Of a stretch of DNA of 64,000 nt, positions 1 through 64,000 are shown piece by piece. The notes under the pieces were generated by a model that saw nothing but the letters and a program-made list of their open reading frames with translations, was not told where the DNA came from and did not search any database. Where the stretch lies: positions 32,001 through 96,000 of the IMG/VR virus record IMGVR_UViG_3300001525_000092. One strand, 5' to 3'. Numbering within the stretch: position 1 is the stretch's first letter; the number at the start of each line of letters is the position of its first letter. Position numbers and translations under genes: made by a program. Source of the DNA: a virus (lineage: Duplodnaviria; Caudoviricetes).

Positions 1-87
1 TCGCTGGGCGCCGCTGGCGGCCGCGAAATAACTCAGGATATAAATTATATTAGGGTAAGATTTTGAAGGCCGCCAGCGTCAAATTTA
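1..87 (+). repeat. Dispersed ~100-bp GC-rich inverted-repeat element, copy A (5' end cut by window edge)
   Basis: CGCTGGCGGCC (12-22) and its reverse complement GGCCGCCAGCG (68-78) flank the AT palindrome ATATAA-A-TTATAT (38-50); near-identical to five other copies. Confidence 0.95.
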
Positions 88-120
88 AATGATTTTAACA
101 TTTAAGAAAATGTTACTAAA

Positions 121-148
121 AAAGTCCAATCTTAATAGACTGGACTTT
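121..148. terminator. Probable intrinsic terminator hairpin
   Basis: AAAGTCCA...TGGACTTT stem with A/T tracts, downstream of the minus-strand gene ending at 170. Confidence 0.6.
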
Positions 149-169
149 CATTTTTGATATTTAGATTCT

Positions 170-1444
170 TTACTTATTTTCTAGTAGCGCAAGCTCTTTA
201 GAAAGAGTAGATAAGATAGCTATCTTAGTAGGATCATTCTTGTATGCTTCTGCTAGTTGCTGTATCTTCTGTCTGCGCTCTTCTATCTTAGCATCCTTAG
301 TAGCTTGAAGTTGCTCATTGATGTTAGCATAAGACTCAGGATCTTCTTTCTTCATGTCTTCATTGATGCGGGCTTCATAGCTTGCTCTTAAATTCACATT
401 TGTCATTGCCTTCACTTGATCTAGTGCTTCATGCATGTACTCAAAGTCAGTACTAGCAGAACCGGATGCTGAGCGTACCCATGTCAAGTTCACATTGTCA
501 TTGCCTTCAATGATGTTAGCAATAGAACCATCTGCACACTCAAGAACTTTAGCACAGTCAACTTCACAGATATTGTCAAAGCCTTCTTGTACTCTTGCTA
601 CATTCATCACAATGTTCATGAAGTTAGTCTTAGTAGCACCAAACAATGTAGAAGAGAAGTTGTCAGCGTATTGCTTGAAGTCTATGGTGTTGTTGAATGA
701 CTCTGATATATTTTCACCTTTCTCTAACTTGATCTCATTCTCTGATATTGTGAACTTATAAGATGGCTCATTCCAGTTTGCTTGCCACTCATACACTAAT
801 GACTCATCTACTTTATGGAAGTTAGGAAGAAGTGAGTTGATAGTGTTGAAGTCTGCATCATCGCATGCTGCTTGGCTTACCTTTCCTTCTTTGATGCAGT
901 AGCTATATCCATTGATAGCAAACCATGTCTCATTCTCTTTCACAATAGAATATGACAAAGGTGAAGTAAGTGAGTAGTTCTGAGTTCTCACTTCATCTAC
1001 ATGCATAGTACCATATACCTCTTTACAGATGTTACGGAACTCTGGGATGTACTGGATAGACTTGAGTGCACCTGCTTTGATATATTGCACTACTTCTGAC
1101 TCATTCATAGAAAGCAGCTTCTCTGCCGTCTTGCAACCTTCTTTAGCAATGTAGTCATATTGAGAGTTAGAGTTCTCTATGATCTCACAAGCAGTAGCAA
1201 TCTTCCAACTGATGTTGTTCTCTGTCACATATTTCAGTACACTCTCTAATATAGTAGCAATTCCATTGTCGTACTTGTATTGTGTTGATTCTCTTATGAA
1301 GCTATTGACTAGGCCATAGCTTGCTGGATTTGTATAAAGATAGCCACGATAGTTCTTCAAGAACTCTTTGCCTGACTCAGTAATGGCCTCTGTCATGTTA
1401 AGCTTGTCAGCAAAACTAAGACCTTTAATCAAATTTAGATTCAT
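170..1444 (-). CDS. Hypothetical protein, probably a virion/head component
   Basis: 424-aa ORF with phage codon usage, several I/L-x-E motifs and a C-terminal coiled coil; preceded by TATTTTTAACT. Confidence 0.5.
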   Translation of the reverse strand: MNLNLIKGLSFADKLNMTEAITESGKEFLKNYRGYLYTNPASYGLVNSFIRESTQYKYDNGIATILESVLKYVTENNISWKIATACEIIENSNSQYDYIAKEGCKTAEKLLSMNESEVVQYIKAGALKSIQYIPEFRNICKEVYGTMHVDEVRTQNYSLTSPLSYSIVKENETWFAINGYSYCIKEGKVSQAACDDADFNTINSLLPNFHKVDESLVYEWQANWNEPSYKFTISENEIKLEKGENISESFNNTIDFKQYADNFSSTLFGATKTNFMNIVMNVARVQEGFDNICEVDCAKVLECADGSIANIIEGNDNVNLTWVRSASGSASTDFEYMHEALDQVKAMTNVNLRASYEARINEDMKKEDPESYANINEQLQATKDAKIEERRQKIQQLAEAYKNDPTKIAILSTLSKELALLENK

Positions 1445-1471
1445 TTAGTTTTTGGTATGATTTATTTAGAT

Positions 1472-1482
1472 AGTTAAAAATA
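1472..1482 (-). promoter_or_regulatory. Putative late-promoter motif TATTTTTAACT
   Basis: The same motif lies about 13-45 nt upstream of nine genes in the window. Confidence 0.55.
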
Positions 1483-1537
1483 ATGTCTTTATTATTCATA
1501 TAAATAAAACATACTAATTAAATGACATGAATATAAT

Positions 1538-2482
1538 ATGAAAGAAACGGTCATAATTGTGACAGTGTACAAGAATAGGTACAGTAAGTTGATAGATTGG
1601 CTAGCATCAGAGAAAAGCACCATTTCTGATACTTGCGACATAGTGCTTCTTGCTCAGAACAATGATGAATATAAAGAATATGAGAAGTATTGCAAGAAAG
1701 AAAACATGAGAGTAGTATGGTGTGATGCTACTAACATAGGAGAGAAAAGGAAGTACGGATATCATTGGGCTATAGACAATGGATATAAGAATCTGATATG
1801 GACAGATGATGACTTATATCCAACTGGCACTGCTATAGACTTCATCACTAAGAATCCTTCTGGTAAGTACAAAGGACATAGAATTCCTGTTGATGAAATA
1901 TATGATAGACTTATAAAAGTAGTAGAAGATCATCCTGATGCTGGGATGGTGACTTGCTTCAGAAGCGGATTCTTAGGCATGTCTACTACACGGATATACA
2001 AGAACAAAGCGTTGCATCCTAATGCATTGATCTTGATAAATCTAAATGTCATGAAACATAGTGATATAGAATACAATACATCTCCTGATTGGATGGAAGA
2101 TCAATGCTTCTATCTAGACATGCTAGTATCAGGATATCCTATATATTGTGAAGGAAGCATATGTCCTAACTATCCTATATATAGATGGAATCACAACAAT
2201 AAGTCATTAGTATATAGTGACAGTAATGGTGGCTTGTCTAAGAGGGACATGCAACAGATAAGACAGTATGTCAAGTATGGCGGAGACTTGTACATAGGAA
2301 GATCTGGCAATCTTACTACTAAGATAAACTATAGCAAGTATTATGGTGCTAAAGACCTTCCTATTCCTTATGGAAAGTCTTTTGATGAAGATCTGATGAG
2401 ACTATGCAAGTCAAGAGAAGATGAGACATTGTTGAAAGAAGTGATAGACTATCTAACTAACAAGAAAACAAAAAAAAGATGA
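1538..2482 (+). CDS. GT-A fold glycosyltransferase of the TAGT/GREB1-like DNA-base glycosyltransferase type
   Basis: NIGEKRKY...LIWTDDD (DxD) and WMEDQCFYLDML (ED) motifs; N-terminal IIVTVYKNR strand. Confidence 0.65.
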   Translation: MKETVIIVTVYKNRYSKLIDWLASEKSTISDTCDIVLLAQNNDEYKEYEKYCKKENMRVVWCDATNIGEKRKYGYHWAIDNGYKNLIWTDDDLYPTGTAIDFITKNPSGKYKGHRIPVDEIYDRLIKVVEDHPDAGMVTCFRSGFLGMSTTRIYKNKALHPNALILINLNVMKHSDIEYNTSPDWMEDQCFYLDMLVSGYPIYCEGSICPNYPIYRWNHNNKSLVYSDSNGGLSKRDMQQIRQYVKYGGDLYIGRSGNLTTKINYSKYYGAKDLPIPYGKSFDEDLMRLCKSREDETLLKEVIDYLTNKKTKKR

Positions 2483-2507
2483 TTCCTTAAGGAATCATCT
2501 TTTTTTT
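2470..2507. terminator. Bidirectional terminator, perfect 38-bp palindrome
   Basis: A8-GATGATTCCTTAAGGAATCATC-T8 between convergent genes. Confidence 0.85.
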
Positions 2508-2523
2508 TGTGTGTTGTATCATA

Positions 2524-2805
2524 TCACATCTTAAGACCTAGCTTAGTAGCACAAGCTGTCACTATCAATCTGCTTGTCATCAAGCTTCCTAATGGTCCTT
2601 TCAAGTCAATTCCAAGTGTGTTAGCTACTGCTTTCATTATAATTGGTCCAACAGTGAATCCTGCTAAGCCACCGAACAATCCACCGAGAATGCCTTCTGT
2701 CAAAGGAGTGCCATTCTCTCTAGCACCTTCAAGATGCTTTATAAGATCTCCATATGCTTTGTCTTCATTGATAGGTTGCTCTAGACAATCATTTATAGAC
2801 TTCAT
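2524..2805 (-). CDS. Putative internal head protein with glycine zipper
   Basis: MKSINDCLEQPINE N-terminus; LTE followed by GILGGLFGGLAG. Confidence 0.5.
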   Translation of the reverse strand: MKSINDCLEQPINEDKAYGDLIKHLEGARENGTPLTEGILGGLFGGLAGFTVGPIIMKAVANTLGIDLKGPLGSLMTSRLIVTACATKLGLKM

Positions 2806-2808
2806 TGT

Positions 2809-3282
2809 TTATATGCTCACTATATTGTTGTCTAAGAATGAAACTATAGCATGCACCCATTTCTTAGCATCTACTGGCTTGTTGTCTGATGTCTTGATGT
2901 CAAACTCATGACCTTCTTTCTTAGCTGTAGTACCTTTAGACTTTCTAGGTGTAGACTTAGGTCCATACTCTATAGAAAGTGTAGTAACATGGCTAGATTG
3001 ATTGAATGATAATGTCATGTTTAGAAGTCTCATATCATCCCAATTAGACATCACATACTGCTCAAAAGGTATCAAACCAAGCCCATTCACATCATCATAA
3101 GATGTCCTGTCATCTTTGAAGAAGTTCTTGTAATGATTGACAAGCATCTCTTCTGTCACTTTCTCATCATCTTTGAAAGGAACATTCTTAGGCATGCTCT
3201 TCAATGCATAAGTATACTGCTTCCATAAGTCATTAGATTCAAAGACTAATGACTCGTTCATATATTCTGTCAATGATTTCAT
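2809..3282 (-). CDS. Putative internal head protein
   Basis: MKSLTEYMNES capsid-targeting-like N-terminus. Confidence 0.5.
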   Translation of the reverse strand: MKSLTEYMNESLVFESNDLWKQYTYALKSMPKNVPFKDDEKVTEEMLVNHYKNFFKDDRTSYDDVNGLGLIPFEQYVMSNWDDMRLLNMTLSFNQSSHVTTLSIEYGPKSTPRKSKGTTAKKEGHEFDIKTSDNKPVDAKKWVHAIVSFLDNNIVSI

Positions 3283-3366
3283 CCTGCTATTATGTCCTGT
3301 GTTTTCTTTTTGTCTTTGTTGTCTTCTGTTACCATTCCTTCACAATATGTTTGTGTTATGTTGCTG

Positions 3367-3891
3367 CTACATGGTACCTCCGTTATTTGCATTGTCTCCA
3401 TTGTTTTCATTATTGTTTTTGTTGTCATCACCATTGTCTGGCTTAGCTTCTGCCTTCATAGACTTTATCACATCTGCTATCTTTGGTCCTTTCGACTTAG
3501 ACCAACCGGTAGACACATAACCATAAGGCTTGATTCCATCTATCAAGAAAGCATAGTCATTGCTGAACTCTACTATTGCTACTTTGCATACATTGTCTAG
3601 TTGCTTAGAAAGTGTAGCAGTCTTAGCTTGGGTATTTCCTCCTAGTCCTTGAACTGATGTTGGAACAAGAAAGCCACCATCAAAGAAGCTATCCTTTGCT
3701 TCTTCTTGTCCGGACATCACTTTAATCCACCCTTTCACTGTAGTGTTGAAAACAGGCCAAGTCTTGAATGTGCCAGCATCTATCTTAGTAGACTTGTCCT
3801 TGTTGTCTTGATTATTCTGATTGTCTTGATTTTGGTCGCTCTGATTATTTTGATCTTCCGCTTCTAGAATCAACTCACTTAGACTTTTCAT
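3367..3891 (-). CDS. Putative internal head protein with N/Q/D-rich ends
   Basis: MKSLSELILEA N-terminus; TATTTTTAACT upstream at 3914-3924. Confidence 0.5.
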   Translation of the reverse strand: MKSLSELILEAEDQNNQSDQNQDNQNNQDNKDKSTKIDAGTFKTWPVFNTTVKGWIKVMSGQEEAKDSFFDGGFLVPTSVQGLGGNTQAKTATLSKQLDNVCKVAIVEFSNDYAFLIDGIKPYGYVSTGWSKSKGPKIADVIKSMKAEAKPDNGDDNKNNNENNGDNANNGGTM

Positions 3892-3933
3892 TGTTCTTAA
3901 GTTCTTTCAATTTAGTTAAAAATAGAACAATTA

Positions 3934-5076
3934 TCATTGTTCTGTTTCATTCCTGCGCTTCTTAGAAAGCTCAGTTAAAAATAATTGAATGTCTTCTTTT
4001 GAGAAGAGCTCTACATAATTCAAGTTGTTCTTCTTAGCAGTTTCCCTTTTATTTACATCTGAGATTGTCCAAGTAGTTATAGCTGACTTATAAAATGGAT
4101 GTTCTTTACTTCTTTCTTTCCATTGTTCTAATATAGAAGAATCTTCTTTAGAAGTAGAAGAGTAAGGATGCTTGCCGTGTGTCCAAGAACCTTGCAATTC
4201 TATGAACATGTCTAGTTCCGGTATATAAAAGTCACAATGCGAAGGATAACGTTCTTCCTTATATTGTCTTATGACAGAAGGATATATATCACATATGTCT
4301 TTGTAAAGTTGTTCTTCTGGTTTAGATGTGCTGAAAGTATGATTATTTCTTTTAGTTCTTGAAATCTTCTCTAATGATTCTTTAGATGCTCCTCCATTAG
4401 TTACACCATATTTCTTAAGGCAAGTATCTACTAATTTATTCTTGAACTTATCACATTTCAATGGATTGTCTACACCATACCTTTCTATTAATGTATTCTT
4501 TATCTTCTCCTTGACTTCTTTTGCCTGATATGCGTTGTCTACACCATATTTTTGTTGCATTGATTTTTTGTATGCTTTCTTTGCTTGAGATGACTTAGCA
4601 GTATTGTCTACCCCATATCTTTCTAGTGTTGTTTGGATAATCCTTTTCTTTATGACATCTGACTTAGCAGGATTATCTACCCCATAATGATTCATCAAAG
4701 TATTCTTTATTTTTTCTTGTGCTTGCTTAGAGGCTCCTCCGTTTATGACTCCATATCTTTCCATGCAAGTAGAAGCTATCTTATTTTTAGTGATAGGAGA
4801 TTTCTGTGCACAAGAAATAGAACAATGATATTCAAATGGCTTGAATGATGCTCCTCTAAATTTCACATATTTACCACAAATAGGACACTTAGGATGTGCT
4901 TCTATATTACGACTAATTCTAAACAATGTCTCTTTAATAGAAAATGAATCATGATATCTATTTAAGAGATATTCTTCTATGTTAGGATATTTGTATATTT
5001 TTCTAATTCTATTAGAATTTATTCTTCTTTTCTTATCAAACAATATTCTTAATATCAATTGGTCATGGTTGTTCAT
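3934..5076 (-). CDS. Putative homing endonuclease (Zn finger, KYGVDN repeats, C-terminal Vsr/PD-(D/E)xK-like nuclease), paralog 1
   Basis: CPICG..CSISC; repeated (K/R)YGV(D/T)N; CDFYIPELDMFIELQGSWTHG; AT-rich codon usage. Confidence 0.75.
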   Translation of the reverse strand: MNNHDQLILRILFDKKRRINSNRIRKIYKYPNIEEYLLNRYHDSFSIKETLFRISRNIEAHPKCPICGKYVKFRGASFKPFEYHCSISCAQKSPITKNKIASTCMERYGVINGGASKQAQEKIKNTLMNHYGVDNPAKSDVIKKRIIQTTLERYGVDNTAKSSQAKKAYKKSMQQKYGVDNAYQAKEVKEKIKNTLIERYGVDNPLKCDKFKNKLVDTCLKKYGVTNGGASKESLEKISRTKRNNHTFSTSKPEEQLYKDICDIYPSVIRQYKEERYPSHCDFYIPELDMFIELQGSWTHGKHPYSSTSKEDSSILEQWKERSKEHPFYKSAITTWTISDVNKRETAKKNNLNYVELFSKEDIQLFLTELSKKRRNETEQ

Positions 5077-5082
5077 ATACAA

Positions 5083-5126
5083 AAAATGTTGCCTAATTCT
5101 TTTTTATATAAGAAAATAGGCAACAT
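5083..5126 (-). terminator. Hairpin plus U-tract between the ATPase and endonuclease genes
   Basis: ATGTTGCCTA...TAGGCAACAT inverted repeat followed on the minus strand by a T-run. Confidence 0.55.
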
Positions 5127-5151
5127 CTGTGAAGATATTCAAGTTTAAATT

Positions 5152-6819
5152 CTAGAAATGCTTTCCGCCTCGGAGTGCTTGATTCCGAAGTTGCTCTGCA
5201 ATCATCTTCTCCGCAAGTTGCAATTCTTCATCATTCTCTGCATTCTCATATAGACGGGCACATGTCAAGAATGATCTAATAGATATTTCTATTTGATTGC
5301 CATCTTCTACCATCTTGTTCAAGTAGTTCATAGCCTTAGCTTTGCTAGACATTCCAAGATGATTAGGCTCAAGTTTTGGCATCAAGTCTTTGATAATCTC
5401 AAGCACATCTTTCACATCAAAGTCAAGTGACTGGGTGAATGCACGGTTACGCAATGCAGTGTCAATCTGACCTACATTGTAGTTTGTAATCACAATAACT
5501 CCACATTTCACATAGCAACTCTTAGGAACTGGTGTGCCTTCATCATCTTTCAACTCACCTGATATCTTATATGACACAAGACGACCTTCATCATCTGCTG
5601 TAGAATCAAGAGCTGCTTTTAGAATGTTGATGCAGTCTTCAGGAGCCTTTGGACCAATCAATCCATCTGCATCATCAATCACTACCATGTCACCTTTAGA
5701 CTTGTTATTGTACAATGTCAAGTAAAGTTGACGAGGTGAGCACTTGCCTTTGATGATGTTGTCACCGGTCATAGTATAACCTGCGGCTTTAAGTTGCTGC
5801 AATACGCGATAAGTTTTTCCTAGGCCCGGAGCTCCCGCTAATATGACCGCAGGTTGTATTCCTTTAATTACCATCTTCACATACATCTGCATCTCCTTGA
5901 ATGCTGTCTTAGGATCACTCTTGTGTCTCTCAATCTCTTTCTTTGCATTGCTTCCTCCTTCTATAGAAGAACTTACCGAAACATTCTTCTTAGAACGACA
6001 CTCTAGATCTTCAAGTGTCTCTCCTCCACCTTTGATGCAATTCTGAATTCTACGATACTCGGCATATGCTTTGCCTTCTGCTTCTCTCTCACCATCTTTT
6101 CTAGCTTGCTTCACTCTCTCCCATGCATCTTTCTTCATGTCTTCAAGCTCTGTCTCTAGAACCGGATTCATCCATTGATAAGAACCATTGATGTTCTCAA
6201 ACTTATGTCCTAACTTCAAGTGGAACTTCTCAATCACTTTAGAATCAGACATTCCTTCATATACAGTGTACTTCTGCGCACCAATATAGTATGGATAAGA
6301 AAGACACTCATTCTTCTTGTCAAATACCTTGCGACCTATCTTCACAGCTTCATCGCCTGACATGTCAAACTTCTTGCTATTGATGACAGCACTTATCACA
6401 GGAATGTAGTACACTATAGATGCACCCATCATATCAATAGTAAGTGCTGCTTTAGTATTCACTGTCTCTTCATCTCCATTCCACATCAATGCATCCAATG
6501 ATTCTTTCTTATAGAATGCTACAGAGAATGGAACCATTGACTTTCCTGACTTGAGCCAGTTGATAGAGAATCCAGAAACTGTTGCATGTGACTTCTTATC
6601 AAGAACAGTGTACAAGCATGACTCACAGTCATTGCCATCTACTTTGAGTGAGTAGATTCCAACATACAATGGATCACCTACTGTTATCTGTTTCTTCAAC
6701 AAAGAAAGAATTGCACTCTTTGCTTTTCCGAAGTTCTCTTTCTTGAATGCTTCTGATATCATCTGAAATGACTCAGAAACTAATTGCTTCTTGTTTACAA
6801 AATCTAAGAAATTTCCCAT
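5152..6819 (-). CDS. AAA+-type P-loop ATPase (C-terminal domain)
   Basis: Walker A GAPGLGKT, Walker B VVIDDAD, sensor VIVITN, Arg finger ALRNR. Confidence 0.8.
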   Translation of the reverse strand: MGNFLDFVNKKQLVSESFQMISEAFKKENFGKAKSAILSLLKKQITVGDPLYVGIYSLKVDGNDCESCLYTVLDKKSHATVSGFSINWLKSGKSMVPFSVAFYKKESLDALMWNGDEETVNTKAALTIDMMGASIVYYIPVISAVINSKKFDMSGDEAVKIGRKVFDKKNECLSYPYYIGAQKYTVYEGMSDSKVIEKFHLKLGHKFENINGSYQWMNPVLETELEDMKKDAWERVKQARKDGEREAEGKAYAEYRRIQNCIKGGGETLEDLECRSKKNVSVSSSIEGGSNAKKEIERHKSDPKTAFKEMQMYVKMVIKGIQPAVILAGAPGLGKTYRVLQQLKAAGYTMTGDNIIKGKCSPRQLYLTLYNNKSKGDMVVIDDADGLIGPKAPEDCINILKAALDSTADDEGRLVSYKISGELKDDEGTPVPKSCYVKCGVIVITNYNVGQIDTALRNRAFTQSLDFDVKDVLEIIKDLMPKLEPNHLGMSSKAKAMNYLNKMVEDGNQIEISIRSFLTCARLYENAENDEELQLAEKMIAEQLRNQALRGGKHF

Positions 6820-6836
6820 ATTGTATATTATATTGA

Positions 6837-7040
6837 CTAGTCTTTCATGTAATTTGATTTCTTGTCCTTCACAACTTCATAGTTGTTGCCTTCGACTGCA
6901 TCTGACACTGCTTTCTTTGCTTGCTCTTCAGTGTCACAGACGGTAATGATAGTGCCATCATCTTTGTCCTTCACAACATAGACTTCTGCTTCCTCTTCTA
7001 ATAGCAAAGCTTCATCTATGCACTCTAATAAACTTTTCAT
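6837..7040 (-). CDS. Small putative internal head protein
   Basis: MKSLLECIDEA N-terminus; TATTTTTAATC upstream at 7070-7080. Confidence 0.5.
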   Translation of the reverse strand: MKSLLECIDEALLLEEEAEVYVVKDKDDGTIITVCDTEEQAKKAVSDAVEGNNYEVVKDKKSNYMKD

Positions 7041-7085
7041 ATAGCTATATAATGTTTAGATATCTTTGTGATTAAAAATAAGATG

Positions 7086-7964
7086 TCACTTGACTGCATT
7101 CTTGTCAAACTTGCCATTCTTCATTCTATTGAGGGCAGATCCTTCTTTATCAGGGTAACTAGATGGCTTAGAACCTTTCTCTTGTCCTGCTTTGTCTGTC
7201 TGCGGCATCTCTCCTCTAGATGGAGCATTGTCTTCAGGATAATTGTTGACTTTCACATTCCAAATGTTAGAGCAGATGTCTTCTACTACTTCTTCTCTTT
7301 CTATGTTCTTCTCTTCACTGTATATAGAAGCAGACTCTTCTGAAAGCTTAGTAGTCACATACTCTCTTATCTTGCTCTTGTTCCATTCTTTGTCATACAA
7401 GTTAGGACCATTTGTCTTTCCTGATGGTATCTCCGGATCTTCATCTCGCTTAGCTAGTGCTGCTGCAATGTTTCCTTGCACCGCTTTCAGCATCTGCACA
7501 GGAGAGATGTCAGCATCATAGTCAAAGCAAACCATGTTTCCTTCTGGATTAATCATCGCACACTCAGACCATCTATGATGTCCATCTATCACATAGTTTC
7601 CTCTGAATGTGACTAACGGCATTCCTGCTGTCACTATCTTGTCATCAAACAAGTGCTTCATGTTGTCTGGCTTAGTTAGACTATGCTTGATAGACTTGTC
7701 AACATCTATCTCATTCTGAGTTGGCCGCAATGCCATTGGCTTGATTAGCTTCACTCTGAATGTGAACTTGGTGTCTCCTAAGTCACCTCCAAAGCCGTCT
7801 TCTAGCAAAGTCTTTGCTTTAGGATCTTCTAGCATCTTGTTAAGAGTACTAACATAGTCAGGATAGTTCTTGCCTTTCAAGTACTTCTCTAATTCCTTCT
7901 TTCTCTCTTTGTTAGAAGAAGTAGTTCTTGCATTCTCTAGTATGTATTCTTCTAGTCTTACCAT
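7086..7964 (-). CDS. ParB/sulfiredoxin-like domain protein
   Basis: LRPTQ...PLV...YVIDGHHRW motif; N-terminus MVRLEEYILEN. Confidence 0.7.
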   Translation of the reverse strand: MVRLEEYILENARTTSSNKERKKELEKYLKGKNYPDYVSTLNKMLEDPKAKTLLEDGFGGDLGDTKFTFRVKLIKPMALRPTQNEIDVDKSIKHSLTKPDNMKHLFDDKIVTAGMPLVTFRGNYVIDGHHRWSECAMINPEGNMVCFDYDADISPVQMLKAVQGNIAAALAKRDEDPEIPSGKTNGPNLYDKEWNKSKIREYVTTKLSEESASIYSEEKNIEREEVVEDICSNIWNVKVNNYPEDNAPSRGEMPQTDKAGQEKGSKPSSYPDKEGSALNRMKNGKFDKNAVK

Positions 7965-7975
7965 TTCTTATTCTT

Positions 7976-8860
7976 TTATATTGCGTCATCTTCACTTATC
8001 AAGTCAGGTGCATTTTTTTCTATCTTGTATGTTGAGTTGTCATATATTGACACTACTGGCTTGTTCTTGCCTAAGTAGCCTGACAAGAAATGATTATAGT
8101 ATAAGTAATAGTCTTCTCCTTCTACATTGTCTAACATGAAGTTTACGATAGCTATGTCACTTGACAACTTCTTCACTCTAGCAACTATAGAAATTCCATT
8201 AGACAACTTATACTTATAAGAATATTCTTTATCTAGAACTCTGTCATGACTAGGACACCCGTAGAACACTATGTCTTGAAGTGTGATGTCAGACTTATCA
8301 AGAAGAGAAGAAAAGTTCAAGTAAGTGAAGAATGGATCATCATATAGTTCTTTTACTCTATCTATTGTGAGATTGACTGTCTCATCATCTTCTATTCCTA
8401 AAGTGTCTTTAGCTATTCCTTCAAGTGTGTCTATGACCGGAATTCCAATGCATTTGTTACATTTCATCAATGATCTCCATCTCACTATGTAAATCAAGTC
8501 AAGCTTCTTGATGATAGGTGTAGCAGTTCCTATGAATGTGTCATCAAATATGATGCTAGGCACTTCTATCACATCACTGACTTTCTCTTTCCAATAATCT
8601 GGGATATTCACATCATCAATGAAGATGTAATACCCATCTAGCTCATATTCATTGTCTTCTAGTGGATATAAGCAGTCTCTTGCTTGGTCACTCAACAGAT
8701 TAGCTTCTGCTTCTATCAATGGTAGATGATGGAGATGAATAGCATGCAATGTGACTGTATCATCTGCACCGCTGGATGAAGTCATGTAAGACTTTATCTT
8801 GTTCCATCTTTCTCTATTTATTAAGAATGGACACTTACTCTTTAGTTCTTCTATATTCAT
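7976..8860 (-). CDS. Hypothetical protein
   Basis: 294-aa ORF with phage codon usage and a promoter-like motif at 8883-8913. Confidence 0.6.
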   Translation of the reverse strand: MNIEELKSKCPFLINRERWNKIKSYMTSSSGADDTVTLHAIHLHHLPLIEAEANLLSDQARDCLYPLEDNEYELDGYYIFIDDVNIPDYWKEKVSDVIEVPSIIFDDTFIGTATPIIKKLDLIYIVRWRSLMKCNKCIGIPVIDTLEGIAKDTLGIEDDETVNLTIDRVKELYDDPFFTYLNFSSLLDKSDITLQDIVFYGCPSHDRVLDKEYSYKYKLSNGISIVARVKKLSSDIAIVNFMLDNVEGEDYYLYYNHFLSGYLGKNKPVVSIYDNSTYKIEKNAPDLISEDDAI

Positions 8861-8892
8861 GTTCTATTGTCTTATATGAATCAATATAGAAA

Positions 8893-10551
8893 CTATATGA
8901 AGTGTATTTCAATTGCTTCTTGCATCACAACAGACTCTTTGATATTGTCTGTAGGATATGTTCTCACTCCTTTCTTGAGCACAGGCACTTCTAGCAAAGT
9001 GTCAAGTGAGATGTTTCCATAGTAGTCTAGTCCAATAGGATGAAGCTCATCATACACTTGTCTGTCTTCTACTATCTTGTATGTGTTGTTAGAGACATGC
9101 ATCTGGTGCTTGTACCAGTAACCTTTCACTCTTCCTTCTTCGTTGTCATTAGATATGATGTCTATGTCTATGCTAGAAAGTCCGGAACAGTTAGACAGCA
9201 CAGCGGATATGATGTCTGACTTAGGTATGAATGTAGTGTTCATAGGCAATGACATGAAGTACTGTGATATGGTGTTAGATATGCTTGTCTTCAGTGCTTC
9301 TTGTCCGTATATAGTGTCACATTTCACATAGCACACAATAGCATACTTTCTCACTATAGGATCTACTATCTTTACTGTAAGTCCAGCAAAAGTCTTCTTT
9401 GACTCTTCTATTGCTGTCAGCAACATTGACTTCTGGTAGTCACTTAAGAACACATTAGAAGAGCTAGCACACATATAGTCTGAGCTAGACACTGAGAGCA
9501 ATGGACATATAGTCACAGTCAGTGAGTTAGAATGCATCAGTATGTTAGCAGTAGATATGAATGAGTATCTGTCTAAGAAGAGCTTGAAGTTGTCTTCTGA
9601 TGCTAGCACTAGTGATCTTGAGTTGCATCCTACTAGCTTTCTCACAGAAGCAATTGTGTCACTATTAGATCCACCAGATATGTAGTTAGAGAGAACTAAG
9701 TCAAGATAGTCATTTCCGTCTACTTCATTTCCTAGACCATCTATCAATGATGACTTGAACTTCAATTGTGCTTTCTGGCTGTAGCTGACATTTCCTGCTG
9801 CCCCGTCATGCACAACATACTTGACGCTCACATTGTCTGCTTCAGCAAGTTGCTTCCCGTGCACACCATCTCCAAACATGAATGCAAGGCCGCCATCATA
9901 TCCTGCCGTCACTACTACTTCTTTTCCATTCTCTGTCATGTCATATATTGATGTGACTTTGTCATACTTCTCATTGTTCACATACACACTAACATAAGAC
10001 ATGTCAAACAAACCTGTAGGAGAGATAGTGAATGTCTCTAACTTTTCTCCTTTAGCTATGTATCTTGATTCTTCTCGCTTTCCTTGCACTATCTTCACAT
10101 CATAAGTCACTAAAGGTCTGTTCATGTCTATGACGATGCAATCAGTAGGCAACCATATCAAGTACTCATATCCAGTGCTACTATTCACTATTATTGTGTA
10201 GTTAGGAACAATGAGCTTCACTGATCCACTTTCTAGACCATTTCCTATCTTGTTCTTTAAGTGCACAGTTCCTATAGCAGATGATCCAAACCAAGGCTCA
10301 TGCCCTGATAGCTTAGCAAGTCCATACACTGACTTCTTTCTTATAGCAGTGAATATGTTCTGCTCAGTAAGTGCATCTTCTATATAGAACATGATGTTTT
10401 GCATCACACCTTTTATTCCTTGCAATATGACACCATATATAGATGCCTGTGAATATGGCAAGCCGACTGACTTGAATGCTTTTGCTAAGAATGACTGCAT
10501 TGTGTCATCAAACTTGTCGTATGTTGTGCTAAGTAAGCTAAATAGTCTCAT
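8893..10551 (-). CDS. Baseplate wedge subunit (T4 gp6-like)
   Basis: EQNIFTAIRKKSVYGLAKLSG, FGDGVHGK and SGGSNSDTIASVRK motifs; adjacent to a gp25-like gene. Confidence 0.8.
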   Translation of the reverse strand: MRLFSLLSTTYDKFDDTMQSFLAKAFKSVGLPYSQASIYGVILQGIKGVMQNIMFYIEDALTEQNIFTAIRKKSVYGLAKLSGHEPWFGSSAIGTVHLKNKIGNGLESGSVKLIVPNYTIIVNSSTGYEYLIWLPTDCIVIDMNRPLVTYDVKIVQGKREESRYIAKGEKLETFTISPTGLFDMSYVSVYVNNEKYDKVTSIYDMTENGKEVVVTAGYDGGLAFMFGDGVHGKQLAEADNVSVKYVVHDGAAGNVSYSQKAQLKFKSSLIDGLGNEVDGNDYLDLVLSNYISGGSNSDTIASVRKLVGCNSRSLVLASEDNFKLFLDRYSFISTANILMHSNSLTVTICPLLSVSSSDYMCASSSNVFLSDYQKSMLLTAIEESKKTFAGLTVKIVDPIVRKYAIVCYVKCDTIYGQEALKTSISNTISQYFMSLPMNTTFIPKSDIISAVLSNCSGLSSIDIDIISNDNEEGRVKGYWYKHQMHVSNNTYKIVEDRQVYDELHPIGLDYYGNISLDTLLEVPVLKKGVRTYPTDNIKESVVMQEAIEIHFI

Positions 10552-10581
10552 TGTTGTTCTTTTGTATATATGTCTTTGTCT

Positions 10582-10950
10582 TTATCTGTATGTGTAGTCT
10601 TTAGATGCTAGAACAGGTGCATCGCTATCATTCTCTTCTCCTATTCCTCTCAATGATATTGACACAGTATATATAGCATGCTCAGAACCAGGAACTGCTT
10701 CTACTGATATGTCATGAGTGAACTGTCTTAGCCAGAAAGTGTACTTTGATATGTTGTCATCTATGTGTCTCTTTATTTGCTCAGTAGAAGGTTGCAAGTC
10801 CCATAAGAACTGCTCCATGTTGAGACCAAAGTAAGGCATGCCAATAAGCTGTGTCTTCTCTGTTCCCATTATCATGTCTAGCTCTTGGATAGCAGCAGAC
10901 AATGCATCTGTCACAACTAATGACTCTGTGAGTGACATGTCTAGTTCCAT
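10582..10950 (-). CDS. Baseplate/sheath-initiator protein (T4 gp25-like)
   Basis: IQELDMIMGTEKTQLIGMPYFGLNMEQFLWD pattern; size and position. Confidence 0.75.
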   Translation of the reverse strand: MELDMSLTESLVVTDALSAAIQELDMIMGTEKTQLIGMPYFGLNMEQFLWDLQPSTEQIKRHIDDNISKYTFWLRQFTHDISVEAVPGSEHAIYTVSISLRGIGEENDSDAPVLASKDYTYR

Positions 10951-10955
10951 GATGC

Positions 10956-12815
10956 TTATGTGTATGATATGTTTCCTGTTGTTATGTAGTTGCCTTCATT
11001 GTCTATCACATCATAAGAAGGAGACTCAAGTGAGTTAGACAATGCATCTACTTTGAATATGACATATATTCCATTTCTAGCTATCTCAGGAAAGTCATTC
11101 CCGTCTATTCTGATGTAGAACAAGTCAACTTTAGTCATGTACTTAGATAGATTGATGCCGACATTCTGTGTCACATTCCTTCTTATCTTTATGTTCTGAG
11201 CATCTTCTGTTCTGTAGAACAATGGCTTGTAAATAACTCTAGGTGCTGTTCTTTGGTGTGTGCTAGAGACAGAAGATCCTTTTTTCAGTATGTTGCATCT
11301 TATGTTGTCAATGAAAAATACTTTGTTAGTGTCATTCATGATTTCTATGTTCTTGTTGTATTGTTTGTAAGTGTAAGGATTGTCTTCATCTCTTTCTTGA
11401 AGAGAAGGCAATTCTCTCACTCTTCCTTCTTCTATGTCAGTGATGATGTGTCTTATATAGTCTTTAGTGAGAACACACACATTAGACTTCATAGTGATGC
11501 CTATGTATCTGTCAATGAATGCAAGTCTCAAATACACATTAGACGGAACTTGATTCCAGTCTGTGAACAAGTCTATCAATGGAATGCTAAAGTCATCTAT
11601 GGTATTGTCGTAAGATGAGCTAGTCCAAATAACATGCTTGAAGTCTACATCAGATGCTACTGTGACCTCATATCCGCACATCTCCGGATGTCCTTGAAGC
11701 AACTCACTGTCTAAGGCATCTTCGTCTATAGAAGTTGCCACTTTCTTGTAAGTGCTCAAGTCAACATTATATAGCTCTTCATAATACTGCTGTAATTGCA
11801 TAGAACTATTGTACTGGAACTTTCCTACAGCTGACACTTTTCCATCTATGAACTGGACATTAGCTTCTAGAAATATCTTGGAATCTGTGTTGAATGAGCA
11901 AGAAGAGCTTTCAATTTCTTCATTTCCTTGATAGAATTCATCAATGATCTTGCTCCAAGGAAACAATGTGACTATCATTTCTTTAGACATCTTAGCATAT
12001 GAGTCCATGTTGCTAGCATCGTATTTCATCATCTGGATTCCATCAACATCAAGAATGCTCCATTTCATCATCAGAGACTTGAATGACACTTGCTGGATAG
12101 CACCGTCAGGAACATCATACTTTGTGAATGTGTATGTGCCATCTTCATTCAATTGACACCTTCTCTTGCTAGATTCACACAATAAGCTAAACTCTTGATC
12201 AGTGATTGTTCTAGTGACTTTCTTCACTTCTATCTCATTCTTGTCTTCATCAATGAATCTTATTACACTCATAGCAATGTCATCTATCCATATAGGATAA
12301 GGAAAGTCTATCCAAGCAGAAGTAAACAATATGTCCATGTCAGGAACATCATACTCATCATACTCCGTATATGTGTCATGACATATCTTTCTAAGTGGCG
12401 CTATAGATGTGTCTTTGTCATTCTTCGACAATATCCAATGAAACTTTATGTTGTTGATTAGTGAATAGCAATGAACTATCATTGGTTGCTTCTTCTTGGT
12501 AGAAGGATGCCATATCTTCAATGACTTAGTCTTGCACTCTATCTCATTTCCACTTCCATTCAAAGGATTTCCAATGAACTTAGAAGAAGTACAGAAAGCA
12601 GCAATTCCACTTTCATTTCTCTTTGATATCCACACATCATTCACTGATAAGTCAAGAGAAGAAGGCACAAGCCACACATCGGTGACATGCATCATGTCAT
12701 TCACTAAGTCACCATACACTAATGCCTTTTCTTTCTTGTAAGTCTCATAACCGACATTGTCTGAGAATGTCACTAAGTAGTTGTGTGATCCAAGTCTGAC
12801 ATTGCTTTCTTTCAT
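10956..12815 (-). CDS. Hypothetical protein, likely structural
   Basis: 619-aa acidic ORF in the baseplate gene string. Confidence 0.5.
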   Translation of the reverse strand: MKESNVRLGSHNYLVTFSDNVGYETYKKEKALVYGDLVNDMMHVTDVWLVPSSLDLSVNDVWISKRNESGIAAFCTSSKFIGNPLNGSGNEIECKTKSLKIWHPSTKKKQPMIVHCYSLINNIKFHWILSKNDKDTSIAPLRKICHDTYTEYDEYDVPDMDILFTSAWIDFPYPIWIDDIAMSVIRFIDEDKNEIEVKKVTRTITDQEFSLLCESSKRRCQLNEDGTYTFTKYDVPDGAIQQVSFKSLMMKWSILDVDGIQMMKYDASNMDSYAKMSKEMIVTLFPWSKIIDEFYQGNEEIESSSCSFNTDSKIFLEANVQFIDGKVSAVGKFQYNSSMQLQQYYEELYNVDLSTYKKVATSIDEDALDSELLQGHPEMCGYEVTVASDVDFKHVIWTSSSYDNTIDDFSIPLIDLFTDWNQVPSNVYLRLAFIDRYIGITMKSNVCVLTKDYIRHIITDIEEGRVRELPSLQERDEDNPYTYKQYNKNIEIMNDTNKVFFIDNIRCNILKKGSSVSSTHQRTAPRVIYKPLFYRTEDAQNIKIRRNVTQNVGINLSKYMTKVDLFYIRIDGNDFPEIARNGIYVIFKVDALSNSLESPSYDVIDNEGNYITTGNISYT

Positions 12816-12852
12816 TGTATAGAGTTAACTTATAATATAATTATAGTATAGT

Positions 12853-14571
12853 TTATAGTATGGTTGTAGTTATTGTTGCTTCAATTGGCTCTGTCTCTCT
12901 AAGAAGGATACCCATAGAGATTAGCTTCTTCACTAAGTGATCTGTCTTCTCTCCTATAGCATCTGTGTCTATGTTCTTCATTCTAAAGAAGAAGTTGAAG
13001 TGGCTATAGTCTGAAAGTTGCACACCATACAAGTAAGAAGTGTCAAACCATCTTCCTGCTCCTGCATAGATGCCACAATGATTCAGTATAGTTGACTCAT
13101 TCTTCACTCCTATGTCACCCGGCTTCAGATCATCTCCACTTATCATTTCCCAATCCGAGTCAGAGAATATAGTGAAGAAGTCTACACACATGTTAGGTGT
13201 CTCCATTCCTAGAGACTTCTTCATGATGTGCTTGACATATCCAGAGCAGTCTAGTCCATACTCTGGCTTGTCTTTTCCGTGTATCTTGTAGAAAAGACCT
13301 GGTTGCATGCACAAGCAATTGTACATCACTTCCTGTCTCTTGCTAGACAGATTCATCCAGTCATGCTCATACAAGCTTCTTACTTCTTCTTTGTCATATC
13401 CTGTGAAGCACTTTCCTTTGTCTTGTCCAAACTCAAACTCATCAGTGTGATAGATGGCATTCTTTTTCATGTAAGTCTCTATCTTGTCTATGACAATGTC
13501 AAACATGTTGTGCTTTATCTGCTGAGATATTCCTTGGACGCCTGGACTTGAGTTGTACTCTATCACAAAGTCTCCATCAGTGCATGCCATCAAGTCTATT
13601 CCTACCCATCGGCATCCTGAGAGCTTAGCTACCTTGAGTGCTATCTCTTTCTGCTTGTCCGTCATCTGGTACTCTTCTGTCTTAGCACCTAGTGACACAT
13701 TAGAACGGAAGTCACCTGATATCTTGTCTCTTTTCATGCAAGCAAGTATCTCGTAGTTGGCACCATCTACAGAGAATGCATGGACACGAATGTCACCAGT
13801 GTTCTCTTTGTACTCTTGTATGATGAACTCTGCTTCTTTGTCTATAGTGAACATAGCTTGAAGTATTCCTTCTATCTCTTCATGGTTGCAGATGAACACT
13901 CCAATGCCAAGACTGCCATTCAGTATCTTCACAACATACTGTCTGTTCTCTTTCACATCATTGATGTTCTCATTAGCGGTGTATATAGAGTCAAGCATCT
14001 TCCAGAAGCTTTCTCTTGTGTCATGGCACTCAGTGTTCAGATCTTCCATCAATTCTCTGGTGATGAGAACATATCCTGGTTGTGGAATGTTCTCTTGAGC
14101 AAGCAAGTTAGAAGCAAGGAACTTGTCTGATGCCATGATTATCTCATCTATAGTATTGAGCATGAAGAATCCTTCATATTCTAGAGCACGCATCAGACCA
14201 ATGTAGTTCTTCTTGTTGTCATCATTTGCTTGTCCTTGAAACACTATAGTGTCATGGATGTTGCTATGCTTGAGAGAGAAGTGCATGTCCATGATGTCAT
14301 CATCTATAGATATGACATGATTCTTGTAAGTGAAGCGCACTGTTGACTTGTTGAGCCAGACTAAGTTGAGCTTGCGCTTGTGGCAGCATATAGTGAGATA
14401 GTCTTGGTAAGACCAGTCTTCTTCTTTGTCTTTGATAGCTTCATCATAAGTCTTCACCTTCTTGTCTCCAACATAGAAGCATATCACATTCTTAAGCTCT
14501 AGCTTAGTGTCATTCTTAAGCAATGTCATTGCCTCATTGATGTTCTTGTACTCTTTCTCTTTTACTTGCAT
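12853..14571 (-). CDS. RimK-like ATP-grasp ligase fused to a C-terminal NlpC/P60 peptidase domain
   Basis: YVVKILNGSLGIGV, IIQEY, DIRV, DFRSNVSLG and VIEYNSSPG; then GLDCSGYV...LKPGD...NHCGIYAG. Confidence 0.85.
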   Translation of the reverse strand: MQVKEKEYKNINEAMTLLKNDTKLELKNVICFYVGDKKVKTYDEAIKDKEEDWSYQDYLTICCHKRKLNLVWLNKSTVRFTYKNHVISIDDDIMDMHFSLKHSNIHDTIVFQGQANDDNKKNYIGLMRALEYEGFFMLNTIDEIIMASDKFLASNLLAQENIPQPGYVLITRELMEDLNTECHDTRESFWKMLDSIYTANENINDVKENRQYVVKILNGSLGIGVFICNHEEIEGILQAMFTIDKEAEFIIQEYKENTGDIRVHAFSVDGANYEILACMKRDKISGDFRSNVSLGAKTEEYQMTDKQKEIALKVAKLSGCRWVGIDLMACTDGDFVIEYNSSPGVQGISQQIKHNMFDIVIDKIETYMKKNAIYHTDEFEFGQDKGKCFTGYDKEEVRSLYEHDWMNLSSKRQEVMYNCLCMQPGLFYKIHGKDKPEYGLDCSGYVKHIMKKSLGMETPNMCVDFFTIFSDSDWEMISGDDLKPGDIGVKNESTILNHCGIYAGAGRWFDTSYLYGVQLSDYSHFNFFFRMKNIDTDAIGEKTDHLVKKLISMGILLRETEPIEATITTTIL

Positions 14572-15596
14572 AACTCATCAATAGCATTTATAAGTTTCTC
14601 AAAGAACTTGCAGTTAGTCTCTTCTATGTCAGGATCATTGATAGGTGAGCTTGGTCCTGGTGCACCATTTAGCTCTACAATGATAGTCTTTCCATTCTGG
14701 AGTGGAAGCATGTCGACACCGCACCACTCTAGTCCTGATGCTCTAGCAACTTCTAATGCAAGCTTCTCTTGCTCACTAGAAAGTTTGTAGTCATCTTCCA
14801 TGTCACATCCAAGACTTAGATTAGTCCTGAAGTCTTTTCCTTTCTTCCTCATTATAGAAGAAAGTATCTTTTGCTTTCCATTCAACGTCAGAACATGAAC
14901 TCTGATGTCACCATCTTTTATCTCTTGAAAGTCTTGTATCAGTATAGGACAGTTCTCTTTGAGCTTGAACAGGCATTGCAATATAGAGACGATGTTCTTT
15001 CCTCTGCAGCAGAACACACCTTTGCCACCATGGCCACCCAATATCTTGCACACATAATTGAAGTCATCATCTAGCTTTCCGTACAGCGTCTTTAGTTTCT
15101 CATCTAGCTTCTTGTGATCTTCTTTGTCGATATCTGCTGATGTTGATAAGACAAACTTAGGCTGAGGAAACTTATTCTGGTCTAAGAAGCATGCTGTGGC
15201 ATACTTGTCAGAAGAGAGTGCTACTGCTAATGGACAGTTCAATATCAGTATTCCTAAGCTTTGGATAGCTTTCAATAGATTAGACACAACTGGATTAGTA
15301 TATCCACTCCTCATCAGTATGACAGTGTCTTTTCTATCAGATATTGTCAGCTTCACTGTACTGCTGTCTTTTTCTCTACTATATATAGTTACACTCTTCT
15401 CTTCAGTAGAGAAGTCAAGCTTAGTAGGATCAGCATACTCTACTTTGATGTGATCTCTAGACAGCATCTTGATGCTGTTCAAGTAGAGTTCTCCTATCAA
15501 TACTAGCCTCTTCACTTTCTTAAGCTCGGTTGTATGTTCTTGATTCTTGCTCTCAACTAATGTAAGCATGTCATCAAGATTAGTGACATATTTCAT
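14562..15596 (-). CDS. RimK-like ATP-grasp ligase
   Basis: CKILGGHGGKGV, LIQDF, DIRV, DFRTNLSLG, GVDML and VELNGAPG. Confidence 0.85.
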   Translation of the reverse strand: MKYVTNLDDMLTLVESKNQEHTTELKKVKRLVLIGELYLNSIKMLSRDHIKVEYADPTKLDFSTEEKSVTIYSREKDSSTVKLTISDRKDTVILMRSGYTNPVVSNLLKAIQSLGILILNCPLAVALSSDKYATACFLDQNKFPQPKFVLSTSADIDKEDHKKLDEKLKTLYGKLDDDFNYVCKILGGHGGKGVFCCRGKNIVSILQCLFKLKENCPILIQDFQEIKDGDIRVHVLTLNGKQKILSSIMRKKGKDFRTNLSLGCDMEDDYKLSSEQEKLALEVARASGLEWCGVDMLPLQNGKTIIVELNGAPGPSSPINDPDIEETNCKFFEKLINAIDELCK

Positions 15597-15657
15597 TGAA
15601 TTCTTGTTCTGATTATTCTATGATTAAAAATATCAGAAACTATTAAATAGAAGAGAA

Positions 15658-15969
15658 ATGACAAAGTTAGTGAAACTCATAACAGGAGGAAAGAAAGTAA
15701 GATGTGAGATAGGATACTTGGAACATCCTACTTATGAGATAAGCATAAAGTATAGCATATATAAGTATGAGAACAAGTTCTTATGGAAGAAGTGGTATAC
15801 TTATGACTACAAGATAACTGCTCCTTATGTGAACATCAAGTATAGTCTTCAGTCGGTGTCTGAGAGAAACACTAACATCATGATAGAACAAAAGGTAAAA
15901 GAGCTAAGGCATGAGATAGAAGATAGAATATTAGAAATGAAAGCAGAAGATGCACAAAATAAAGTTTGA
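15658..15969 (+). CDS. Hypothetical protein
   Basis: ORF with phage codon usage. Confidence 0.55.
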   Translation: MTKLVKLITGGKKVRCEIGYLEHPTYEISIKYSIYKYENKFLWKKWYTYDYKITAPYVNIKYSLQSVSERNTNIMIEQKVKELRHEIEDRILEMKAEDAQNKV

Positions 15970-15993
15970 AATTTTTGATAATGTGACTATATT
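15965..15993 (+). promoter_or_regulatory. Putative early promoter TTTG-N19-TATATT
   Basis: Representative of 12 plus-strand copies with a 19-nt spacer, plus one with 20 nt; resembles the Bacteroidota -33/-7 consensus. Confidence 0.75.
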
Positions 15994-16035
15994 AATCATG
16001 TCAAAATAAAGTTGAACAATTAAAATTAAGATATC

Positions 16036-16548
16036 ATGGTTATAATTATTCTTTTAATCGCTGGAAGTGTATTTAGTTTCTTGACATATTGCATGTATTC
16101 TACATTCAAAGATAGCGACTGGGACATTATTGGAACTATCAAGTATGACAAGAAAGGATTCTTCTGGACTATCACTGGAATCATCATCTCTTTGGTAGTA
16201 AGTTACTATTGCTTTGTGACACCTAGCTATGCTATAAGTCATCAGTACTATCATAAGAATGGAACTATTACTTCGGTAGAGTACTCACTTACAGGTGACA
16301 GCACCATCAAGAACAACATCAAAGCTCCTAAAGACACTTATGGAAAGGTAGTCAGTGTAAAGTTGAATCATAGACTAAATGGAAAGATCTTGAACAGTTA
16401 CACAGAGTTCACTATTGAGTTGAATGATGGAAGAACAATGCATGATGAGCTATCAGGTGACTTGACTGACACTATCAAAGAAGGTCATGGAATGAGCATC
16501 ACAGAGACTTTCTATCCATCGTACAAAGTAGATTACAACTTTAATTAA
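16036..16548 (+). CDS. Membrane protein, hypothetical
   Basis: Two N-terminal hydrophobic segments. Confidence 0.6.
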   Translation: MVIIILLIAGSVFSFLTYCMYSTFKDSDWDIIGTIKYDKKGFFWTITGIIISLVVSYYCFVTPSYAISHQYYHKNGTITSVEYSLTGDSTIKNNIKAPKDTYGKVVSVKLNHRLNGKILNSYTEFTIELNDGRTMHDELSGDLTDTIKEGHGMSITETFYPSYKVDYNFN

Positions 16549-16556
16549 TTAGCAAT

Positions 16557-16811
16557 ATGTATACAAACATCATCGGATTCATCATTGTCGGCATCTTCAT
16601 TGGATGTTGTCTCATGACATTGATCTCTATCTACTCATACAAGAAGAACTGTCCTGATTATGTAGAGACAGATACCGGAATTGTATGGAGGTTGAAGTGC
16701 AAAGCAACTTCTTGTGTTGACAACAAGCCTTGCTATGTCATGGAAAGCACAAAAGATGCACATGTAGAGACAGTAGACTACTTGACATTCAAGAAGAGGT
16801 TCAAAGAATGA
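16557..16811 (+). CDS. Small membrane protein, hypothetical
   Basis: N-terminal TM segment. Confidence 0.55.
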   Translation: MYTNIIGFIIVGIFIGCCLMTLISIYSYKKNCPDYVETDTGIVWRLKCKATSCVDNKPCYVMESTKDAHVETVDYLTFKKRFKE

Positions 16812-16871
16812 ACTTCTTCTTTTATTTATCTATGTTTTATTTAACAAACAATTAAAATCAAGAAAGTATTT

Positions 16872-18017
16872 ATGAGTTGGAAACCAGATTTTGACTACAG
16901 TAACAAGAACATGAACTTTTATAAAGTAGGTTGTAACTTTGATCCTAAGTTGATTGATGTTGCTGTAGAATTGAATGAGAAGTATAAGGGAAAGTCACAG
17001 ATAGTAGAGTTCTTCGGTTCAGATAGGTCTACACAAGATGTCTCTGCACGTCCAGGATGGAGATTGCCGGACATTTCTAAAGAAGAGTTTGCAAGTTATG
17101 TGAAGAAGTTGAAAGAAAACAACATTGGATTCAACTTTACTATGAACTCAATCATTCCATATAGCAATAAAGTAGAAATGGTGAAACATAAGAAGGACAT
17201 TCAAGATCTTGTTAAGTGGCTTGAGTCAATTGGTGTGTACCGTCTTACTATTGCTAATCCAGAGCTTCTTATTATGGTACGTGAAGTATCTAACATAGAA
17301 GTAGAAATGTCTTGTATCACTCACATTGATACTGTGACTCAACTTAAGTACTACCATGAGAACTTTGGAGTGAACAAGTTCTGTAACTCTATTCTTAAGA
17401 ATCGTAACAAGAAGTTCTTAATTAATGCTCAGAAGTATTGTGATGATAATGGATTGGTACTTGAGCTTATGGCAAATGAGTTTTGTGGAGTAGCAGGAGT
17501 AGATAGCAAAGGAACTCATTATGCAACACATTGTGTTTTCAGAGATTCTTGTTATATATGCCATGCTTGCAATAGAACAAAAGAAGATTCTATGCTTGAC
17601 AATAACTATCCAATGGGTTATTGCATGTCTGCACGTTCATCAACTCCAGAAGCATGGCTTCGTATGAGATGGATTCGTCCAGAAGATCAGAAGATCTATC
17701 GAGAGAAGACAGGAGTAAATTACTTTAAGTTGTCTGGACGAACTGGCACAACCGAATATTTGAAATATGTGATGGAAGCATATATGTCAGAAGACTTTGA
17801 CAACAACATCATTTCTCTATGGAAACCATTAAGCTCAATTTATGATGGAAAGACAGAGTTGAAGTCAAAGACTGACATAGATATTCCGAATAAGAAGCTT
17901 GATGGATTCATTGATAAGTGGATGGACGGAAATGGCTGGGAATGTGAGAATGAGCTTTGTGGAACTACTTGTCATTATTGCTTAGATTTTGCTAAAGAAC
18001 ATAATTTATATGAGTAA
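16872..18017 (+). CDS. Peptidase U32-family protein (RlhA/TrhP/UbiUV-like Fe-S hydroxylase)
   Basis: LELMANEFC...HCVFRDSCYICH...YC Cys cluster; FKLSGRT (U32 KIEGR-like); C-terminal CENELCGTTCHYC. Confidence 0.8.
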   Translation: MSWKPDFDYSNKNMNFYKVGCNFDPKLIDVAVELNEKYKGKSQIVEFFGSDRSTQDVSARPGWRLPDISKEEFASYVKKLKENNIGFNFTMNSIIPYSNKVEMVKHKKDIQDLVKWLESIGVYRLTIANPELLIMVREVSNIEVEMSCITHIDTVTQLKYYHENFGVNKFCNSILKNRNKKFLINAQKYCDDNGLVLELMANEFCGVAGVDSKGTHYATHCVFRDSCYICHACNRTKEDSMLDNNYPMGYCMSARSSTPEAWLRMRWIRPEDQKIYREKTGVNYFKLSGRTGTTEYLKYVMEAYMSEDFDNNIISLWKPLSSIYDGKTELKSKTDIDIPNKKLDGFIDKWMDGNGWECENELCGTTCHYCLDFAKEHNLYE

Positions 18018-19107
18018 AGAAACAAAAATCATTGCTGGTCCATGCTCTGCTGAGTCATTGGACCAGTGTCTTTCTACAGCTAAGCAACTTTCAGAGCAAG
18101 GCATTAATGTGTTTAGAGCTGGTGTATGGAAGCCAAGAACAAAACCAGGTGGATTTGAAGGTGTTGGTGAGATTGCATTGAATTGGCTAAGGCAAGTTCG
18201 TAGAGAAACAGGAATGAAAGTTGGATGTGAAGTAGCTAACAAAGAGCAATGTGAACTTGCGTTGATGCATAATCTAGACTATATATGGATAGGCGCAAGA
18301 ACTACAACAGATCCATTTGCGGTTCAAGAGATATCTGACACTATCAAAAAGTTTGTGAATGGCCCAGGTAAGACAATGCATAAGTATGTTGGTAACTTGA
18401 CTGTTCTTGTCAAGAATCCGGTATGTCCTGATTATGACTTGTGGGTAGGTGCTATAGAACGTGTCAAGAACTCCGGTGTCAAGAATGTAGGAGCTATTTT
18501 CAGAGGATTCAAGACATATAATCAATCTAAGTATCGTAATGAGCCTATCTGGGACATTCCATTGAAGCTAATCACTGAATATCCTAACATGGAAGTATAT
18601 TGTGATCCTAGTCATATTTCTGGCAATACAGAGTATCTTCAAGACATATCTAATGCCGCTATAGAGTATGGATTTTCTGGATTGATGATAGAAAGTCATT
18701 GTGATCCAGAGAATGGGTGGACAGATGCTAAGCAACAAGTAAAACCAAGCCAGATACATGAGATAGTCGAGAGACTTCCAAATAATGATGTTCTATGCAG
18801 TGCTACTAATGATGATTTGAAGATGCTTAGTAAACTTAGAGCAGAAGTGACAAGCATTGATAGGACATTGTCATTGCAACTGATTGCAAGAATGAGAGAT
18901 TGCATACAGATAGGTAAGATCAAAGAGAGGATGGGTCAAGAGACTTATCAGAAAGACAGATGGAATCACGTACTGAAGAATGTCAACAAACAATTCAAGG
19001 CATCTAAGCTTTATGATGAATATCCTGATGAGTTTGACTATCTTATTAATGTGATATGGAGCGCAATTCATTCTATGTCATGTAAACTTCAAATTAAGAA
19101 CAAATGA
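18010..19107 (+). CDS. Bifunctional DAHP synthase (type I-beta) / chorismate mutase (AroQ)
   Basis: IAGPCSAES, RAGVWKPRT, WIGART, CDPSH and GLMIESH; C-terminal LRAEV..ID..L..R....IGKIK...R...S...Q; ATG overlaps the U32 stop codon. Confidence 0.92.
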   Translation: MSKETKIIAGPCSAESLDQCLSTAKQLSEQGINVFRAGVWKPRTKPGGFEGVGEIALNWLRQVRRETGMKVGCEVANKEQCELALMHNLDYIWIGARTTTDPFAVQEISDTIKKFVNGPGKTMHKYVGNLTVLVKNPVCPDYDLWVGAIERVKNSGVKNVGAIFRGFKTYNQSKYRNEPIWDIPLKLITEYPNMEVYCDPSHISGNTEYLQDISNAAIEYGFSGLMIESHCDPENGWTDAKQQVKPSQIHEIVERLPNNDVLCSATNDDLKMLSKLRAEVTSIDRTLSLQLIARMRDCIQIGKIKERMGQETYQKDRWNHVLKNVNKQFKASKLYDEYPDEFDYLINVIWSAIHSMSCKLQIKNK

Positions 19108-20228
19108 GAGAAGAATTCAAAAACTTAGCACAATACATTCAGGACAAGAATGTATTGTGTGTCCCAATTATCTCATCAATAAATAGAAAGACTGGTGAGT
19201 ATAAGCTGGATGCGGATGGCAATGTCAATAGAATCATCACTACATTTTGGCATGCTGACACATATAAGAAGCTGACTATTGTGTTGCCTTCTAAGCACAC
19301 ATTAGGAAGTGACTCACTTATATATCAGTGGATCAACATGAAGAGTAGTCCAGAACATGAGATAGAAGTCATTTGGTCCGAGAACTTTGGAATCCACGCA
19401 GGAGAGCAACGCAGCAACTACTTTGTCATCAATAAATTGTTTCATGAGTTGGCAAACTACTTCAATGGAAATTTCATAAATGTGTATATGATAGAATCAC
19501 AAGGATTGCTAGACAAAGCATTTCCTTCTATAGTCACTAAAGACGTGATATTCTGGAACTACACTTGCACTACTAACAAGAAGACAAGGTCATTCTTGAA
19601 TGGCTACAAAGAAGTCAATGAGAGATTTTTCAAGGCGTGTGACAAGACTATAGTAGCTTCACCTGAGCAGGTAGAGTACTTCAATGAAGTTGTTCCTGTA
19701 GAAAAGAACAAGATGATGTACATTCCTACATTCATGGATAGAGACATTCCGTTGTTCAAGTATGCCAAAGACACTGTTCTAGATCAGAAGTTGAAGAGGT
19801 ATAGTAAAGTCTTCAAGATTTTCTACTTGCCATATAGAATGACGGATGAAGGATATCTGATGAATGATGTGATACAGTACATCAATGCTGATCCTAATGA
19901 CTTCAAGATGGTATTGTATGGAGATCCTAACAATAGTGGTTACATGGACACAATCAAAGATAAGTTTGACGGCAATGTGATGTTGAAGAAAGTGTCAACA
20001 TCAAGAAATGTCTACTACACTATTCTTGACTGTGACGCTAACATAACAATACCATATTTTGAGGACATTGCATATATCAATCATGCATCAATCCAAGAGT
20101 TCATAGATGATAGATGCAAGTGTCAGATAGTTCTTGCTAATCATGACACGATTGATCCTTATGGATTGTCAAAGCATGACAATGTAAGATATCTTGCTCC
20201 TTTACATGGACCAGAAAGAGAGAAATAA
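19104..20228 (+). CDS. Putative GT-B fold glycosyltransferase
   Basis: Two Rossmann-like halves: NVLCVPI...ACDKTIVASPEQVEYF...IFYLPYRMTDEG; ATGA overlap with the upstream gene. Confidence 0.5.
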   Translation: MREEFKNLAQYIQDKNVLCVPIISSINRKTGEYKLDADGNVNRIITTFWHADTYKKLTIVLPSKHTLGSDSLIYQWINMKSSPEHEIEVIWSENFGIHAGEQRSNYFVINKLFHELANYFNGNFINVYMIESQGLLDKAFPSIVTKDVIFWNYTCTTNKKTRSFLNGYKEVNERFFKACDKTIVASPEQVEYFNEVVPVEKNKMMYIPTFMDRDIPLFKYAKDTVLDQKLKRYSKVFKIFYLPYRMTDEGYLMNDVIQYINADPNDFKMVLYGDPNNSGYMDTIKDKFDGNVMLKKVSTSRNVYYTILDCDANITIPYFEDIAYINHASIQEFIDDRCKCQIVLANHDTIDPYGLSKHDNVRYLAPLHGPEREK

Positions 20229-20279
20229 AAATCTCTTCTTTCCTATATTCTACACACAAATATATATAATAAGAGAATT

Positions 20280-20396
20280 ATGACATTTAATGTAAATGAA
20301 TTGAAAAATGCTACAATGACAACCGTGCCAGTATATGTATGCCAGACATGTACCGACAACACACATAAATATATTTATGACTATGTGAATGAGTAA
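20280..20396 (+). CDS. Small 38-aa ORF with CxxC (not in ORF track)
   Basis: MTFNVNELKNATMTTVPVYVCQTCTDNTHKYIYDYVNE; ATGAGTAA overlap with the kinase start. Confidence 0.4.
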   Translation: MTFNVNELKNATMTTVPVYVCQTCTDNTHKYIYDYVNE

Positions 20397-20982
20397 GATA
20401 AACATTATATGCATGGATGGCCATGATCGTAGTGGCAAAGATACTATCATGGATTCATTGTCATTTGATGACTATCTAGTATACAAGCAACCAGAGACAG
20501 AAGATCAAGATGTAGACTATAAAGATCCTGAGAAGTTCAAGAACTTCATGGTGAAGTACATCAGGAAAGTTCTAGATGACTTGTACACTATGTCTAAGAT
20601 GAATGGAACAGACAGACCTATAGTGATATCTAGACTTCTTCTTTGTGACAATGTCTTTTCTGACATATATGGTAGAGAGCATGTAGTAGAGAAGTATTTT
20701 GGTAAAGAGATAGAGACTAACTTCAATGTCATCAACTACATCATGCTTTTCAGAGACTATGAAGAGTATGTGAAGAGAGTGGAGATGATAGGAAGTACTA
20801 TTGACTTCACTGAGAAAGAGTTTGATGACATAGTGAGCAACTATAATCATTATAAGTCAGACAAAGACATTGTCAAGTTGATAGATGCAACAGATTCTAA
20901 AGAGAAAGAGTATGCTGACTTTGTGAATGCATTTGAATATTTGACACCACATTATAGATTAGAGCATGATAACACAGTTTGA
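20389..20982 (+). CDS. dNMP kinase (thymidylate-kinase-like P-loop)
   Basis: IICMDGHDRSGKDT P-loop; VISRLLLCDNVF (DR-like motif). Confidence 0.7.
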   Translation: MSKINIICMDGHDRSGKDTIMDSLSFDDYLVYKQPETEDQDVDYKDPEKFKNFMVKYIRKVLDDLYTMSKMNGTDRPIVISRLLLCDNVFSDIYGREHVVEKYFGKEIETNFNVINYIMLFRDYEEYVKRVEMIGSTIDFTEKEFDDIVSNYNHYKSDKDIVKLIDATDSKEKEYADFVNAFEYLTPHYRLEHDNTV

Positions 20983-21580
20983 GAGACAGTTGACAGAAGT
21001 GCAAGGATCACCATACAACCAAGCAGCAGAGATGATGATCCTTCACTACATGGCTATAGGATACAAGTTCAAGATGAACAGAAATCAGATGCTTGATGAC
21101 TACATTGCTAGTCCTAAAGTATTGTTCACAAGTGTAGTACCACAATATCAGTCACCTTATGACGAAGAGGTAATAGAGCTTGCTATGTCACTTGGGTGGA
21201 AGTTTGTATGTTGTGGAAGACTATATACTGAGCTAGAGCAATTTAGCTATGACAGAAAGAGAACTAATTGGGGTTTGTGTTGGAAATGGGACATTGTATG
21301 GCCTCTTGGTATCAAAGACATGATTGTATCTAACAAAGAGAATAATGCCAAGACTGCATTCATCGGATATCGTATGGATGAAGTGATAGACATGAATGTT
21401 GCTGACTATAGCGGCACTTGCATAGATGCTTCTGAGTTCACTAAGCAGTTCTGTGACTATGTGTCAGACAGGTCATTCAACAACTTTGCATTCAGTGAGT
21501 TGTTGCTAGCTATAGTAGAGAAAGATGTGAAAGTCTTCATTGAAGAAAATGTTGAGAAATATTTTGAAAAAATTTCTTAG
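20966..21580 (+). CDS. Hypothetical protein
   Basis: 204-aa ORF overlapping the kinase stop codon. Confidence 0.6.
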   Translation: MITQFERQLTEVQGSPYNQAAEMMILHYMAIGYKFKMNRNQMLDDYIASPKVLFTSVVPQYQSPYDEEVIELAMSLGWKFVCCGRLYTELEQFSYDRKRTNWGLCWKWDIVWPLGIKDMIVSNKENNAKTAFIGYRMDEVIDMNVADYSGTCIDASEFTKQFCDYVSDRSFNNFAFSELLLAIVEKDVKVFIEENVEKYFEKIS

Positions 21581-21601
21581 TGTTCTATATTATAATTGTT
21601 A

Positions 21602-21778
21602 ATGACACTTAAGAATACAAGAATCAAGTGCAAGATACAGATGAGAGAAGATAGTCATATTGATGACATAGTCAATGTTTGGTTCACATTTGACAATCTT
21701 CCATCACTTGTCTTTAGCATGAATTGGTACTCTTATAAAGAGAATATTGAGAACTGGCTATATACCCAGCCTCATTAA
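21602..21778 (+). CDS. Small hypothetical protein
   Basis: Follows the promoter at 21563-21591. Confidence 0.45.
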   Translation: MTLKNTRIKCKIQMREDSHIDDIVNVWFTFDNLPSLVFSMNWYSYKENIENWLYTQPH

Positions 21779-21816
21779 TTAAATAATGTTAAATTAAAAG
21801 TAAATTTAAGAGAAAG

Positions 21817-22899
21817 ATGAAAAAGTTTATTTTAAGCATCTTGATGGCTTTTGTAGCCGTCTTTAGTGTGAATGCACAGAATCAGAGTAACTATAGCAGT
21901 AGTTCTAAGCTTACTGACAATGTGAGTGTGACCGTTCAAGGTGGTGTTCTGACATCATTTGACAACTTCTACTCTGGTCATACTGCTATGGCTCCTATTG
22001 CATTGGTAGGAATTGACAAGTATGTCACTCCGGTGTTTGGAATTGGTATCGAAGGTCGTACATTGATTGGTACTGGACATGGTTCATACAACACTTATAC
22101 CGCATTTGACTATGTGAATGTGTCAGGTTACTTGAAAGGTAACTTGGGTAATGCATTCAATTATGTAGGTGCACGACATGCTTTTGAGCCAGTAGTATAC
22201 ACAGGTATTGGATGGGGTCATGGAACCGCTTATATGCATCCTAACTGGATGACTTACCGTGCCGGTATGGAGCTTAATTACAACTTCGGAAATGCAAAGA
22301 ATTGGGCAGTAGTTGTGAATCCATCAGTTGTATGGAATGACATTGACAATGGCAAGCTTATCAAGAAGAATGGTAGCTTTGAGGTCACAGCAGGTGTAGT
22401 ATATCACTTCAATACATCTAATGGCACTAGTGCATTCAAGAAGGCTAAGCTTTATGACCAGAATGAGATTGATGAGCTCAATGGAAAGATCAATGGATTG
22501 CAGAAGGACTTAGACAATGCTAATGCTACTATCGAGTTGCTGAAGAGCAAGCCTGTTCCACAGACAAACACTGTAGAGACAGTGAAGACAGTTTATCCTA
22601 AGGTACAGTTCAAGCAAGGTTCTGCTAAGATCACTGAGACATCTATGGCTAACATCTATGACATTGCAGATGCATTGAAAGATGTAGATGGCACTATCAA
22701 AGTGACCGGCTATGCTTCAACTGAAGGTAGCACTTCATACAACAAGACATTGTCACTGAAGCGTGCAGAAGCAGTGAAGAATGCACTCGTCAAGGCCGGA
22801 GTTGATGCTTCAAAGATTGAAGTAATTGGTCTTGGTGCTACTGACAAGTTCAATCCTGATGATCTAAGCACTAATCGAGTTGTTACTACAGAGAAGTAA
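21817..22899 (+). CDS. ompA: OmpA-family outer membrane protein (Bacteroidales type)
   Basis: Signal peptide, beta-barrel region, coiled linker; VQFKQGSAKI, VTGYASTEG..YNKTLSLKRAEAV and NRVV. Confidence 0.9.
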   Translation: MKKFILSILMAFVAVFSVNAQNQSNYSSSSKLTDNVSVTVQGGVLTSFDNFYSGHTAMAPIALVGIDKYVTPVFGIGIEGRTLIGTGHGSYNTYTAFDYVNVSGYLKGNLGNAFNYVGARHAFEPVVYTGIGWGHGTAYMHPNWMTYRAGMELNYNFGNAKNWAVVVNPSVVWNDIDNGKLIKKNGSFEVTAGVVYHFNTSNGTSAFKKAKLYDQNEIDELNGKINGLQKDLDNANATIELLKSKPVPQTNTVETVKTVYPKVQFKQGSAKITETSMANIYDIADALKDVDGTIKVTGYASTEGSTSYNKTLSLKRAEAVKNALVKAGVDASKIEVIGLGATDKFNPDDLSTNRVVTTEK

Positions 22900-22928
22900 C
22901 ATTAAAACAATTCTCTGAAGATTGCTTA

Positions 22929-22960
22929 AATGGACATTGCTTGTGAAAGTGATGTCCATT
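22929..22960 (+). terminator. Hairpin downstream of ompA
   Basis: AATGGACATTGCTT-GTGA-AAGTGATGTCCATT. Confidence 0.55.
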
Positions 22961-22972
22961 GTTGATTATGAA

Positions 22973-23073
22973 AAGATGACGCTGGCGGCCTTGAAAATGT
23001 TGCCCTAATATAATTTATATCTCGAGTTATTTCGCGGCCGCCAGCGGCGCCCAGCGACTCCTGGCGTCATCTT
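22973..23073 (-). repeat. Dispersed GC-rich element, copy B
   Basis: Reverse complement of copy A; ends AAGATGACGC / GCGTCATCTT are a perfect 10-bp inverted pair. Confidence 0.95.
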
Positions 23074-23123
23074 GTAACATATTATTAGATAGAACATAAA
23101 TATATAACACATAAATTAATAAG

Positions 23124-24638
23124 ATGAAAACAAAATGGGTGTATAGTATGGTGATGCTTGCATTCACTTTATTCTTTAGTTGTTGCTCTACTGACATTGA
23201 GAACAACAACATCATAGTTCCTGGATGGAATGAAACAGAAGTAGTGAAGACAGGATCTAACTTCATACTGAATGTTGGTGAGTCAGACTATGGAAAGACT
23301 GACAACCAGAAATCTAAGTCTATGACTAGAGCAATTGATTCTAAGGTGTCATCAAAAGATGCTATCCAAGTAAGTCTAGCTAACAAGCTGAATGGCATCA
23401 TAGGACTGAACTACTCTAACAACATGTGGGATCAGTACAACTTTGACAGCGGAAGCCAGACTAATGTTAAGGAAATCAATGTTGTTGTTGGATCTAATCG
23501 TGGATATGTCTATGCAACATCTGACTTAGATTGTCCTTATGAGACTACTTGGAAGTCTAGCTACAAGATAGATGAAGCTTCACTCACAATAGACGCAAGC
23601 ATAGAAGATGGATATGCTAAGCCTGTGCCTGTTCAGTTCTGGGGCAATCATGCACTAGCCATCAATGATGCTACTAAGACAACTTACTATGAAGGACAAG
23701 AGACAGATGGATGGAGCATAGGAAGTGTCAAGACTTCTACTAAGACTGTGGCAATATCTAAGAACATACAGTATGCTAACTCTGCTATAAGTGCAACATT
23801 CAACTTAGGAGAAGACAAGATACTAGCATGGTATGATGCTTATGAGCAAGTAGAGAATGGTGTGAAAGGAATCAAAGTGACATCAGACCATAAGAGTGAT
23901 GTTGATGACAATGGCATAGCATTGTATCCTGACAAGACTGACAAGAAGAATGGTCTAGATAGAATAGTGTCTGGTGCCTGGTCAGAACAGAACTGCTACT
24001 ATCACGAGAGACACGGAAAGGCTATCAAGATATTTCAGTCTAACAATGCTCAGACATGGCACTTCATAGGAGACGAGCCAGAAGATGACATCAACTTCAT
24101 CATAGAAGAGCTAAGAATAGAATCAAGCAAGTCTGTGACTTACAATGAAGACTTCAACTATACTTGTTCTGATGAGCAAGTACCTTACAAGTACACATTC
24201 TATGATGGAATGATAGAAGATAGTGAGACTGCTTACATGACTGTGTTGCCTACTAATGAAGCATCAAGCAAAGTAATTATCAAGTGCAAGATCAACAAGT
24301 TCCCTACTTCTTCTACTAAGAAGTTTGATTGGTACATAGAGAAGACAGTGAATAGTGATGAGTATGTTGCAGTGAAAGACAACACTGAGTTCTTCATCAT
24401 TGGAAAGATAAGCCAAGTAGAAGGAAAGACACCTACAGGCACTCCGTACAAAGACACCTGGACTTCTGGCATCTATGTTCCTGATGCTATCACTAAAGTG
24501 AATCTGAACATCAACAATCTATGTGTCAAAGGTGCAGTAGTGACTGATCCAGATGGACAAGTGAACTCTAACACTATATTCAACTTTGACTATGAGTATG
24601 GGGAGATGGAAGGAAGTTGGTCAACAGGTTATTTTTAA
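23124..24638 (+). CDS. Lipoprotein resembling Bacteroidota type V pilin/fimbrillin
   Basis: Lipobox FFSCC, propeptide ending in MTRA, beta-rich body. Confidence 0.5.
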   Translation: MKTKWVYSMVMLAFTLFFSCCSTDIENNNIIVPGWNETEVVKTGSNFILNVGESDYGKTDNQKSKSMTRAIDSKVSSKDAIQVSLANKLNGIIGLNYSNNMWDQYNFDSGSQTNVKEINVVVGSNRGYVYATSDLDCPYETTWKSSYKIDEASLTIDASIEDGYAKPVPVQFWGNHALAINDATKTTYYEGQETDGWSIGSVKTSTKTVAISKNIQYANSAISATFNLGEDKILAWYDAYEQVENGVKGIKVTSDHKSDVDDNGIALYPDKTDKKNGLDRIVSGAWSEQNCYYHERHGKAIKIFQSNNAQTWHFIGDEPEDDINFIIEELRIESSKSVTYNEDFNYTCSDEQVPYKYTFYDGMIEDSETAYMTVLPTNEASSKVIIKCKINKFPTSSTKKFDWYIEKTVNSDEYVAVKDNTEFFIIGKISQVEGKTPTGTPYKDTWTSGIYVPDAITKVNLNINNLCVKGAVVTDPDGQVNSNTIFNFDYEYGEMEGSWSTGYF

Positions 24639-24652
24639 CCAAAACAAAAAAA

Positions 24653-25091
24653 ATGAAATCATTAACAGTTTTTTTTGAATGAGTCAATAATAGATGAATC
24701 AAACTTTTCTTCTAAAGGAATATTCAATTTCAGAATGGAAAGATACAATGATAAGAAATATGTTCCTTTGACACTAGAAGAATTCATCGACAAAGTAAGA
24801 AAAGAGAAAGACATCCAGATAGGATATCAAGTTTCTGATAAGAACAAATATGTTGTACTAAGAGAAACTGGTTCTGGATCAGAAGTGAACTCTAACTGGA
24901 AAGTGACAACACTAGACGACTTTGTGTCTAGTGACATAGCAAAGAAATGTTCTTCTTATAAGATGTATTCTTATACTGGTGGATATGCTTTAGGCATTGT
25001 GTTTGATGCTAGTGTCAATCATGGAAAAGGATTCATAGAATATTCTCCTAGCGATGTAAGAGTAAAAGAAGTAGAAGACTTGAAATTATAA
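24653..25091 (+). pseudogene. Putative internal head protein interrupted by a frameshift in a T8 tract
   Basis: ATG at 24653 reads MKSLTVFFE*; T7 instead of T8 (24669-24676) gives MKSLTVFLNESIIDES, fused to ORF 24675-25091. Confidence 0.65.
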
Positions 25092-25099
25092 AATATAGA

Positions 25100-25131
25100 A
25101 AAAAAGACATGTACTAGTACATGTCTTTTTT
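25100..25131. terminator. Bidirectional terminator, perfect 32-bp palindrome
   Basis: A6-GACATGTACTAGTACATGTC-T6 between convergent genes. Confidence 0.85.
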
Positions 25132-25137
25132 GTATGT

Positions 25138-25605
25138 TTAATATAGTTGTATGTGCTTCTCATATTCGGAATCTTTTCTCATAGTAGACGAGAAGTTGCT
25201 ATATTTGCCAACTGTCTTGATGACAACATTGCATTTCTTAAACTTTGAATCTGACCAAGACACGAATCCAACAACTGTCAGAGGATGCTCTCTGTTCTTT
25301 CTAGCATCTGTTATGACAAAAGTGTACTGCTTCTTGTCTTTGTAGCTTGCAACTTTCAATGCTCCGTCTTTCAACAACTGCTTTATGTCCTTCTTAGCAC
25401 CCATTACAGCATTCACAATCTCATCATTAGTCACCTTTCTCTCAGACTTTCTGTCTTCAACATGGTCACCTATCATGATGCTTATGGGAGTGAACTTGTA
25501 TGATCCGTCCGGCTGTCTGAGTGGCCATATCTTCTTGTTAGCCTCAAGAATCAAGTCTAAGCTAATTCCAAGATTCTCATTGATATATTGTTTAAAGTTT
25601 AGCAT
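25138..25605 (-). CDS. Putative internal head protein with a RelE/BECR-like RNase pattern
   Basis: MLNFKQYINEN N-terminus; GDHVEDRKSERKVT...VVIKTV. Confidence 0.45.
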   Translation of the reverse strand: MLNFKQYINENLGISLDLILEANKKIWPLRQPDGSYKFTPISIMIGDHVEDRKSERKVTNDEIVNAVMGAKKDIKQLLKDGALKVASYKDKKQYTFVITDARKNREHPLTVVGFVSWSDSKFKKCNVVIKTVGKYSNFSSTMRKDSEYEKHIQLY

Positions 25606-25670
25606 GTTTTCTTTGAAATTTTCTTAGTTGTTACTATATTAGATATGTAAAAATAAAACGAATAATAATT

Positions 25671-25952
25671 ATGAAAATGAATACAACAACTATAAAGTCA
25701 CAAGTAGAGAACATTGCAAAGAAGCTCAACATCAAGTTAGTAAACTTGAATGTAGAACTGAATCCTTCTTTTGACTATGGCAAAGACACTACTAATGACA
25801 TCTACTCAGTGAGTGCTAAAGTAGAGAATCCAGAAGCAATCTCTCAAGACAAGATGAAGTCATTCATGTCTACAGTAGAAAGTGAATGCTATGAAGACTG
25901 GAAATATGAGACTTACATTGATATAGAGAACTTTGACATTGAAGAAGACTAA
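25671..25952 (+). CDS. Hypothetical protein
   Basis: Follows the promoter at 25612-25640. Confidence 0.6.
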   Translation: MKMNTTTIKSQVENIAKKLNIKLVNLNVELNPSFDYGKDTTNDIYSVSAKVENPEAISQDKMKSFMSTVESECYEDWKYETYIDIENFDIEED

Positions 25953-25971
25953 TCATAATTATTAATAAGAC

Positions 25972-26244
25972 ATGGCATCAGCAAAAGTAAAGACACTCAC
26001 ACAAGCTATGGTTGAAGTGAAGAAGATAATGGAAAAGTATAGATTTCCTTATCAGAATGTATTTGGTCATTATACTAATGATGACAATTGGGAAATTGAT
26101 GTAGTCTCGGATTGTGAAGATGATGACTTGTATGACAAAGTATATACAAGATGTGGATTCTTGAATGAAGAGAGATGTGAGAGAGACTTGACAGTATTTT
26201 TAGATGACAAATTCAAAGATAGAAGAAAAAATGAACAAGATTAA
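25972..26244 (+). CDS. Hypothetical protein
   Basis: ORF in plus-strand string. Confidence 0.55.
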   Translation: MASAKVKTLTQAMVEVKKIMEKYRFPYQNVFGHYTNDDNWEIDVVSDCEDDDLYDKVYTRCGFLNEERCERDLTVFLDDKFKDRRKNEQD

Positions 26245-26554
26245 GAAGAATTGGAAGACTATATTGATAGTATTGCTATTGTTGTTTAGCTTGAACAAGT
26301 GCACAGTATCTTGCAATCGTGGTTCTAAGCTAACTAAAGCAGAACAAGAGATTGTCTCAAAAGATAGTGCTATCAAAGTGATGAGTGACTCTATAAAGAC
26401 ATTGAATGTCACCATAGCTAACTTGACTGACAAGAATGGAATGCTGAGAGAGTTCAACAAGCAACAGTCTAAGAGTGACTCATTGAACAGAGCAGTGCAA
26501 CAGAAGCAAATGAATCAAGTTAACTCAGTTATCAATCGTCTAAAGAAGAAGTAA
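26231..26554 (+). CDS. Membrane-anchored coiled-coil protein
   Basis: TM segment then heptad repeats. Confidence 0.55.
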   Translation: MNKIKKNWKTILIVLLLLFSLNKCTVSCNRGSKLTKAEQEIVSKDSAIKVMSDSIKTLNVTIANLTDKNGMLREFNKQQSKSDSLNRAVQQKQMNQVNSVINRLKKK

Positions 26555-26558
26555 CTAT

Positions 26559-27269
26559 ATGGCTAAGAAGAAAGTATCAAAGAACAAGTTCATGTCAGAG
26601 TATGAGTATGACTTGATGTGGATGGCAATTCGATATGCAATAGGTCGCAATACTATATCATCAGGACAGTTAATAAAGGAAGTAGCTATCAATGCATACA
26701 GTAGAATGACTCCTGAAGATCAGATTCTAGAAGCCATAGACATCAGAAGAGAGATAGCAAGCAAGTTGATGATATATCCGTTCAACTTTCGTATGCTTAG
26801 CTCTATTGGCACCGATGAGACTGATTATCTTCCATTAGAGAAGTTCATCAGATGGATGGATGACAACAACATCACGCAACCAGAAGACTTGAACATCTGG
26901 CAGACTATTATCTACAAAGGAGAGAATCAGTATGAATCTATACAGAGAGATGTTCCTGCAGAGTATAGCACATCAGACTACAACAACCTAGTTCCATGGG
27001 CTATGCTTGCTAACTTCTTAGACTATAGACAGCATAAGTTTGCTAAAGACAAAGAAGGCAAAGTAGTAGAGTACTTTGAAGCTTATCAGAGAATCTCATA
27101 CAAGAGCTATGCTTACAAGAAAATCAAGATAAGTGTTGAAGCATTTCATAGCAATCCATATACTGTGATTGATTTGAAAGATGTGGATGACATCACTCTT
27201 AAAGAAGCCATCAAGTGGTATGAAGGAAATGAACTAGAGACGCCATTAGCATTGACATTAGAAAAGTAA
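26559..27269 (+). CDS. Hypothetical protein
   Basis: 236-aa ORF. Confidence 0.6.
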   Translation: MAKKKVSKNKFMSEYEYDLMWMAIRYAIGRNTISSGQLIKEVAINAYSRMTPEDQILEAIDIRREIASKLMIYPFNFRMLSSIGTDETDYLPLEKFIRWMDDNNITQPEDLNIWQTIIYKGENQYESIQRDVPAEYSTSDYNNLVPWAMLANFLDYRQHKFAKDKEGKVVEYFEAYQRISYKSYAYKKIKISVEAFHSNPYTVIDLKDVDDITLKEAIKWYEGNELETPLALTLEK

Positions 27270-27282
27270 CAACATAACTAAC

Positions 27283-27657
27283 ATGATAGACAAACTTAAG
27301 AACATCTGGACAAAGATATGCCTTGCCGTTTACATCCTGAAGGCAGACAACAATCTTGTGTTGACAGATAGTGTGTTTCATACATCAGTGAAGAACATTG
27401 ACATTCTTGGAGATCCAAAGACGCAGAACTATGTGTGTCTAGAGAATGCAGAAGGTGGATTTGACATAGCATACATGATTCCATGGAACATGGGTCAGAA
27501 GTGCTTCACCATCACTGTATCAAGGCTTAAAGGTGACAATGCAGGTGCTATAGCAGATGCTACCATAGACATACTGAACAATCATACTATGTCTGGTCTA
27601 GTGTTTGGTGACAGCAAGAATCAACCTAAGCCTACTAACTATATTCCATACAATTGA
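27283..27657 (+). CDS. Hypothetical protein
   Basis: 124-aa ORF. Confidence 0.55.
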   Translation: MIDKLKNIWTKICLAVYILKADNNLVLTDSVFHTSVKNIDILGDPKTQNYVCLENAEGGFDIAYMIPWNMGQKCFTITVSRLKGDNAGAIADATIDILNNHTMSGLVFGDSKNQPKPTNYIPYN

Positions 27658-27664
27658 TACTATT

Positions 27665-28066
27665 ATGAACAACCCAAATGAAGGTTATTACTTAGATGAC
27701 TATGAGTTTGACTTTGTTGACAAAGATGAGAATTGCAAGACCTTGATTATCAATCCACTCAAAGGTGCTAAGATTGTTAACTTGTATCTTGACTATCATA
27801 ATCATCTTCATGCAGTAGTGAAAGAGCAACCTTATCTGCAGTACAATCCAACAACTATCACAGTCAAGTTGCAACATGCACCTGTATGCAAGATGACTTA
27901 CTCGACTAAGCTGAATCCTGACTTTGATATAGACAACATCTTAGTTGTCGGAAAGAATGATGCTGGGTATCCACAGTTCTACATCTACAAAGACATGGAA
28001 TGTGAATATTGGAAGAATGAGGAGATGCTAGAAAAAGGAAAGCAAATTGTTGGAGGCATTTTTTGA
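27665..28066 (+). CDS. Hypothetical protein
   Basis: ATG chosen just after the upstream stop codon. Confidence 0.55.
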   Translation: MNNPNEGYYLDDYEFDFVDKDENCKTLIINPLKGAKIVNLYLDYHNHLHAVVKEQPYLQYNPTTITVKLQHAPVCKMTYSTKLNPDFDIDNILVVGKNDAGYPQFYIYKDMECEYWKNEEMLEKGKQIVGGIF

Positions 28067-28120
28067 AATTTTCAATTTAATTTCTATATTTTAAATGTCA
28101 AACAAATATGATTATAGAAT

Positions 28121-28498
28121 ATGGAAACATTGAAGATGAACATTCGCGGCAAAGAAGAAGAAATCATTCTTCCAGTAAATCGACTTACTGGAACTATGTA
28201 TGTGGGCTCAGATCGTTATTTTGTAGTTTGCAACACTGTTCTTTCTAATAAGAAGTGTGGCATAGTAGTTCTCTATGACATCGATGAGAACAACTACAAG
28301 AACTACATTGAAGTTGGTTCTGATGGTCTTGAGTACTTGAAGGCAGATGCTTACAACAAGATGGTACCTAACAATGAGACTAGATATTACTCACTTCGGA
28401 AGAATGGAGTATGGTATCCAGTCGGACAAGAGATGAGACCTGGATGTTCTGGAGTGAACTTCGGATATGGCAGACCTTATCTAGATCCATCATTCTAG
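28121..28498 (+). CDS. Conserved phage hypothetical protein
   Basis: GSDRY...RKNGVW...YLDPSF pattern; promoter at 28062-28090. Confidence 0.6.
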   Translation: METLKMNIRGKEEEIILPVNRLTGTMYVGSDRYFVVCNTVLSNKKCGIVVLYDIDENNYKNYIEVGSDGLEYLKADAYNKMVPNNETRYYSLRKNGVWYPVGQEMRPGCSGVNFGYGRPYLDPSF

Positions 28499-28564
28499 CA
28501 ATCTTTTTAAACAATAGATAAACAATAATTAGCAAACATAAATAAACTTAAAATAAACAAAATT

Positions 28565-29032
28565 ATGGCAAACTTGATGATTACAGATGTATTTGACATT
28601 TTCAATGATATTTTCAAAGACTTGGTAGTTCCATCATCTAAAAGTGAAAAGGATGAAGTGAATGAAGAGACTTGGCTCAATGGTGTAGACATGGCTAATG
28701 TGTCAAAAGAAGATCTTGACGAAGTAATGAACTCATTGAAGAAGATGAAGGAGAATGATGTTCTTGCATACATTCTTGGAGATGAGTATCTTGACAAGCT
28801 CATGGGAGAGATTCAAGCTAAGTGGGATATTGCCCATGAAGCTCCTAAAGAGAATGCTCCTGAGTTGCCTGTTGATGACAATCCAAAGACAGTAGATGGA
28901 CAGATTGAGAAGCTTGTTGATGAGTACATGAAAGAGCTTGGTGTGTCTGATCAGCTGAAGTCTAACTATCTCATTCAAGCAGCACGTGATTCTTACATCA
29001 ACTTTGCTAAGTTCATTTATAATCATGAGTAG
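28565..29032 (+). CDS. Acidic hypothetical protein
   Basis: 155-aa ORF. Confidence 0.6.
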   Translation: MANLMITDVFDIFNDIFKDLVVPSSKSEKDEVNEETWLNGVDMANVSKEDLDEVMNSLKKMKENDVLAYILGDEYLDKLMGEIQAKWDIAHEAPKENAPELPVDDNPKTVDGQIEKLVDEYMKELGVSDQLKSNYLIQAARDSYINFAKFIYNHE

Positions 29033-29037
29033 TATAT

Positions 29038-29367
29038 ATGCTGAAAGTAGATGAGTTGCAGAAATCATTGCAGGTGGCATTCGAAGAAGTATTGCCATCT
29101 GCATTCAAAGAGGTGATGAAAGCCATATTGCCTGTCAAGTCAGAAGATGGTGATGACAAAGTCAAAGCTGTAGAAGAGATGGTAAAAGACTTGATAAGCA
29201 AAGACTTGTCAACTCGAATAGCGGAAGCGATTGACTACTATATAAAGAATGCCGACATATATGGAAAGATTGTCACTCTCGGAGGTCCTAGTATGCAAAT
29301 GGCATTGATAGAGAGTCCATTACCTTTTACAAATGGAAAAGTACAAAACACACTAGGAATAAAATGA
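29038..29367 (+). CDS. Hypothetical protein
   Basis: 109-aa ORF, ATGA-coupled to the MTase. Confidence 0.55.
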   Translation: MLKVDELQKSLQVAFEEVLPSAFKEVMKAILPVKSEDGDDKVKAVEEMVKDLISKDLSTRIAEAIDYYIKNADIYGKIVTLGGPSMQMALIESPLPFTNGKVQNTLGIK

Positions 29368-30557
29368 GAACAGACATTCAACTTTCTATAGATAGACTAA
29401 ACAATATATTTGAAGATGGAATAGAAAAGTATGTTGATCCTATCACTAACTTGACATATGACTATTATGTTCCTTCTACTAATCTTTACATTGACATGAG
29501 ATATGGGATAGAATGGCAAGGACATTCTTTTGATTCTTATAATCGTATTGATATAGAATTGGCGGAGTGGCTTAAAGAGAAGGGTACGGATAATGCACCA
29601 TATAAATGGGTGACAGAAGGATCTGCTAAAGACAATGTTGCTAAGATGTACAATAGAAGCTACATCATATTCTGGTCTATAGAAGAGTTGAATGCATTCT
29701 TTGACATGTCAATGAAGCTAGAATATAGCAATGATGACATGAGAATAGAGTATGAGAAGATACTTAAGCATGATGGAAAGCTCTCATTGTATAGTGGACA
29801 CAACAAGATAGTGAAGCAATTTCAGCAAGAGAACTTGTACCAACCAGAACAAGCATTGTTTGATGACTATGCTAAGAGATACAAGCTATGTAGGAATCGA
29901 GACAAGTATCTTGGTCTCAAGATATGGGACTTGAATGCTAATGACATGATAAATGGATTCAAGATAGCAGGAATGCATTATGGATTTAGCATGTTCAGTC
30001 CTATGATAGGTAAGTGGTTTGTATGGCATTTCAACTTGCAGGACAGTGTGTGTTATGATCCAACTGGAGGATGGGGTCATCGCTTGCTAGGAATAGCACC
30101 ATTTGTGAAGAAGTACATATACAATGACTTGAGTCCTCATACAGTAGAAAGTTGCAAGAGGATAGCACAATGGGCAAATCTAGACAATGTAGAGTATCAC
30201 AATGAGGATGCAACAACATTCATGCCAGATGCAGACTATGACTTCATGTTCACATGTCCTCCTTATTATGCTGATGACAAGAACACTGAAGAGTATGAGT
30301 GTGATGGATTCACTTCATTGGAACAATTCAATGACTTCTTGCTAGGAATGTATGATAAGTTCTTGAAGAAAGAATCTTGCAAGTACTTTGGATTAGTGAT
30401 ACGAGAGGACATGGTACCAGACATCATGAGAAAGGACATCAAAGAATCATACTGTGTAGCAAGAAACTCTAACTCACACTATGCTAGAACATCTAAGCTT
30501 CAAAGAAAGAAGTTCTTAGAATACTTATACATATTCAAGAAAGATGGAATTAAGTGA
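29364..30557 (+). CDS. DNA amino-methyltransferase (N6A/N4C type) with a degenerate N-terminal nuclease-like domain
   Basis: Motif I CYDPTGGWGHR, motif IV FTCPPYY; N-terminal YDYYVPSTNLYID aligns with the nuclease domain of the KYGVDN paralogs. Confidence 0.75.
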   Translation: MRTDIQLSIDRLNNIFEDGIEKYVDPITNLTYDYYVPSTNLYIDMRYGIEWQGHSFDSYNRIDIELAEWLKEKGTDNAPYKWVTEGSAKDNVAKMYNRSYIIFWSIEELNAFFDMSMKLEYSNDDMRIEYEKILKHDGKLSLYSGHNKIVKQFQQENLYQPEQALFDDYAKRYKLCRNRDKYLGLKIWDLNANDMINGFKIAGMHYGFSMFSPMIGKWFVWHFNLQDSVCYDPTGGWGHRLLGIAPFVKKYIYNDLSPHTVESCKRIAQWANLDNVEYHNEDATTFMPDADYDFMFTCPPYYADDKNTEEYECDGFTSLEQFNDFLLGMYDKFLKKESCKYFGLVIREDMVPDIMRKDIKESYCVARNSNSHYARTSKLQRKKFLEYLYIFKKDGIK

Positions 30558-31620
30558 TGAAGTGAACAATATATACCTTAAGTATGTTGATTCAAGAAAT
30601 AGAATAATTCCGAAGAAAGTCACACACATTACAGGAGAAGAAATAGAATGTCTTAGAAAATATTTAGTTAATTTGCCCATATCATATACTCCAGTGACAT
30701 TATTGCAACATATCAAAAATAAAGTATATGAAATAGGCAAATGCAAAAGATGTGGCAAACCTACAAAATGGCTAAAAAATCATTATCAAGAATATTGTTG
30801 CTTGCTATGCATGCAAAAATCAATATACGTGAAAGAAAATAGAATTAAGACAAATCTACACAAATACGGTGTCACCAACAATCTAAGAATAGATGATGTA
30901 GTCAAAAAAGCAACATTCAATTCTCACACAAAAGAAGCAATATACAAACAACAACAAACTAGATTAGAAAAATATGGCTACATAACTCCATTCCAAAATG
31001 AAGAAAGTATGTCATTAGCAATTAAAAGATCTCATACATCTAAAGCAGAAAAGAAAAGAAAAAATACTTTTTATAAGAAATATGGAGAAAATAGAAAAGA
31101 AATAGTAGAAAAATACAAAAATACTATGCTGGCTAAATATGGTGTAGAAAATGCTGGACAATTAAAGAAAACAATAGATTCTCATACAAAAGAATCAATT
31201 CTAAAAGGAATAGAAACTAAAAGAAAAAATCATACATTCAACACTTCTAAGCCAGAAGAAGAACTATACTTATACATAAAGTCTAAGTTTCCTAATGTGA
31301 AGAGACAGTACAAAGACAAAGAACGATATCCATATTACTGCGACTTCTACATTCCTGAGCTAGACTACTTTATAGAACTACAAGGTTACTACACTCATGG
31401 GAAAGAACCTTATAATCCTGCTTCTATCAAGCATCAAGCCTTAGTGCAAAGATACAGAGAAAGGTATGGTTCAGATTGCCAAGCAATCACTATATGGACA
31501 ATCAAAGATGTAGAGAAGAGAAACTGTGCTAAAGAGCATAATCTGAACTTCAGAGAAGTATGGTGCTTAGAAGAAGGAAAGAAATTTGTTGATGAATTAT
31601 TTGAAAAATCAATTAGCTAA
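30544..31620 (+). CDS. Putative homing endonuclease, paralog 2
   Basis: CKRCG..CCLLC, KYGV(T/E)N repeats, CDFYIPELDYFIELQG. Confidence 0.75.
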   Translation: MELSDEVNNIYLKYVDSRNRIIPKKVTHITGEEIECLRKYLVNLPISYTPVTLLQHIKNKVYEIGKCKRCGKPTKWLKNHYQEYCCLLCMQKSIYVKENRIKTNLHKYGVTNNLRIDDVVKKATFNSHTKEAIYKQQQTRLEKYGYITPFQNEESMSLAIKRSHTSKAEKKRKNTFYKKYGENRKEIVEKYKNTMLAKYGVENAGQLKKTIDSHTKESILKGIETKRKNHTFNTSKPEEELYLYIKSKFPNVKRQYKDKERYPYYCDFYIPELDYFIELQGYYTHGKEPYNPASIKHQALVQRYRERYGSDCQAITIWTIKDVEKRNCAKEHNLNFREVWCLEEGKKFVDELFEKSIS

Positions 31621-31707
31621 ATCTATATTACAATTACAAAATAAAGAAATGTGTTGCAACACACATTGACAAGTACAATTAAACAAAAACATTAAAAGTT
31701 AAATTTT

Positions 31708-32820
31708 ATGAGTAACGTAAACATGAATCAGAACGAAAACATTGAAAATGACATCCTAGGCTTCGATCCTACTCAACTCTCATGTTATCAAGAGCAGCCA
31801 CAGCAGACTTCTGGAGGTAATCCTAATATCTATCATCCGAAGCCAGCGCTTTCTAAGAGCGAAGACGGAGTTTACCGCGCACAAATCAAGGTGATTTACA
31901 ATCCTTTCGACTTGAAGAACTCTATCCTTGAGCAACAGAGCTATGCTCTTCAGGATAGCAACGGTTTCTTCTCAGTAGTTAGCTCATTGACTAACAATGA
32001 CAAGAATTGCCCAGTATTCAAGGCATGGAAGCAGTGCCACTTCTCTAAAGATGAGAAGATGCAGAAGCAAGCACTTCGCAAAGATCAAGGTGGACGTGGA
32101 TTGTTTGACAAGCGTTATGCTCGTTATGCTTTGATTCAAGTAATCGAAGACAATAATCAGCCTAATCTCCAGGGTTCTTATATGTTCTGGAAGCTTCCGA
32201 AAGCTATCTGGGAATCTATCAATGGAAAGATGGCACCAAGTCCAGAATCAAAGAAGGCTAGCATTCCAGTCATGGATTTCTTGTTTGGTCGTGCTATTGA
32301 CTTGGAGGTGACACCTGGTCCTGATGATCCAAAAGCACCTGAGCGCAAGACACGTGAGATTAGCTATAACACATCTGAGTTGACCGATGATGTAGTTAGT
32401 TGCACTAATCCAGATGGCAGTCCACTTCTCGATGATGAGCAGCAAGCTATCCTTGATCAGTATGTTGAAGAGATGACAAAGAAAGTATGGAAGCAGAAAG
32501 ATCCGGCATTGCGTGCTACAGCCATTGCAGAAATCAATGCAGAAGAGAACACAAAGAAACTTCGTGCTCTGTATCGTGATGTGATCGAGAAGATCAAGAG
32601 CTTTGCTCCGGACTTGATAAAGGAGCTCGGGTATCATGAGTGGTCCGATGATGTCAAAGCTCGTGTCAATGCATGGATCAATGTTGTTCTTGCTGGCAAT
32701 GACCCAACAAATCCATTGCCATCATCAACTCCAGCTCCTGCATCAACTCCAGGTGACAACACTGCAACACCTGTGCAAGATGCAACTGCTCCTGACACAT
32801 CAGATGACCTTCCATTCTAA
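31708..32820 (+). CDS. Single-stranded DNA-binding protein (T4 gp32-like)
   Basis: CPVF..W, KRYARYALIQVIED, FWKLPKAI, acidic DDLPF tail. Confidence 0.8.
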   Translation: MSNVNMNQNENIENDILGFDPTQLSCYQEQPQQTSGGNPNIYHPKPALSKSEDGVYRAQIKVIYNPFDLKNSILEQQSYALQDSNGFFSVVSSLTNNDKNCPVFKAWKQCHFSKDEKMQKQALRKDQGGRGLFDKRYARYALIQVIEDNNQPNLQGSYMFWKLPKAIWESINGKMAPSPESKKASIPVMDFLFGRAIDLEVTPGPDDPKAPERKTREISYNTSELTDDVVSCTNPDGSPLLDDEQQAILDQYVEEMTKKVWKQKDPALRATAIAEINAEENTKKLRALYRDVIEKIKSFAPDLIKELGYHEWSDDVKARVNAWINVVLAGNDPTNPLPSSTPAPASTPGDNTATPVQDATAPDTSDDLPF

Positions 32821-32848
32821 AACCAAAATAGAAAGGAATATTGCATAT

Positions 32849-32883
32849 AAGAGGAAATTCGAAAGAGTTTCCTCTTTTTTTTT
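32849..32883 (+). terminator. Intrinsic terminator
   Basis: GAGGAAATTC-GAAA-GAGTTTCCTC followed by a long T-run. Confidence 0.85.
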
Positions 32884-33017
32884 GATTAATATATTTTTAA
32901 AATTTTAAGATTAATCTATGTGTTGACTATAGTTAACAGCATCAAAAAAAGATTGAAATTTAGTTCAACTTTCCTATATTAAGATTGTAAAATTAATAAC
33001 TTAATTATTTTGATAAT

Positions 33018-33218
33018 ATGAATGTAGTAATGATGAATTGCATGATTGTCAACACAATCAATAGCATAAATAGATACAATGGAACTTCTTCTTATCCTAA
33101 CACAATGAAGAACAATGTAGTTAGAAAAGTTAGAAATGGAATGACATTAGAAGAAGTGAATCATAGCAGAAGACTTCGCGGACTTAAAGAATTTACAGAA
33201 GATGAATGGAACAACTAA
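33018..33218 (+). CDS. Small hypothetical protein
   Basis: Follows the promoter at 32952-32980. Confidence 0.5.
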   Translation: MNVVMMNCMIVNTINSINRYNGTSSYPNTMKNNVVRKVRNGMTLEEVNHSRRLRGLKEFTEDEWNN

Positions 33219-33993
33219 AATAAAGAACAAGATCCCATTGATTATATTTGGTTGCTCATTGCTAGGAGGATTGTCTGGAACTATACCTCCTATGTTGACA
33301 AAAGCAAAGAGTGTACAAGAGATGAGTGCAGACACTACCACTTGGAAGTCAATAAAGCTTGTCTCTACTATAAGAGATACTCTCACTATAGAAGAAAGAG
33401 TACAGAAGATAGAAGAGATGATGAGTGTAGACATGAACTTGATGACAGAGAAGACTTATACTTCTACTTCTCATACTTCTTCTACTTCTTTATATACTTA
33501 TGAGAATGCTAGAAGTAGTAGTAGAGGAAGAGAGTTCATCAAGCAGTATGAGTCTCTATTACTCAAAGCATACAAGCTCAAAGGAGAAAAGAGATATACT
33601 ATAGGATATGGACATGTCATATATGAAAATGACATTCCGCATTCTATCACAAAGTCTTATGCTGACAAGCTATTTGAGAGAGACATGAACAAGTTTGATG
33701 CATCTGTCAGAACTATGTTGTCTGAGCTTGACCATCGTTTCTTGTACACACAGGGTTTCGTTGATGGACTTGTCTCATTGACATACAATTGTGGACCTGA
33801 TGGTGTGAGAAAGACAAGGTTCTGGAAGAGAATGAAAGCATGCAGATATGACAAGAAGACTAAGTCAATCAACAAGCAAGACTTGATCTATGCCATAGAA
33901 GCAGTGAAGACTGCAAACATCTCTTCTATATATAAGAATGGTCATCAGAACAGAAGAAAGAAAGAGCACAACACTATGTTAGCAGAAGTTTAA
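33202..33993 (+). CDS. Phage lysozyme (GH24) with an N-terminal hydrophobic anchor
   Basis: FIKQYESLLLKAYK...YTIGYGH, DGLVSLTYNCG, RRKKE. Confidence 0.85.
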   Translation: MNGTTKIKNKIPLIIFGCSLLGGLSGTIPPMLTKAKSVQEMSADTTTWKSIKLVSTIRDTLTIEERVQKIEEMMSVDMNLMTEKTYTSTSHTSSTSLYTYENARSSSRGREFIKQYESLLLKAYKLKGEKRYTIGYGHVIYENDIPHSITKSYADKLFERDMNKFDASVRTMLSELDHRFLYTQGFVDGLVSLTYNCGPDGVRKTRFWKRMKACRYDKKTKSINKQDLIYAIEAVKTANISSIYKNGHQNRRKKEHNTMLAEV

Positions 33994-34014
33994 CTTATAA
34001 ATATTTTGATAATC

Positions 34015-34539
34015 ATGAAGAAAGTAACTAAAATTTCATTGACATGTGCAATAGTTGCATTTACCATCACATTCGTCGGAATGAACATCATCATTCGTTC
34101 TTGCAATGATAGCAACAAAGACAAGATTGAAGTAGTAGGTGACACTGTCTCATCTGAAGGAAAGGTGATGGAGTTTGAGTACCAGAATCACAAGTTCATC
34201 AATATAGTGAAGATGAATGATGACAAAGAAGAAAGCTTTGTAGTTCATGATCCTAACTGCAAGTGTATGACTAAGAAGCTCAACAATATCACTACTGTCA
34301 TCACTAACACTGACAATCATAACACTTATAAGTCTGATTCTATATCTAAAGCTAACTTTAGAGTGATCATAAGTAAGTTGAGTCAATTGTCAAGTGACAA
34401 TGCAATGATAGCAAAAGAAGTCAAGACACTTAGAACTGAAGTTGCTATGCTCAAGAAGATGAAGACAAATCCAGTCTGGAAGGTGCCAGTCAAAGCAACA
34501 AGTAAACCTACTAAGAAAGCACCTTCTAAGAAGAAGTAG
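34015..34539 (+). CDS. Membrane-anchored protein, possibly lysis accessory
   Basis: N-terminal TM, coiled coil and basic tail; next to the lysozyme. Confidence 0.45.
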   Translation: MKKVTKISLTCAIVAFTITFVGMNIIIRSCNDSNKDKIEVVGDTVSSEGKVMEFEYQNHKFINIVKMNDDKEESFVVHDPNCKCMTKKLNNITTVITNTDNHNTYKSDSISKANFRVIISKLSQLSSDNAMIAKEVKTLRTEVAMLKKMKTNPVWKVPVKATSKPTKKAPSKKK

Positions 34540-34543
34540 ATAG

Positions 34544-34645
34544 AATGCCGCCAGGAGTCGCCGGGCGGCGCCCGGCGGCCGCGAAATAGCTCGAGATATA
34601 AATTATATTAGGGCAACATTTTCAAGGCCGCCAGCGGCAAATTTA
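34544..34645 (+). repeat. Dispersed GC-rich element, copy C
   Basis: Same architecture; starts about 5 nt after a stop codon. Confidence 0.95.
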
Positions 34646-34756
34646 GACTTGTCTCTTGAACAGAGCCAAGCGATGTTCATTAACACTTGTTTATAAATTA
34701 GATTTTGAAATTTCTAAGCTTTGTTCTATATTCTTTATGCAAAACATAAAGATTAT

Positions 34757-34948
34757 ATGAATATGGAAATTATTGGTTTGTTGCTTAGTGGAATAGTTAT
34801 ATTGATAGTAGCATTTGTATGCATATTTCTGCTTAAGTTTGTCTTTGGTGGAATATGGTACATGTTCACATATGTCATTCACTTTTTCTTAGCTTGTGGA
34901 TGGTGGATCTTTCTCATCATCATTGCTTTGTACTTGTTCTTTTGTTAA
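34757..34948 (+). CDS. Small membrane protein
   Basis: Very hydrophobic; follows the promoter at 34704-34732. Confidence 0.5.
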   Translation: MNMEIIGLLLSGIVILIVAFVCIFLLKFVFGGIWYMFTYVIHFFLACGWWIFLIIIALYLFFC

Positions 34949-34964
34949 TTCGTTAATTTGATAT

Positions 34965-35219
34965 ATGATGGTAGATAAAGAAGCAGAGAAGTTCTGGTTA
35001 CAGAACAGAGACAAGAAGATGTTCAAGGTACATGTTGACATCACCATCCATGGACAGTTCACTAGTAGAGTGATACCTATGAGCATCAAGGTTCTTGCAG
35101 ATACTGAGCAAGAAGCTAAGAACATTGCAAGACATGTGAAGATATCTAATGTGTCTGTTCAAGATGCTAAGTTAGAGTTTGACTTTGGAAAATATGAGAG
35201 AGAACATAGAGACATCTAG
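34965..35219 (+). CDS. Hypothetical protein
   Basis: 84-aa ORF. Confidence 0.55.
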   Translation: MMVDKEAEKFWLQNRDKKMFKVHVDITIHGQFTSRVIPMSIKVLADTEQEAKNIARHVKISNVSVQDAKLEFDFGKYEREHRDI

Positions 35220-35484
35220 CATTAGACTGAAAGGAACAAAGTATGACTGGATAGCTACACTGCACATAGCAGTAGTAGTCTTTTCATACTTGTATGCATG
35301 GAATGCATGTCTAGCAGAATGGATCATGCCTAATCAGAGAGACAATGATTTGTTTGACATCTTCTTCTGTGGATGCTTAGGTATCATGTTGTTCTTTGCT
35401 TGGTTTGTGTTAGTAGGAGCATTGTCAGGAATGTTCTTGACTTTTGAGTGGTGTGACAAGAAATTGAATGAGACAAGATGGTGA
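35194..35484 (+). CDS. Membrane protein
   Basis: Two TM segments. Confidence 0.5.
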   Translation: MRENIETSSIRLKGTKYDWIATLHIAVVVFSYLYAWNACLAEWIMPNQRDNDLFDIFFCGCLGIMLFFAWFVLVGALSGMFLTFEWCDKKLNETRW

Positions 35485-35699
35485 GCAATTTTAGAATGTT
35501 TGGATATGACAACAACCCTATCGGTGTCTTGTCATGGTATGTGATATGTCAAGTGGTAGCTTACATCATATTGATGACTAATGAGTTCAAAGGAATAGAA
35601 TGCTTGCATGCAACATTTGGATTGTGTGCAATGTTCCAGTTTACCATACATCTAGTGTTTGTGTTAGGATATGTCATAGCTACAGGAGAAGATGACTAA
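35478..35699 (+). CDS. Membrane protein
   Basis: Two TM segments. Confidence 0.5.
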   Translation: MVSNFRMFGYDNNPIGVLSWYVICQVVAYIILMTNEFKGIECLHATFGLCAMFQFTIHLVFVLGYVIATGEDD

Positions 35700-35726
35700 T
35701 CATTAATTAATAGCTTATATGATAGA

Positions 35727-36758
35727 ATGGAGAAAGTAGAAAATAAGAAGTTCTTGATAGTGTATCACAAAGATGACAATGACGGAGTGTTCTCTGCAGC
35801 CTTAGTCATTTGGAATCTGTTCCATAACATGAATGGAATAGAATGGAAAGACATTGACCTCTTGCCTGCAGACTATGTCATCTTGTCAGACAAGTGGAAG
35901 TCTGGCGATGTGAGAAAATGGAAAGATGCATACGAGCACGTAATCATCACTGATGTGTCATTCAATGACTGGAAGGCAATGAAGTTCTTGCATGATGAGT
36001 TTGGTAACAACTTCACGTGGATAGACCATCATGCACCTATCATCAAAGAGAGTTTCAAGCATCACTTTGACAAAGCAAATGGAATTCGTGACACTCACAA
36101 GTCAGCTATCTTGCTTGCTTATGAGTATATGATAGATCCATTGAATGTGAAGCTTGACAAAGGAATAGAACCAAAAGTTCTTGGTGCACTGTCTGCTTAT
36201 GATTGCTGGAACTGGGATGGTCTTGGATATGATGGAGAAGAGTGCAAGACTATCAATGTTGCTGTCAATGTTCTTGTCAAGCTAGACATCATCAAAGCAC
36301 TTGGATTGATAGATGAGTGCATGAATTCTGATGGTTCTGGTTCTAACAAAGACAGAAACTGGTATAGTGACTTATTAATCAAAGGACATGAGTACAGAGC
36401 ATATCAAGTATATGAGTGGCAGAACTTGATGAAGATATCAGACAAGAACTGGTTAGTTACAGATCCAGACAATGGTACTGAGAGAACTGCTGCAGCTATC
36501 TTCTACAATGGACCTACTAATAGCATGATGTTCGAGAGCATCAAAGATGAAGTCCAGTGTGGCATTGTGTTCAAAGTAGACACTACTACTAACATCTGTA
36601 CTGTCTCTTTATATAACACTAAAGATGAGTATGCAGAAGAGTTTGACTGTGGTAAGTTTGCTAAAGAAGTGTACTCCGGTGGTGGACACTATGGAGCTAG
36701 CGGGTTTAATATTAGTTTAACAAAACTTAATAAGTTATTAAAATATAAGACATTATGA
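35727..36758 (+). CDS. DHH/DHHA1 family phosphoesterase
   Basis: YHKDDNDG, ITDVSF, WIDHH, GGGHYGASG. Confidence 0.85.
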   Translation: MEKVENKKFLIVYHKDDNDGVFSAALVIWNLFHNMNGIEWKDIDLLPADYVILSDKWKSGDVRKWKDAYEHVIITDVSFNDWKAMKFLHDEFGNNFTWIDHHAPIIKESFKHHFDKANGIRDTHKSAILLAYEYMIDPLNVKLDKGIEPKVLGALSAYDCWNWDGLGYDGEECKTINVAVNVLVKLDIIKALGLIDECMNSDGSGSNKDRNWYSDLLIKGHEYRAYQVYEWQNLMKISDKNWLVTDPDNGTERTAAAIFYNGPTNSMMFESIKDEVQCGIVFKVDTTTNICTVSLYNTKDEYAEEFDCGKFAKEVYSGGGHYGASGFNISLTKLNKLLKYKTL

Positions 36759-36952
36759 TGATAGTAGAAATTAACTTGGTTGCGTTGATTGCTCTTTGTG
36801 GATTAGTAGGACTAGGATTTGGTCTTGCTATGTCATACAAGAAAGAATCAGACATGTGGAAAGACATAGTCATGAACAAAAGAAAGTGATGAGACAATTT
36901 TTAACTATGACTGAGTTGCTCAGTCAGCTAAATACATAGATCTTTGAAATAT

Positions 36953-39355
36953 ATGAAAGTACGTAAGAGAGATGGTAAAGTCCAGGGCTTTGACTTGAAC
37001 AAGCCAATCAGAGCACTTGAGAAAGTGTACAAGAATGGAGTGAGAGAAGAAGTTCCAGATGGACTGGAGATGAAGTTTACAGAAGCCATCAATGCATGGT
37101 TGTCAACAATGAAAGAAGATGTTGTTGACATTGAGACTATCCAAGACTTCTTGAGAGACTTTCTCATGTCTGAAGGAGAGAGCAAAGCTGCAGAGCAGTT
37201 CATCTTGTACAGAGAAGAGAGGTCTAACTATCGAGAGTCAAACACTAAGCTAGCTAAGAACATTGCAACAAAGCTTTATGCTAAGAATGTTGTCAATCAG
37301 AATGCTAACTTAGATGAGAATAGCTTTAGTGGACGCATTGGTGAAGCAGGAGCAGTTGTATGCAAAGACTTTGCATTGAAGAACAACATGTCTAAGATGG
37401 CAAGAAAGAATCATGAAGACAACATGATTTATCAACACGACCTCGACAAATATGCTAGTGGGATGCATAATTGTCTTACTGATCCGGTTGATGTTCTTCT
37501 AGAGCATGGAATAGCGTTGAAGCAATGTGACATTCGGTCAGCTAATTCATTGAACACTGCATTTCAGTTGCTAGCAGTCAACTTCCAAGTACAGTCACTA
37601 GAACAATTTGGCGGAATATCCGCATCACATCTTGACTGGACTATGGTGCCATATTTCAGAAAGAGCTTCTTCAAGCATTACAACAACTGGTGTGATGGAA
37701 TTCCGATGATGAAGTGGGCTAAGCCTAGCATAGACAAAGACAAGATAAAGCATGCACCAGTGAATGATTGTCAATATGTTGGATATGGATTATTAAAGCC
37801 ATTGAAGAAGATGATATGGAAGAGAGCATGGAACTCAACTATCAAAGAGTTGAATCAATCTGTTGAAGCGACTTTCCATAATCTCAATAGTCTCCAATCT
37901 CGCAGCGGTGCACAATTGCCATTCTCAAGCATCAACTATGGAACTTGCTTCCTTCCGGAAGGCAGAGCAATCATAAGAGCATTGATAGAAGGATCTATGA
38001 AAGGGACAGGTAAGAACCACCATACTGCTATCTTCCCATGTTGCATATTCCAGTACAGCAAAGACATACATGGAGACAAGAATCATCCTGGTCCTAACTA
38101 TGACTTGTTCAGGCTAGCGTGCAAGTGCACTGCAGAAAGGATATATCCAAACTATGCGAATGTTGATTGGTCTACTAACTTGAAAGGAAATGAGTTTGAT
38201 AGAGAACAAAAGAAGAAAGCACTAGACATGCTAGAGACATTCAGCTCACATGATTATGCTGCATTTGCTAATTGGTTGTATGAGCATCCTGACTATGAAG
38301 ACTATCTTTCATTAGATGGAATTTACGACAATAAGACAGATTGCTGGACAATCTATGTGAGACCTGCAAGTCAGTTCACAAGATACGAAGTCATGTCAAC
38401 TATGGGTTGTCGTACTTATAATGGTTATGACATCAATGCAGATGCTGAGTATTTCTTTGACATGTTCAAGAAGATAGCAGAGACTGGAAAAGTTCAAGAC
38501 AACTGGCTTCTCTCTGCTAATCAGAAAGATGGTAGAGGAAACATCTGTCCGGTGACTATCATCATGCCTACACTTGCTATGATGGCAAAGGAGTCTGGTA
38601 GCAAAGATGCAGTAGAGACATTCATGAAACTGCTTGACAAGAAGATACATGAGGCAAGAGAGATGCTTCTAGAGAGATTCACATTGATATGCAGTCAGAA
38701 TCCAAAGTCTGCACCATTCATGTGGACAAACAACACTATGGTTGGTTACATTCTTGGAGAAGGTCCAGTATCAGCAATGAAGCATGGAACTTTAGCTATT
38801 GGTCAGATTGGTCTAGCGGAGACATTGCAGATATTGATTGGGTGTGACCATACAGAACAGAGAGGTCTAGAGTTAGCAAAGAGAATTGAGAAGCTTTACA
38901 ATGATAGATGTGCGGAGTTCAAGAAGAACGACAAGCTCAACTTTGGTGTCTATTATACTCCAGCCGAAGGTCTTTGTCATACTTCAATGAAGAAGTTCAA
39001 AGCAAAGTATGGTACTATTCCTCATGTGTCTGATCATGAATTCTTCACTAACTCTATGCATGTCCCTGTATATGACAATGTAGATTGCTTCAAGAAGATT
39101 GACATTGAGAGTCAATTGACTGGATATAGCAATGCTGGTTGCATCACTTATGTAGAGCTTCCTGCTAATGCTATCAACAACATTGATGCTATAGAAGAGT
39201 TAGTTGTCCACATGATGCAAAAGAACATCCCGTATGCAGCAATCAACTTCAAGCTGAATAGCTGCAATTCTTGTGGATATCATGGAATTGATGTGTTTGA
39301 TGAGTGTCCTAGATGTGGAAGTCATGACATCGAGCATCTGGCGAGAGTAACTGGT
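36953..39355 (+). CDS. nrdD: Anaerobic (class III) ribonucleotide reductase, exon 1
   Basis: N-terminal ATP cone, HDLD, NC, MGCRT, YYTPAEG and CxxC..CxxC; ends at RVTG. Confidence 0.95.
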
Positions 39356-39634
39356 TAGTAAAATAGCCGTTTTGGATAGTGATGTCCATCATTATTACTG
39401 GTCAAAATCGGTGGAGGACAATGATATATTGTCATTGCTTGATACCGAGATAAACTTATTAGTAAAGATAATAAGTCATTGTAACGCGTAGGAATTGAAC
39501 CTCAATAAAGAGAATAAAATATTCCCAAGAGTGACCGGCTCTAATATATTATCTTATATTAGATGAATATGTACGCTGAGCTCCTGGTGACAGAGAGAAG
39601 AACTTGATAAAAAACTAGTTCGATAACAAAACTG
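39356..39634 (+). ncRNA. Group I self-splicing intron (279 nt, no internal ORF) in nrdD
   Basis: 5' exon ends in U with P1 GGUUA/UAGCC (U-G wobble); P3 CUGGUCA/UGACCGG; P4 UCGGU/ACCGA; P7 GCGUA/UACGC; terminal G; splicing restores RVTG|YLS. Confidence 0.9.
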
Positions 39635-39724
39635 TATTTATCAACAGATGTTTCAAACATGAATGAAGGTAAACAAGCTGAAGTACATCATAGAATAGAA
39701 CATGTAAATCAGACATTGATATAA
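39635..39724 (+). CDS. nrdD: NrdD exon 2 (YLSTDVSNMNEGKQAEVHHRIEHVNQTLI*)
   Basis: Completes the RVTGYL glycyl-radical motif and the typical N.GKQ.EV..R..H tail. Confidence 0.92.
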   Translation, partial: YLSTDVSNMNEGKQAEVHHRIEHVNQTLI

Positions 39725-39733
39725 TAAAGATAT

Positions 39734-39763
39734 GAACTGCACTTAAGTGCAGTTCTATTTTTT
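39734..39763 (+). terminator. Terminator-like perfect 22-bp palindrome plus T-rich tract
   Basis: GAACTGCACTTAAGTGCAGTTC-TATTTTTT. Confidence 0.7.
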
Positions 39764-39807
39764 ATATAAATATACGGTAACCGGATTAATCCAGTAATAC
39801 TAAACCA

Positions 39808-40830
39808 ATGAACTATAAGAAAATTTATGATAACTTAATTGAATTTTGTAAAAAAAGAAAAAATCCTTATAATGTATATATTGAGTTACATCATATAGTA
39901 CCTCAATCTTTAGGAGGATTATTAGATGAAGATAATTTAGTAGAATTGACATTAAGAGAACATTACTTTGCTCATGAATTACTAGTAAGAATTTATCCTA
40001 ACGAAAATAAGTTAAAATATGCGTTATGGATGATGACAGTTACTACTATGTCTGCTATAAAGTATAAGTCTTCACATAGAGGAAAAAGAATAAGTGACTT
40101 AAATGAGTTTGATAAAGAAATAACAATATCATCAAGACAATATGAATACGCAAAAGAACAATATGTTGTAGGCAAGTCAACAAAAGTCTATTCAAAAGAA
40201 GAAAGAAAAAATGTGAGTATTGGTACTATTAAAGGAATGAAAAGTAAAGAAGCAATACTTGCGTGTGCTAAAGGATCAAAAGGAACAAAATGGTATACAG
40301 ATAAAAAAACGGGACAAACTTATAAATGGTTTCCAAATGATCCAATGATAGATTTATCTAAATATGAATGGGGTAGAGGAAACTTTTTTACAAAAGAAAT
40401 GAAAGATAAAGTTTCAAGTGGACAAAAATATCCTAAGACATGGTATAAGTTAATTAATACTAATATAGTTGTATTATATCCAAATGATGCAATAAAAAAT
40501 TTGAATACAAATATTTGGGATATTACAAAACAATCAAATCAAACAACAAAAAATAATTCCATAAAAGAAGAACTTAATAAAATATTGAGAGAATTTAATA
40601 TTAAGACAGACTTTAAATATTACAGAGACTTAAATATCTATCAAAATAAAAGACTAGGAGTACACAGAAATCAAGTAGTTCCTGGAGTTTATGAAATTCT
40701 AAATAAAATAAATATTAAATCTAAACAAGAAGTTATTGAGAATAAAGACAAAATAATAAAAGAATTAATAAATAATATTAAGTATATATTAGAAACAAAT
40801 AAAAAATATCTTACTTATAAAGAATTGTAA
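39808..40830 (+). CDS. Free-standing HNH homing endonuclease (T4 Mob-like)
   Basis: MNYKKIYDNLI...ELHHIVPQSLGG...NLVELTLREHYFAHELL; very AT-rich. Confidence 0.85.
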   Translation: MNYKKIYDNLIEFCKKRKNPYNVYIELHHIVPQSLGGLLDEDNLVELTLREHYFAHELLVRIYPNENKLKYALWMMTVTTMSAIKYKSSHRGKRISDLNEFDKEITISSRQYEYAKEQYVVGKSTKVYSKEERKNVSIGTIKGMKSKEAILACAKGSKGTKWYTDKKTGQTYKWFPNDPMIDLSKYEWGRGNFFTKEMKDKVSSGQKYPKTWYKLINTNIVVLYPNDAIKNLNTNIWDITKQSNQTTKNNSIKEELNKILREFNIKTDFKYYRDLNIYQNKRLGVHRNQVVPGVYEILNKINIKSKQEVIENKDKIIKELINNIKYILETNKKYLTYKEL

Positions 40831-40833
40831 AAC

Positions 40834-41397
40834 ATGGAAACAAACAACACTAACTTACATATCATGACAGTGACAGGTCCTGACATCAACAATGGACCTG
40901 GTTTTAGAATCACTATATGGGTGTCTGGTTGCACTCACAATTGCTTCAACTGTCAGAACAAGCATACTCATAAGTATGGGCAAGGACACAAGCTAGATGA
41001 CAAGTACAATAACTTGCCATCATATACTTACAGAGACAAGATCATGTCATTAGCATCTGATAACCACATTGATGGAATCACTATATCAGGAGGTGATCCA
41101 TTAGATCAGTCACAGTTTGCATTGGAAGACTTGAGAGACTTCTTGCATGACTTCAGACAGAAGTTTCCTAAGAAGAGTGTATGGCTTTATACAGGATGCA
41201 ACTATGAAGATCTAGAGTACTTTCAGCTACAAGTAGCAAGATATTGTGATGTGATAGTTGATGGAAGATACATAGATGAGCAAAGAGACATCACTATTCC
41301 ATTTAGAGGAAGCAAGAACCAACGCATCATAGATGTGAAGAAATCAATGAGAGAAGGTAGAACCATAACAATAGATGACAATGAATTCAAAGTGTGA
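40834..41397 (+). CDS. nrdG: Anaerobic RNR activating radical SAM enzyme
   Basis: NGPGFR, CTHNCFNC, GITISGGDP, DGRY, FRGSKNQR. Confidence 0.95.
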   Translation: METNNTNLHIMTVTGPDINNGPGFRITIWVSGCTHNCFNCQNKHTHKYGQGHKLDDKYNNLPSYTYRDKIMSLASDNHIDGITISGGDPLDQSQFALEDLRDFLHDFRQKFPKKSVWLYTGCNYEDLEYFQLQVARYCDVIVDGRYIDEQRDITIPFRGSKNQRIIDVKKSMREGRTITIDDNEFKV

Positions 41398-41581
41398 GGA
41401 ATTGATAGAAGGACAAAAGCAAAGAATCATTGACTTATGCAAAGAAAGATATCCAGACAGTATGGATGTTGCAGAGATAGGCATGCGAACTGGATGGAAG
41501 ATCAATAAGCAGATAGTTGATGACTTGGTTAATGATGGAATAATTGAGTGGGATGACATGACTAGAATAAGAATTGCATAA
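41381..41581 (+). CDS. Small winged-helix-like protein
   Basis: VAEIGMRTG...IVDDLVNDGII pattern. Confidence 0.4.
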   Translation: MNSKCEELIEGQKQRIIDLCKERYPDSMDVAEIGMRTGWKINKQIVDDLVNDGIIEWDDMTRIRIA

Positions 41582-41691
41582 AAATGAATAAAAAGTGCAT
41601 GAAAATTTGAACTTAGTTGTAATTAGTTTGAAATTTCATGCACTTGTTCTATATTATTCATGTCAAACAATTAAAATACTTTATAATTATT

Positions 41692-41949
41692 ATGGGACAG
41701 ACGAAAGACTTCTTTGGAACACCAATCAAGATAGGTGATGTAGTAGCACTCACAGATCCTGAGAGCTCAAGAAAGACATTCATAACAGGTGTCATCAAAG
41801 AAATCACACAGAATGGTATTTGGGTACTAGTAGAGATACCATATCCTTGGTTCAATGAAGAAGAGGAAATTTCTGAAGACAACCACCCTTACTATCTTTA
41901 CAAGAAGAAAGCTTCGGGAGTCATTTATTCACCTTTAAACAAAGACTAA
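41692..41949 (+). CDS. Small SH3/KOW-like hypothetical protein
   Basis: DFFGTPIKIGDVV; follows the promoter at 41627-41655. Confidence 0.5.
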   Translation: MGQTKDFFGTPIKIGDVVALTDPESSRKTFITGVIKEITQNGIWVLVEIPYPWFNEEEEISEDNHPYYLYKKKASGVIYSPLNKD

Positions 41950-41951
41950 TC

Positions 41952-42152
41952 ATGGTAGACTATTTTGGAAATGAGTTGCATATAGGAGACATTGTTGCTT
42001 TTGTTCCTCCTTATGTAGAATCTAAGTCATTTGAGACCGGAAAAGTGATAGAGTTCACCAAGAAGATGGTGAGAGTAGAATATCATCACAGAAATGATTT
42101 GTGTCCTAGCTATGTGTTGAAGTACCCTACTGGACTTATATTGAAGAAATAA
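41952..42152 (+). CDS. Small SH3/KOW-like hypothetical protein
   Basis: DYFGNELHIGDIV. Confidence 0.5.
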   Translation: MVDYFGNELHIGDIVAFVPPYVESKSFETGKVIEFTKKMVRVEYHHRNDLCPSYVLKYPTGLILKK

Positions 42153-42313
42153 GAATATGATGACAGAATTCATAAAGAAAATAATAGTTGGATTGATAGC
42201 AATATTTGTGTTCAACTTCTTCTTGAGTGCGTTTGGGACATTCATCATGAACATTATCTTTGCTATGATTGGAATTATCATTTATGATTTGATTAATAAC
42301 GGCACAAACAACA

Positions 42314-42952
42314 ATGGAAAAGCTTATATATAAGATTACAAAGAACATTCCTGGCTTCACTTACAAGCCTAACACAGAGTTTCATGTCATCAACAATGAA
42401 GTGTATGTTAGAGAATATAGCTTCTCAAGATATCTTCCTATGAAGAGAAATGAAGAGTTTGATAAGTTCAATTTTGATGCTTTTGTTGACATGGGCATGA
42501 TGACAAGAGAAGCAACAGACCTTCCTAACTGTGAATGGAAAGAAGGTGACTTAGTTGTCTATAATAGATATGGACTAGAATACTTCAACTCTAACTTCAG
42601 CATCAATCCTAAGAAGACAAAGAATGAAGTCTGTTCTGTCATCTCTACTCCTATTCTTGAAGGAAAGAATATAGTATATGTCACAATCAAGAATGTGATG
42701 GATGGAAGAGAACATAAAGTGAAGATGACACAGTTGCTAGCTCCTTCCAAGAAGTACTGGTTCATTGACAGTCATGGCAACATTAAGATGACTTACTTCT
42801 GGCTGAATCCATTAGAAGACAGGTATCGCATTGCTAACAAGAATGTGTTTGTTTCTCATGATGCTAGTCTGCGAGCAAGAGAAAACATTTATAAGAAAGA
42901 GATGAAGAACATTGAAGAACTTAAAGAATTTGTGATGTCATGGAAGAGCTGA
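42314..42952 (+). CDS. Hypothetical protein
   Basis: 212-aa ORF. Confidence 0.6.
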   Translation: MEKLIYKITKNIPGFTYKPNTEFHVINNEVYVREYSFSRYLPMKRNEEFDKFNFDAFVDMGMMTREATDLPNCEWKEGDLVVYNRYGLEYFNSNFSINPKKTKNEVCSVISTPILEGKNIVYVTIKNVMDGREHKVKMTQLLAPSKKYWFIDSHGNIKMTYFWLNPLEDRYRIANKNVFVSHDASLRARENIYKKEMKNIEELKEFVMSWKS

Positions 42953-43380
42953 TGATTTATCTTAGTACTGTGATTGGCCTCAGTCTTCTTCTGATGATTC
43001 CACTTTACTTCAATATTAGATCACTTAAGAAGACTAAGAAAGAAGTAGAAGACAGAAATGTTGCACTTCATATCATATACAGCATACCTTATCGACAGAA
43101 AGATGGGAAAGAGATGCTTATCTTCATGAAAGCAGATGGAAACAAGAAGAACGGAACAACAATAGGCATCAGATGCCGCTCAGATTGTTTCTGTGTTCAA
43201 GAAGAGTATGATGAGAGAGACATGAAGTTCTATGCTCAGCTTATCAAAGAAGGCTACTATAGAGTAGATGACAATTACAAGAATTGCAAAGATTGGTATC
43301 AATATTCAATTAATGGGAACATATATGATGGAACATGGAAAGAATGCATCAAGTCTAGGAAACGGAATTCCTCTAAATAA
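42940..43380 (+). CDS. Membrane-anchored hypothetical protein
   Basis: N-terminal TM. Confidence 0.5.
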   Translation: MEELMIYLSTVIGLSLLLMIPLYFNIRSLKKTKKEVEDRNVALHIIYSIPYRQKDGKEMLIFMKADGNKKNGTTIGIRCRSDCFCVQEEYDERDMKFYAQLIKEGYYRVDDNYKNCKDWYQYSINGNIYDGTWKECIKSRKRNSSK

Positions 43381-43726
43381 GTTCAATCTTGAGATAGTGT
43401 TGAAGGCTATCTTATGGTATGGGTCTGGTTGTCATGGACGCATAACATCCATATCATTCAATGTAGTCAAGAGCATATTTGAGATTGACAATGCAAGAGA
43501 TCTCCAGAAGCTATACAACATGCTAGACTTGAACTCAGAAGAGCTTGGTGTGTACAGTGTGTGCTTTGCTGACAATAATATAGAGATGGAGAACATGTCA
43601 GAAGCACCAGTTGCATTGCTGAATACATCGCGGTCACTTGCCATGCGTGCTATCGTGTACTCCCAAAAAGATGATCTTGATGACATATCAATAAGTGTGT
43701 CTGACTTCATGAATGACTTGCTTTGA
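43268..43726 (+). CDS. Hypothetical protein (start uncertain)
   Basis: Phage-like codon usage from about 43354; overlaps the upstream ORF. Confidence 0.4.
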   Translation: MTITRIAKIGINIQLMGTYMMEHGKNASSLGNGIPLNKFNLEIVLKAILWYGSGCHGRITSISFNVVKSIFEIDNARDLQKLYNMLDLNSEELGVYSVCFADNNIEMENMSEAPVALLNTSRSLAMRAIVYSQKDDLDDISISVSDFMNDLL

Positions 43727-43729
43727 AAA

Positions 43730-43826
43730 AATGCCGCTGGCGGCCTTGAAATTCTCACCCTAATATAATTTATATCTCAAGCTATTTCGCGGCCGCCAGC
43801 GTCACGCAGCGACCCCTAGCGGCATT
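43730..43826 (-). repeat. Dispersed GC-rich element, copy D
   Basis: Reverse orientation; ends AATGCCGCT / AGCGGCATT are complementary. Confidence 0.95.
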
Positions 43827-43956
43827 CTATGACTACTTCTTAGAAGTAACAATTAAAATATTTTAGAAAAAAGTTGAAAATTATTTGAAATTATAAGAAA
43901 CATTACTATATTATACACGTAAACAATAAAACATTAACAATTCAATTCTTATAATT

Positions 43957-44238
43957 ATGAATACAGTTTCAACTTCGGCATCAGTAAACAACACAGTAAA
44001 GAACATCTCCGCTAACTTCAAGAAGTTCTCTCTTGATGAAGCAAAGAAGAAAGGAACTAAGATAGTTACAAGAGATGGAAAGAGAGTTACTTTTGTATGT
44101 GTCTCAAGAGACAAGATTGTTGCAATCGTCCACTCAAACTTTGCTTCTTATCAGGACAAGCAATACAAGTTCAACCTTGATGGCTCACGGTACTCTAGCA
44201 ATCTCATTCACAATCTTGACTTGATGATTGCAGCTTAA
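43957..44238 (+). CDS. Hypothetical protein
   Basis: Follows the promoter at 43884-43912. Confidence 0.6.
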   Translation: MNTVSTSASVNNTVKNISANFKKFSLDEAKKKGTKIVTRDGKRVTFVCVSRDKIVAIVHSNFASYQDKQYKFNLDGSRYSSNLIHNLDLMIAA

Positions 44239-44317
44239 CAACTCTACTTTCACTTACTTTCACTTATACTAATACATAACATAACATAATATAATATAAT
44301 TTTAATTTAGAAGAAGC

Positions 44318-44692
44318 ATGAAGAAGATCATCATCACATTAGCGCTCACTTTAGTATCAACACTTGCATTTTCTACTACATACAAGACTATCAACTACAA
44401 TACTGACAATGTTCCAGTCCATGAGTATGAGTCTGTTGAGAATGTTGACTACTGGGTATCTGTCTTGAAGTTCATCTCTGATGCACAGAAGACATCACAA
44501 GACAAAGTAGTCATCAAGTATGATGGAAAGTGGAAGTATGTCATTCCAAATGCAGAGTCACTCATCCAACTTGACATCATCATCTCTCACTTGACTTCCG
44601 GCTCATCTATCAAAGATGGATCATTCTCAGCTAACATGAAGAAAGCTTTTGACATTGCAAAGAAAGATGGATTGATTGTGACAATCAAGTAA
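44318..44692 (+). CDS. Secreted hypothetical protein
   Basis: Signal peptide MKKIIITLALTLVSTLAFS. Confidence 0.6.
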   Translation: MKKIIITLALTLVSTLAFSTTYKTINYNTDNVPVHEYESVENVDYWVSVLKFISDAQKTSQDKVVIKYDGKWKYVIPNAESLIQLDIIISHLTSGSSIKDGSFSANMKKAFDIAKKDGLIVTIK

Positions 44693-44713
44693 TCAACTAA
44701 CTACATAAAACAG

Positions 44714-44755
44714 ATCGCAAATTTAACATCTATATACAATTGTTAAATTTGCGAT
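44714..44755. terminator. Inverted repeat between convergent genes
   Basis: ATCGCAAATTTAACA-N12-TGTTAAATTTGCGAT. Confidence 0.65.
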
Positions 44756-44845
44756 TTGGGCGTTTATTTTTCTCGTACCTTATAAATTATATACTTAAGG
44801 TATTTCGCGGCCGCCAACGGCGCCCAGCGACTCCTGGCGTCATCT
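44745..44845 (-). repeat. Dispersed GC-rich element, copy E (variant with a diverged distal arm)
   Basis: GATGACGCCAGGAGTCGCTGGGCGCCGTTGGCGGCCGCGAAATA retained; overlaps the stop codon of the 44840-45187 gene. Confidence 0.9.
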
Positions 44846-45187
44846 CATAGAACGTTTAGTCAATCGGTATTTGTCACCATCTTTTATGATGCGATAGAAA
44901 GTCCAGTTTGATGACTTCATCCATCCATAAGTTGATATGTCTTTCTTTGTCTCATAGCTTCTCATTGGACTGTACACCCATTGGACAGGATAGATAGCAA
45001 GAGTGTCTGCTATGCATACACTGTCTATGAATCTTCTGTCTACTATAGTGTCTAAGTCGTATTGCATTGTCTCATTGACTGTCTCTCTAGGACTAGAGCA
45101 GCCTATGAAGAAGAATGAGACTATCAATAGTATCATGATTATCCATGTGATGATAGTAGCTTGCATCTGTGAAAGTTCTTTCTTCAT
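44840..45187 (-). CDS. Lipoprotein, hypothetical
   Basis: Hydrophobic stretch then FIGC. Confidence 0.55.
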   Translation of the reverse strand: MKKELSQMQATIITWIIMILLIVSFFFIGCSSPRETVNETMQYDLDTIVDRRFIDSVCIADTLAIYPVQWVYSPMRSYETKKDISTYGWMKSSNWTFYRIIKDGDKYRLTKRSMR

Positions 45188-45229
45188 TTGAATTTTTAAC
45201 TAAATATATAGTTGATTAATAATTAAAGT

Positions 45230-45850
45230 ATGAGAATGCTAGGTTGCAAAGCGTCTAAGATAGATGCATCAGACAAGATTCTAAATAGAAACTTGACTAA
45301 CAAGATACCATCCACTTACTCTTTTGAGAAGTTCTTGTCTCCTGTCCAAGACCAAGGATCAACTAACATGTGCGTGACTTATGCATTGTCATCCTTCTTG
45401 AACTGGGTGACAGACATGAAGTGCAAGACACCAAACAAAGACAATGCCATTGACTTAGATTCTATATATAGTGCTAGATCAGACAAGAAGAATGACAATG
45501 GAATGTCAATAAAAGAAGCATTGTCTTATGTGAGGAATCATGGAGTGAAGTCTAAGTCAGGAAAGCTGACAATCAATGACTATGCTGTGATAGGAAGCAT
45601 GCAGATACTGAAGCAAGCAATAGTATGCAATGGTCCTGTTCTGATAGCACTTCCTGTCTATGATAGCTCTAGAAACGACTTTTGGAATGGTGCCGAGCTT
45701 GAAGGTGGCCATTGTGTTGCTGTAGTAGGATATGACAATGATGGATTCATTATCAGAAATAGCTGGGGCAGAAGCTATGGAAAGAATGGATACTGGACAT
45801 TGCCTTATTCCGACTTCACCAAAGTGAGAGAAATCTGGACCATCATATAG
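45230..45850 (+). CDS. Papain-like cysteine peptidase (C1 family)
   Basis: VQDQGSTNMC, GGHCVAVVGY, IIRNSWG. Confidence 0.9.
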   Translation: MRMLGCKASKIDASDKILNRNLTNKIPSTYSFEKFLSPVQDQGSTNMCVTYALSSFLNWVTDMKCKTPNKDNAIDLDSIYSARSDKKNDNGMSIKEALSYVRNHGVKSKSGKLTINDYAVIGSMQILKQAIVCNGPVLIALPVYDSSRNDFWNGAELEGGHCVAVVGYDNDGFIIRNSWGRSYGKNGYWTLPYSDFTKVREIWTII

Positions 45851-45857
45851 AAATGAC

Positions 45858-45887
45858 AAAAGAGAGTACTGAGTACTCTCTTTTTTT
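45858..45887. terminator. Bidirectional terminator
   Basis: AAAAGAGAGTACT-G-AGTACTCTCTTTT between convergent genes. Confidence 0.8.
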
Positions 45888-45889
45888 AG

Positions 45890-46171
45890 TTAGAACTTTG
45901 GTATGGACACTTTAGGCATAGCTGGCATGCTCATCTTAGGCATGCTAGGCATCTTAGGTGTTCTCATTTTCTGTTCTCGCTCTTGCTTCTTGTTCTCTTC
46001 TTCCTGTTGCTTCTGTATTTCTTTTATGTTGGCTAAATAGTCTTCATATATGAAATACATCATGCTGAGAATCTCAGAAGGAGCTATGTGATACTCCTTA
46101 CTGATGTAAAGCTGATTTCGAACCAAATTTCTTGTGTCTATTCTGAACAGCAAATAAGTCGCGGACTCCAT
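45890..46171 (-). CDS. Baseplate hub assembly partner (T4 gp51-like)
   Basis: HIAPSEILSMMYFIYEDY resembles gp51 / tail-chaperone T-region motifs; overlaps the gp26-like gene. Confidence 0.5.
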   Translation of the reverse strand: MESATYLLFRIDTRNLVRNQLYISKEYHIAPSEILSMMYFIYEDYLANIKEIQKQQEEENKKQEREQKMRTPKMPSMPKMSMPAMPKVSIPKF

Positions 46172-47183
46172 TTGGAAATCGGATCTGTGATGTCACCTCC
46201 TCTCCACAAGATGGACATGTTGCTTTCAGTGTAGTAGCAGGTGTCACTGCAATGTTAGCAATCACATCATTCCAGAAGCTGAACTCATCGATGTCCCATG
46301 AGTCGAACTGCAACTTATATTGCTTTATTTGTCTCTTAGAGATTTCTGGATCTTTGCTTATCTTAGGTGCTACCCATGACAAGAACTTGATGAACACCGG
46401 ATCAATCTTCGCATTTCGATTCTCTTGCAATCTACGAATCATCCAGGCTTTGATGTTGGCTTCTTTCTCAAGAGTAGGAACATAGAATGTCATAGGCTCA
46501 CCTTCAACATCATACTCAGTAGGATCAATCACCCATGTTCTAGTCTCTCTGTCAAAGTACTGGATAATCTCAGGATCAGGCAAGTCATACATCAGTGCAT
46601 CATAAGTGAGTGTGAACTTGACATCATTCTCACAGTTGACACACTCTTCTGTATAAGTGATCTCTTGCTCACCTGTAGCAAATGTATATCGTCTAATCAA
46701 TAGAATGAAGAAGAATCTGTCCCAGGAATTGACATTGTACCATGGCAATGGACTGTCATCACCCCTCTTTATTGACAGACATGACTTCAATACTTCATTG
46801 AAGACATCATCTATAGAGTTGCCGTTCTGATCATCTATCATAGACCAGTTTCTGATAGCTTCTACTGTCGCAGGTCTGATATAGAACTTCCAATCAGATG
46901 GATAGAATATGTCTCTGTCACCAAGAAGCTCTCTGTCTACCGGAAGCCATCCTTCACGAATCTCCGCATTCTTGAGAATGTTGCCACCTATTCCAGTAAG
47001 CTTCTTCTCTCTCATAGTCTTGTCCATTCTCTCATTAGCTTCTTTCTGTCCAGGTGCTTGTCCTGGAATATGATTGAGCTTACCAAGAGAATGTGGCTGC
47101 TCAACAGGTGCTTCTTCTTTGAATTCTGGAATCTGTCCTGCTAATGTTTCTTCAATGTTCTCGTTGTTTACTTTCTTGCTCAT
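46098..47183 (-). CDS. Baseplate hub assembly protein (T4 gp26-like)
   Basis: YIRPATV, WDRFFFILLIRRYTF, CVNC and CPSCG Zn motifs. Confidence 0.65.
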   Translation of the reverse strand: MSKKVNNENIEETLAGQIPEFKEEAPVEQPHSLGKLNHIPGQAPGQKEANERMDKTMREKKLTGIGGNILKNAEIREGWLPVDRELLGDRDIFYPSDWKFYIRPATVEAIRNWSMIDDQNGNSIDDVFNEVLKSCLSIKRGDDSPLPWYNVNSWDRFFFILLIRRYTFATGEQEITYTEECVNCENDVKFTLTYDALMYDLPDPEIIQYFDRETRTWVIDPTEYDVEGEPMTFYVPTLEKEANIKAWMIRRLQENRNAKIDPVFIKFLSWVAPKISKDPEISKRQIKQYKLQFDSWDIDEFSFWNDVIANIAVTPATTLKATCPSCGEEVTSQIRFPNGVRDLFAVQNRHKKFGSKSALHQ

Positions 47184-47247
47184 GTTTTATATACTTTGAT
47201 ATATTAGAATTTACAGTAGTTTTCTACTTAAGAATAACAAAAATTAT

Positions 47248-48957
47248 TTAGAACACTTGCTCATACTTGCTAGCATGAACTATGACATTTCCTCCACACA
47301 ATGACTTCTTGATGTTCTCTTTCTCTATCTTCTTGTCTACCAATGACACTCTTACTTTATGAGAAAACCAATCATCTTTGAGAGGACCATGATTCACTAC
47401 CCATACACTCCTGTCTTTGGACATGTTCTTCTTTATCATCTCAAGCATCATGTCTTTCATGTTGTCATCCATGTTAGAGAAAAGCTCATCTAATCCAAGT
47501 ACATTGAAGTTCACATTAGCTATCACATTTTGCAATATTCCAAATATGATGCAGATGTCTAGTGTCTTCTTCTGGCCTGTAGACAAGTCTTTGTAAGATA
47601 TCTCTTTCTCGTTGTTGTCAATGAATATGTGACACTTGAACTCCTGGTCAAACTTCACTGTATAGTTCTGTTCTAGCTTATTTAAGAAGACTGATATGCA
47701 ATTGTTGATGTGTGGTATCATGTTGTCAAGAAGCTTGTAACGCAATGACTTAGTGAACAAGTCAGACAAGTCATTCCACTCACCTTGCTCTTTCTCATTG
47801 TCTATTGACTCTTGCATCAATTTCTCTTTCTTCTCTTCTGCTTCTTTAATGAGAGAATCAAAGTTGTCACTCATGAGCTTCATGTTAGAGTTGTATGTTG
47901 ATACTTTAGTGACAATGGAATGTATCTCAGACTTGATGTCACTTATCACTCTATCATACTTACTGTTGATGTTGTCTATAGTGTTGTTCTTTTCTTGGAT
48001 TGCTTTAGACAACTCTTCTACTTTGTCATCCCATGCATGCCAATCTGTTGCATATTGATTAATGTTCTTCAAGTACTCATCTATCTTTGACTTTTCTATA
48101 GAATGTCCACAAGTAGGACACTTTCCTGACTTGAACTTCTCATACATCTGCTTATACTGCTTTCCATTTACTGCAGCTTCTGTTCTCTTCTCTTTATATA
48201 TAGATCTCTCATTCTCTAGTACAGTTTTCTCTTCTCTTACTTCATCTATCTTGTCTTGTTGTTCTTTCTTAATCTTCTTTCCTTGTTCTATAAGTTCTTC
48301 TCTTCTTTTGTCTAGACCAGTTATGTCTATGGAAGTAGAAAGTTTCTTCTGTTGATTCTCTTTCTTTATGTTAAGAGACTGTATCTGGCTTTCTGTTTCT
48401 TGTATCAATGCTTGGAGCTCTGTTCCTCTCTTCACTACATCTCTTTTCTCTTCTATTACCTCATCATTGTAGTCTGTGAATGTCTTGAATCCAAACACAT
48501 CATCTAAGAAGCACTTTGTCTGATATGGGTTCATCTGTGCTAGTGACATGAACTGGTTGAATGATATGATGCACATTCTCTCTACTGCCATCTTAGGCAC
48601 ATCATAGTACTCTTCTAGAATCTTCTGATAGTCATTCTTAGACGGTGCTTGAAGTGGTTTTCCGTCTATGATAGCTTCCATCTCACTATAGCATTGTCTA
48701 GATATGTAGATGTCATGCTTTCCGGAAGTAAGCCAGAGCTCTATCTTGTAGTCTCTTGTGTTCCATGCTATTAAGTTTGGATTCTTGTGATCTTTGATAG
48801 TTCCATAGAGACCAAAGAGAATTCCCTCAAAAAGTGATGTCTTGCCGCTTCCTATTGGACCAGAAAGCTTGATCATTCCATTCAATTCATTGAAGTCAAA
48901 CTCTTGTGTTCCATATATCGACTTGAAGTTTGTTATCTTAATCTTGTTAATTCTCAT
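47248..48957 (-). CDS. Recombination ATPase subunit (gp46/SbcC/Rad50)
   Basis: GPIGSGKT, Zn hook CPTC, LSTGQK, LGLDELFS. Confidence 0.92.
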   Translation of the reverse strand: MRINKIKITNFKSIYGTQEFDFNELNGMIKLSGPIGSGKTSLFEGILFGLYGTIKDHKNPNLIAWNTRDYKIELWLTSGKHDIYISRQCYSEMEAIIDGKPLQAPSKNDYQKILEEYYDVPKMAVERMCIISFNQFMSLAQMNPYQTKCFLDDVFGFKTFTDYNDEVIEEKRDVVKRGTELQALIQETESQIQSLNIKKENQQKKLSTSIDITGLDKRREELIEQGKKIKKEQQDKIDEVREEKTVLENERSIYKEKRTEAAVNGKQYKQMYEKFKSGKCPTCGHSIEKSKIDEYLKNINQYATDWHAWDDKVEELSKAIQEKNNTIDNINSKYDRVISDIKSEIHSIVTKVSTYNSNMKLMSDNFDSLIKEAEEKKEKLMQESIDNEKEQGEWNDLSDLFTKSLRYKLLDNMIPHINNCISVFLNKLEQNYTVKFDQEFKCHIFIDNNEKEISYKDLSTGQKKTLDICIIFGILQNVIANVNFNVLGLDELFSNMDDNMKDMMLEMIKKNMSKDRSVWVVNHGPLKDDWFSHKVRVSLVDKKIEKENIKKSLCGGNVIVHASKYEQVF

Positions 48958-49700
48958 TTCACTTTCTTTATGTATTTACTAGGTATGTTGTTATAACAGT
49001 ATATTGCACCTTCTTCCATTGTCTCATCATGATACATAGGTATCTCATGATTATGAAGATTTACTTTTAAAATAGAAATGTTGTTAAGATTTTCTTCTCC
49101 GGTGACTTCTTTCATGAACACTTCAATATTATCTATATCTTTTATTTTCTTGATAGAAGAATAAAGATATATCCTTCTTGGAAAGTATCGATAAGTACCT
49201 TCTTTGATTCTCAATCCATTCTTCAATATGGAATTAGCTTTAGATTTTGTAGTGAAGTGATATAGTTGCCCATGATTTTTATTGTATACGAGTTCATCCG
49301 CTCTATCAGACTTCACAGGGTTGACATAAGCTTTTCTGCTATCTTGTTGTGTGACATCATATCCATAAAACTCAATTAAGTCATAGAAATTATCATCATT
49401 GAAATCTATGTTGCTTACTATTATTCCTCCTTTCTTAAGTCTTTTTCCTTCTAAAGCTCTATCTATCTTGATATTAGGATATGTGGACTTGAGTTTCTTT
49501 ATCAATAGTTCTGTATCATGGGTATTTAAGTTCTCTAGTATGTAGTCACAATTTATTCCATTTTCTATATCTTCTAACACATTAGAAGGAATTCCTAAGT
49601 CACCATAGTATTCTTCTAGCAATGACTTTTTATGAAGTATTCTGAAATATGTATCTGACACTGACAATGATTCTTCTAGTTGGTGCATCAAAGTTTTCAT
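48954..49700 (-). CDS. ADP-ribosyltransferase-fold protein (Tpt1/KptA C-terminal-like)
   Basis: LYHFTT...SILKNGL...RIYL...NIPSKYI; N-terminus MKTLMHQLEES; more AT-rich than its neighbours. Confidence 0.6.
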   Translation of the reverse strand: MKTLMHQLEESLSVSDTYFRILHKKSLLEEYYGDLGIPSNVLEDIENGINCDYILENLNTHDTELLIKKLKSTYPNIKIDRALEGKRLKKGGIIVSNIDFNDDNFYDLIEFYGYDVTQQDSRKAYVNPVKSDRADELVYNKNHGQLYHFTTKSKANSILKNGLRIKEGTYRYFPRRIYLYSSIKKIKDIDNIEVFMKEVTGEENLNNISILKVNLHNHEIPMYHDETMEEGAIYCYNNIPSKYIKKVK

Positions 49701-49714
49701 TTTTCTTTCTCTAT

Positions 49715-50725
49715 TTACTTATCATTCAAGTTGTCTGGTATGTTAGAGTCGATGTATTTCTTGATGTCTTGGTTCAGGTCTATTCCAGATTCTATGCTAG
49801 ATAACATGTTGCTATCCACTGTCACAACTCTTATAGATATTCCAGGATTGCTCAGCTTCAGTTCTTTGCACTTCTCTATGTATTCTGCTTTGTTCACTTT
49901 GTCTTTGTCTATGTAAAGCTGAACAAAGCAGTTCTCAAACTTGTCTAAATGGAATATCTGCTCATTGAAGTATCTCAAGAATATCGGTGTCCACTCATTA
50001 GTTACTTTATCGATCACATGATTTCCTTCTAAGACATATATGTGCTTGTATTCATTGACATCATTGAAGTTCAGTGAGAGTGCAGATCCAACATTCCATA
50101 GTCTGTTCTCTTCATCTTTCCAAGGTGTGTGGATATGTCCACTATATACCCAAGCATTTCCTCTTGCAAGCAACTTAGACTTGTCCCATGTCTGAAGATC
50201 ACTATGACAGAATATTCTGTTGATCTTCTCTCTCTTGTAGTGTTCCATTGTCTGATAGTAAAGCTCATCATCTTCTGTGAAGAACCAGGGAAGATACAAG
50301 TCACCATCTTCATCTAGAAATGGATTTTCTGTATATATGTGCAAGTTGTCATGACAGTCTAGAAACTCTTTTCCGAGCACCATCTCATACACATTGTAGT
50401 GCATGTCTTCTTTCTTCCCACTATAGTAGTCATGATTTCCTGCTAGTATGTGCACTTGCACATCAGATGGAAGAATCTCAAGAAGATGCCTTATCTCATC
50501 TTTCACTTTGATTCCTACTAATGTGTTAGTGCTATATCTGATGTCAAACAAGTCTCCTAAGAAGATGATCTTGTCTACTCCTCTCTGCACGGCTGTTCTA
50601 TATACTACACTGTGAAAGTAGTCTAGCATCCAGTCTAGCCACTGAATAGAGTTAGTCTTAGTTCCAAAGTGAAAGTCACCTATGACTAATGCTCTACTGT
50701 CTCTTTTATCTACATTGATTTCCAT
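49715..50725 (-). CDS. Recombination nuclease subunit (gp47/SbcD/Mre11)
   Basis: GDFHFG, LGDLFD, AGNHD, FCH, SGHIH. Confidence 0.92.
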   Translation of the reverse strand: MEINVDKRDSRALVIGDFHFGTKTNSIQWLDWMLDYFHSVVYRTAVQRGVDKIIFLGDLFDIRYSTNTLVGIKVKDEIRHLLEILPSDVQVHILAGNHDYYSGKKEDMHYNVYEMVLGKEFLDCHDNLHIYTENPFLDEDGDLYLPWFFTEDDELYYQTMEHYKREKINRIFCHSDLQTWDKSKLLARGNAWVYSGHIHTPWKDEENRLWNVGSALSLNFNDVNEYKHIYVLEGNHVIDKVTNEWTPIFLRYFNEQIFHLDKFENCFVQLYIDKDKVNKAEYIEKCKELKLSNPGISIRVVTVDSNMLSSIESGIDLNQDIKKYIDSNIPDNLNDK

Positions 50726-50825
50726 ATAATGTAATATAGATTAATAGATAATTTTATTTCAAGAATAATTAAATTAATTTGAAATTCTGAAACTTTGTTC
50801 TATCTTTAATCTGAACAAAATAAAT

Positions 50826-51419
50826 ATGATTATGATGAACAGAAACTACAATGAAGCTCCAATGATGGATCAGAAAACATTTGATATTTGTGAAGGTTAT
50901 GACTTGAACAACACTTCTAAAGAAGTTCTTGACAACTTCATCAATGAGAAGACTATCATTTGGGTCACAGACATTTGCTTGATGAATGATGAAGGAATCA
51001 TGCCAACAGGCGAGAGATATGTGACAAGCGGAATTGGTCACAACTATATTGTTCCTTGCATAGTACAGAAGATCAAGAACACTTACTGCTTGAGAGATGT
51101 GTGGATGTATTGTGGAAAAGAAAAGTACACTGAATTGGTTGAAAAATATCCACATTATCAGTTTGAACATGGAATGGAAACCAAGACTTTTGAAAATGGA
51201 GGTGGATTCTTCTTTCTTGAAGATGATGTTCATGCAAGCACTACCTATGAGTACATCAACAAAATAAGATTCAATATAGAAAAAGAATATGAAAAGTTAG
51301 AGAAGACTACTTGGGTAAAAGATATTGTGCAAAAGACTACATTCTCTATAGAAGAAGCAAAGAAAGCTCTTAGTAAAGTACACAACATTCCAGTAGAAGA
51401 AATTGAAATCAAACTTTGA
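50826..51419 (+). CDS. Hypothetical protein, paralog family A
   Basis: IVPCIV; C-terminal SIEEAKKALS..HNIPVEEIEI; promoter at 50778-50806. Confidence 0.6.
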   Translation: MIMMNRNYNEAPMMDQKTFDICEGYDLNNTSKEVLDNFINEKTIIWVTDICLMNDEGIMPTGERYVTSGIGHNYIVPCIVQKIKNTYCLRDVWMYCGKEKYTELVEKYPHYQFEHGMETKTFENGGGFFFLEDDVHASTTYEYINKIRFNIEKEYEKLEKTTWVKDIVQKTTFSIEEAKKALSKVHNIPVEEIEIKL

Positions 51420-51738
51420 TAAGACAAGAATCATGTATCAGTATAAGAAAGAAGATCTTGACAAGATGGTCAAGAAATCATATCAGTTTACTTTAGTGCA
51501 ACACATACTTGACTTACAGGACAAGGTCAAGGAACTAGAAGAAGAGAATGCTTCTCTAAAGACAGAAGCAGAGACGGCCAGGTCTAACTATGACAAAGCT
51601 AGCAACTCACTAGCTATGGAGATTGGAACTAAGATGATGGACTGGATGAGCAAGTGCTCTCTATCTAGAGATGAAGTTCATGACATAGTAGAAGATGATG
51701 TGAAGAACAATCTACGTGTGACAACTGAAGCTGACTGA
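51403..51738 (+). CDS. Coiled-coil hypothetical protein
   Basis: ORF with heptad pattern. Confidence 0.5.
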   Translation: MKSNFDKTRIMYQYKKEDLDKMVKKSYQFTLVQHILDLQDKVKELEEENASLKTEAETARSNYDKASNSLAMEIGTKMMDWMSKCSLSRDEVHDIVEDDVKNNLRVTTEAD

Positions 51739-51836
51739 CCTGAGTACTCTTGCTAGTCAGAGCACTATCATGAGACATCATGCACTTGGAAAGGACAAGA
51801 GTTTTCTACTGAGACATATTAATCAAACATAATAGC

Positions 51837-52319
51837 ATGGAACTAAAGAAATATTCAGATTTCAGAAACAATGAGTCAGCAGACAAGTTTGTTATGTCTG
51901 GCAGAGACAATGACTTGGAACTGGAAGAAGTAGTGTGGGCAGTCTTTCCTAAAGATGACAACATACGCCCATTGAAAGTCATCATTGACTTGATGAGAAT
52001 GACATTGAAGCTGCAGTCACTTACCATCAATGAGATGGAAAGTCTTAAGCTGAAGAACAGTGATGGCATTGTCAATAGCTACAACTTTGATAGGAGCATG
52101 ACTTTTGACAGTGACGGAACTTATCATGTAGTAGGCGTTGACAAGATAAAGCTATTCAGCAATGTGATAGATGCTAGAGAGTTTGTTGAAGCTAAGACAG
52201 ATGCAGACTTCATCAGACGAGAAGGACACTATTACATATTGTCATTGAGAGAAGCAAGAGGAATCATTGCTAAAGCATTAGGAGTGAACAGTAAGTTGAT
52301 ACAGCTGGAAATACAGTGA
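51837..52319 (+). CDS. Hypothetical protein, family A tail
   Basis: C-terminal SLREARGIIAKALGVNSKLIQL. Confidence 0.55.
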   Translation: MELKKYSDFRNNESADKFVMSGRDNDLELEEVVWAVFPKDDNIRPLKVIIDLMRMTLKLQSLTINEMESLKLKNSDGIVNSYNFDRSMTFDSDGTYHVVGVDKIKLFSNVIDAREFVEAKTDADFIRREGHYYILSLREARGIIAKALGVNSKLIQLEIQ

Positions 52320-53032
52320 TTATGATGGAAAGAGAAAAGTACAAGAAAGACGCAGAAGGTGCTGTCTACCTCGATAAGCAATATTGGGATTGGAAAGAAT
52401 GCCTACATTTCACAGACAAAGAATCTATTGACAAGCATGCATTGCCTATTTTGCATGTAGAGATGAGGTCTAACATGTACCCAGAATGGAAGTTTGATGA
52501 TGAATACAAAGAAGATGCTATTTATGACATGAACAAGGTTGTCTTCCGTGTGACTATCCATGAAGACAATGGAAAGATTGTTGACAACTTCATTGAGCCA
52601 TGCATCATCTATGGAGATGACAGACCAAATTTTGATCAGTACTTTGTTGATAGAGTAAGTTCTAAAGTATTAGAGAGAATCAAGAGCAACAAAGTGAGTT
52701 GGAAGCATCTTGCACTTTCTACTGACTCAGAAGATTCACTTACTATAATAGATAGAAAGAACTCTATAGAAAAGTATAGTGTTGCTAAGCCCATTTATTG
52801 TACAGATAGAAAATGGACATGGACAAAGATTTTCGGCAACTATGAGATGGCTAACTCTTATAGATACAACAAGTACATAGAATTGAAGAACAAGAAAGAA
52901 AGTGAAGAGTATGATAAGTTTCTTAAAGAAGCATCAGAAATTCTAGAAGACAAGAAAGTCATCACATTGACAGAGATAGCAAAAGCATTCAATTGTGACA
53001 AAGATAAAATTATCTTGGATTTGTCAAGATAA
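52316..53032 (+). CDS. Hypothetical protein, paralog family A
   Basis: IEPCII; C-terminal TLTEIAKAFNCDKDKIIL. Confidence 0.6.
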   Translation: MIMMEREKYKKDAEGAVYLDKQYWDWKECLHFTDKESIDKHALPILHVEMRSNMYPEWKFDDEYKEDAIYDMNKVVFRVTIHEDNGKIVDNFIEPCIIYGDDRPNFDQYFVDRVSSKVLERIKSNKVSWKHLALSTDSEDSLTIIDRKNSIEKYSVAKPIYCTDRKWTWTKIFGNYEMANSYRYNKYIELKNKKESEEYDKFLKEASEILEDKKVITLTEIAKAFNCDKDKIILDLSR

Positions 53033-53080
53033 TTTTGAAATTTATTTTGTTTTGACTATCTTTAATCTGAACAAAACAAT

Positions 53081-53773
53081 ATGATGATTATGAATACAAA
53101 CAAGATGAATGCTTTTGAGTTGAAGAATGTAGTGAACAAGATGATAGCAGACAATGCTATCACCAAGTTCAATATGATGAAGCTATTTGATACTGATGAA
53201 GACTTGATAGACAAGTTCTTGAAAGAAGAGAACATGTCTTTTATTGACATGAGTGAGCTTCACCTTAACTTTGCTGTCACTATCAGAAATGAGAACGGAC
53301 GTCTCAAGAACTGTAAGATCATTCCTTGTTTCATTGTCTATATGGGCAATCATCAGTTCAAGGCAGTTCCTGTTCCTGGAGAGCTAGCTTCTCGAAAGTA
53401 TGATGCTAACTTTAATCTCAAGATCTTTGATGACATGTTTGCAACAAGATATGGTAATTGTTGGTTTCACTTGTCAAAAGACAATGAGTTCAAGTTTGAT
53501 GATGCTTCTACTTCTAACACAGTTTTCTTCTCATTATTAGAAGATGCAAAGAACTACTTGAACACTTATACTAAGTGGTTTCATACAAAGAAGAAAGAAG
53601 ATGATGATAGAAAGAAAGATGGAATCTTCACAGTAGCAGAGATTGCAGAGAAGCTTGGAATACCAGTAGACAATCTGAAGATTGTTGATGATGCTGACAC
53701 AGACCATATGTACTTCGATGGAGTCAATCGAGAGTTGTATGGAGAGCTCCCAGATTCAGATTACATCTATTAA
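53081..53773 (+). CDS. Hypothetical protein, paralog family A
   Basis: IIPCFI; TVAEIAEKLGIPVDNLKI; promoter at 53034-53062. Confidence 0.6.
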   Translation: MMIMNTNKMNAFELKNVVNKMIADNAITKFNMMKLFDTDEDLIDKFLKEENMSFIDMSELHLNFAVTIRNENGRLKNCKIIPCFIVYMGNHQFKAVPVPGELASRKYDANFNLKIFDDMFATRYGNCWFHLSKDNEFKFDDASTSNTVFFSLLEDAKNYLNTYTKWFHTKKKEDDDRKKDGIFTVAEIAEKLGIPVDNLKIVDDADTDHMYFDGVNRELYGELPDSDYIY

Positions 53774-53798
53774 TCAACATATAACAAAAAGAAATATC

Positions 53799-54398
53799 AT
53801 GAACTTGACAGTAGCTATAACAGTGAAAGATAGCAATGGGAACTTGATAGGACCAGGCAACGGATGTCCTATCTTGTATCTTCGTGGTTCTGATGATGCT
53901 AATGATGATGCATATACAGCATTGGTGACACCAGAGTTTTTTAGCTATCTTTTCCAAAACAAATGCTTTGCTGATGTAGGCAACTATGTTGGCACCAGAA
54001 TATATGTCTCTTATTATGCTACAGAAGATGAAGTGAAGTACATCAACACACCATTGCAAGCAGCATGGACATTTGATTATCTTAGGGAAAATGCAAATAG
54101 ATGTCCTGCACTTGCATGGGTACCTACTTATCACGCATTGAAGTACATTTGGGATGCTAGCTTCGAAGGAACTGAGATTCCGCTCTCTTATGATGGTGAC
54201 TTGTCAGAAGATTCAACTATGCAAGAGGTAATATCTTTGTATGACAAGGTAAAAGAGAAGTTCGGTACCAAGTTGACTAAGGAGACATTCATCCAGAGCA
54301 TCAACTCCTGGTTGCAACGAAGAGAGATGTTTGACTTGTCAGAACACAACATAGCATATATAGTAGAACAGTTAGAAATGATTTTAAAAGATAAATAA
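53799..54398 (+). CDS. Hypothetical protein
   Basis: ATG after the upstream stop codon (MNLTVAITV). Confidence 0.55.
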   Translation: MNLTVAITVKDSNGNLIGPGNGCPILYLRGSDDANDDAYTALVTPEFFSYLFQNKCFADVGNYVGTRIYVSYYATEDEVKYINTPLQAAWTFDYLRENANRCPALAWVPTYHALKYIWDASFEGTEIPLSYDGDLSEDSTMQEVISLYDKVKEKFGTKLTKETFIQSINSWLQRREMFDLSEHNIAYIVEQLEMILKDK

Positions 54399-54400
54399 CT

Positions 54401-55039
54401 ATGGTAGCTTACAAGAAACTTAACAAAGAAGAGCGTAGAATTGTTTGCCAGAAGATGGTCAACAAGTTATGGGAGAAGTCTGATGCATTGAAGCTTCTTC
54501 GAGATATAGACAAGAAGTATGAGAGTCTTATGAGGCGAAACATTCCTGATGAAGTGACTGCTTTTGCTAAGAAGTATCCTAAGACAATCAAGACATCTAG
54601 CATTAATTTATATACAAGGAGCTTTCTTCCTAAAGAGAATGCTTGGTGCAATGAGTCATGTTTCAATTGGCCTTACATCAATGCGAACAATGTCATTCTA
54701 GGATTCTTTAAAGACAAAGAGATGAATGAATCTTTCTTCTATAATTATGATAAATTGATTGAGTACATCAAAGAAGAAGATATGTCATTGTACAATAAGA
54801 TTGCGGAAGAGCTGATTCCTAAGCTTCAAGAGATTGAGAAATTTGCAAAGTCACTTCGCTGTGCTCTCGACAAGATAATTACTGTCAACAAGCTCAAGAT
54901 GGAGATTCCAGAAGCTTATGAGATCTATGCACAGAGATTTGGTGAGCCAGCAAAGACAGAAGCACCTTGCTCAGAGAAGAAGTCAGACTTCTGTGATACT
55001 GTAGAGAAGATTCGTATGCAATATAATAGCAAGAAATAA
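54401..55039 (+). CDS. Possible Nmad5 (nucleotide-modification-associated domain 5) protein
   Basis: KLNKEERRIV N-terminus and TVNKLKMEIPEA near the C-terminus. Confidence 0.4.
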   Translation: MVAYKKLNKEERRIVCQKMVNKLWEKSDALKLLRDIDKKYESLMRRNIPDEVTAFAKKYPKTIKTSSINLYTRSFLPKENAWCNESCFNWPYINANNVILGFFKDKEMNESFFYNYDKLIEYIKEEDMSLYNKIAEELIPKLQEIEKFAKSLRCALDKIITVNKLKMEIPEAYEIYAQRFGEPAKTEAPCSEKKSDFCDTVEKIRMQYNSKK

Positions 55040-55054
55040 TTGAATATATAAAAG

Positions 55055-55660
55055 ATGAAGAAATATAACTTAGAGTTCTTGCATTGGAAGCTCAATGTAA
55101 GTCAATTGAAAGAAAAAGAAATCAACAAGATAATCTATGTGCTGGGACAGTCACGGCATGTGAAGGACATCTCATTCTATTGCTATGGTGAGTGCACATT
55201 CAGTCCTGAAGATGAAGACACTCACTGGCATCCTATTGTTGAAGAGTTGCCTACATTCAATAGAAAGCATGCTAACATGGCTATCTTTGATGTGCATGTA
55301 GTGAATGGAAGTGGACAGTATGACAAGTTGTTCTTATATCATAGCAACAATACGCGCATATCTAACTGGGGTTATGTCTTGTACAACACTAAGACTGGTG
55401 AGCAAAAGCACAAGTATTGCGTCTATGATGACATGTTTGACATAATTATGCACATCAACAGAGAGTTGAATAAGATACAGCGACATGAAGACGGAAAGAT
55501 GCATGATGAGCCTTATAAAGGAATCTACAAGAATGTGTTCATGCGACGCAATGGCACTCTAGCATTGAATGACAGATACAGAAAAGACTTTGAAGACTTG
55601 CCTATTGTATTTGTCTCAAAAGAAGTGTACAGGAACAACAAGTCTTTCATTGAGTTGTAA
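55055..55660 (+). CDS. Hypothetical protein
   Basis: 201-aa ORF. Confidence 0.55.
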   Translation: MKKYNLEFLHWKLNVSQLKEKEINKIIYVLGQSRHVKDISFYCYGECTFSPEDEDTHWHPIVEELPTFNRKHANMAIFDVHVVNGSGQYDKLFLYHSNNTRISNWGYVLYNTKTGEQKHKYCVYDDMFDIIMHINRELNKIQRHEDGKMHDEPYKGIYKNVFMRRNGTLALNDRYRKDFEDLPIVFVSKEVYRNNKSFIEL

Positions 55661-55693
55661 TTTTTAACTAAATTCAATTTCAACGAATGTCAG

Positions 55694-56644
55694 ATGGCAG
55701 ATGAATCATCAAATAGCATAATACATCAACAAGTGGGCGAAGTGCCCATAAACACATCAGTCAAGCCAGAAGACTTGACACATGGTATACCAGTAGATGT
55801 CTTAGACCAAGGATATACTACCTATGGAATGGTACAGCAAGCAGCTATCCATCTTATGGGTTCTGCTCCATTGAACGAGTTAGATGACAATGGAAACTTG
55901 AAGTCAGTTCCGGATGCTAAGGCAAAAGCAATAGCAGACAGATGTGTGAAGTATGCATACATGCTATTAGATTCACTTGCTTCTGGCAATCCTGGTTCTG
56001 GTAGCTCAGATGAAGATGAAGATGGATGTTGTTGCAAGATAGCTTATGAGAAGAAGCATGCATGGTTGTGTTACTCACACACTAACATAGAAGAATGCAA
56101 CAAGTGCACATATCATTCAATATGTCCATGTGTGAGTGGGTCTGGTAGCTCTGGAGGTGGATCAGGGTCATCTGATCACTTAGACACTACTAAGTGTTGT
56201 TGCTATCAAGCAATAGAGCAAACTGGATCATGCTTGTGTTACTCATGTACTAAACCGGAAGAATGTGAGAAATGTACTTACAAAGACATCTGTGATTGCA
56301 AGCCTGGCAATCCAAAGGAACGAATACTAGAAAGTCAACAAATAAAGAATCTAGAGAATCAGATAAAGAACTCTGCCAAGCCTAGCACACCAATTCCTTC
56401 TATGCCAACATTGTCTAATCTAGATAGTGTCATAACAGATCCAGTGTTGAATCAGCAAGTCAATGACATACTAAGGAAGCAACACATCAAGAACTTGTCT
56501 GATGTAGTGTCTAGCCTTGGATTAGTACCTTCTCCTAAGCCTACACCTTCACAAGTCACAGATGAAGAACTCAGAAAAGAGCTTGAAGAGATCATGGGTC
56601 CTATAGACTTGCCTCCTATTGACATAGACCAACCAAAACATTAA
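55694..56644 (+). CDS. Protein with two tandem Cys-rich repeats
   Basis: CCC-x11-CYS-x6-CxxCTY-xx-ICxC twice, G/S linkers, Pro-rich tail. Confidence 0.6.
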   Translation: MADESSNSIIHQQVGEVPINTSVKPEDLTHGIPVDVLDQGYTTYGMVQQAAIHLMGSAPLNELDDNGNLKSVPDAKAKAIADRCVKYAYMLLDSLASGNPGSGSSDEDEDGCCCKIAYEKKHAWLCYSHTNIEECNKCTYHSICPCVSGSGSSGGGSGSSDHLDTTKCCCYQAIEQTGSCLCYSCTKPEECEKCTYKDICDCKPGNPKERILESQQIKNLENQIKNSAKPSTPIPSMPTLSNLDSVITDPVLNQQVNDILRKQHIKNLSDVVSSLGLVPSPKPTPSQVTDEELRKELEEIMGPIDLPPIDIDQPKH

Positions 56645-56657
56645 ATAGAGCAAAGAC

Positions 56658-56999
56658 ATGAAAAGAATTTTTTCGCTTGCATTGATGATGTCAACTATAT
56701 TCATCATGATTAGTTGCATCACACCTGATGTTCCTGTAGTTGTCACAACAGGCACTCATGTTGAATATAGATCTATACCTCCTGTCATATATAGTCACCC
56801 ATTGCCACCTCCTCACTTTGATAGATATCGCTATGTTTGTCCACTTCCAAAGAGAGACTTGTACAAGCCTGTATGGCTGCAGAGACCAAGTGTGAAGCCA
56901 AGACTCAAATCTGAATTTGGCAACATGAACAGAAAGCAAGTAGACAGACCTAAGAATGTGCCTAATCCAAGAAACAAAAATTTTGGAAGAAATCGATGA
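56658..56999 (+). CDS. Pro/Arg-rich lipoprotein
   Basis: MKRIFSLALMMSTIFIMISC. Confidence 0.55.
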   Translation: MKRIFSLALMMSTIFIMISCITPDVPVVVTTGTHVEYRSIPPVIYSHPLPPPHFDRYRYVCPLPKRDLYKPVWLQRPSVKPRLKSEFGNMNRKQVDRPKNVPNPRNKNFGRNR

Positions 57000-57088
57000 A
57001 CTTTTACTACAGAAATTTCTATTATTAAACTTGAATACTTAAGTATTCAATCATATTAAATAACAATTTAAATTTAAAGTAACGAAAA

Positions 57089-57250
57089 ATGAAAAAGTTA
57101 GTTTTGATGTTTGCTATGATTGTGGCAGTGTCTTTTGCTTCATGTGGCAATTCAACAAACTCTTCTGCATCTGCAAGTGATTCAGATACAGTAGTAGTTG
57201 ACAGTGCAACTGACTCAGTTACAGTTGATAGTGCTACAGTAGCCAAGTAA
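57089..57250 (+). CDS. Small Bacteroidota-type lipoprotein with D-S/T-x repeats (not in ORF track)
   Basis: MKKLVLMFAMIVAVSFASCGNSTNSSASASDSDTVVVDSATDSVTVDSATVAK; followed by a terminator. Confidence 0.75.
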   Translation: MKKLVLMFAMIVAVSFASCGNSTNSSASASDSDTVVVDSATDSVTVDSATVAK

Positions 57251-57275
57251 TTGACTTGGATGAAACAAATCGTAG

Positions 57276-57308
57276 ATGCAGAATTCAGCAATGGATTCTG
57301 CATTTTTT
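57276..57308 (+). terminator. Intrinsic terminator
   Basis: ATGCAGAATTCA-GCAA-TGGATTCTGCAT plus T-run. Confidence 0.75.
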
Positions 57309-57374
57309 GTTTTGAAATAATCTAAAATATTTCTATATTTATAAAGTAATACATAAATTAATAGAAAGTAGATT

Positions 57375-58439
57375 ATGTCGAATATAAAATCAAAACTTAC
57401 ACTTGTTGTTGATGGAAACTGGTTGATGATGTCTCGTCTTAGCATTCTTAGAATGAGAATCAAAGATGAAGACACTCTTATCAAAGAGCTTAAGTTGATG
57501 ATGATAAAGTCTATCAATAAGCTTATTCGTGACATTCCACAGATTGACAATGTGATATTTGTTGCAGATGGTGGTTCTTGGAGAAACAAAGTAGAGATTC
57601 CAAGTTTCTTAAAGAAAGATCATATCACATACAAAGGAACAAGAGAGAAAGACAAAGAACTTGATTGGGACAAGATATTTGTTGGATATGATGACTTCAT
57701 CAATGTACTTAGAGATACTGGTGTCTCTGTATATAGAGAAAGTGGAATAGAAGGCGATGATTGGTGTAATTATTGGTCTAAGTTGCTGAACTCAAAGAAC
57801 ATCAATTGCTTGATATGGTCTGCTGACCGAGACTTGACACAACTAGTGAAGATAGATCCTAAGACTAAAGTGTTCACTGCAACTTGGAACAAGAACTATA
57901 TGACAATTGAAAGCATTGATCATAGTTCAGACAATGACATGGACTTCTTCTTCAATAGCTATGACTCTAATGAGAATCAGAAGTTGTTAGAGACACTTTG
58001 CATGAAAGCTAAGCGTGTTGATGAGATACATCCTATGGATGTTGTAATTGATAAGCTGATTCGTGGTGACATTGGAGACAACGTGATTCCTGTAGTGTAC
58101 AAGAAAGGAAAGTCGTCAAACAAGTTGTTTAGAGTATCTCAGAAAGAGCTTGACTTTAATCTTGACATTACTCGTCTTGATGATGTCAATGCTTACTTTG
58201 AAGAACTTCTTGATAAGAAAGCATGGAAAGGAAAAGCTACAGCCAATGCAGATGAATGTGTAGAGCACTTCTTCTATAATGAGAGACTTGTATGGCTTGA
58301 CGCTAGTCAGTATCCTGATGAGATATTAGAGAAGATGACAAAGTATCAGTTGAAGCCATGTTACAAAGACTTGTCATTAGCTGAGCAAAAGATACAAGCA
58401 GAGAAGAATGAAGTATTTGATGTTCTTGAAGAAATTTAA
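57375..58439 (+). CDS. rnh: T4-type RNase H / 5'-3' exonuclease
   Basis: VVDGN, YKGTR, EGDD, SADRDLTQL, GDIGDNV. Confidence 0.85.
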   Translation: MSNIKSKLTLVVDGNWLMMSRLSILRMRIKDEDTLIKELKLMMIKSINKLIRDIPQIDNVIFVADGGSWRNKVEIPSFLKKDHITYKGTREKDKELDWDKIFVGYDDFINVLRDTGVSVYRESGIEGDDWCNYWSKLLNSKNINCLIWSADRDLTQLVKIDPKTKVFTATWNKNYMTIESIDHSSDNDMDFFFNSYDSNENQKLLETLCMKAKRVDEIHPMDVVIDKLIRGDIGDNVIPVVYKKGKSSNKLFRVSQKELDFNLDITRLDDVNAYFEELLDKKAWKGKATANADECVEHFFYNERLVWLDASQYPDEILEKMTKYQLKPCYKDLSLAEQKIQAEKNEVFDVLEEI

Positions 58440-58522
58440 TGAAATATTTTGAAATAAATGAGATTGGTTCTATATTTAATACGTTAATTAAATGTAGAAC
58501 CAATTTAAGTATTATAAAGATT

Positions 58523-58882
58523 ATGGTAGATCGTTTGAATCAAGAGTTAGAATTAGATGACTTAGTACTTATCTGTCATCCTAAGACATCAGTCCTCCTT
58601 CGTTGCATTGTGAAGAAGATCAATGCAAAGACAGTCACAGTACATGCTCTTCCAGAGTCAGAAAAAGAGAATGAGACTTCTCAATATTGCCAACATGACA
58701 TGGTTGGTATTGGTGATCATAAATTTCATGGAAACTACTTCAGAATTAGTAAAGGTTTCAATAGACGTCCAGAAGAAGTAGTGAAGATTGGACATTATCG
58801 GACTATCCAAGACAACGGAAAAGACATCCATTACTCTAATGTTGAGATTGGTGATGAAGAACTTTGGCCAACCGACTTGTAA
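58523..58882 (+). CDS. SH3/KOW-like hypothetical protein
   Basis: MVDRLNQELELDDLV; the promoter at 58448-58476 argues for this internal start. Confidence 0.55.
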   Translation: MVDRLNQELELDDLVLICHPKTSVLLRCIVKKINAKTVTVHALPESEKENETSQYCQHDMVGIGDHKFHGNYFRISKGFNRRPEEVVKIGHYRTIQDNGKDIHYSNVEIGDEELWPTDL

Positions 58883-58896
58883 AAATCAATTTAATC

Positions 58897-59142
58897 ATGC
58901 TAAAAAGAAATAAGATTCCTATGAAGAAAGACATCAGTGGTTTTGATGTGAAGAAAGGTTATGTTGTGTTGTTAGCTACTACTGATAGCAACAACCTTCT
59001 TCATGCTAAAATAATAAAAGAGACAACCGCTTCTCTTATGTGTGAGATATTTGATGCTCCAGATGGCTATAGATGGCTTAATGGTAAAGTAGTTCGTCGC
59101 AAGCCGGAGCAAGTGATAGTGATAAGCCCATTTGACAACTAA
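58897..59142 (+). CDS. SH3/KOW-like hypothetical protein
   Basis: DISGFDVKKGYVV...RRKPEQVI. Confidence 0.5.
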   Translation: MLKRNKIPMKKDISGFDVKKGYVVLLATTDSNNLLHAKIIKETTASLMCEIFDAPDGYRWLNGKVVRRKPEQVIVISPFDN

Positions 59143-59160
59143 TTAAAATCACAATAGACT

Positions 59161-59826
59161 ATGAAGATTATATATGATGAGATGTATCCTGAAGAGTTCT
59201 TCAGATATGGAGGTGTAGTTCTTGTTGGTAGCTGGAACTTCAAAGTAGAGACTTATGGTCATTGGAAACAGACTACTGCGGCTCATGCATGGAACTATGA
59301 CTACATCAACAAGTATGGAGGCGATGCTTGGATTGGTGACATGCACTTCTCTTATGACAAAGAGAACAATGTCTTCAAGTACAAAGGATCTTTTCCTAAA
59401 GTAGAGACAAATGATCCGTATGGTGTTCCTAATGTTTGCTTCAGTCTAGTTGATGATCAAGATGCAAGATGGGAGAAATATGCTAAGCAACGCAAAGAAC
59501 GTGGATTTGATGATTCAGAATTGTGGAATCTTGATTGCTCAATTGCTAAGTTCATCCTTCCTCGTCTTGAGAGATACCAAGAAATCAAGTGCGCACACCC
59601 TGCTAACTTGACAGAAGAAGAGTGGACAAGACGAGTTGCATTGATGATATCAGCATTCAAGACTTACTTGTATGACATTGACTTGACTAATGATGAGAAA
59701 GTCATCAAGAAATTCTGTAAGCAAGGCATCATCAAGAAGAATGTAGATGATGCATTGAAACTCCATAAAGAATATCTTGAAGGAATGGAGTACTTTCATA
59801 AGTATTGGACTTGGTTAGGTGACTAA
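59161..59826 (+). CDS. Conserved phage hypothetical protein
   Basis: RGFDDSELWNLD..IAKFILPRL domain. Confidence 0.6.
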   Translation: MKIIYDEMYPEEFFRYGGVVLVGSWNFKVETYGHWKQTTAAHAWNYDYINKYGGDAWIGDMHFSYDKENNVFKYKGSFPKVETNDPYGVPNVCFSLVDDQDARWEKYAKQRKERGFDDSELWNLDCSIAKFILPRLERYQEIKCAHPANLTEEEWTRRVALMISAFKTYLYDIDLTNDEKVIKKFCKQGIIKKNVDDALKLHKEYLEGMEYFHKYWTWLGD

Positions 59827-59829
59827 CCC

Positions 59830-59931
59830 AGATGCCGCCAGAAGTCGCTGGGCGCCGCTGGCGGCCGCGAAATGACTCAGACTATAAATTATATATCTGG
59901 ACAAATTTTAAGGCCGCCAGCGTCAAATTTA
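59830..59931 (+). repeat. Dispersed GC-rich element, copy F
   Basis: Same architecture; starts about 4 nt after a stop codon. Confidence 0.95.
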
Positions 59932-59961
59932 GCTTATTCATTAAACTTTATTAACATTAAT

Positions 59962-61047
59962 ATGAATTATGATGACATAATCATAAATATCATTTATTCT
60001 AAATCTAGACCTTCACAAAAATTCCTTAAGAACAAAATAAAATATTCTAATGTAGTAAATTATCTATTAAATAGATTTGATTATGTTGAAAATGTAAGAG
60101 AATCTTTAGATAGAATAAAATATCATATTGAATATAGACCTTGTTGTAAAAAATGTGGAAATATTGTGAAATACATTGGGTTGCGCAATGGATATCCTAA
60201 GTATAGAGATTTTTGTTCTTGCAAATGTTCAATGAATTCAGAACAAACAAAAGAAAATCTAAGGAAATCCATACAAGATAAATATGGAGTAGATAATGTA
60301 TTTCAAGATACTAAGATCAAAGAAAGAATAAAGAATACTTGGATAAACAAATATGGTGTAGATAATCCTAGAAAATCAGAATCGATAATTGCTAAAATTA
60401 ACAACACTTCAATTCGTAGATATGGCACATCATATCCTACGTCTAGTACTATAGTTCAAGATAACATAAAAAAATCTATTTTAGCTAAATATGGGTGTAA
60501 GTATTATTTTCTAAATAATGAATTTAAAGAAAAATCAAAACTTACTTGTGTCTGTAAATATGGTGTAGACAATTACATGAAAAGTGAAAAAGCGCGGATA
60601 TACATGCATGAAAAGATGTCTACAATTGAAGTACAACAAAAAAGAATAAATACTTGCATAAAACATAATACTTTCAATACTTCTAAAGTAGAAGAAGAAC
60701 TTCACTCATATATAAAAGAAAAATTTCCTTCAGTAAAGAGACAATATAGAGACAAAGAAAGATATCCATACAACTGTGACTTCTATATACCTGAGTTCGA
60801 TTTATTCTTGGAATTGCAAGGGAATTGGACACATGGAAAGCATGCATTTGATTCTACTTCTAAAGAAGATCAAGTCATATTAGAGGAATGGAAAGAGAAA
60901 AGCAAAGAACACCCTTACTATAGCAACGCAATAAAGACTTGGACTATATATGATGTGAATAAAAGAAACAAAGCAAAAGAAAACAACTTAAATTTTAAAG
61001 AAGTTTGGTCTCTAGATGAAGGAAAAGCATTCATAAATAATTTATAA
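59962..61047 (+). CDS. Putative homing endonuclease, paralog 3
   Basis: CKKCG..CSCKC, KYGVDN repeats, CDFYIPEFDLFLELQGNWTHG; the ORF-track start lies inside the repeat, so ATG 59962 is preferred. Confidence 0.75.
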   Translation: MNYDDIIINIIYSKSRPSQKFLKNKIKYSNVVNYLLNRFDYVENVRESLDRIKYHIEYRPCCKKCGNIVKYIGLRNGYPKYRDFCSCKCSMNSEQTKENLRKSIQDKYGVDNVFQDTKIKERIKNTWINKYGVDNPRKSESIIAKINNTSIRRYGTSYPTSSTIVQDNIKKSILAKYGCKYYFLNNEFKEKSKLTCVCKYGVDNYMKSEKARIYMHEKMSTIEVQQKRINTCIKHNTFNTSKVEEELHSYIKEKFPSVKRQYRDKERYPYNCDFYIPEFDLFLELQGNWTHGKHAFDSTSKEDQVILEEWKEKSKEHPYYSNAIKTWTIYDVNKRNKAKENNLNFKEVWSLDEGKAFINNL

Positions 61048-61051
61048 TAAA

Positions 61052-61079
61052 GAAAGTCCATTCAATTGAATGGACTTTC
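61052..61079. terminator. Perfect 28-bp palindrome between convergent genes
   Basis: GAAAGTCCATTCAATTGAATGGACTTTC. Confidence 0.75.
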
Positions 61080-61102
61080 ACTATGTTAAATATTCACTTA
61101 TA

Positions 61103-61369
61103 TTAGATAAAGAGTATCTCATTGAAATAGTCATTGTCAAGATGTTCTTGAACATATGCTTTTGCGTCCAATAGCGATTGACTCTCATTGATGCATCCAT
61201 CAGATGCTTGCAATGTGATGTCATTGTTTTCTGTAAGTTCAAGATCAACATTGAAGTGCTCTTTCAAGAATGAGCTACACTTTATGATTTCACAATCATA
61301 GTTCACTACTTTCTTCACGAACTCTTTGCATTCTTTAGTCTCAAATATCTTGTCATCTGTAAATTCCAT
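61103..61369 (-). CDS. Small acidic hypothetical protein
   Basis: 88-aa ORF. Confidence 0.55.
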   Translation of the reverse strand: MEFTDDKIFETKECKEFVKKVVNYDCEIIKCSSFLKEHFNVDLELTENNDITLQASDGCINESQSLLDAKAYVQEHLDNDYFNEILFI

Positions 61370-61401
61370 TTTTAGTAATTGAACATTAATTTATCTTTGC
61401 T

Positions 61402-62187
61402 TTATACACCAAATGAAGTGTCTGTGTTAGTACCATCTTCAGGCTTGTTTATTGTTGGTTCCTCTGGCTCCTTTAGCTTAGGACCATTCTCATCTTCTGT
61501 CAAGTAAGTGCGAAGATATGACATAATCTTCTCCGGAGTGAAATAATACTTATATAGGTAAAATACGATGTCATCGATATGTACACCAAACAAGTCAATT
61601 ATCATCTGCAATTGTGTTGTTGGGAAATCTTTGCTATCTTCGGTAATCTTAGCTTCACAGTTGATAGTAGGTGTAGGAGTCACTTTGCTAAACACATCTG
61701 TGATCATGTCTAGATGAGCTTTTTCTGTCTTAGCAGCAACAATGTCTGGATTGATAGGCGGAACAGGACAAGGAGGCTTAGGACCTGGCTTGCATCCACA
61801 ATCTGGCTTAGGAGGCATAGATGGCATAGGTGGTACACTAAAACCTGGATCTATCTCATTGCTTGGAATATCTGATGGACGTGAAGGTGGAGTTGGTCCT
61901 GGATTGTAGTCAGGAATTGTAGGTGTTCCTGGCTTCATGATGTTTCCGTTTCTGTCATAAGTTTCTTCTGACATCTGGTAGAACTCATTGCTGAACTCAT
62001 TCATGTCAATCATTCTTCCATCAGATAGCATCACAGACATTCCATTGTCACTAATGACACAGTCTCTTACTCTTACAGTCTCGCCTGTCTTCTTGCTTAT
62101 CCATTCACCTTTGATCTCCGGACCACCCATAGGAAACTCAGAACCAAATGCAGGAGGATAGTTGCCAGGCATGTTAAAATTGTTCAT
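61402..62187 (-). CDS. Hypothetical protein with a Pro-rich linker
   Basis: 261-aa ORF. Confidence 0.6.
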   Translation of the reverse strand: MNNFNMPGNYPPAFGSEFPMGGPEIKGEWISKKTGETVRVRDCVISDNGMSVMLSDGRMIDMNEFSNEFYQMSEETYDRNGNIMKPGTPTIPDYNPGPTPPSRPSDIPSNEIDPGFSVPPMPSMPPKPDCGCKPGPKPPCPVPPINPDIVAAKTEKAHLDMITDVFSKVTPTPTINCEAKITEDSKDFPTTQLQMIIDLFGVHIDDIVFYLYKYYFTPEKIMSYLRTYLTEDENGPKLKEPEEPTINKPEDGTNTDTSFGV

Positions 62188-62271
62188 ACGATTAAATTTA
62201 TGTTAACATATATTTCTGTCATTGACTAATATAGAAATCTACGCGTATTGATTTCATCAGTCAATGATATT

Positions 62272-62790
62272 TTATTTGCATTCTTCTTCAATAATCTTCT
62301 TTTCTTCTTCTGTTCCACTTACATAGCTTAGCATCTTTGTTATGATGTAGTCATCTAGCTCAGAAGAAGTGAAGTATAGCAAGTGTCTGTTCTTAGTAAG
62401 CTCAATGAACTCCCTTGCAGAACTCATCATAGACTTGTCTTTATGTATAGCATTAGAATCTATCCACACAATAGGAACATCTTTGATCTTCTTCTGTGAC
62501 ATGTTGTTGTACAACTCATAAGTCAAGCAAATTATGTCAGAAGCCTCATATTCATCTTTAGTATATCCTATGCTTACTTCTTTGTCTATAGTCTTCACAC
62601 ACAATATAGCATTGTTCTTGTATGCTAAGTATAGGTTGTCATTGTCTATGTAAGGTTGATTATCTTCTTTATTAAGATATGTACTGAACATCTTAGCAAC
62701 TCTTATTGTGTCATCTATAGACTTTAGCCTATTGACTAAGTGTCTCACTTTGTCATCATCTATGCTAACTATGAATATCTTGCTAGTCAT
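62272..62790 (-). CDS. Hypothetical protein, possibly a degenerate guanylate-kinase-like fold
   Basis: KIFIVS strand without an intact P-loop; weak overall pattern. Confidence 0.3.
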   Translation of the reverse strand: MTSKIFIVSIDDDKVRHLVNRLKSIDDTIRVAKMFSTYLNKEDNQPYIDNDNLYLAYKNNAILCVKTIDKEVSIGYTKDEYEASDIICLTYELYNNMSQKKIKDVPIVWIDSNAIHKDKSMMSSAREFIELTKNRHLLYFTSSELDDYIITKMLSYVSGTEEEKKIIEEECK

Positions 62791-62887
62791 CTAATTATAT
62801 AAAAGATTTTTCATTGAACTTGATTAAAAATAAAATTGACATGACTATAGTCATGCCAATTCAATGATACTAGGTAATTCTAGATAT

Positions 62888-64000
62888 TTATACATGATAC
62901 TTGCTATCTTCTTTCCATTTCACATAATATATTTGGTTATTATTACCGGAAAAAGTATTGCCATTAATTCTTCCATCACTTAATGTAGTCTCTATTGATA
63001 AGTTTCCTGCTTCATTCACTTTATTGGCTATATATTCGTATTTAAAGTACCATTCAGTTAAACCAGTTAAATCTATATTAGTGTAAATTTTTAAATCATC
63101 ATAATTAATGTTTAAATATTCATTACATTCTTTAAAGAACTCATCGGTATGGCTCAAATAATAATCATTTTTATGCTTTATCTTAGAAGTATTGAGCATA
63201 GGCATGTAACTATCTACAAAAGGTAGTTCTATATTGAATTTTTCATTTTCTTTGACATATCTTTCTTTTCTATTTACATAATTATCTGGTGTTACTCTAA
63301 TCTTAAATCCTGGATTTGTCTTATCAAACAATGTATTTGTCACATATTCATATTCTTCATATTTATTGCCTACTTTCCAAGATTCTGTTATATATAGAGG
63401 ATTGTCTTTTATAGTCATAGTTGCTAATGAAGTATCAGGGAGTGTATTATTGTTCACATAATATTTTACTATTTCTTCCGCGTCAATTATGATTATATAG
63501 TCATCAATATATGGGAATTTTTGTGTATTAGTTATTGATAAATAATCTTTTGTTAGCCCTATTTTTATACTAGGTATATTGCTTGGTGTAAGTTTTTTAA
63601 TTGAATACTTATGAATCTGAGAACTATCAAATGCACCGAGTAAGTACGTGTTATTTAAATTCAATGTTAATGTGCCATCTGTTTGATAATACAATTTATA
63701 GTTTGATAGAGTTTTGTTATTATTTTTTTTTCCTTGTTAGGTCGATTGTCTTCCGTGTGTTTCTATAAGGATTATTGTTGTCATCTGTATTTGGTTGTAT
63801 TACCCATGTCTCTGTATATTTTGTGTTTGATGTAGCAATCTCACTTCTTACTTTCACTGTATGATCACATACATATCCATTAGGATATGTCTTGTCTGAC
63901 TTATCAACTTCAGTAATTGTGCTTGCTATGTTGTCAAAGTACATAGTCTGTTCTTTTCCTGTCTCTTTGTTCTTGATAGTATAGTCGACTGAATTAGAAT
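62888..64000 (-). pseudogene. 3' part of a large gene entering from beyond the window, split by a frameshift in an A9 tract
   Basis: Frame open from the window edge to LTRKKK*; A8 instead of A9 (63723-63731) continues RKKNNNKTLSNYKLYYQTDG into ORF 62888-63694. Confidence 0.6.

Follow-up and report, generated by a model that had tools for sequence, protein, structure and literature searches.

A folded repeat family kept at the 3' ends of transcription units in a group of ~290-kb human-gut phages

Introduction

Among the repeated elements described from T4-type phages, PeSLs are defined by a short stem-loop that is joined to an early promoter together with a Shine-Dalgarno site and start codon (Arbiol et al., 2010, PMC2839356; Comeau et al., 2014, PMC4122927). 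The PeSL and PmSL cassettes of these phages lie near indels and exchanges, and a role in recombination between DNAs that are otherwise unrelated has been proposed for them (PMC2839356; PMC4122927).

In bacterial chromosomes, the REP/BIME sequences of enterobacteria are GC-rich imperfect palindromes of about 35 bp, present in hundreds of copies in transcribed extragenic DNA close to stop codons. They are modular mosaics with a presumed role in 3'-end stabilization or termination, act as substrates for rearrangement and are linked to RAYT (Y1) transposases. The MITE-like repeats of the Correia (CREE) and ERIC type are imperfect palindromes of 100-150 bp with an AT-rich centre, co-transcribed with neighbouring genes and able to end or process transcripts; Correia elements have, in addition, defined terminal repeats, a TA target duplication and clear presence/absence polymorphism. 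Intrinsic (Rho-independent) terminators are GC-clamped hairpins at gene ends, often followed by a U-tract and enriched at convergent junctions.

The element described here resembles PeSL and PmSL in being a conserved intergenic stem-loop (terminator) motif, repeated many times in a T4-like genome, with a lineage-specific sequence. Unlike PeSL, it comprises several helices over ~100 nt and directly adjoins the stop codon upstream, and its positions are conserved across genomes that are ~72% identical. It shares with REP/BIME the GC-rich imperfect palindrome, the modular mosaic build, the location close to stop codons in extragenic DNA that is presumably transcribed, the presumed 3'-end function and the use as a rearrangement substrate, but it is about three times longer and occurs in 13-20 copies in a phage genome in which no Y1 gene was found. 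The likeness to Correia and ERIC lies in the palindrome with an AT-rich centre and in a probable co-transcription with neighbouring genes, which would be accompanied by the ability to end or process transcripts; the target duplication and the polymorphism of Correia were not seen. Like intrinsic terminators, it is a GC-clamped hairpin at gene ends, with which simple terminators are interchangeable at orthologous sites, but it carries a further, conserved hairpin on the 5' side together with an invariant segment, a conserved loop and a very long hairpin, its U-tract is poor in many local copies, and a family-wide sequence identity is maintained.

Results and discussion

Copies of the element

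The window (the whole stretch of DNA analysed, 64,000 nt of a 148-kb contig) holds six copies of a GC-rich element of ~100 bp, located and oriented as they had been in the original prediction. The copies and two associated features are as follows.

Copy A: 1-87, plus strand; 82 nt from where the minus-strand gene 170-1444 ends, at a convergent junction; truncated by the window edge, the full copy (contig 31985-32087) beginning 15 nt before base 1.
Copy B: 22973-23073, minus strand; flanking genes on the plus strand, so that the copy is reversed relative to both.
Copy C: 34544-34645, plus strand; begins 4 nt past the stop of the co-oriented gene 34006-34539.
39-bp hairpin module, one unit: 34646-34692, plus strand; directly 3' of copy C.
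Host-type promoter TTGAAA-N16-TATATT: 34705-34732, plus strand; 60 nt downstream of copy C.
Copy D: 43730-43826, minus strand; 3' end 3 nt past the stop of the plus-strand gene 43268-43726; synteny breakpoint.
Copy E (variant): 44717-44845, minus strand; convergent junction and synteny breakpoint.
Copy F: 59830-59931, plus strand; begins 3 nt past the stop of gene 59161-59826.

Copy B lies at the edge of lineage-specific genes; on one side it has an ordinary terminator hairpin (22929-22960), on the other the next gene. Copy C and the promoter that follows it form a putative terminator-plus-promoter composite; the 39-bp module trails some other copies as well, and in the relatives it occurs in tandem arrays, with 1 to 6 units each. 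Since the 3' end of copy D adjoins the stop of a plus-strand gene, its orientation is inverted compared with the ancestral one at gene 43268-43726. Copy E has the usual 5' half and AT core, with the 3' arm swapped for a second AT-rich hairpin (44717-44752), and a DUF7487 homing-endonuclease gene is inserted immediately downstream of copy F.

The whole 148-kb contig contains 12 copies, and eight more are found on three sister contigs (G001-G003), giving a local total of 20 in ~287 kb. The four contigs tile one ~290-kb T4-like gut phage genome, of which G001-G003 are the non-overlapping remainder and in which the T4-type genes gp32, gp46/47-like and baseplate wedge were found. The dispersed copies are 66-95% identical in pairs (mean 82%), and the 15-nt left-arm motif occurs seven times, against 0.03 expected from shuffled sequences. 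The 11-bp inverted repeat and the AT core had been correctly recognized, as had a NotI site in every copy of the window; the 148-kb contig has 11 exact NotI sites, all of them inside copies of the element.

Homologues in related genomes

The nearest relatives of this phage are five genomes of 244-294 kb and ten human-gut metagenome contigs, at ~72% nucleotide identity. BLAST and nhmmer searches across lineages gave no match to the GC-rich element in these relatives, and when the GC-rich variant was sought in IMG/VR and in metagenome and genome collections, only the sister contigs were returned. A recent MITE invasion was first suspected because BLAST gave no match in any of the five relatives. 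It was rejected on the evidence of orthologous-site alignments, which revealed a diverged homologue at the same gene junctions (13-16 copies per relative genome), and of a covariance model that bridges the two families: built from the relatives alone, the model gives full-length matches to 18-19 of the 20 local copies, with E-values down to 2.5e-6 (26.2 bits for copy B). In the main stem, 8 of the 11 pairs are altered on both sides between the lineages and still pair.

At 13-14 of the 20 local sites, a homologous element is present at the same junction in G004, a ~72%-identical genome. The orthologue of copy A is the G004 element at 32131, and the junction of copy C holds a diverged homologue in G004 and G007. 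A cross-family pattern scan of the collections added one genome of the same clade. In Rfam, no match was obtained at the gathering score over the window, nor at E<=1 over four copy-bearing loci. The six repeats are one lineage's version of a folded element common to a group of ~290-kb human-gut phages. The element family is undescribed and absent from Rfam; in each genome, 13-20 transcription units retain it at the 3' end.

A non-autonomous mobile element of the MITE or REP type had been among the proposals of the original prediction. These data bear on the idea of such an element, transposing or mobilized in trans and recently expanded in this lineage. The similarity of the dispersed copies and their arms, which look like terminal inverted repeats, would suit such an element, as would the six local copies without a G004 counterpart and the three G004 copies without a local one, the similar flank of copies C and D, and the fact that three of the six DUF7487 endonuclease genes adjoin copies. 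However, besides the many junctions shared with G004, the site of copy A is occupied in gut metagenome contigs, which are independent assemblies, and about 580 kb of these genomes yielded neither a Y1/HUH transposase nor a tyrosine recombinase nor an rve integrase (PF01797, used for RAYT transposases of the Y1/HUH, IS200/IS605-like type, had no match in G000-G004, while control genomes were matched). Three lineage-specific sites could be aligned, and none of them shows a target-site duplication, although diverged flanks could hide a very short one. Finally, five genomes 88-99% identical in the flanks showed no filled-versus-empty polymorphism: every alignable site holds the element or a decayed remnant of it. 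Mobility is therefore quite improbable, and what survives of the REP comparison is a fair functional analogy, that of GC-clamped extragenic palindromes past stop codons with copies at recombination breakpoints.

Anatomy and fold

From 5' to 3', the element is composed of a short conserved hairpin (P2) and a long hairpin of about 67 nt. The outer stem of the latter measures 10-11 bp; it is followed by a small internal loop and a short A/U stem, and then by an apical stem that varies and an AT-rich loop that is conserved. The folding free energy is -42 to -46 kcal/mol, with z-scores of -3.6 to -4.8. The sequence itself is conserved in segment 2 (GCGCCTGGG), in the P2 hairpin and in the AT loop, whereas the stem sequences differ among sites inside one genome with pairing retained. 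The covariation that had been read into the outer ends was not borne out, as the outer 5' and 3' positions pair in 6 of the 12 scorable copies, which is the chance level.

RNAalifold found almost no consensus structure in a MAFFT alignment, because helix registers and subtypes vary between sites. In an alignment based on sequence only, G.U pairs in the stems outnumber A.C pairs by 191 to 85. This is a hint as to the strand, in favour of an RNA, but base composition may account for part of the excess, because shuffled sequences give the same strand asymmetry in folding energy; for the same reason, the comparison of sense and antisense folding energies is uninformative as to RNA or DNA. A small ORF starting at the conserved ATG was also considered and rejected, given that an indel breaks the frame in copy C and that the ORF length varies between subtypes.

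The third arm, which had been predicted to allow mutually exclusive pairings, does so strongly in this lineage, where the alternative 1:3 duplex has an energy of -13.8 kcal/mol as compared with -8.6 when the arm is shuffled. In the relatives' family the pairing is weak (-6.3 versus -4.5 kcal/mol), and a conserved two-state switch was rejected on this basis.

Position relative to genes, terminators and promoters

In 15-16 of the 20 local copies, the 5' edge is located just past the stop codon of a co-oriented ORF, and the same is true for 48 of 71 copies in the relatives, 16 being reversed. Orientation is thus not independent of transcription, as originally thought. About two thirds of the copies begin 0-7 nt past the stop of the co-oriented gene, and in 30 of the 50 stop-adjacent copies the stop ends 13-20 nt ahead of segment 2. 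Convergent junctions, which make up 9% of all junctions, host 7 of the 20 local copies and 22 of the 71 copies of the relatives, i.e. about a third, a location not expected of PeSL. A further difference from PeSL is that a co-oriented promoter (TTGAAA-N16/17-TATATT) is present within 150 nt downstream in 18 of 92 copies only (about a fifth), although where it occurs this host-type promoter is a point of likeness.

A U-tract (at least five T in the 8 nt past the stem) follows 45 of 73 copies in the relatives (62%) and 5 of 13 local copies (38%). At contig sites 16120 and 145318, G004 carries plain A-run/hairpin/T-run terminators in place of the element, and at the site of the G004 copy at 44376 the element has decayed to a simple terminator hairpin in G005 and G007. 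We propose, with moderate confidence, that the element is a terminator or 3'-end hairpin cassette, homogenized and shuffled by recombination in the manner of PeSL or REP/BIME. Several observations count against the terminator part of this proposal: most local copies lack a good U-tract and have CAAATTT after the stem; copies B and D run against the flanking genes, with their T-runs pointing the wrong way; ordinary terminators adjoin some copies; and the sequence conservation of segment 2, P2 and the AT loop exceeds the needs of a plain terminator.

Two promoter readings were discarded. A T4-type late promoter in the AT core is disfavoured because copies at convergent junctions would drive no gene; moreover, TATAAATA is not enriched, with five occurrences for an expectation of 4.8, and it is not matched by the core. 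A Bacteroidetes-type -7 motif in the 3' flank is inconsistent among copies, the promoters of the genome being of the TTGAAA/TATATT type.

The position data also bear on a purely DNA-level role, namely a binding site for a phage protein with the palindromic arms as half-sites, acting as a regulator/operator site, in genome organization or packaging, or as an origin with an AT unwinding core and GC clamps; origin, packaging and segregation sites had all been put forward in the original prediction. The imperfectly palindromic form, the AT core conserved in sequence, the invariant segment 2, the occurrence of copies in both orientations and the iteron-like tandem arrays of the 39-bp module beside copies in some relatives could be explained in this way, and the replacement of the sequence of the whole family between lineages fits co-evolution with a binding protein. 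Yet a DNA site accounts poorly for the orientation bias toward the upstream gene, the placement 0-7 nt past stop codons, the enrichment at convergent junctions, the simple terminator hairpins that take the place of copies in relatives and the stem variation within one genome with pairing preserved. In addition, GC-skew has no inflection at the copies, and we know of no T4-like phage with twenty origins or packaging sites. A DNA-level site is, in our opinion, unlikely. Most likely, the element is neither a jumping element nor a replication origin.

A dedicated cis-regulatory or processed RNA should be considered as well, in which a trans-acting phage factor reads P2 and the AT loop, or which acts as a translation-coupled switch or as an RNase III site. 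P2/segment 2 and the apical loop are conserved in sequence beyond what pairing needs; the terminating ribosome would cover segment 1, because the stop codon is so close; the alternative 1:3 pairing is present in this lineage; and the coaxial stem, about 22 bp long and interrupted by internal loops, is similar to RNase III substrates. On the other hand, the alternative pairing is not kept in the relatives, copies decay to or give way to simple terminators without visible consequence, reversed copies occur, and neither an Rfam match nor a candidate factor was found. We regard such an RNA as a rather doubtful candidate.

Recombination and rearrangement

Copies of the element are located at 5 of about 14 synteny breakpoints, as opposed to 13 of 172 collinear junctions, in what is a single metagenome assembly; this association with indels, replacements and rearrangements is reminiscent of PeSL. 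The edges of lineage-specific genes carry copy B and the copies at 12220 in G001 and 15738 in G002. The copy at 116890 is a chimera of two apical subtypes, and the copy at 78077 in G004 has its 5' module swapped compared with its orthologues.

A 3'-end hairpin cassette would be transcribed as the tail of the mRNA of the upstream gene, and its long hairpin would mark the end of the transcription unit, acting as an intrinsic terminator in copies with a U-tract and, elsewhere or additionally, blocking 3' exonucleases. Copies probably exchange sequence among themselves, because many near-identical copies reside in a genome replicating by T4-type recombination. Such exchange could homogenize the family within a lineage (concerted evolution), give rise to chimeras, duplicate the cassette into other terminator positions and, now and then, lead to genome rearrangement at the copies.

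Conclusions

It is conceivable, but we would not expect it, that segment 2, P2 and the AT-rich apical loop, which are kept while the stems are rewritten, are the recognition site for a putative phage-encoded factor, and the element a dedicated, factor-dependent 3'-end formation system. Such a system would serve in termination, antitermination or processing and be coupled to the ribosome, which stops 0-7 nt upstream. If this is true, the element represents a new class of phage cis-regulatory RNA, whose switch of sequence across the whole family would be the result of co-evolution with the factor or a nuclease, or of escape from either.

The element provides a natural worked example of the behaviour of regulatory hairpin cassettes in phages with large genomes. 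The cassettes remain for long at the same gene junctions, while the family is rewritten in concert in each lineage with its fold retained; copies exchange with, or decay into, ordinary terminators, and serve as portable homology for rearrangement. The absence of a BLAST match in relatives can wrongly imply a recent invasion by a mobile element. For annotation, the element is of value as a probable mark of transcription-unit ends in a phage clade that is common in human-gut metagenomes.

Copies of the element and the phage that carries them

The six copies of the folded, GC-rich repeat in the window lie where the original prediction had placed them, copy A being truncated by the window edge and copy E having its 3' arm replaced:

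1–87 (+), copy A
22973–23073 (–), copy B
34544–34645 (+), copy C
43730–43826 (–), copy D
44717–44845 (–), copy E, including the replacement hairpin at 44717–44752
59830–59931 (+), copy F

The left-arm motif occurs seven times in the window, against 0.03 occurrences expected. The window covers bases 32001–96000 of a 148,148-bp virus contig (36.5% G+C). The whole contig holds 12 copies, two with another 5' module and one without any, and all 11 of its exact NotI sites fall within copies. Rfam returned no match for the element, either at the gathering score or at E ≤ 1.

The genes present, which include those for a gp32-like single-strand-binding protein, SbcC/SbcD-like gp46/47, baseplate wedge proteins, NrdD and several DUF7487 homing endonucleases, identify the phage as T4-like. 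When IMG/VR was scanned with an exact pattern, the element turned up solely in three contigs of one sample (G001 to G003), adding 8 copies; the metagenome and genome collections scanned yielded no other example of the GC-rich variant. These sister contigs have almost no DNA in common with the 148-kb contig and, when the four were mapped on a complete 294-kb relative, they tiled it without overlap; they are therefore most likely a single genome of about 287 kb with 20 copies (hereafter, local copies).

Three DUF7487 paralogues (PHROG 'homing endonuclease') lie in the window:

3934–5082 (–), DUF7487 gene
30544–31620 (+), DUF7487 gene
59872–61047 (+), DUF7487 gene

Over about 400 bp, their DNA is 70–75% identical to that of additional copies in the sister contigs and the related genome G004, and three of six DUF7487 copies directly adjoin the element. 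The annotated start at 59872 is inside copy F, and the true start is probably further downstream.

A diverged homologue in related phages

A search with the SbcC-like protein yielded five related genomes (G004 to G008, 244–294 kb), with 31% G+C and about 72% identity in alignable DNA. BLAST with the element gave no match in these five, and the first impression of a lineage-specific invasion was overturned by the alignment of orthologous junctions, where G004 and G007 hold, in the same places, an element of equal length and build and of different sequence. Motif search and nhmmer located 13–16 copies in each relative. In a MAFFT alignment the two families match column for column, with the short 5' hairpin P2, the invariant segment 2, a GCG-GAAA stretch, the AT core and an ATTTT stretch in common, and a different main stem.

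A covariance model built solely from the relatives' 71 copies recovers 18–19 of the 20 local copies over their full length and with matching orientation (E down to 2.5e-6); nhmmer recovered none of the 20 across families. In the structure-aware alignment, both sides of 8 of the 11 main-stem pairs differ between families and the pairs are still Watson–Crick; as this alignment was fitted to the model, these double changes are supporting evidence and not proof. In the sequence-only alignment 70.5% of cells pair under the proposed structure, vs. 55% at most in slid controls, with the majority of double changes in the apical helix. The covariation originally proposed for the outer ends does not hold, as 6 of 12 scorable copies pair there, which is the chance level. 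The alternative pairing of the third arm is strong in the local lineage and absent in the relatives; it is therefore not a conserved switch.

Genome-wide G+C is 36.5–37.8% in the four local contigs vs. 30.6–31.2% in the relatives, so that the GC-rich arms accompany a general compositional shift of the lineage.

Copies at synteny breakpoints

Flank mapping found copies at synteny breakpoints:

Contig 136630: upstream flank from the G004 element at 198 kb, downstream flank from that at 253 kb
Copy E and the copy at G001 26404: one flank each of the G004 element at 125 kb
Copies A and D: one flank each of the G004 element at 32 kb

The element is at 5 of about 14 breakpoints (homing-endonuclease insertions, large gaps and the circular wrap being set aside) vs. 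13 of 172 collinear junctions. The rearranged order is based on one assembly; two of the joins require inversion through the 11-bp palindrome, which repeat-collapse mis-assembly would not yield. The copy at contig 116890 combines the left half of one apical subtype with the right half of the other, and the 5' module at G004 78077 is unlike that of its orthologues.

A reciprocal pair of breaks (contig 77850/78098, window 45850/46098, and G001 37252/37406; G004 about 124.0 and 208.2 kb) has the element at neither junction, its exchange being mediated by something else, or by assembly.

Three copies, all at convergent junctions, share a deviating 3' module, with an AT-rich hairpin of about 15 bp, made of CAAATTTAACA and its complement, in place of the right arm:

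Window 44717–44752
L025 (a further sequence), about 12300–12345
L028 (likewise), about 15815–15860

Position relative to genes

The 5' edge lies 0–30 nt past the stop of a co-oriented ORF in 15–16 of the 20 local copies, and 7 of the 20 lie between convergent genes. Among the relatives' 71 copies, 48 are co-oriented behind a gene end and 16 reversed; 22 are at convergent junctions, which make up 9% of all junctions. Of 50 co-oriented copies, 30 have a stop codon that ends 13–20 nt ahead of segment 2; the element therefore abuts a stop codon rather than supplying one at a fixed position. Behind the main stem there is a T-rich tract in 45 of the relatives' 73 copies and in 5 of 13 local copies.

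Roughly one copy in five has a co-oriented TTGAAA-N16/17-TATATT promoter downstream; the motif is frequent genome-wide and mostly unlinked to the element. This sharply conserved, host-type promoter (e.g. window 25613, 28063, 31601, 32953, 34705 (+)) occurs 23 times exactly in the 148-kb contig and 82–98 times near-exactly per relative genome (n = 5). It probably represents the phage's early promoters and is suggestive of a host that has classical sigma-70 –35/–10 promoters, not of the Bacteroidetes type.

TATAAATA, not enriched overall, occurs at five window sites that may be T4-type late promoters; an ORF begins 3–36 nt downstream of four of them and 95 nt downstream of the fifth:

1499 (+)
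33996 (+)
39765 (+)
57336 (–)
62885 (–)

A 39-bp hairpin unit (window 34646–34692; L066:7685–7927; G004 bases 1–150) stands behind 14 of 92 copies. At one orthologous site it forms tandem arrays of 1 (G004, G008), 3 (G005, G006) and 6.3 units (G007), and one array is situated at the extreme end of the G004 record, where it may be relevant to the record's 'direct terminal repeat' label.

Stability and turnover of sites

Among the relatives (flanks 88–99% identical), the orthologous site holds the element in nearly every alignable case. In ten human-gut metagenome contigs, found via a neighbouring protein, the site behind the orthologue of gene 170-1444 has a full copy in eight; the ninth contig is cut off inside the copy and the tenth ends short of the site. 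When the two lineages are compared, 13–14 of the 20 local copies are matched by an element at the same gene junction and six are not; three of the 16 copies in G004 are unmatched in the local lineage. Three sites record replacement or decay:

Contig 16120: ordinary A-run/hairpin/T-run terminator in G004, element in the local lineage
Contig 145318: likewise
G004 44376 site in G005: AT loop lost, GC-rich segments mutated
G004 44376 site in G007: as in G005, with the 5' module lost too

In both G005 and G007 the remnant is a plain bidirectional terminator hairpin formed by the apical stem. In position, then, the element and intrinsic terminators can replace each other.

Nature of the element

The original suggestion of a mobile element finds no support: a search of about 580 kb of these genomes revealed no gene for a Y1/HUH transposase, a tyrosine recombinase or an rve integrase, and none of the three lineage-specific sites that could be aligned shows a visible target duplication. 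A role at the RNA level, on the sense strand, is indicated by the biased orientation, the closeness to stop codons and the equivalence with terminators. The stems contain 191 G·U cells vs. 85 A·C cells, although the cells depend on one another and base composition may account for part of the excess, since shuffled sequences show the same folding-energy asymmetry.

Among described systems, the PeSL/PmSL cassettes of T4-type phages come closest; they are short stem-loops joined to promoters and have a proposed role in recombination (PMC4122927). Their defining feature, the fusion of stem-loop and promoter, is not a property of the element. REP/BIME sequences resemble the element in where they lie and in the role they probably have, but they are associated with RAYT transposases, of which none occurs here.

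A simple terminator does not account for the conserved sequence in segment 2, P2 and the loop, a conservation that keeps factor-binding readings alive. We conclude that the element is a structured, positionally conserved and concertedly evolving terminator-like cassette.

Follow-up and report, generated by a model that had tools for sequence, protein, structure and literature searches.

Glycosylated 5-hydroxycytosine is found in the DNA of the phages RB69, HY126, Serratia 92A1, Acinetobacter DLP3 and Rhizobium RL38J1 (Lee et al. 2026, PMC13326640). The RB69-type systems hydroxylate the base with a ThyA-like, flavin-/O2-dependent 5hodCMP synthase. The gene cluster of the T4-like phages with 5-arabinosyl-hydroxycytosine, a product that has been experimentally established, also encodes a member of the U32 family, RB69 gp50, which is listed only as a 'sugar or heterocycle reductase' (PMC13326640, Table 1).

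The U32 'peptidases' are a large family that includes UbiU/UbiV, RlhA and TrhP of E. coli (PMC6747719, PMC10990095). The C5 atoms of cytidine and uridine are hydroxylated by RlhA and TrhP. Prephenate is the established oxygen donor for UbiU/V and has been proposed as the donor for the U32 family generally, although in vitro hydroxylation by any U32 protein has not yet been shown (PMC10990095). This chemistry has never been reconstituted in vitro, in part because the substrates known so far are either folded RNAs or precursors of quinones in the membrane.

Here we describe an operon in a 64,000-nucleotide stretch of phage DNA (the window), part of a 148-kb contig, that combines a U32 gene with genes for prephenate synthesis, a glycosyltransferase and a nucleotide kinase. 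The best explanation for this operon is that a large phage uses it as a module for hypermodifying DNA bases, with its chemistry, substrate and product being inferred. We estimate a probability of roughly 0.6 that it encodes a prephenate-fed, O2-independent pyrimidine C5 hydroxylase, probably producing 5-hydroxy-dCMP, followed by glycosylation. This estimate is based on comparative evidence, without biochemistry: computational tools establish what the genes are, how their products fold, which catalytic residues are retained, and their synteny and co-occurrence, while the chemical steps, without exception, as well as substrate and product are inferred from them. No description of an O2-free hydroxylation-glycosylation route of this kind was found in the searchable literature.

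The phage is uncultured and its source is a metagenome. It is a jumbo gut phage of the ~285-kb class that infects anaerobic hosts, probably Bacteroidales. The gene for the anaerobic reductase NrdD within the window supports the proposed hydroxylase. On the other side, the contig is only about 52% complete.

Organization of the operon

All the ORFs given for the region 16872–21580 in the preliminary description are present, on the + strand (Table 1). The coupling of the U32, DAHPS-CM and glycosyltransferase genes through overlapping stop and start codons, also described there, is borne out by reading the sequence. The end of the U32 gene (...tat gag taa) overlaps the start of the next gene (atg agt aaa), an overlap of ATGAGTAA, and the DAHPS-CM and glycosyltransferase genes share the overlap aaATGAga at 19104–19107. 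This arrangement is not due to chance, as the gene order and the overlapping stops and starts recur in relatives. In L010, L012-14, L019 and L021, DAHPS-CM is likewise located between U32 and the glycosyltransferase, with the same stop/start overlaps, and the DAHPS-CM proteins are 61–83% identical. The hairpin just 5′ of the U32 gene is a probable boundary of the transcription unit.

Table 1. Features of the operon and its flanks (positions in the window)
Feature	Position	Strand	Support
Terminator-like hairpin	16791..16821	+	13-bp stem then T-rich tail; consensus match only
U32-family Fe-S protein, 381 aa	16872..18017	+	PF01136 30 bits; phrog_5757 378 bits
DAHP synthase (type I-beta) domain of DAHPS-CM	18010..18792	+	PF00793 112.5 bits
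AroQ-type chorismate mutase domain, C-terminal part of DAHPS-CM	18793..19107	+	PF01817 38.7 bits
GT-B glycosyltransferase, 374 aa	19104..20228	+	AF2 pLDDT 90.7, pTM 0.89
38-aa ORF, CQTC	20280..20396	+	Read from sequence; overlaps kinase start by ATGAGTAA
P-loop nucleotide kinase, 197 aa	20389..20982	+	P-loop GHDRSGKDT; thymidylate-kinase-like
HAD-fold-like paralog, 204 aa	20966..21580	+	27% identical (E 2e-6) to L022-cluster HAD phosphatase
OmpA-domain protein	21817..22899	+	PF00691 76.7 bits

The U32 protein

The U32 protein scores above the Pfam cut-off (22.4 bits) for Peptidase_U32, but the match spans only 62 residues, which weakens our case. Its PHROGs match, phrog_5757, is annotated as 'peptidase'. 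The AF2 model has a pLDDT of 95.5, and its best match in the PDB, found with Foldseek, is the U32 protein Mk0906 (5d88). The TIM-barrel fold is shared with UbiU/UbiV, RlhA and TrhP, and the protein has conserved cysteines, of which three align with Fe-S ligands. The protein is 47–50% identical to the U32 proteins of 222 T4-like phages, including RB69 gp50, and this likeness to a gene of the 5-arabinosyl-hydroxycytosine cluster is in favor of the proposed role.

Three cysteines, Cys221, Cys227 and Cys251, are aligned to the Fe-S ligands Cys169, Cys176 and Cys192 of RlhA. Their spacing is CX5CX23C, compared to the canonical CX6CX15CX3/4C, and the fourth canonical cysteine is absent in the alignment to RlhA, so the cluster ligands of the phage protein can only be inferred. 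In an alignment of 50 family members, Cys205 and Cys251 are invariant and Cys227 is kept in at least 90%; Cys205 is a candidate for a possible fourth ligand. A second group of four cysteines near the C terminus (C358-X4-C363-X3-C367-X2-C370) is also kept in at least 90% of these sequences. With this extra CX4CX3CX2C motif and scores of only about 30 bits, the phage proteins form a divergent, distinct subfamily compared to RlhA and TrhP.

A profile of the phage family scores TrhP (32.0 bits) and RlhA (31.2 bits) above UbiU (16.4 bits) and UbiV (5.1 bits). The two better-scoring proteins are both tied to pyrimidine C5 hydroxylation, in favor of the assignment proposed here. Like the E. coli proteins, the phage U32 is genomically linked to prephenate synthesis. 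Unlike them, it is virus-encoded and its proposed substrate is a deoxynucleotide or DNA, and unlike the UbiU-UbiV pair it is a single gene. The protein is a candidate prephenate-dependent, O2-independent pyrimidine C5 hydroxylase, with the activity, substrate and prephenate dependence all inferred. It is a drawback that the pyrimidine-hydroxylating U32 members characterized so far use RNA rather than nucleotides or DNA.

Two other kinds of substrate can be considered. The first is the DNA polymer, with U32 hydroxylating cytosine or another base in the phage DNA after replication, as RlhA and TrhP do on their polynucleotides (PMC10990095), the glycosyltransferase then acting on the product and the kinase having a separate role. 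A U32 with 36% identity has, in a bacterial island, Mrr-like, Eco57I-like and nucleoside deoxyribosyltransferase-like neighbors that suggest action on DNA, and the lack of a dCTPase (see below) would also agree with a polymer substrate. However, a Tmk- or dNK-like kinase accompanies U32 in at least three phage lineages, the presence of a dCMP deaminase and of a dUTPase/DCD-like gene suggests that the nucleotide pool is being manipulated, and the parallel ThyA-like enzyme of the T4-like systems acts on dCMP (PMC13326640). We consider hydroxylation of the polymer to be unlikely.

The second is RNA, with U32 and chorismate mutase forming ho5U or ho5C in tRNA or rRNA of the phage or its host, or else a sugar or other small molecule; the pair would then lie next to the glycosyltransferase and kinase genes by coincidence. 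RNA and quinones are the substrates of the U32 functions known so far, the guess of Lee et al. for RB69 gp50 allows for a sugar, and no direct data link U32 to DNA. Yet the U32/CM pair stays with the glycosyltransferase and kinase, whether sugar-activation genes are absent, as in the window, or present, and it is also found within a T4-like 5hoC cluster. Moreover, the window has no tRNA genes, and complete relatives with glycosylation genes have no alternative candidate for the hydroxylase. This possibility is given little weight here.

The DAHPS-CM fusion

The DAHPS-CM ORF (18010–19107) encodes 365 residues, counted from the ATG, with Pfam matches to DAHP_synth_1 and CM_2. Among the NCBIfam models, those for DAHPS give 163 and 149 bits and the one for KDO8P synthase 56 bits; the DAHPS scores fall under NCBI's own cut-offs. 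The metal and PEP ligands of DAHP synthase (Cys12, Lys41-Pro-Arg-Thr44, His202, Glu228 and Asp239) are invariant among 33 phage and Bacteroidales homologs. In the chorismate mutase domain, Arg277, Arg294, Lys305, Ser357 and Gln361 (Arg11, Arg28, Lys39, Ser84 and Gln88 of EcCM) are invariant, and Arg317 (EcCM Arg51) is kept in at least 90% of the sequences. The position of EcCM Glu52 is occupied by Trp in the window protein and by Tyr in the Bacteroidales homologs.

The nearest cellular homologs are the type I-beta DAHPS/CM type II proteins of Bacteroidales, which agrees with the proposed setting. They are about 45% identical along their entire length, have the domains in the same order, and share the metal and PEP ligands and the CM residues, including Tyr/Trp at EcCM 52. 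In comparison, the phage genes overlap the U32 and glycosyltransferase genes, and the phage copies diverge from each other far more than those of the bacterial clade.

This host-type appearance, and the PHROGs classification of phage DAHP synthases as 'moron, auxiliary metabolic gene', would be expected if DAHPS-CM were an ordinary auxiliary gene raising the aromatic amino-acid supply for phage protein synthesis, unconnected to U32. That explanation does not account for the overlap with both the U32 and glycosyltransferase genes, nor for relatives without DAHPS in which CM alone is retained in the same place. In the jumbo phages L004-L009, the separate CM encoded after U32 is 50% identical to the CM domain of the window protein. 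The more distant L022 has the array AroB, U32, DAHPS-CM, GT, Tmk-like, SIS, NTase, HAD, AroK, AroQ, AroA, AroC and AroE, which is the whole shikimate pathway around the module, ending at prephenate; no prephenate dehydratase or dehydrogenase is present in the 21 kb of L022 seen. Finally, more than one type of DAHPS is associated with the same U32 family. Two genes from its U32, L025 has a DAHPS that is type I-alpha-like and lacks a CM domain, and homologs of this DAHPS are found in 213 isolate-phage records, whose host-genus distribution is nearly that of the 222 U32 records. A role in amino-acid supply alone therefore appears highly improbable.

The supply of prephenate to U32, in contrast, gains support because relatives lacking the DAHPS domain keep CM, because L022 encodes the full shikimate pathway around the module, and because the O2-dependent ThyA-like hydroxylase is absent from the complete relatives.

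The glycosyltransferase and the kinase

The ORF at 19104 had been described as GT-B-like, and a GT-B fold was indeed found from the AF2 model and its structural matches. The matches in the PDB are LmbT (8il0/8ixp), sucrose-phosphate synthase (6kih) and MshA (3c4q); 6kih, 3c4q and 8ixp are the templates given for 5hoC glycosyltransferases (PMC13326640, Table 1). The top matches in BFVD are H9NC58 (unnamed) and proteins of Acinetobacter phage KARL-1 and Serratia phage Muldoon, with RB69 ORF047c at rank 6. The KARL-1 and Muldoon proteins are uncharacterized. A weak tblastn match, in a small database, was obtained to Klebsiella F48 gp098 (21% identity, E 4.5e-6). The protein thus resembles the first-sugar transferases RB69 gp46:47 and DLP3 gp79. 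The match set, with RB69 ORF047c and the templates of the 5hoC first-sugar transferases, is in favor of the proposed route. The protein is a candidate first-sugar transferase on a hydroxylated DNA base, with its activity and acceptor being inferred.

The kinase has no Pfam match itself. Its L022 ortholog, 32% identical, is at the cut-off for Thymidylate_kin (27 bits), and hhalign gives probabilities of 86–88% between the window protein and the Tmk-like genes found in the F48 and 92A1 clusters. A profile search of the PDB produced only weak Tmk matches. The likeness of the kinase to Tmk is weak, a point against our assignment.

Conservation of the module and absent genes

U32 is accompanied by DAHPS-CM, or at least by CM, in all the related phages examined, so the co-occurrence test set by the preliminary description was passed. 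The CM is either alone or fused to DAHP synthase. It directly follows U32 in two unrelated groups, L004-L009 (55 bits) and the T4-like phages Klebsiella F48 and Serratia 92A1 (mini CM, about 40 bits; cut-off 27). U32 and kinase genes do occur together in T4-like phages with arabinosyl-hydroxycytosine, as the preliminary description had suggested. On the other hand, RB69 gp49 is not recognizable as a chorismate mutase, which is unfavorable to our scheme.

The phage differs from the RB69/DLP3-type systems in the inserted DAHPS-CM fusion, the anaerobe host and the jumbo rather than T4-like genome, with unknown DNA chemistry, and also in the genes that are missing. The absence of a thymidylate-synthase-like gene from the window, noted earlier, extends further: no match to the ThyA family (PF00303) was found in the 148-kb contig or in any of five related records, of which two are complete (DTR; 283 and 294 kb). 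These complete relatives retain AfhE-like nucleotidyltransferase, HAD phosphatase and GT genes, which need a hydroxyl acceptor, in support of another hydroxylase. A ThyX gene is located on the contig outside the window, and a role for it in base modification is not formally excluded, which must be held against the U32 assignment. The same is true of the dCTPase: none had been seen in the window, and no MazG-type or otherwise recognizable dCTPase is present in the contig. The contig also has no sugar-phosphate isomerase, AfhE-like kinase/nucleotidyltransferase or AfhF-like phosphatase for sugar activation, again a difficulty; it has only the HAD-like paralog without the DxD motif. NDP-sugar supply genes are present in L004-L009, L019, L021 and L022.

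The oxygen lifestyle of the hosts fits the proposal. Among isolate phages, those of facultative anaerobes have U32 alongside the ThyA-like hydroxylase. Homologs of the RB69-type 5hodCMP synthase are found in 57 Acinetobacter and 20 Rhizobium phage records, with U32 in at most 3 of either, and the AbTZA1 cluster is missing exactly the U32 and CM genes. However, only a small number of independent phage lineages underlie this contrast between aerobic and anaerobic hosts, which counts against our reading. Where phage and host are strictly anaerobic, U32 using virus-made prephenate may be the sole hydroxylase that forms 5-hydroxy-deoxycytidylate (or another 5-hydroxypyrimidine) for glycosylated DNA; the odds on this stronger claim appear even to us.

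Proposed pathway

In the pathway that we propose, the phage DAHP synthase would drive carbon into the host shikimate pathway, and the fused chorismate mutase would convert chorismate to prephenate. With prephenate as the oxygen donor, the U32 Fe-S protein would add a hydroxyl group to C5 of a pyrimidine nucleotide, with dCMP as the most likely substrate and 5-hydroxy-dCMP as its product, and would replace the flavin-/O2-dependent ThyA-like synthase of the RB69-type systems. The Tmk-like kinase may help phosphorylate the modified nucleotide for incorporation, and the GT-B enzyme would glycosylate the 5-hydroxyl group in DNA, shielding it from host nucleases. The interpretation in the preliminary description is supported, on comparative grounds only: all the in silico refutation tests that were run came out in its favor.

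If this is correct, the U32 family would gain its first substrate that is a deoxynucleotide or DNA. It would also be the first time that a virus is found to carry the shikimate pathway, in part or (in L022) in full, purely as an oxygen-donor supply. Phage DAHP synthase, chorismate mutase and shikimate genes would be recast as suppliers of a cosubstrate rather than as amino-acid metabolism. It would explain 5-hydroxycytosine-based DNA armor in the anoxic gut, where the flavin-/O2-dependent synthase cannot work, and give a function to a gene that is still unassigned in over 200 sequenced T4-like phages, some being candidates for phage therapy. A phage U32 that acts on a soluble nucleotide would also offer the field a simple assay.

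Remaining ORFs

The last ORF of the operon, earlier described as an unknown gene, has no match in Pfam, PHROG or Atlas, but can now be related to the HAD fold through its alignment with the L022 protein. There, TS/TD and a deletion take the place of SDCDG, and GY that of GDS. Judging by its sequence, the protein is a HAD-like paralog without the DxD nucleophile motif, its catalytic motif being missing, and its role is unknown.

The OmpA-domain gene is not shown to be a member of the system. It is the conserved neighbor 3′ of the module in all relatives, and a terminator-like hairpin is located near it, at 22929–22960.

For the small ORF before the kinase, the CxxC motif noted earlier is not conserved, but an ORF of 29–39 residues is kept at this position in relatives. 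Its function is unknown, and it is possibly just a coupling or leader ORF.

Organization of the U32 operon

The contig that carries the U32 operon is an IMG/VR virus sequence of 148,148 bp, ~52% complete by the CheckV estimate. Phage genes in the window encode the NrdD anaerobic ribonucleotide reductase, SbcCD, an endolysin, SSB, and homing endonucleases. The ORFs of the operon claimed in the preliminary description are all recovered by ORF calling on the + strand (Table), and both stop/start overlaps that it reported, ATGAGTAA and ATGA, are found in the sequence. One terminator-like hairpin is located upstream of U32 and another is located 3′ of the downstream OmpA-domain gene.

Table. Features of the operon, its contig and related records. 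Positions are those of the window unless a record is named; G000:C1 denotes positions outside the window on the same contig.
Feature	Position	Strand	Length (aa)	Basis
RimK-like ATP-grasp gene pair	12853-15596	-		
U32-family protein	16872-18017	+	381	Pfam, 30 bits; phrog_5757, 378 bits
DAHP-synthase/chorismate-mutase fusion	18010-19107	+	365	112.5 and 38.7 bits
GT-B ORF	19104-20228	+	374	ORF call; fold model
AT-rich motif	20229-20279			
Small ORF	20280-20396	+	38	ORF call
P-loop protein (kinase)	20389-20982	+	197	ORF call
HAD-like ORF	20966-21580	+	204	ORF call
OmpA-domain gene	21817-22899	+		
HNH or homing endonuclease	30544-31620			
NrdD ORF	36944-39358			Phage NrdD profiles
Homing endonuclease gene downstream of NrdD	39808-40830			
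ThyX-type thymidylate synthase	G000:C1:about 24900-25800	-		
T4-type DNA polymerase, two ORFs	G000:C1:845-2113 and 125427-126968			
Shikimate array	L022:1669-12892			
Island with U32 homolog	L023:253-13636			
Gene row with U32	L024:3699-10944			

The AT-rich motif (TATATATAA-like) lies ahead of the small ORF and the kinase gene, and a similar motif is found upstream of the kinase gene in three phage relatives (L004, L005, L008). The motif is a possible phage promoter within the operon. A role for the small ORF as a CxxC redox or zinc protein was rejected, as the CxxC is not conserved.

The U32 protein and its homologs

The AF2 model of the U32 protein has a pLDDT of 95.5, with 5d88 as the best match in the PDB. 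A fold search was required for this match, as a PDB search with the U32 sequence alone gave nothing useful. In the alignment to RlhA, for which the Fe-S cysteine motif was taken from PMC6747719, Cys221, Cys227 and Cys251 align with the Fe-S ligands Cys169, Cys176 and Cys192 of RlhA, and the fourth canonical cysteine of the motif is not present in the window protein. Among 50 family representatives, Cys205 and Cys251 are invariant, and 90% or more retain Cys227 and the CX4CX3CX2C group at the C terminus. With the family profile, TrhP and RlhA reach nearly the same score (about 32 bits each), and UbiU/V score lower. The target of U32 may instead be RNA or a small molecule, in place of the nucleotide target preferred here.

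A tblastn search finds U32 homologs in 222 isolate-phage records, every one below 60% identity. The best 40 of these, together with the host genera of the remainder, indicate phages of the T4-like type (~47–50% identity) with hosts in Enterobacterales and Shewanella. In all three clusters inspected (Klebsiella phage F48, Serratia phage 92A1 and RB69), the gene is placed between DNA polymerase and uvsX, and its neighbors encode an arabinose-5-phosphate isomerase, a nucleotidyltransferase-kinase, a HAD phosphatase, a Tmk-like kinase, a ThyA homolog and a glycosyltransferase. Arabinosylated 5-hydroxycytosine is the experimentally shown product of the RB69-type cluster, in which the ThyA homolog acts as a 5-hydroxy-dCMP synthase that depends on flavin and O2 (PMC13326640). 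The U32 protein of RB69, gp50 (best match 5d88), is entered in that paper only as a ‘sugar or heterocycle reductase’, and prephenate, chorismate, shikimate, DAHP and peptidase are nowhere mentioned. No proposed role was found in the literature searched on U32, prephenate or chorismate mutase with phage.

Two more distant contexts were observed. In record L023 (Logan SRR13282556 contig), a U32 homolog with 36% identity is located in an apparent bacterial defence or modification island, next to a Mrr-like nuclease, a helicase, a CYTH protein, a nucleoside 2-deoxyribosyltransferase-like protein and a ResIII-Eco57I protein. This island may represent a cellular DNA-modification use of the U32 subfamily. 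Record L024 (JGI 3300041077, an 85-kb contig) is a different phage type, with a PolIII-alpha polymerase. Its gene row encodes UDP-glucose dehydrogenase, an epimerase, an unknown 374-aa protein, U32 (29% identity), a dNK-like kinase, an unknown 409-aa protein, UDG and dCMP deaminase, and no chorismate mutase was recognised in it.

Association of U32 with DAHP synthase and chorismate mutase

All metal and PEP ligands of the DAHP synthase (DAHPS) and the AroQ catalytic residues of the chorismate mutase (CM) are conserved in the fusion, as judged from 33 homologs. The position of Glu52 in E. coli CM is occupied by Trp in the window protein and Tyr in Bacteroidales. The closest cellular homologs are bifunctional enzymes of Bacteroides and Paludibacteraceae (~45% identity), which suggests, from sequence alone, a Bacteroidales host. 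A KDO8P-synthase-like sugar enzyme that feeds glycosylation was considered for the DAHPS domain and rejected, based on the KPRT motif, the scores of DAHPS models (149–163 bits, vs 56 for KDO8P synthase) and the similarity to Bacteroidales DAHPS-CM over the whole protein.

A scan of viral contigs for exact DAHPS-CM peptide words gave no match, and the relatives were instead identified by way of GT and U32. The order U32, DAHPS-CM, GT, with the same fusion, is found in the closer relatives L010, L012-14, L019 and L021. Six jumbo-phage relatives that show synteny (L004-L009, 195–294 kb contigs) lack DAHPS. Their U32 gene is directly followed by a stand-alone CM of roughly 100 aa (55 bits), with 50% identity to the CM domain of the window fusion. 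An apparent DAHPS remnant in L007 and L009, from a tblastn extension to residue 242, is an artefact of an alternative frame over the 3′ end of U32. The ‘hypothetical’ small ORF after U32 in F48 and 92A1 is also a chorismate mutase (CM_2, about 40 bits, cut-off 27), and tblastn finds 51 records with T4-like CM homologs. The claim for T4-like phages rests on these, because RB69 gp49 is detected as a CM by neither Pfam nor BLAST.

DAHPS-CM may alternatively be a plain amino-acid AMG, rather than the prephenate supply for U32. The more distant records L020 and L022, with 65% identity in U32, belong to a related phage, as RimK-like and SSB homologs are shared. The array in L022 (ENA ERZ28633460 scaffold_16) encodes AroB, U32, DAHPS-CM, GT, a Tmk-like kinase, a SIS-like protein, a nucleotidyltransferase, a HAD phosphatase, AroK, AroQ, AroA, AroC and AroE. 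By these assignments, all seven steps of the shikimate pathway and chorismate mutase surround the module, and this is the strongest comparative result. No prephenate dehydratase or dehydrogenase is present in the 21 kb of L022 covered. A Fer4_12 protein comes after the array.

A DAHPS without a CM domain, type I-alpha-like, is located two genes from U32 in record L025. Its homologs occur in 213 isolate-phage records, with a host-genus distribution nearly that of the U32 records. The U32 family is thereby associated with DAHPS of more than one type.

Oxygen-dependent hydroxylase and nucleotide-pool genes

Neither the 148-kb contig nor any of five records from relatives has a match to PF00303 (ThyA family). 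Two of the five (283 and 294 kb) are complete and have direct terminal repeats. Relatives without this match still carry AfhE-like, KdsC-like HAD and second GT genes, which implies that a sugar is placed on a hydroxyl acceptor. ThyX and dCMP deaminase are present, a dUTPase/DCD-like gene is present in the complete relatives, and MazG is absent. The ThyX gene lies outside the window, is found in all relatives as well, and is unlinked to the U32 operon.

Acinetobacter and Rhizobium are strict aerobes. The RB69-type synthase has homologs in 57 phage records for Acinetobacter and 20 for Rhizobium, with U32 in at most 3 of either. From the cluster of Acinetobacter phage AbTZA1, precisely the genes for U32 and CM are missing. 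Phages whose hosts are facultative anaerobes have both U32 and the ThyA-like enzyme. This host-lifestyle contrast between U32 and the RB69-type synthase rests on few independent lineages. E. coli retains UbiIHF as well as UbiUV for ubiquinone (PMC10990095), and by analogy the ThyA-like hydroxylase and the putative U32 hydroxylase of these phages parallel this pair.

Glycosyltransferase, kinase and proposed mechanism

The 374-aa ORF is confidently predicted to be a GT-B enzyme from its model. Its best viral model matches are an unnamed protein and uncharacterised proteins of Acinetobacter phage KARL-1 and Serratia phage Muldoon, with RB69 ORF047c at rank 6. The 197-aa kinase on its own is weakly Tmk-like, and its ortholog in L022 reaches the Pfam cut-off for Tmk. 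The 204-aa ORF encodes a HAD-like paralog from which the DxD motif has been lost, and it had no usable match in the Atlas search.

The most economical reading remains that of the preliminary description, with a phage prephenate supply, a U32 hydroxylase and glycosylation. Prephenate made by the phage would feed the U32 hydroxylase, which would take the place of the ThyA-like enzyme that requires O2. The hydroxylated product, most probably 5-hydroxy-dCMP, would then be phosphorylated, incorporated and glycosylated. DNA may instead be hydroxylated at the polymer level, and neither this nor the other two rivals is excluded by experiment. To the reading with a hydroxylated nucleotide, the present analysis adds the fusion embedded in the operon, the relatives that lost DAHPS and retained CM, the full shikimate pathway of L022, the complete genomes without ThyA, and the host-lifestyle contrast.

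Other features of the contig

The two RimK-like ATP-grasp genes are neighbors, and the larger one has a C-terminal NlpC/P60 peptidase domain fused to it. The pair is divergent from the U32 operon and adjoins it in all relatives, including the distant L022. Phage NrdD profiles match the NrdD ORF in two blocks (residues 1–417 and 486–804), and a homing endonuclease gene is located directly downstream. Another gene in the window, for an HNH or homing endonuclease, has a homolog inserted in the modification cluster of L004. Different parts of the T4-type DNA polymerase are matched by two widely separated ORFs outside the window, and the polymerase gene of the contig may be split.
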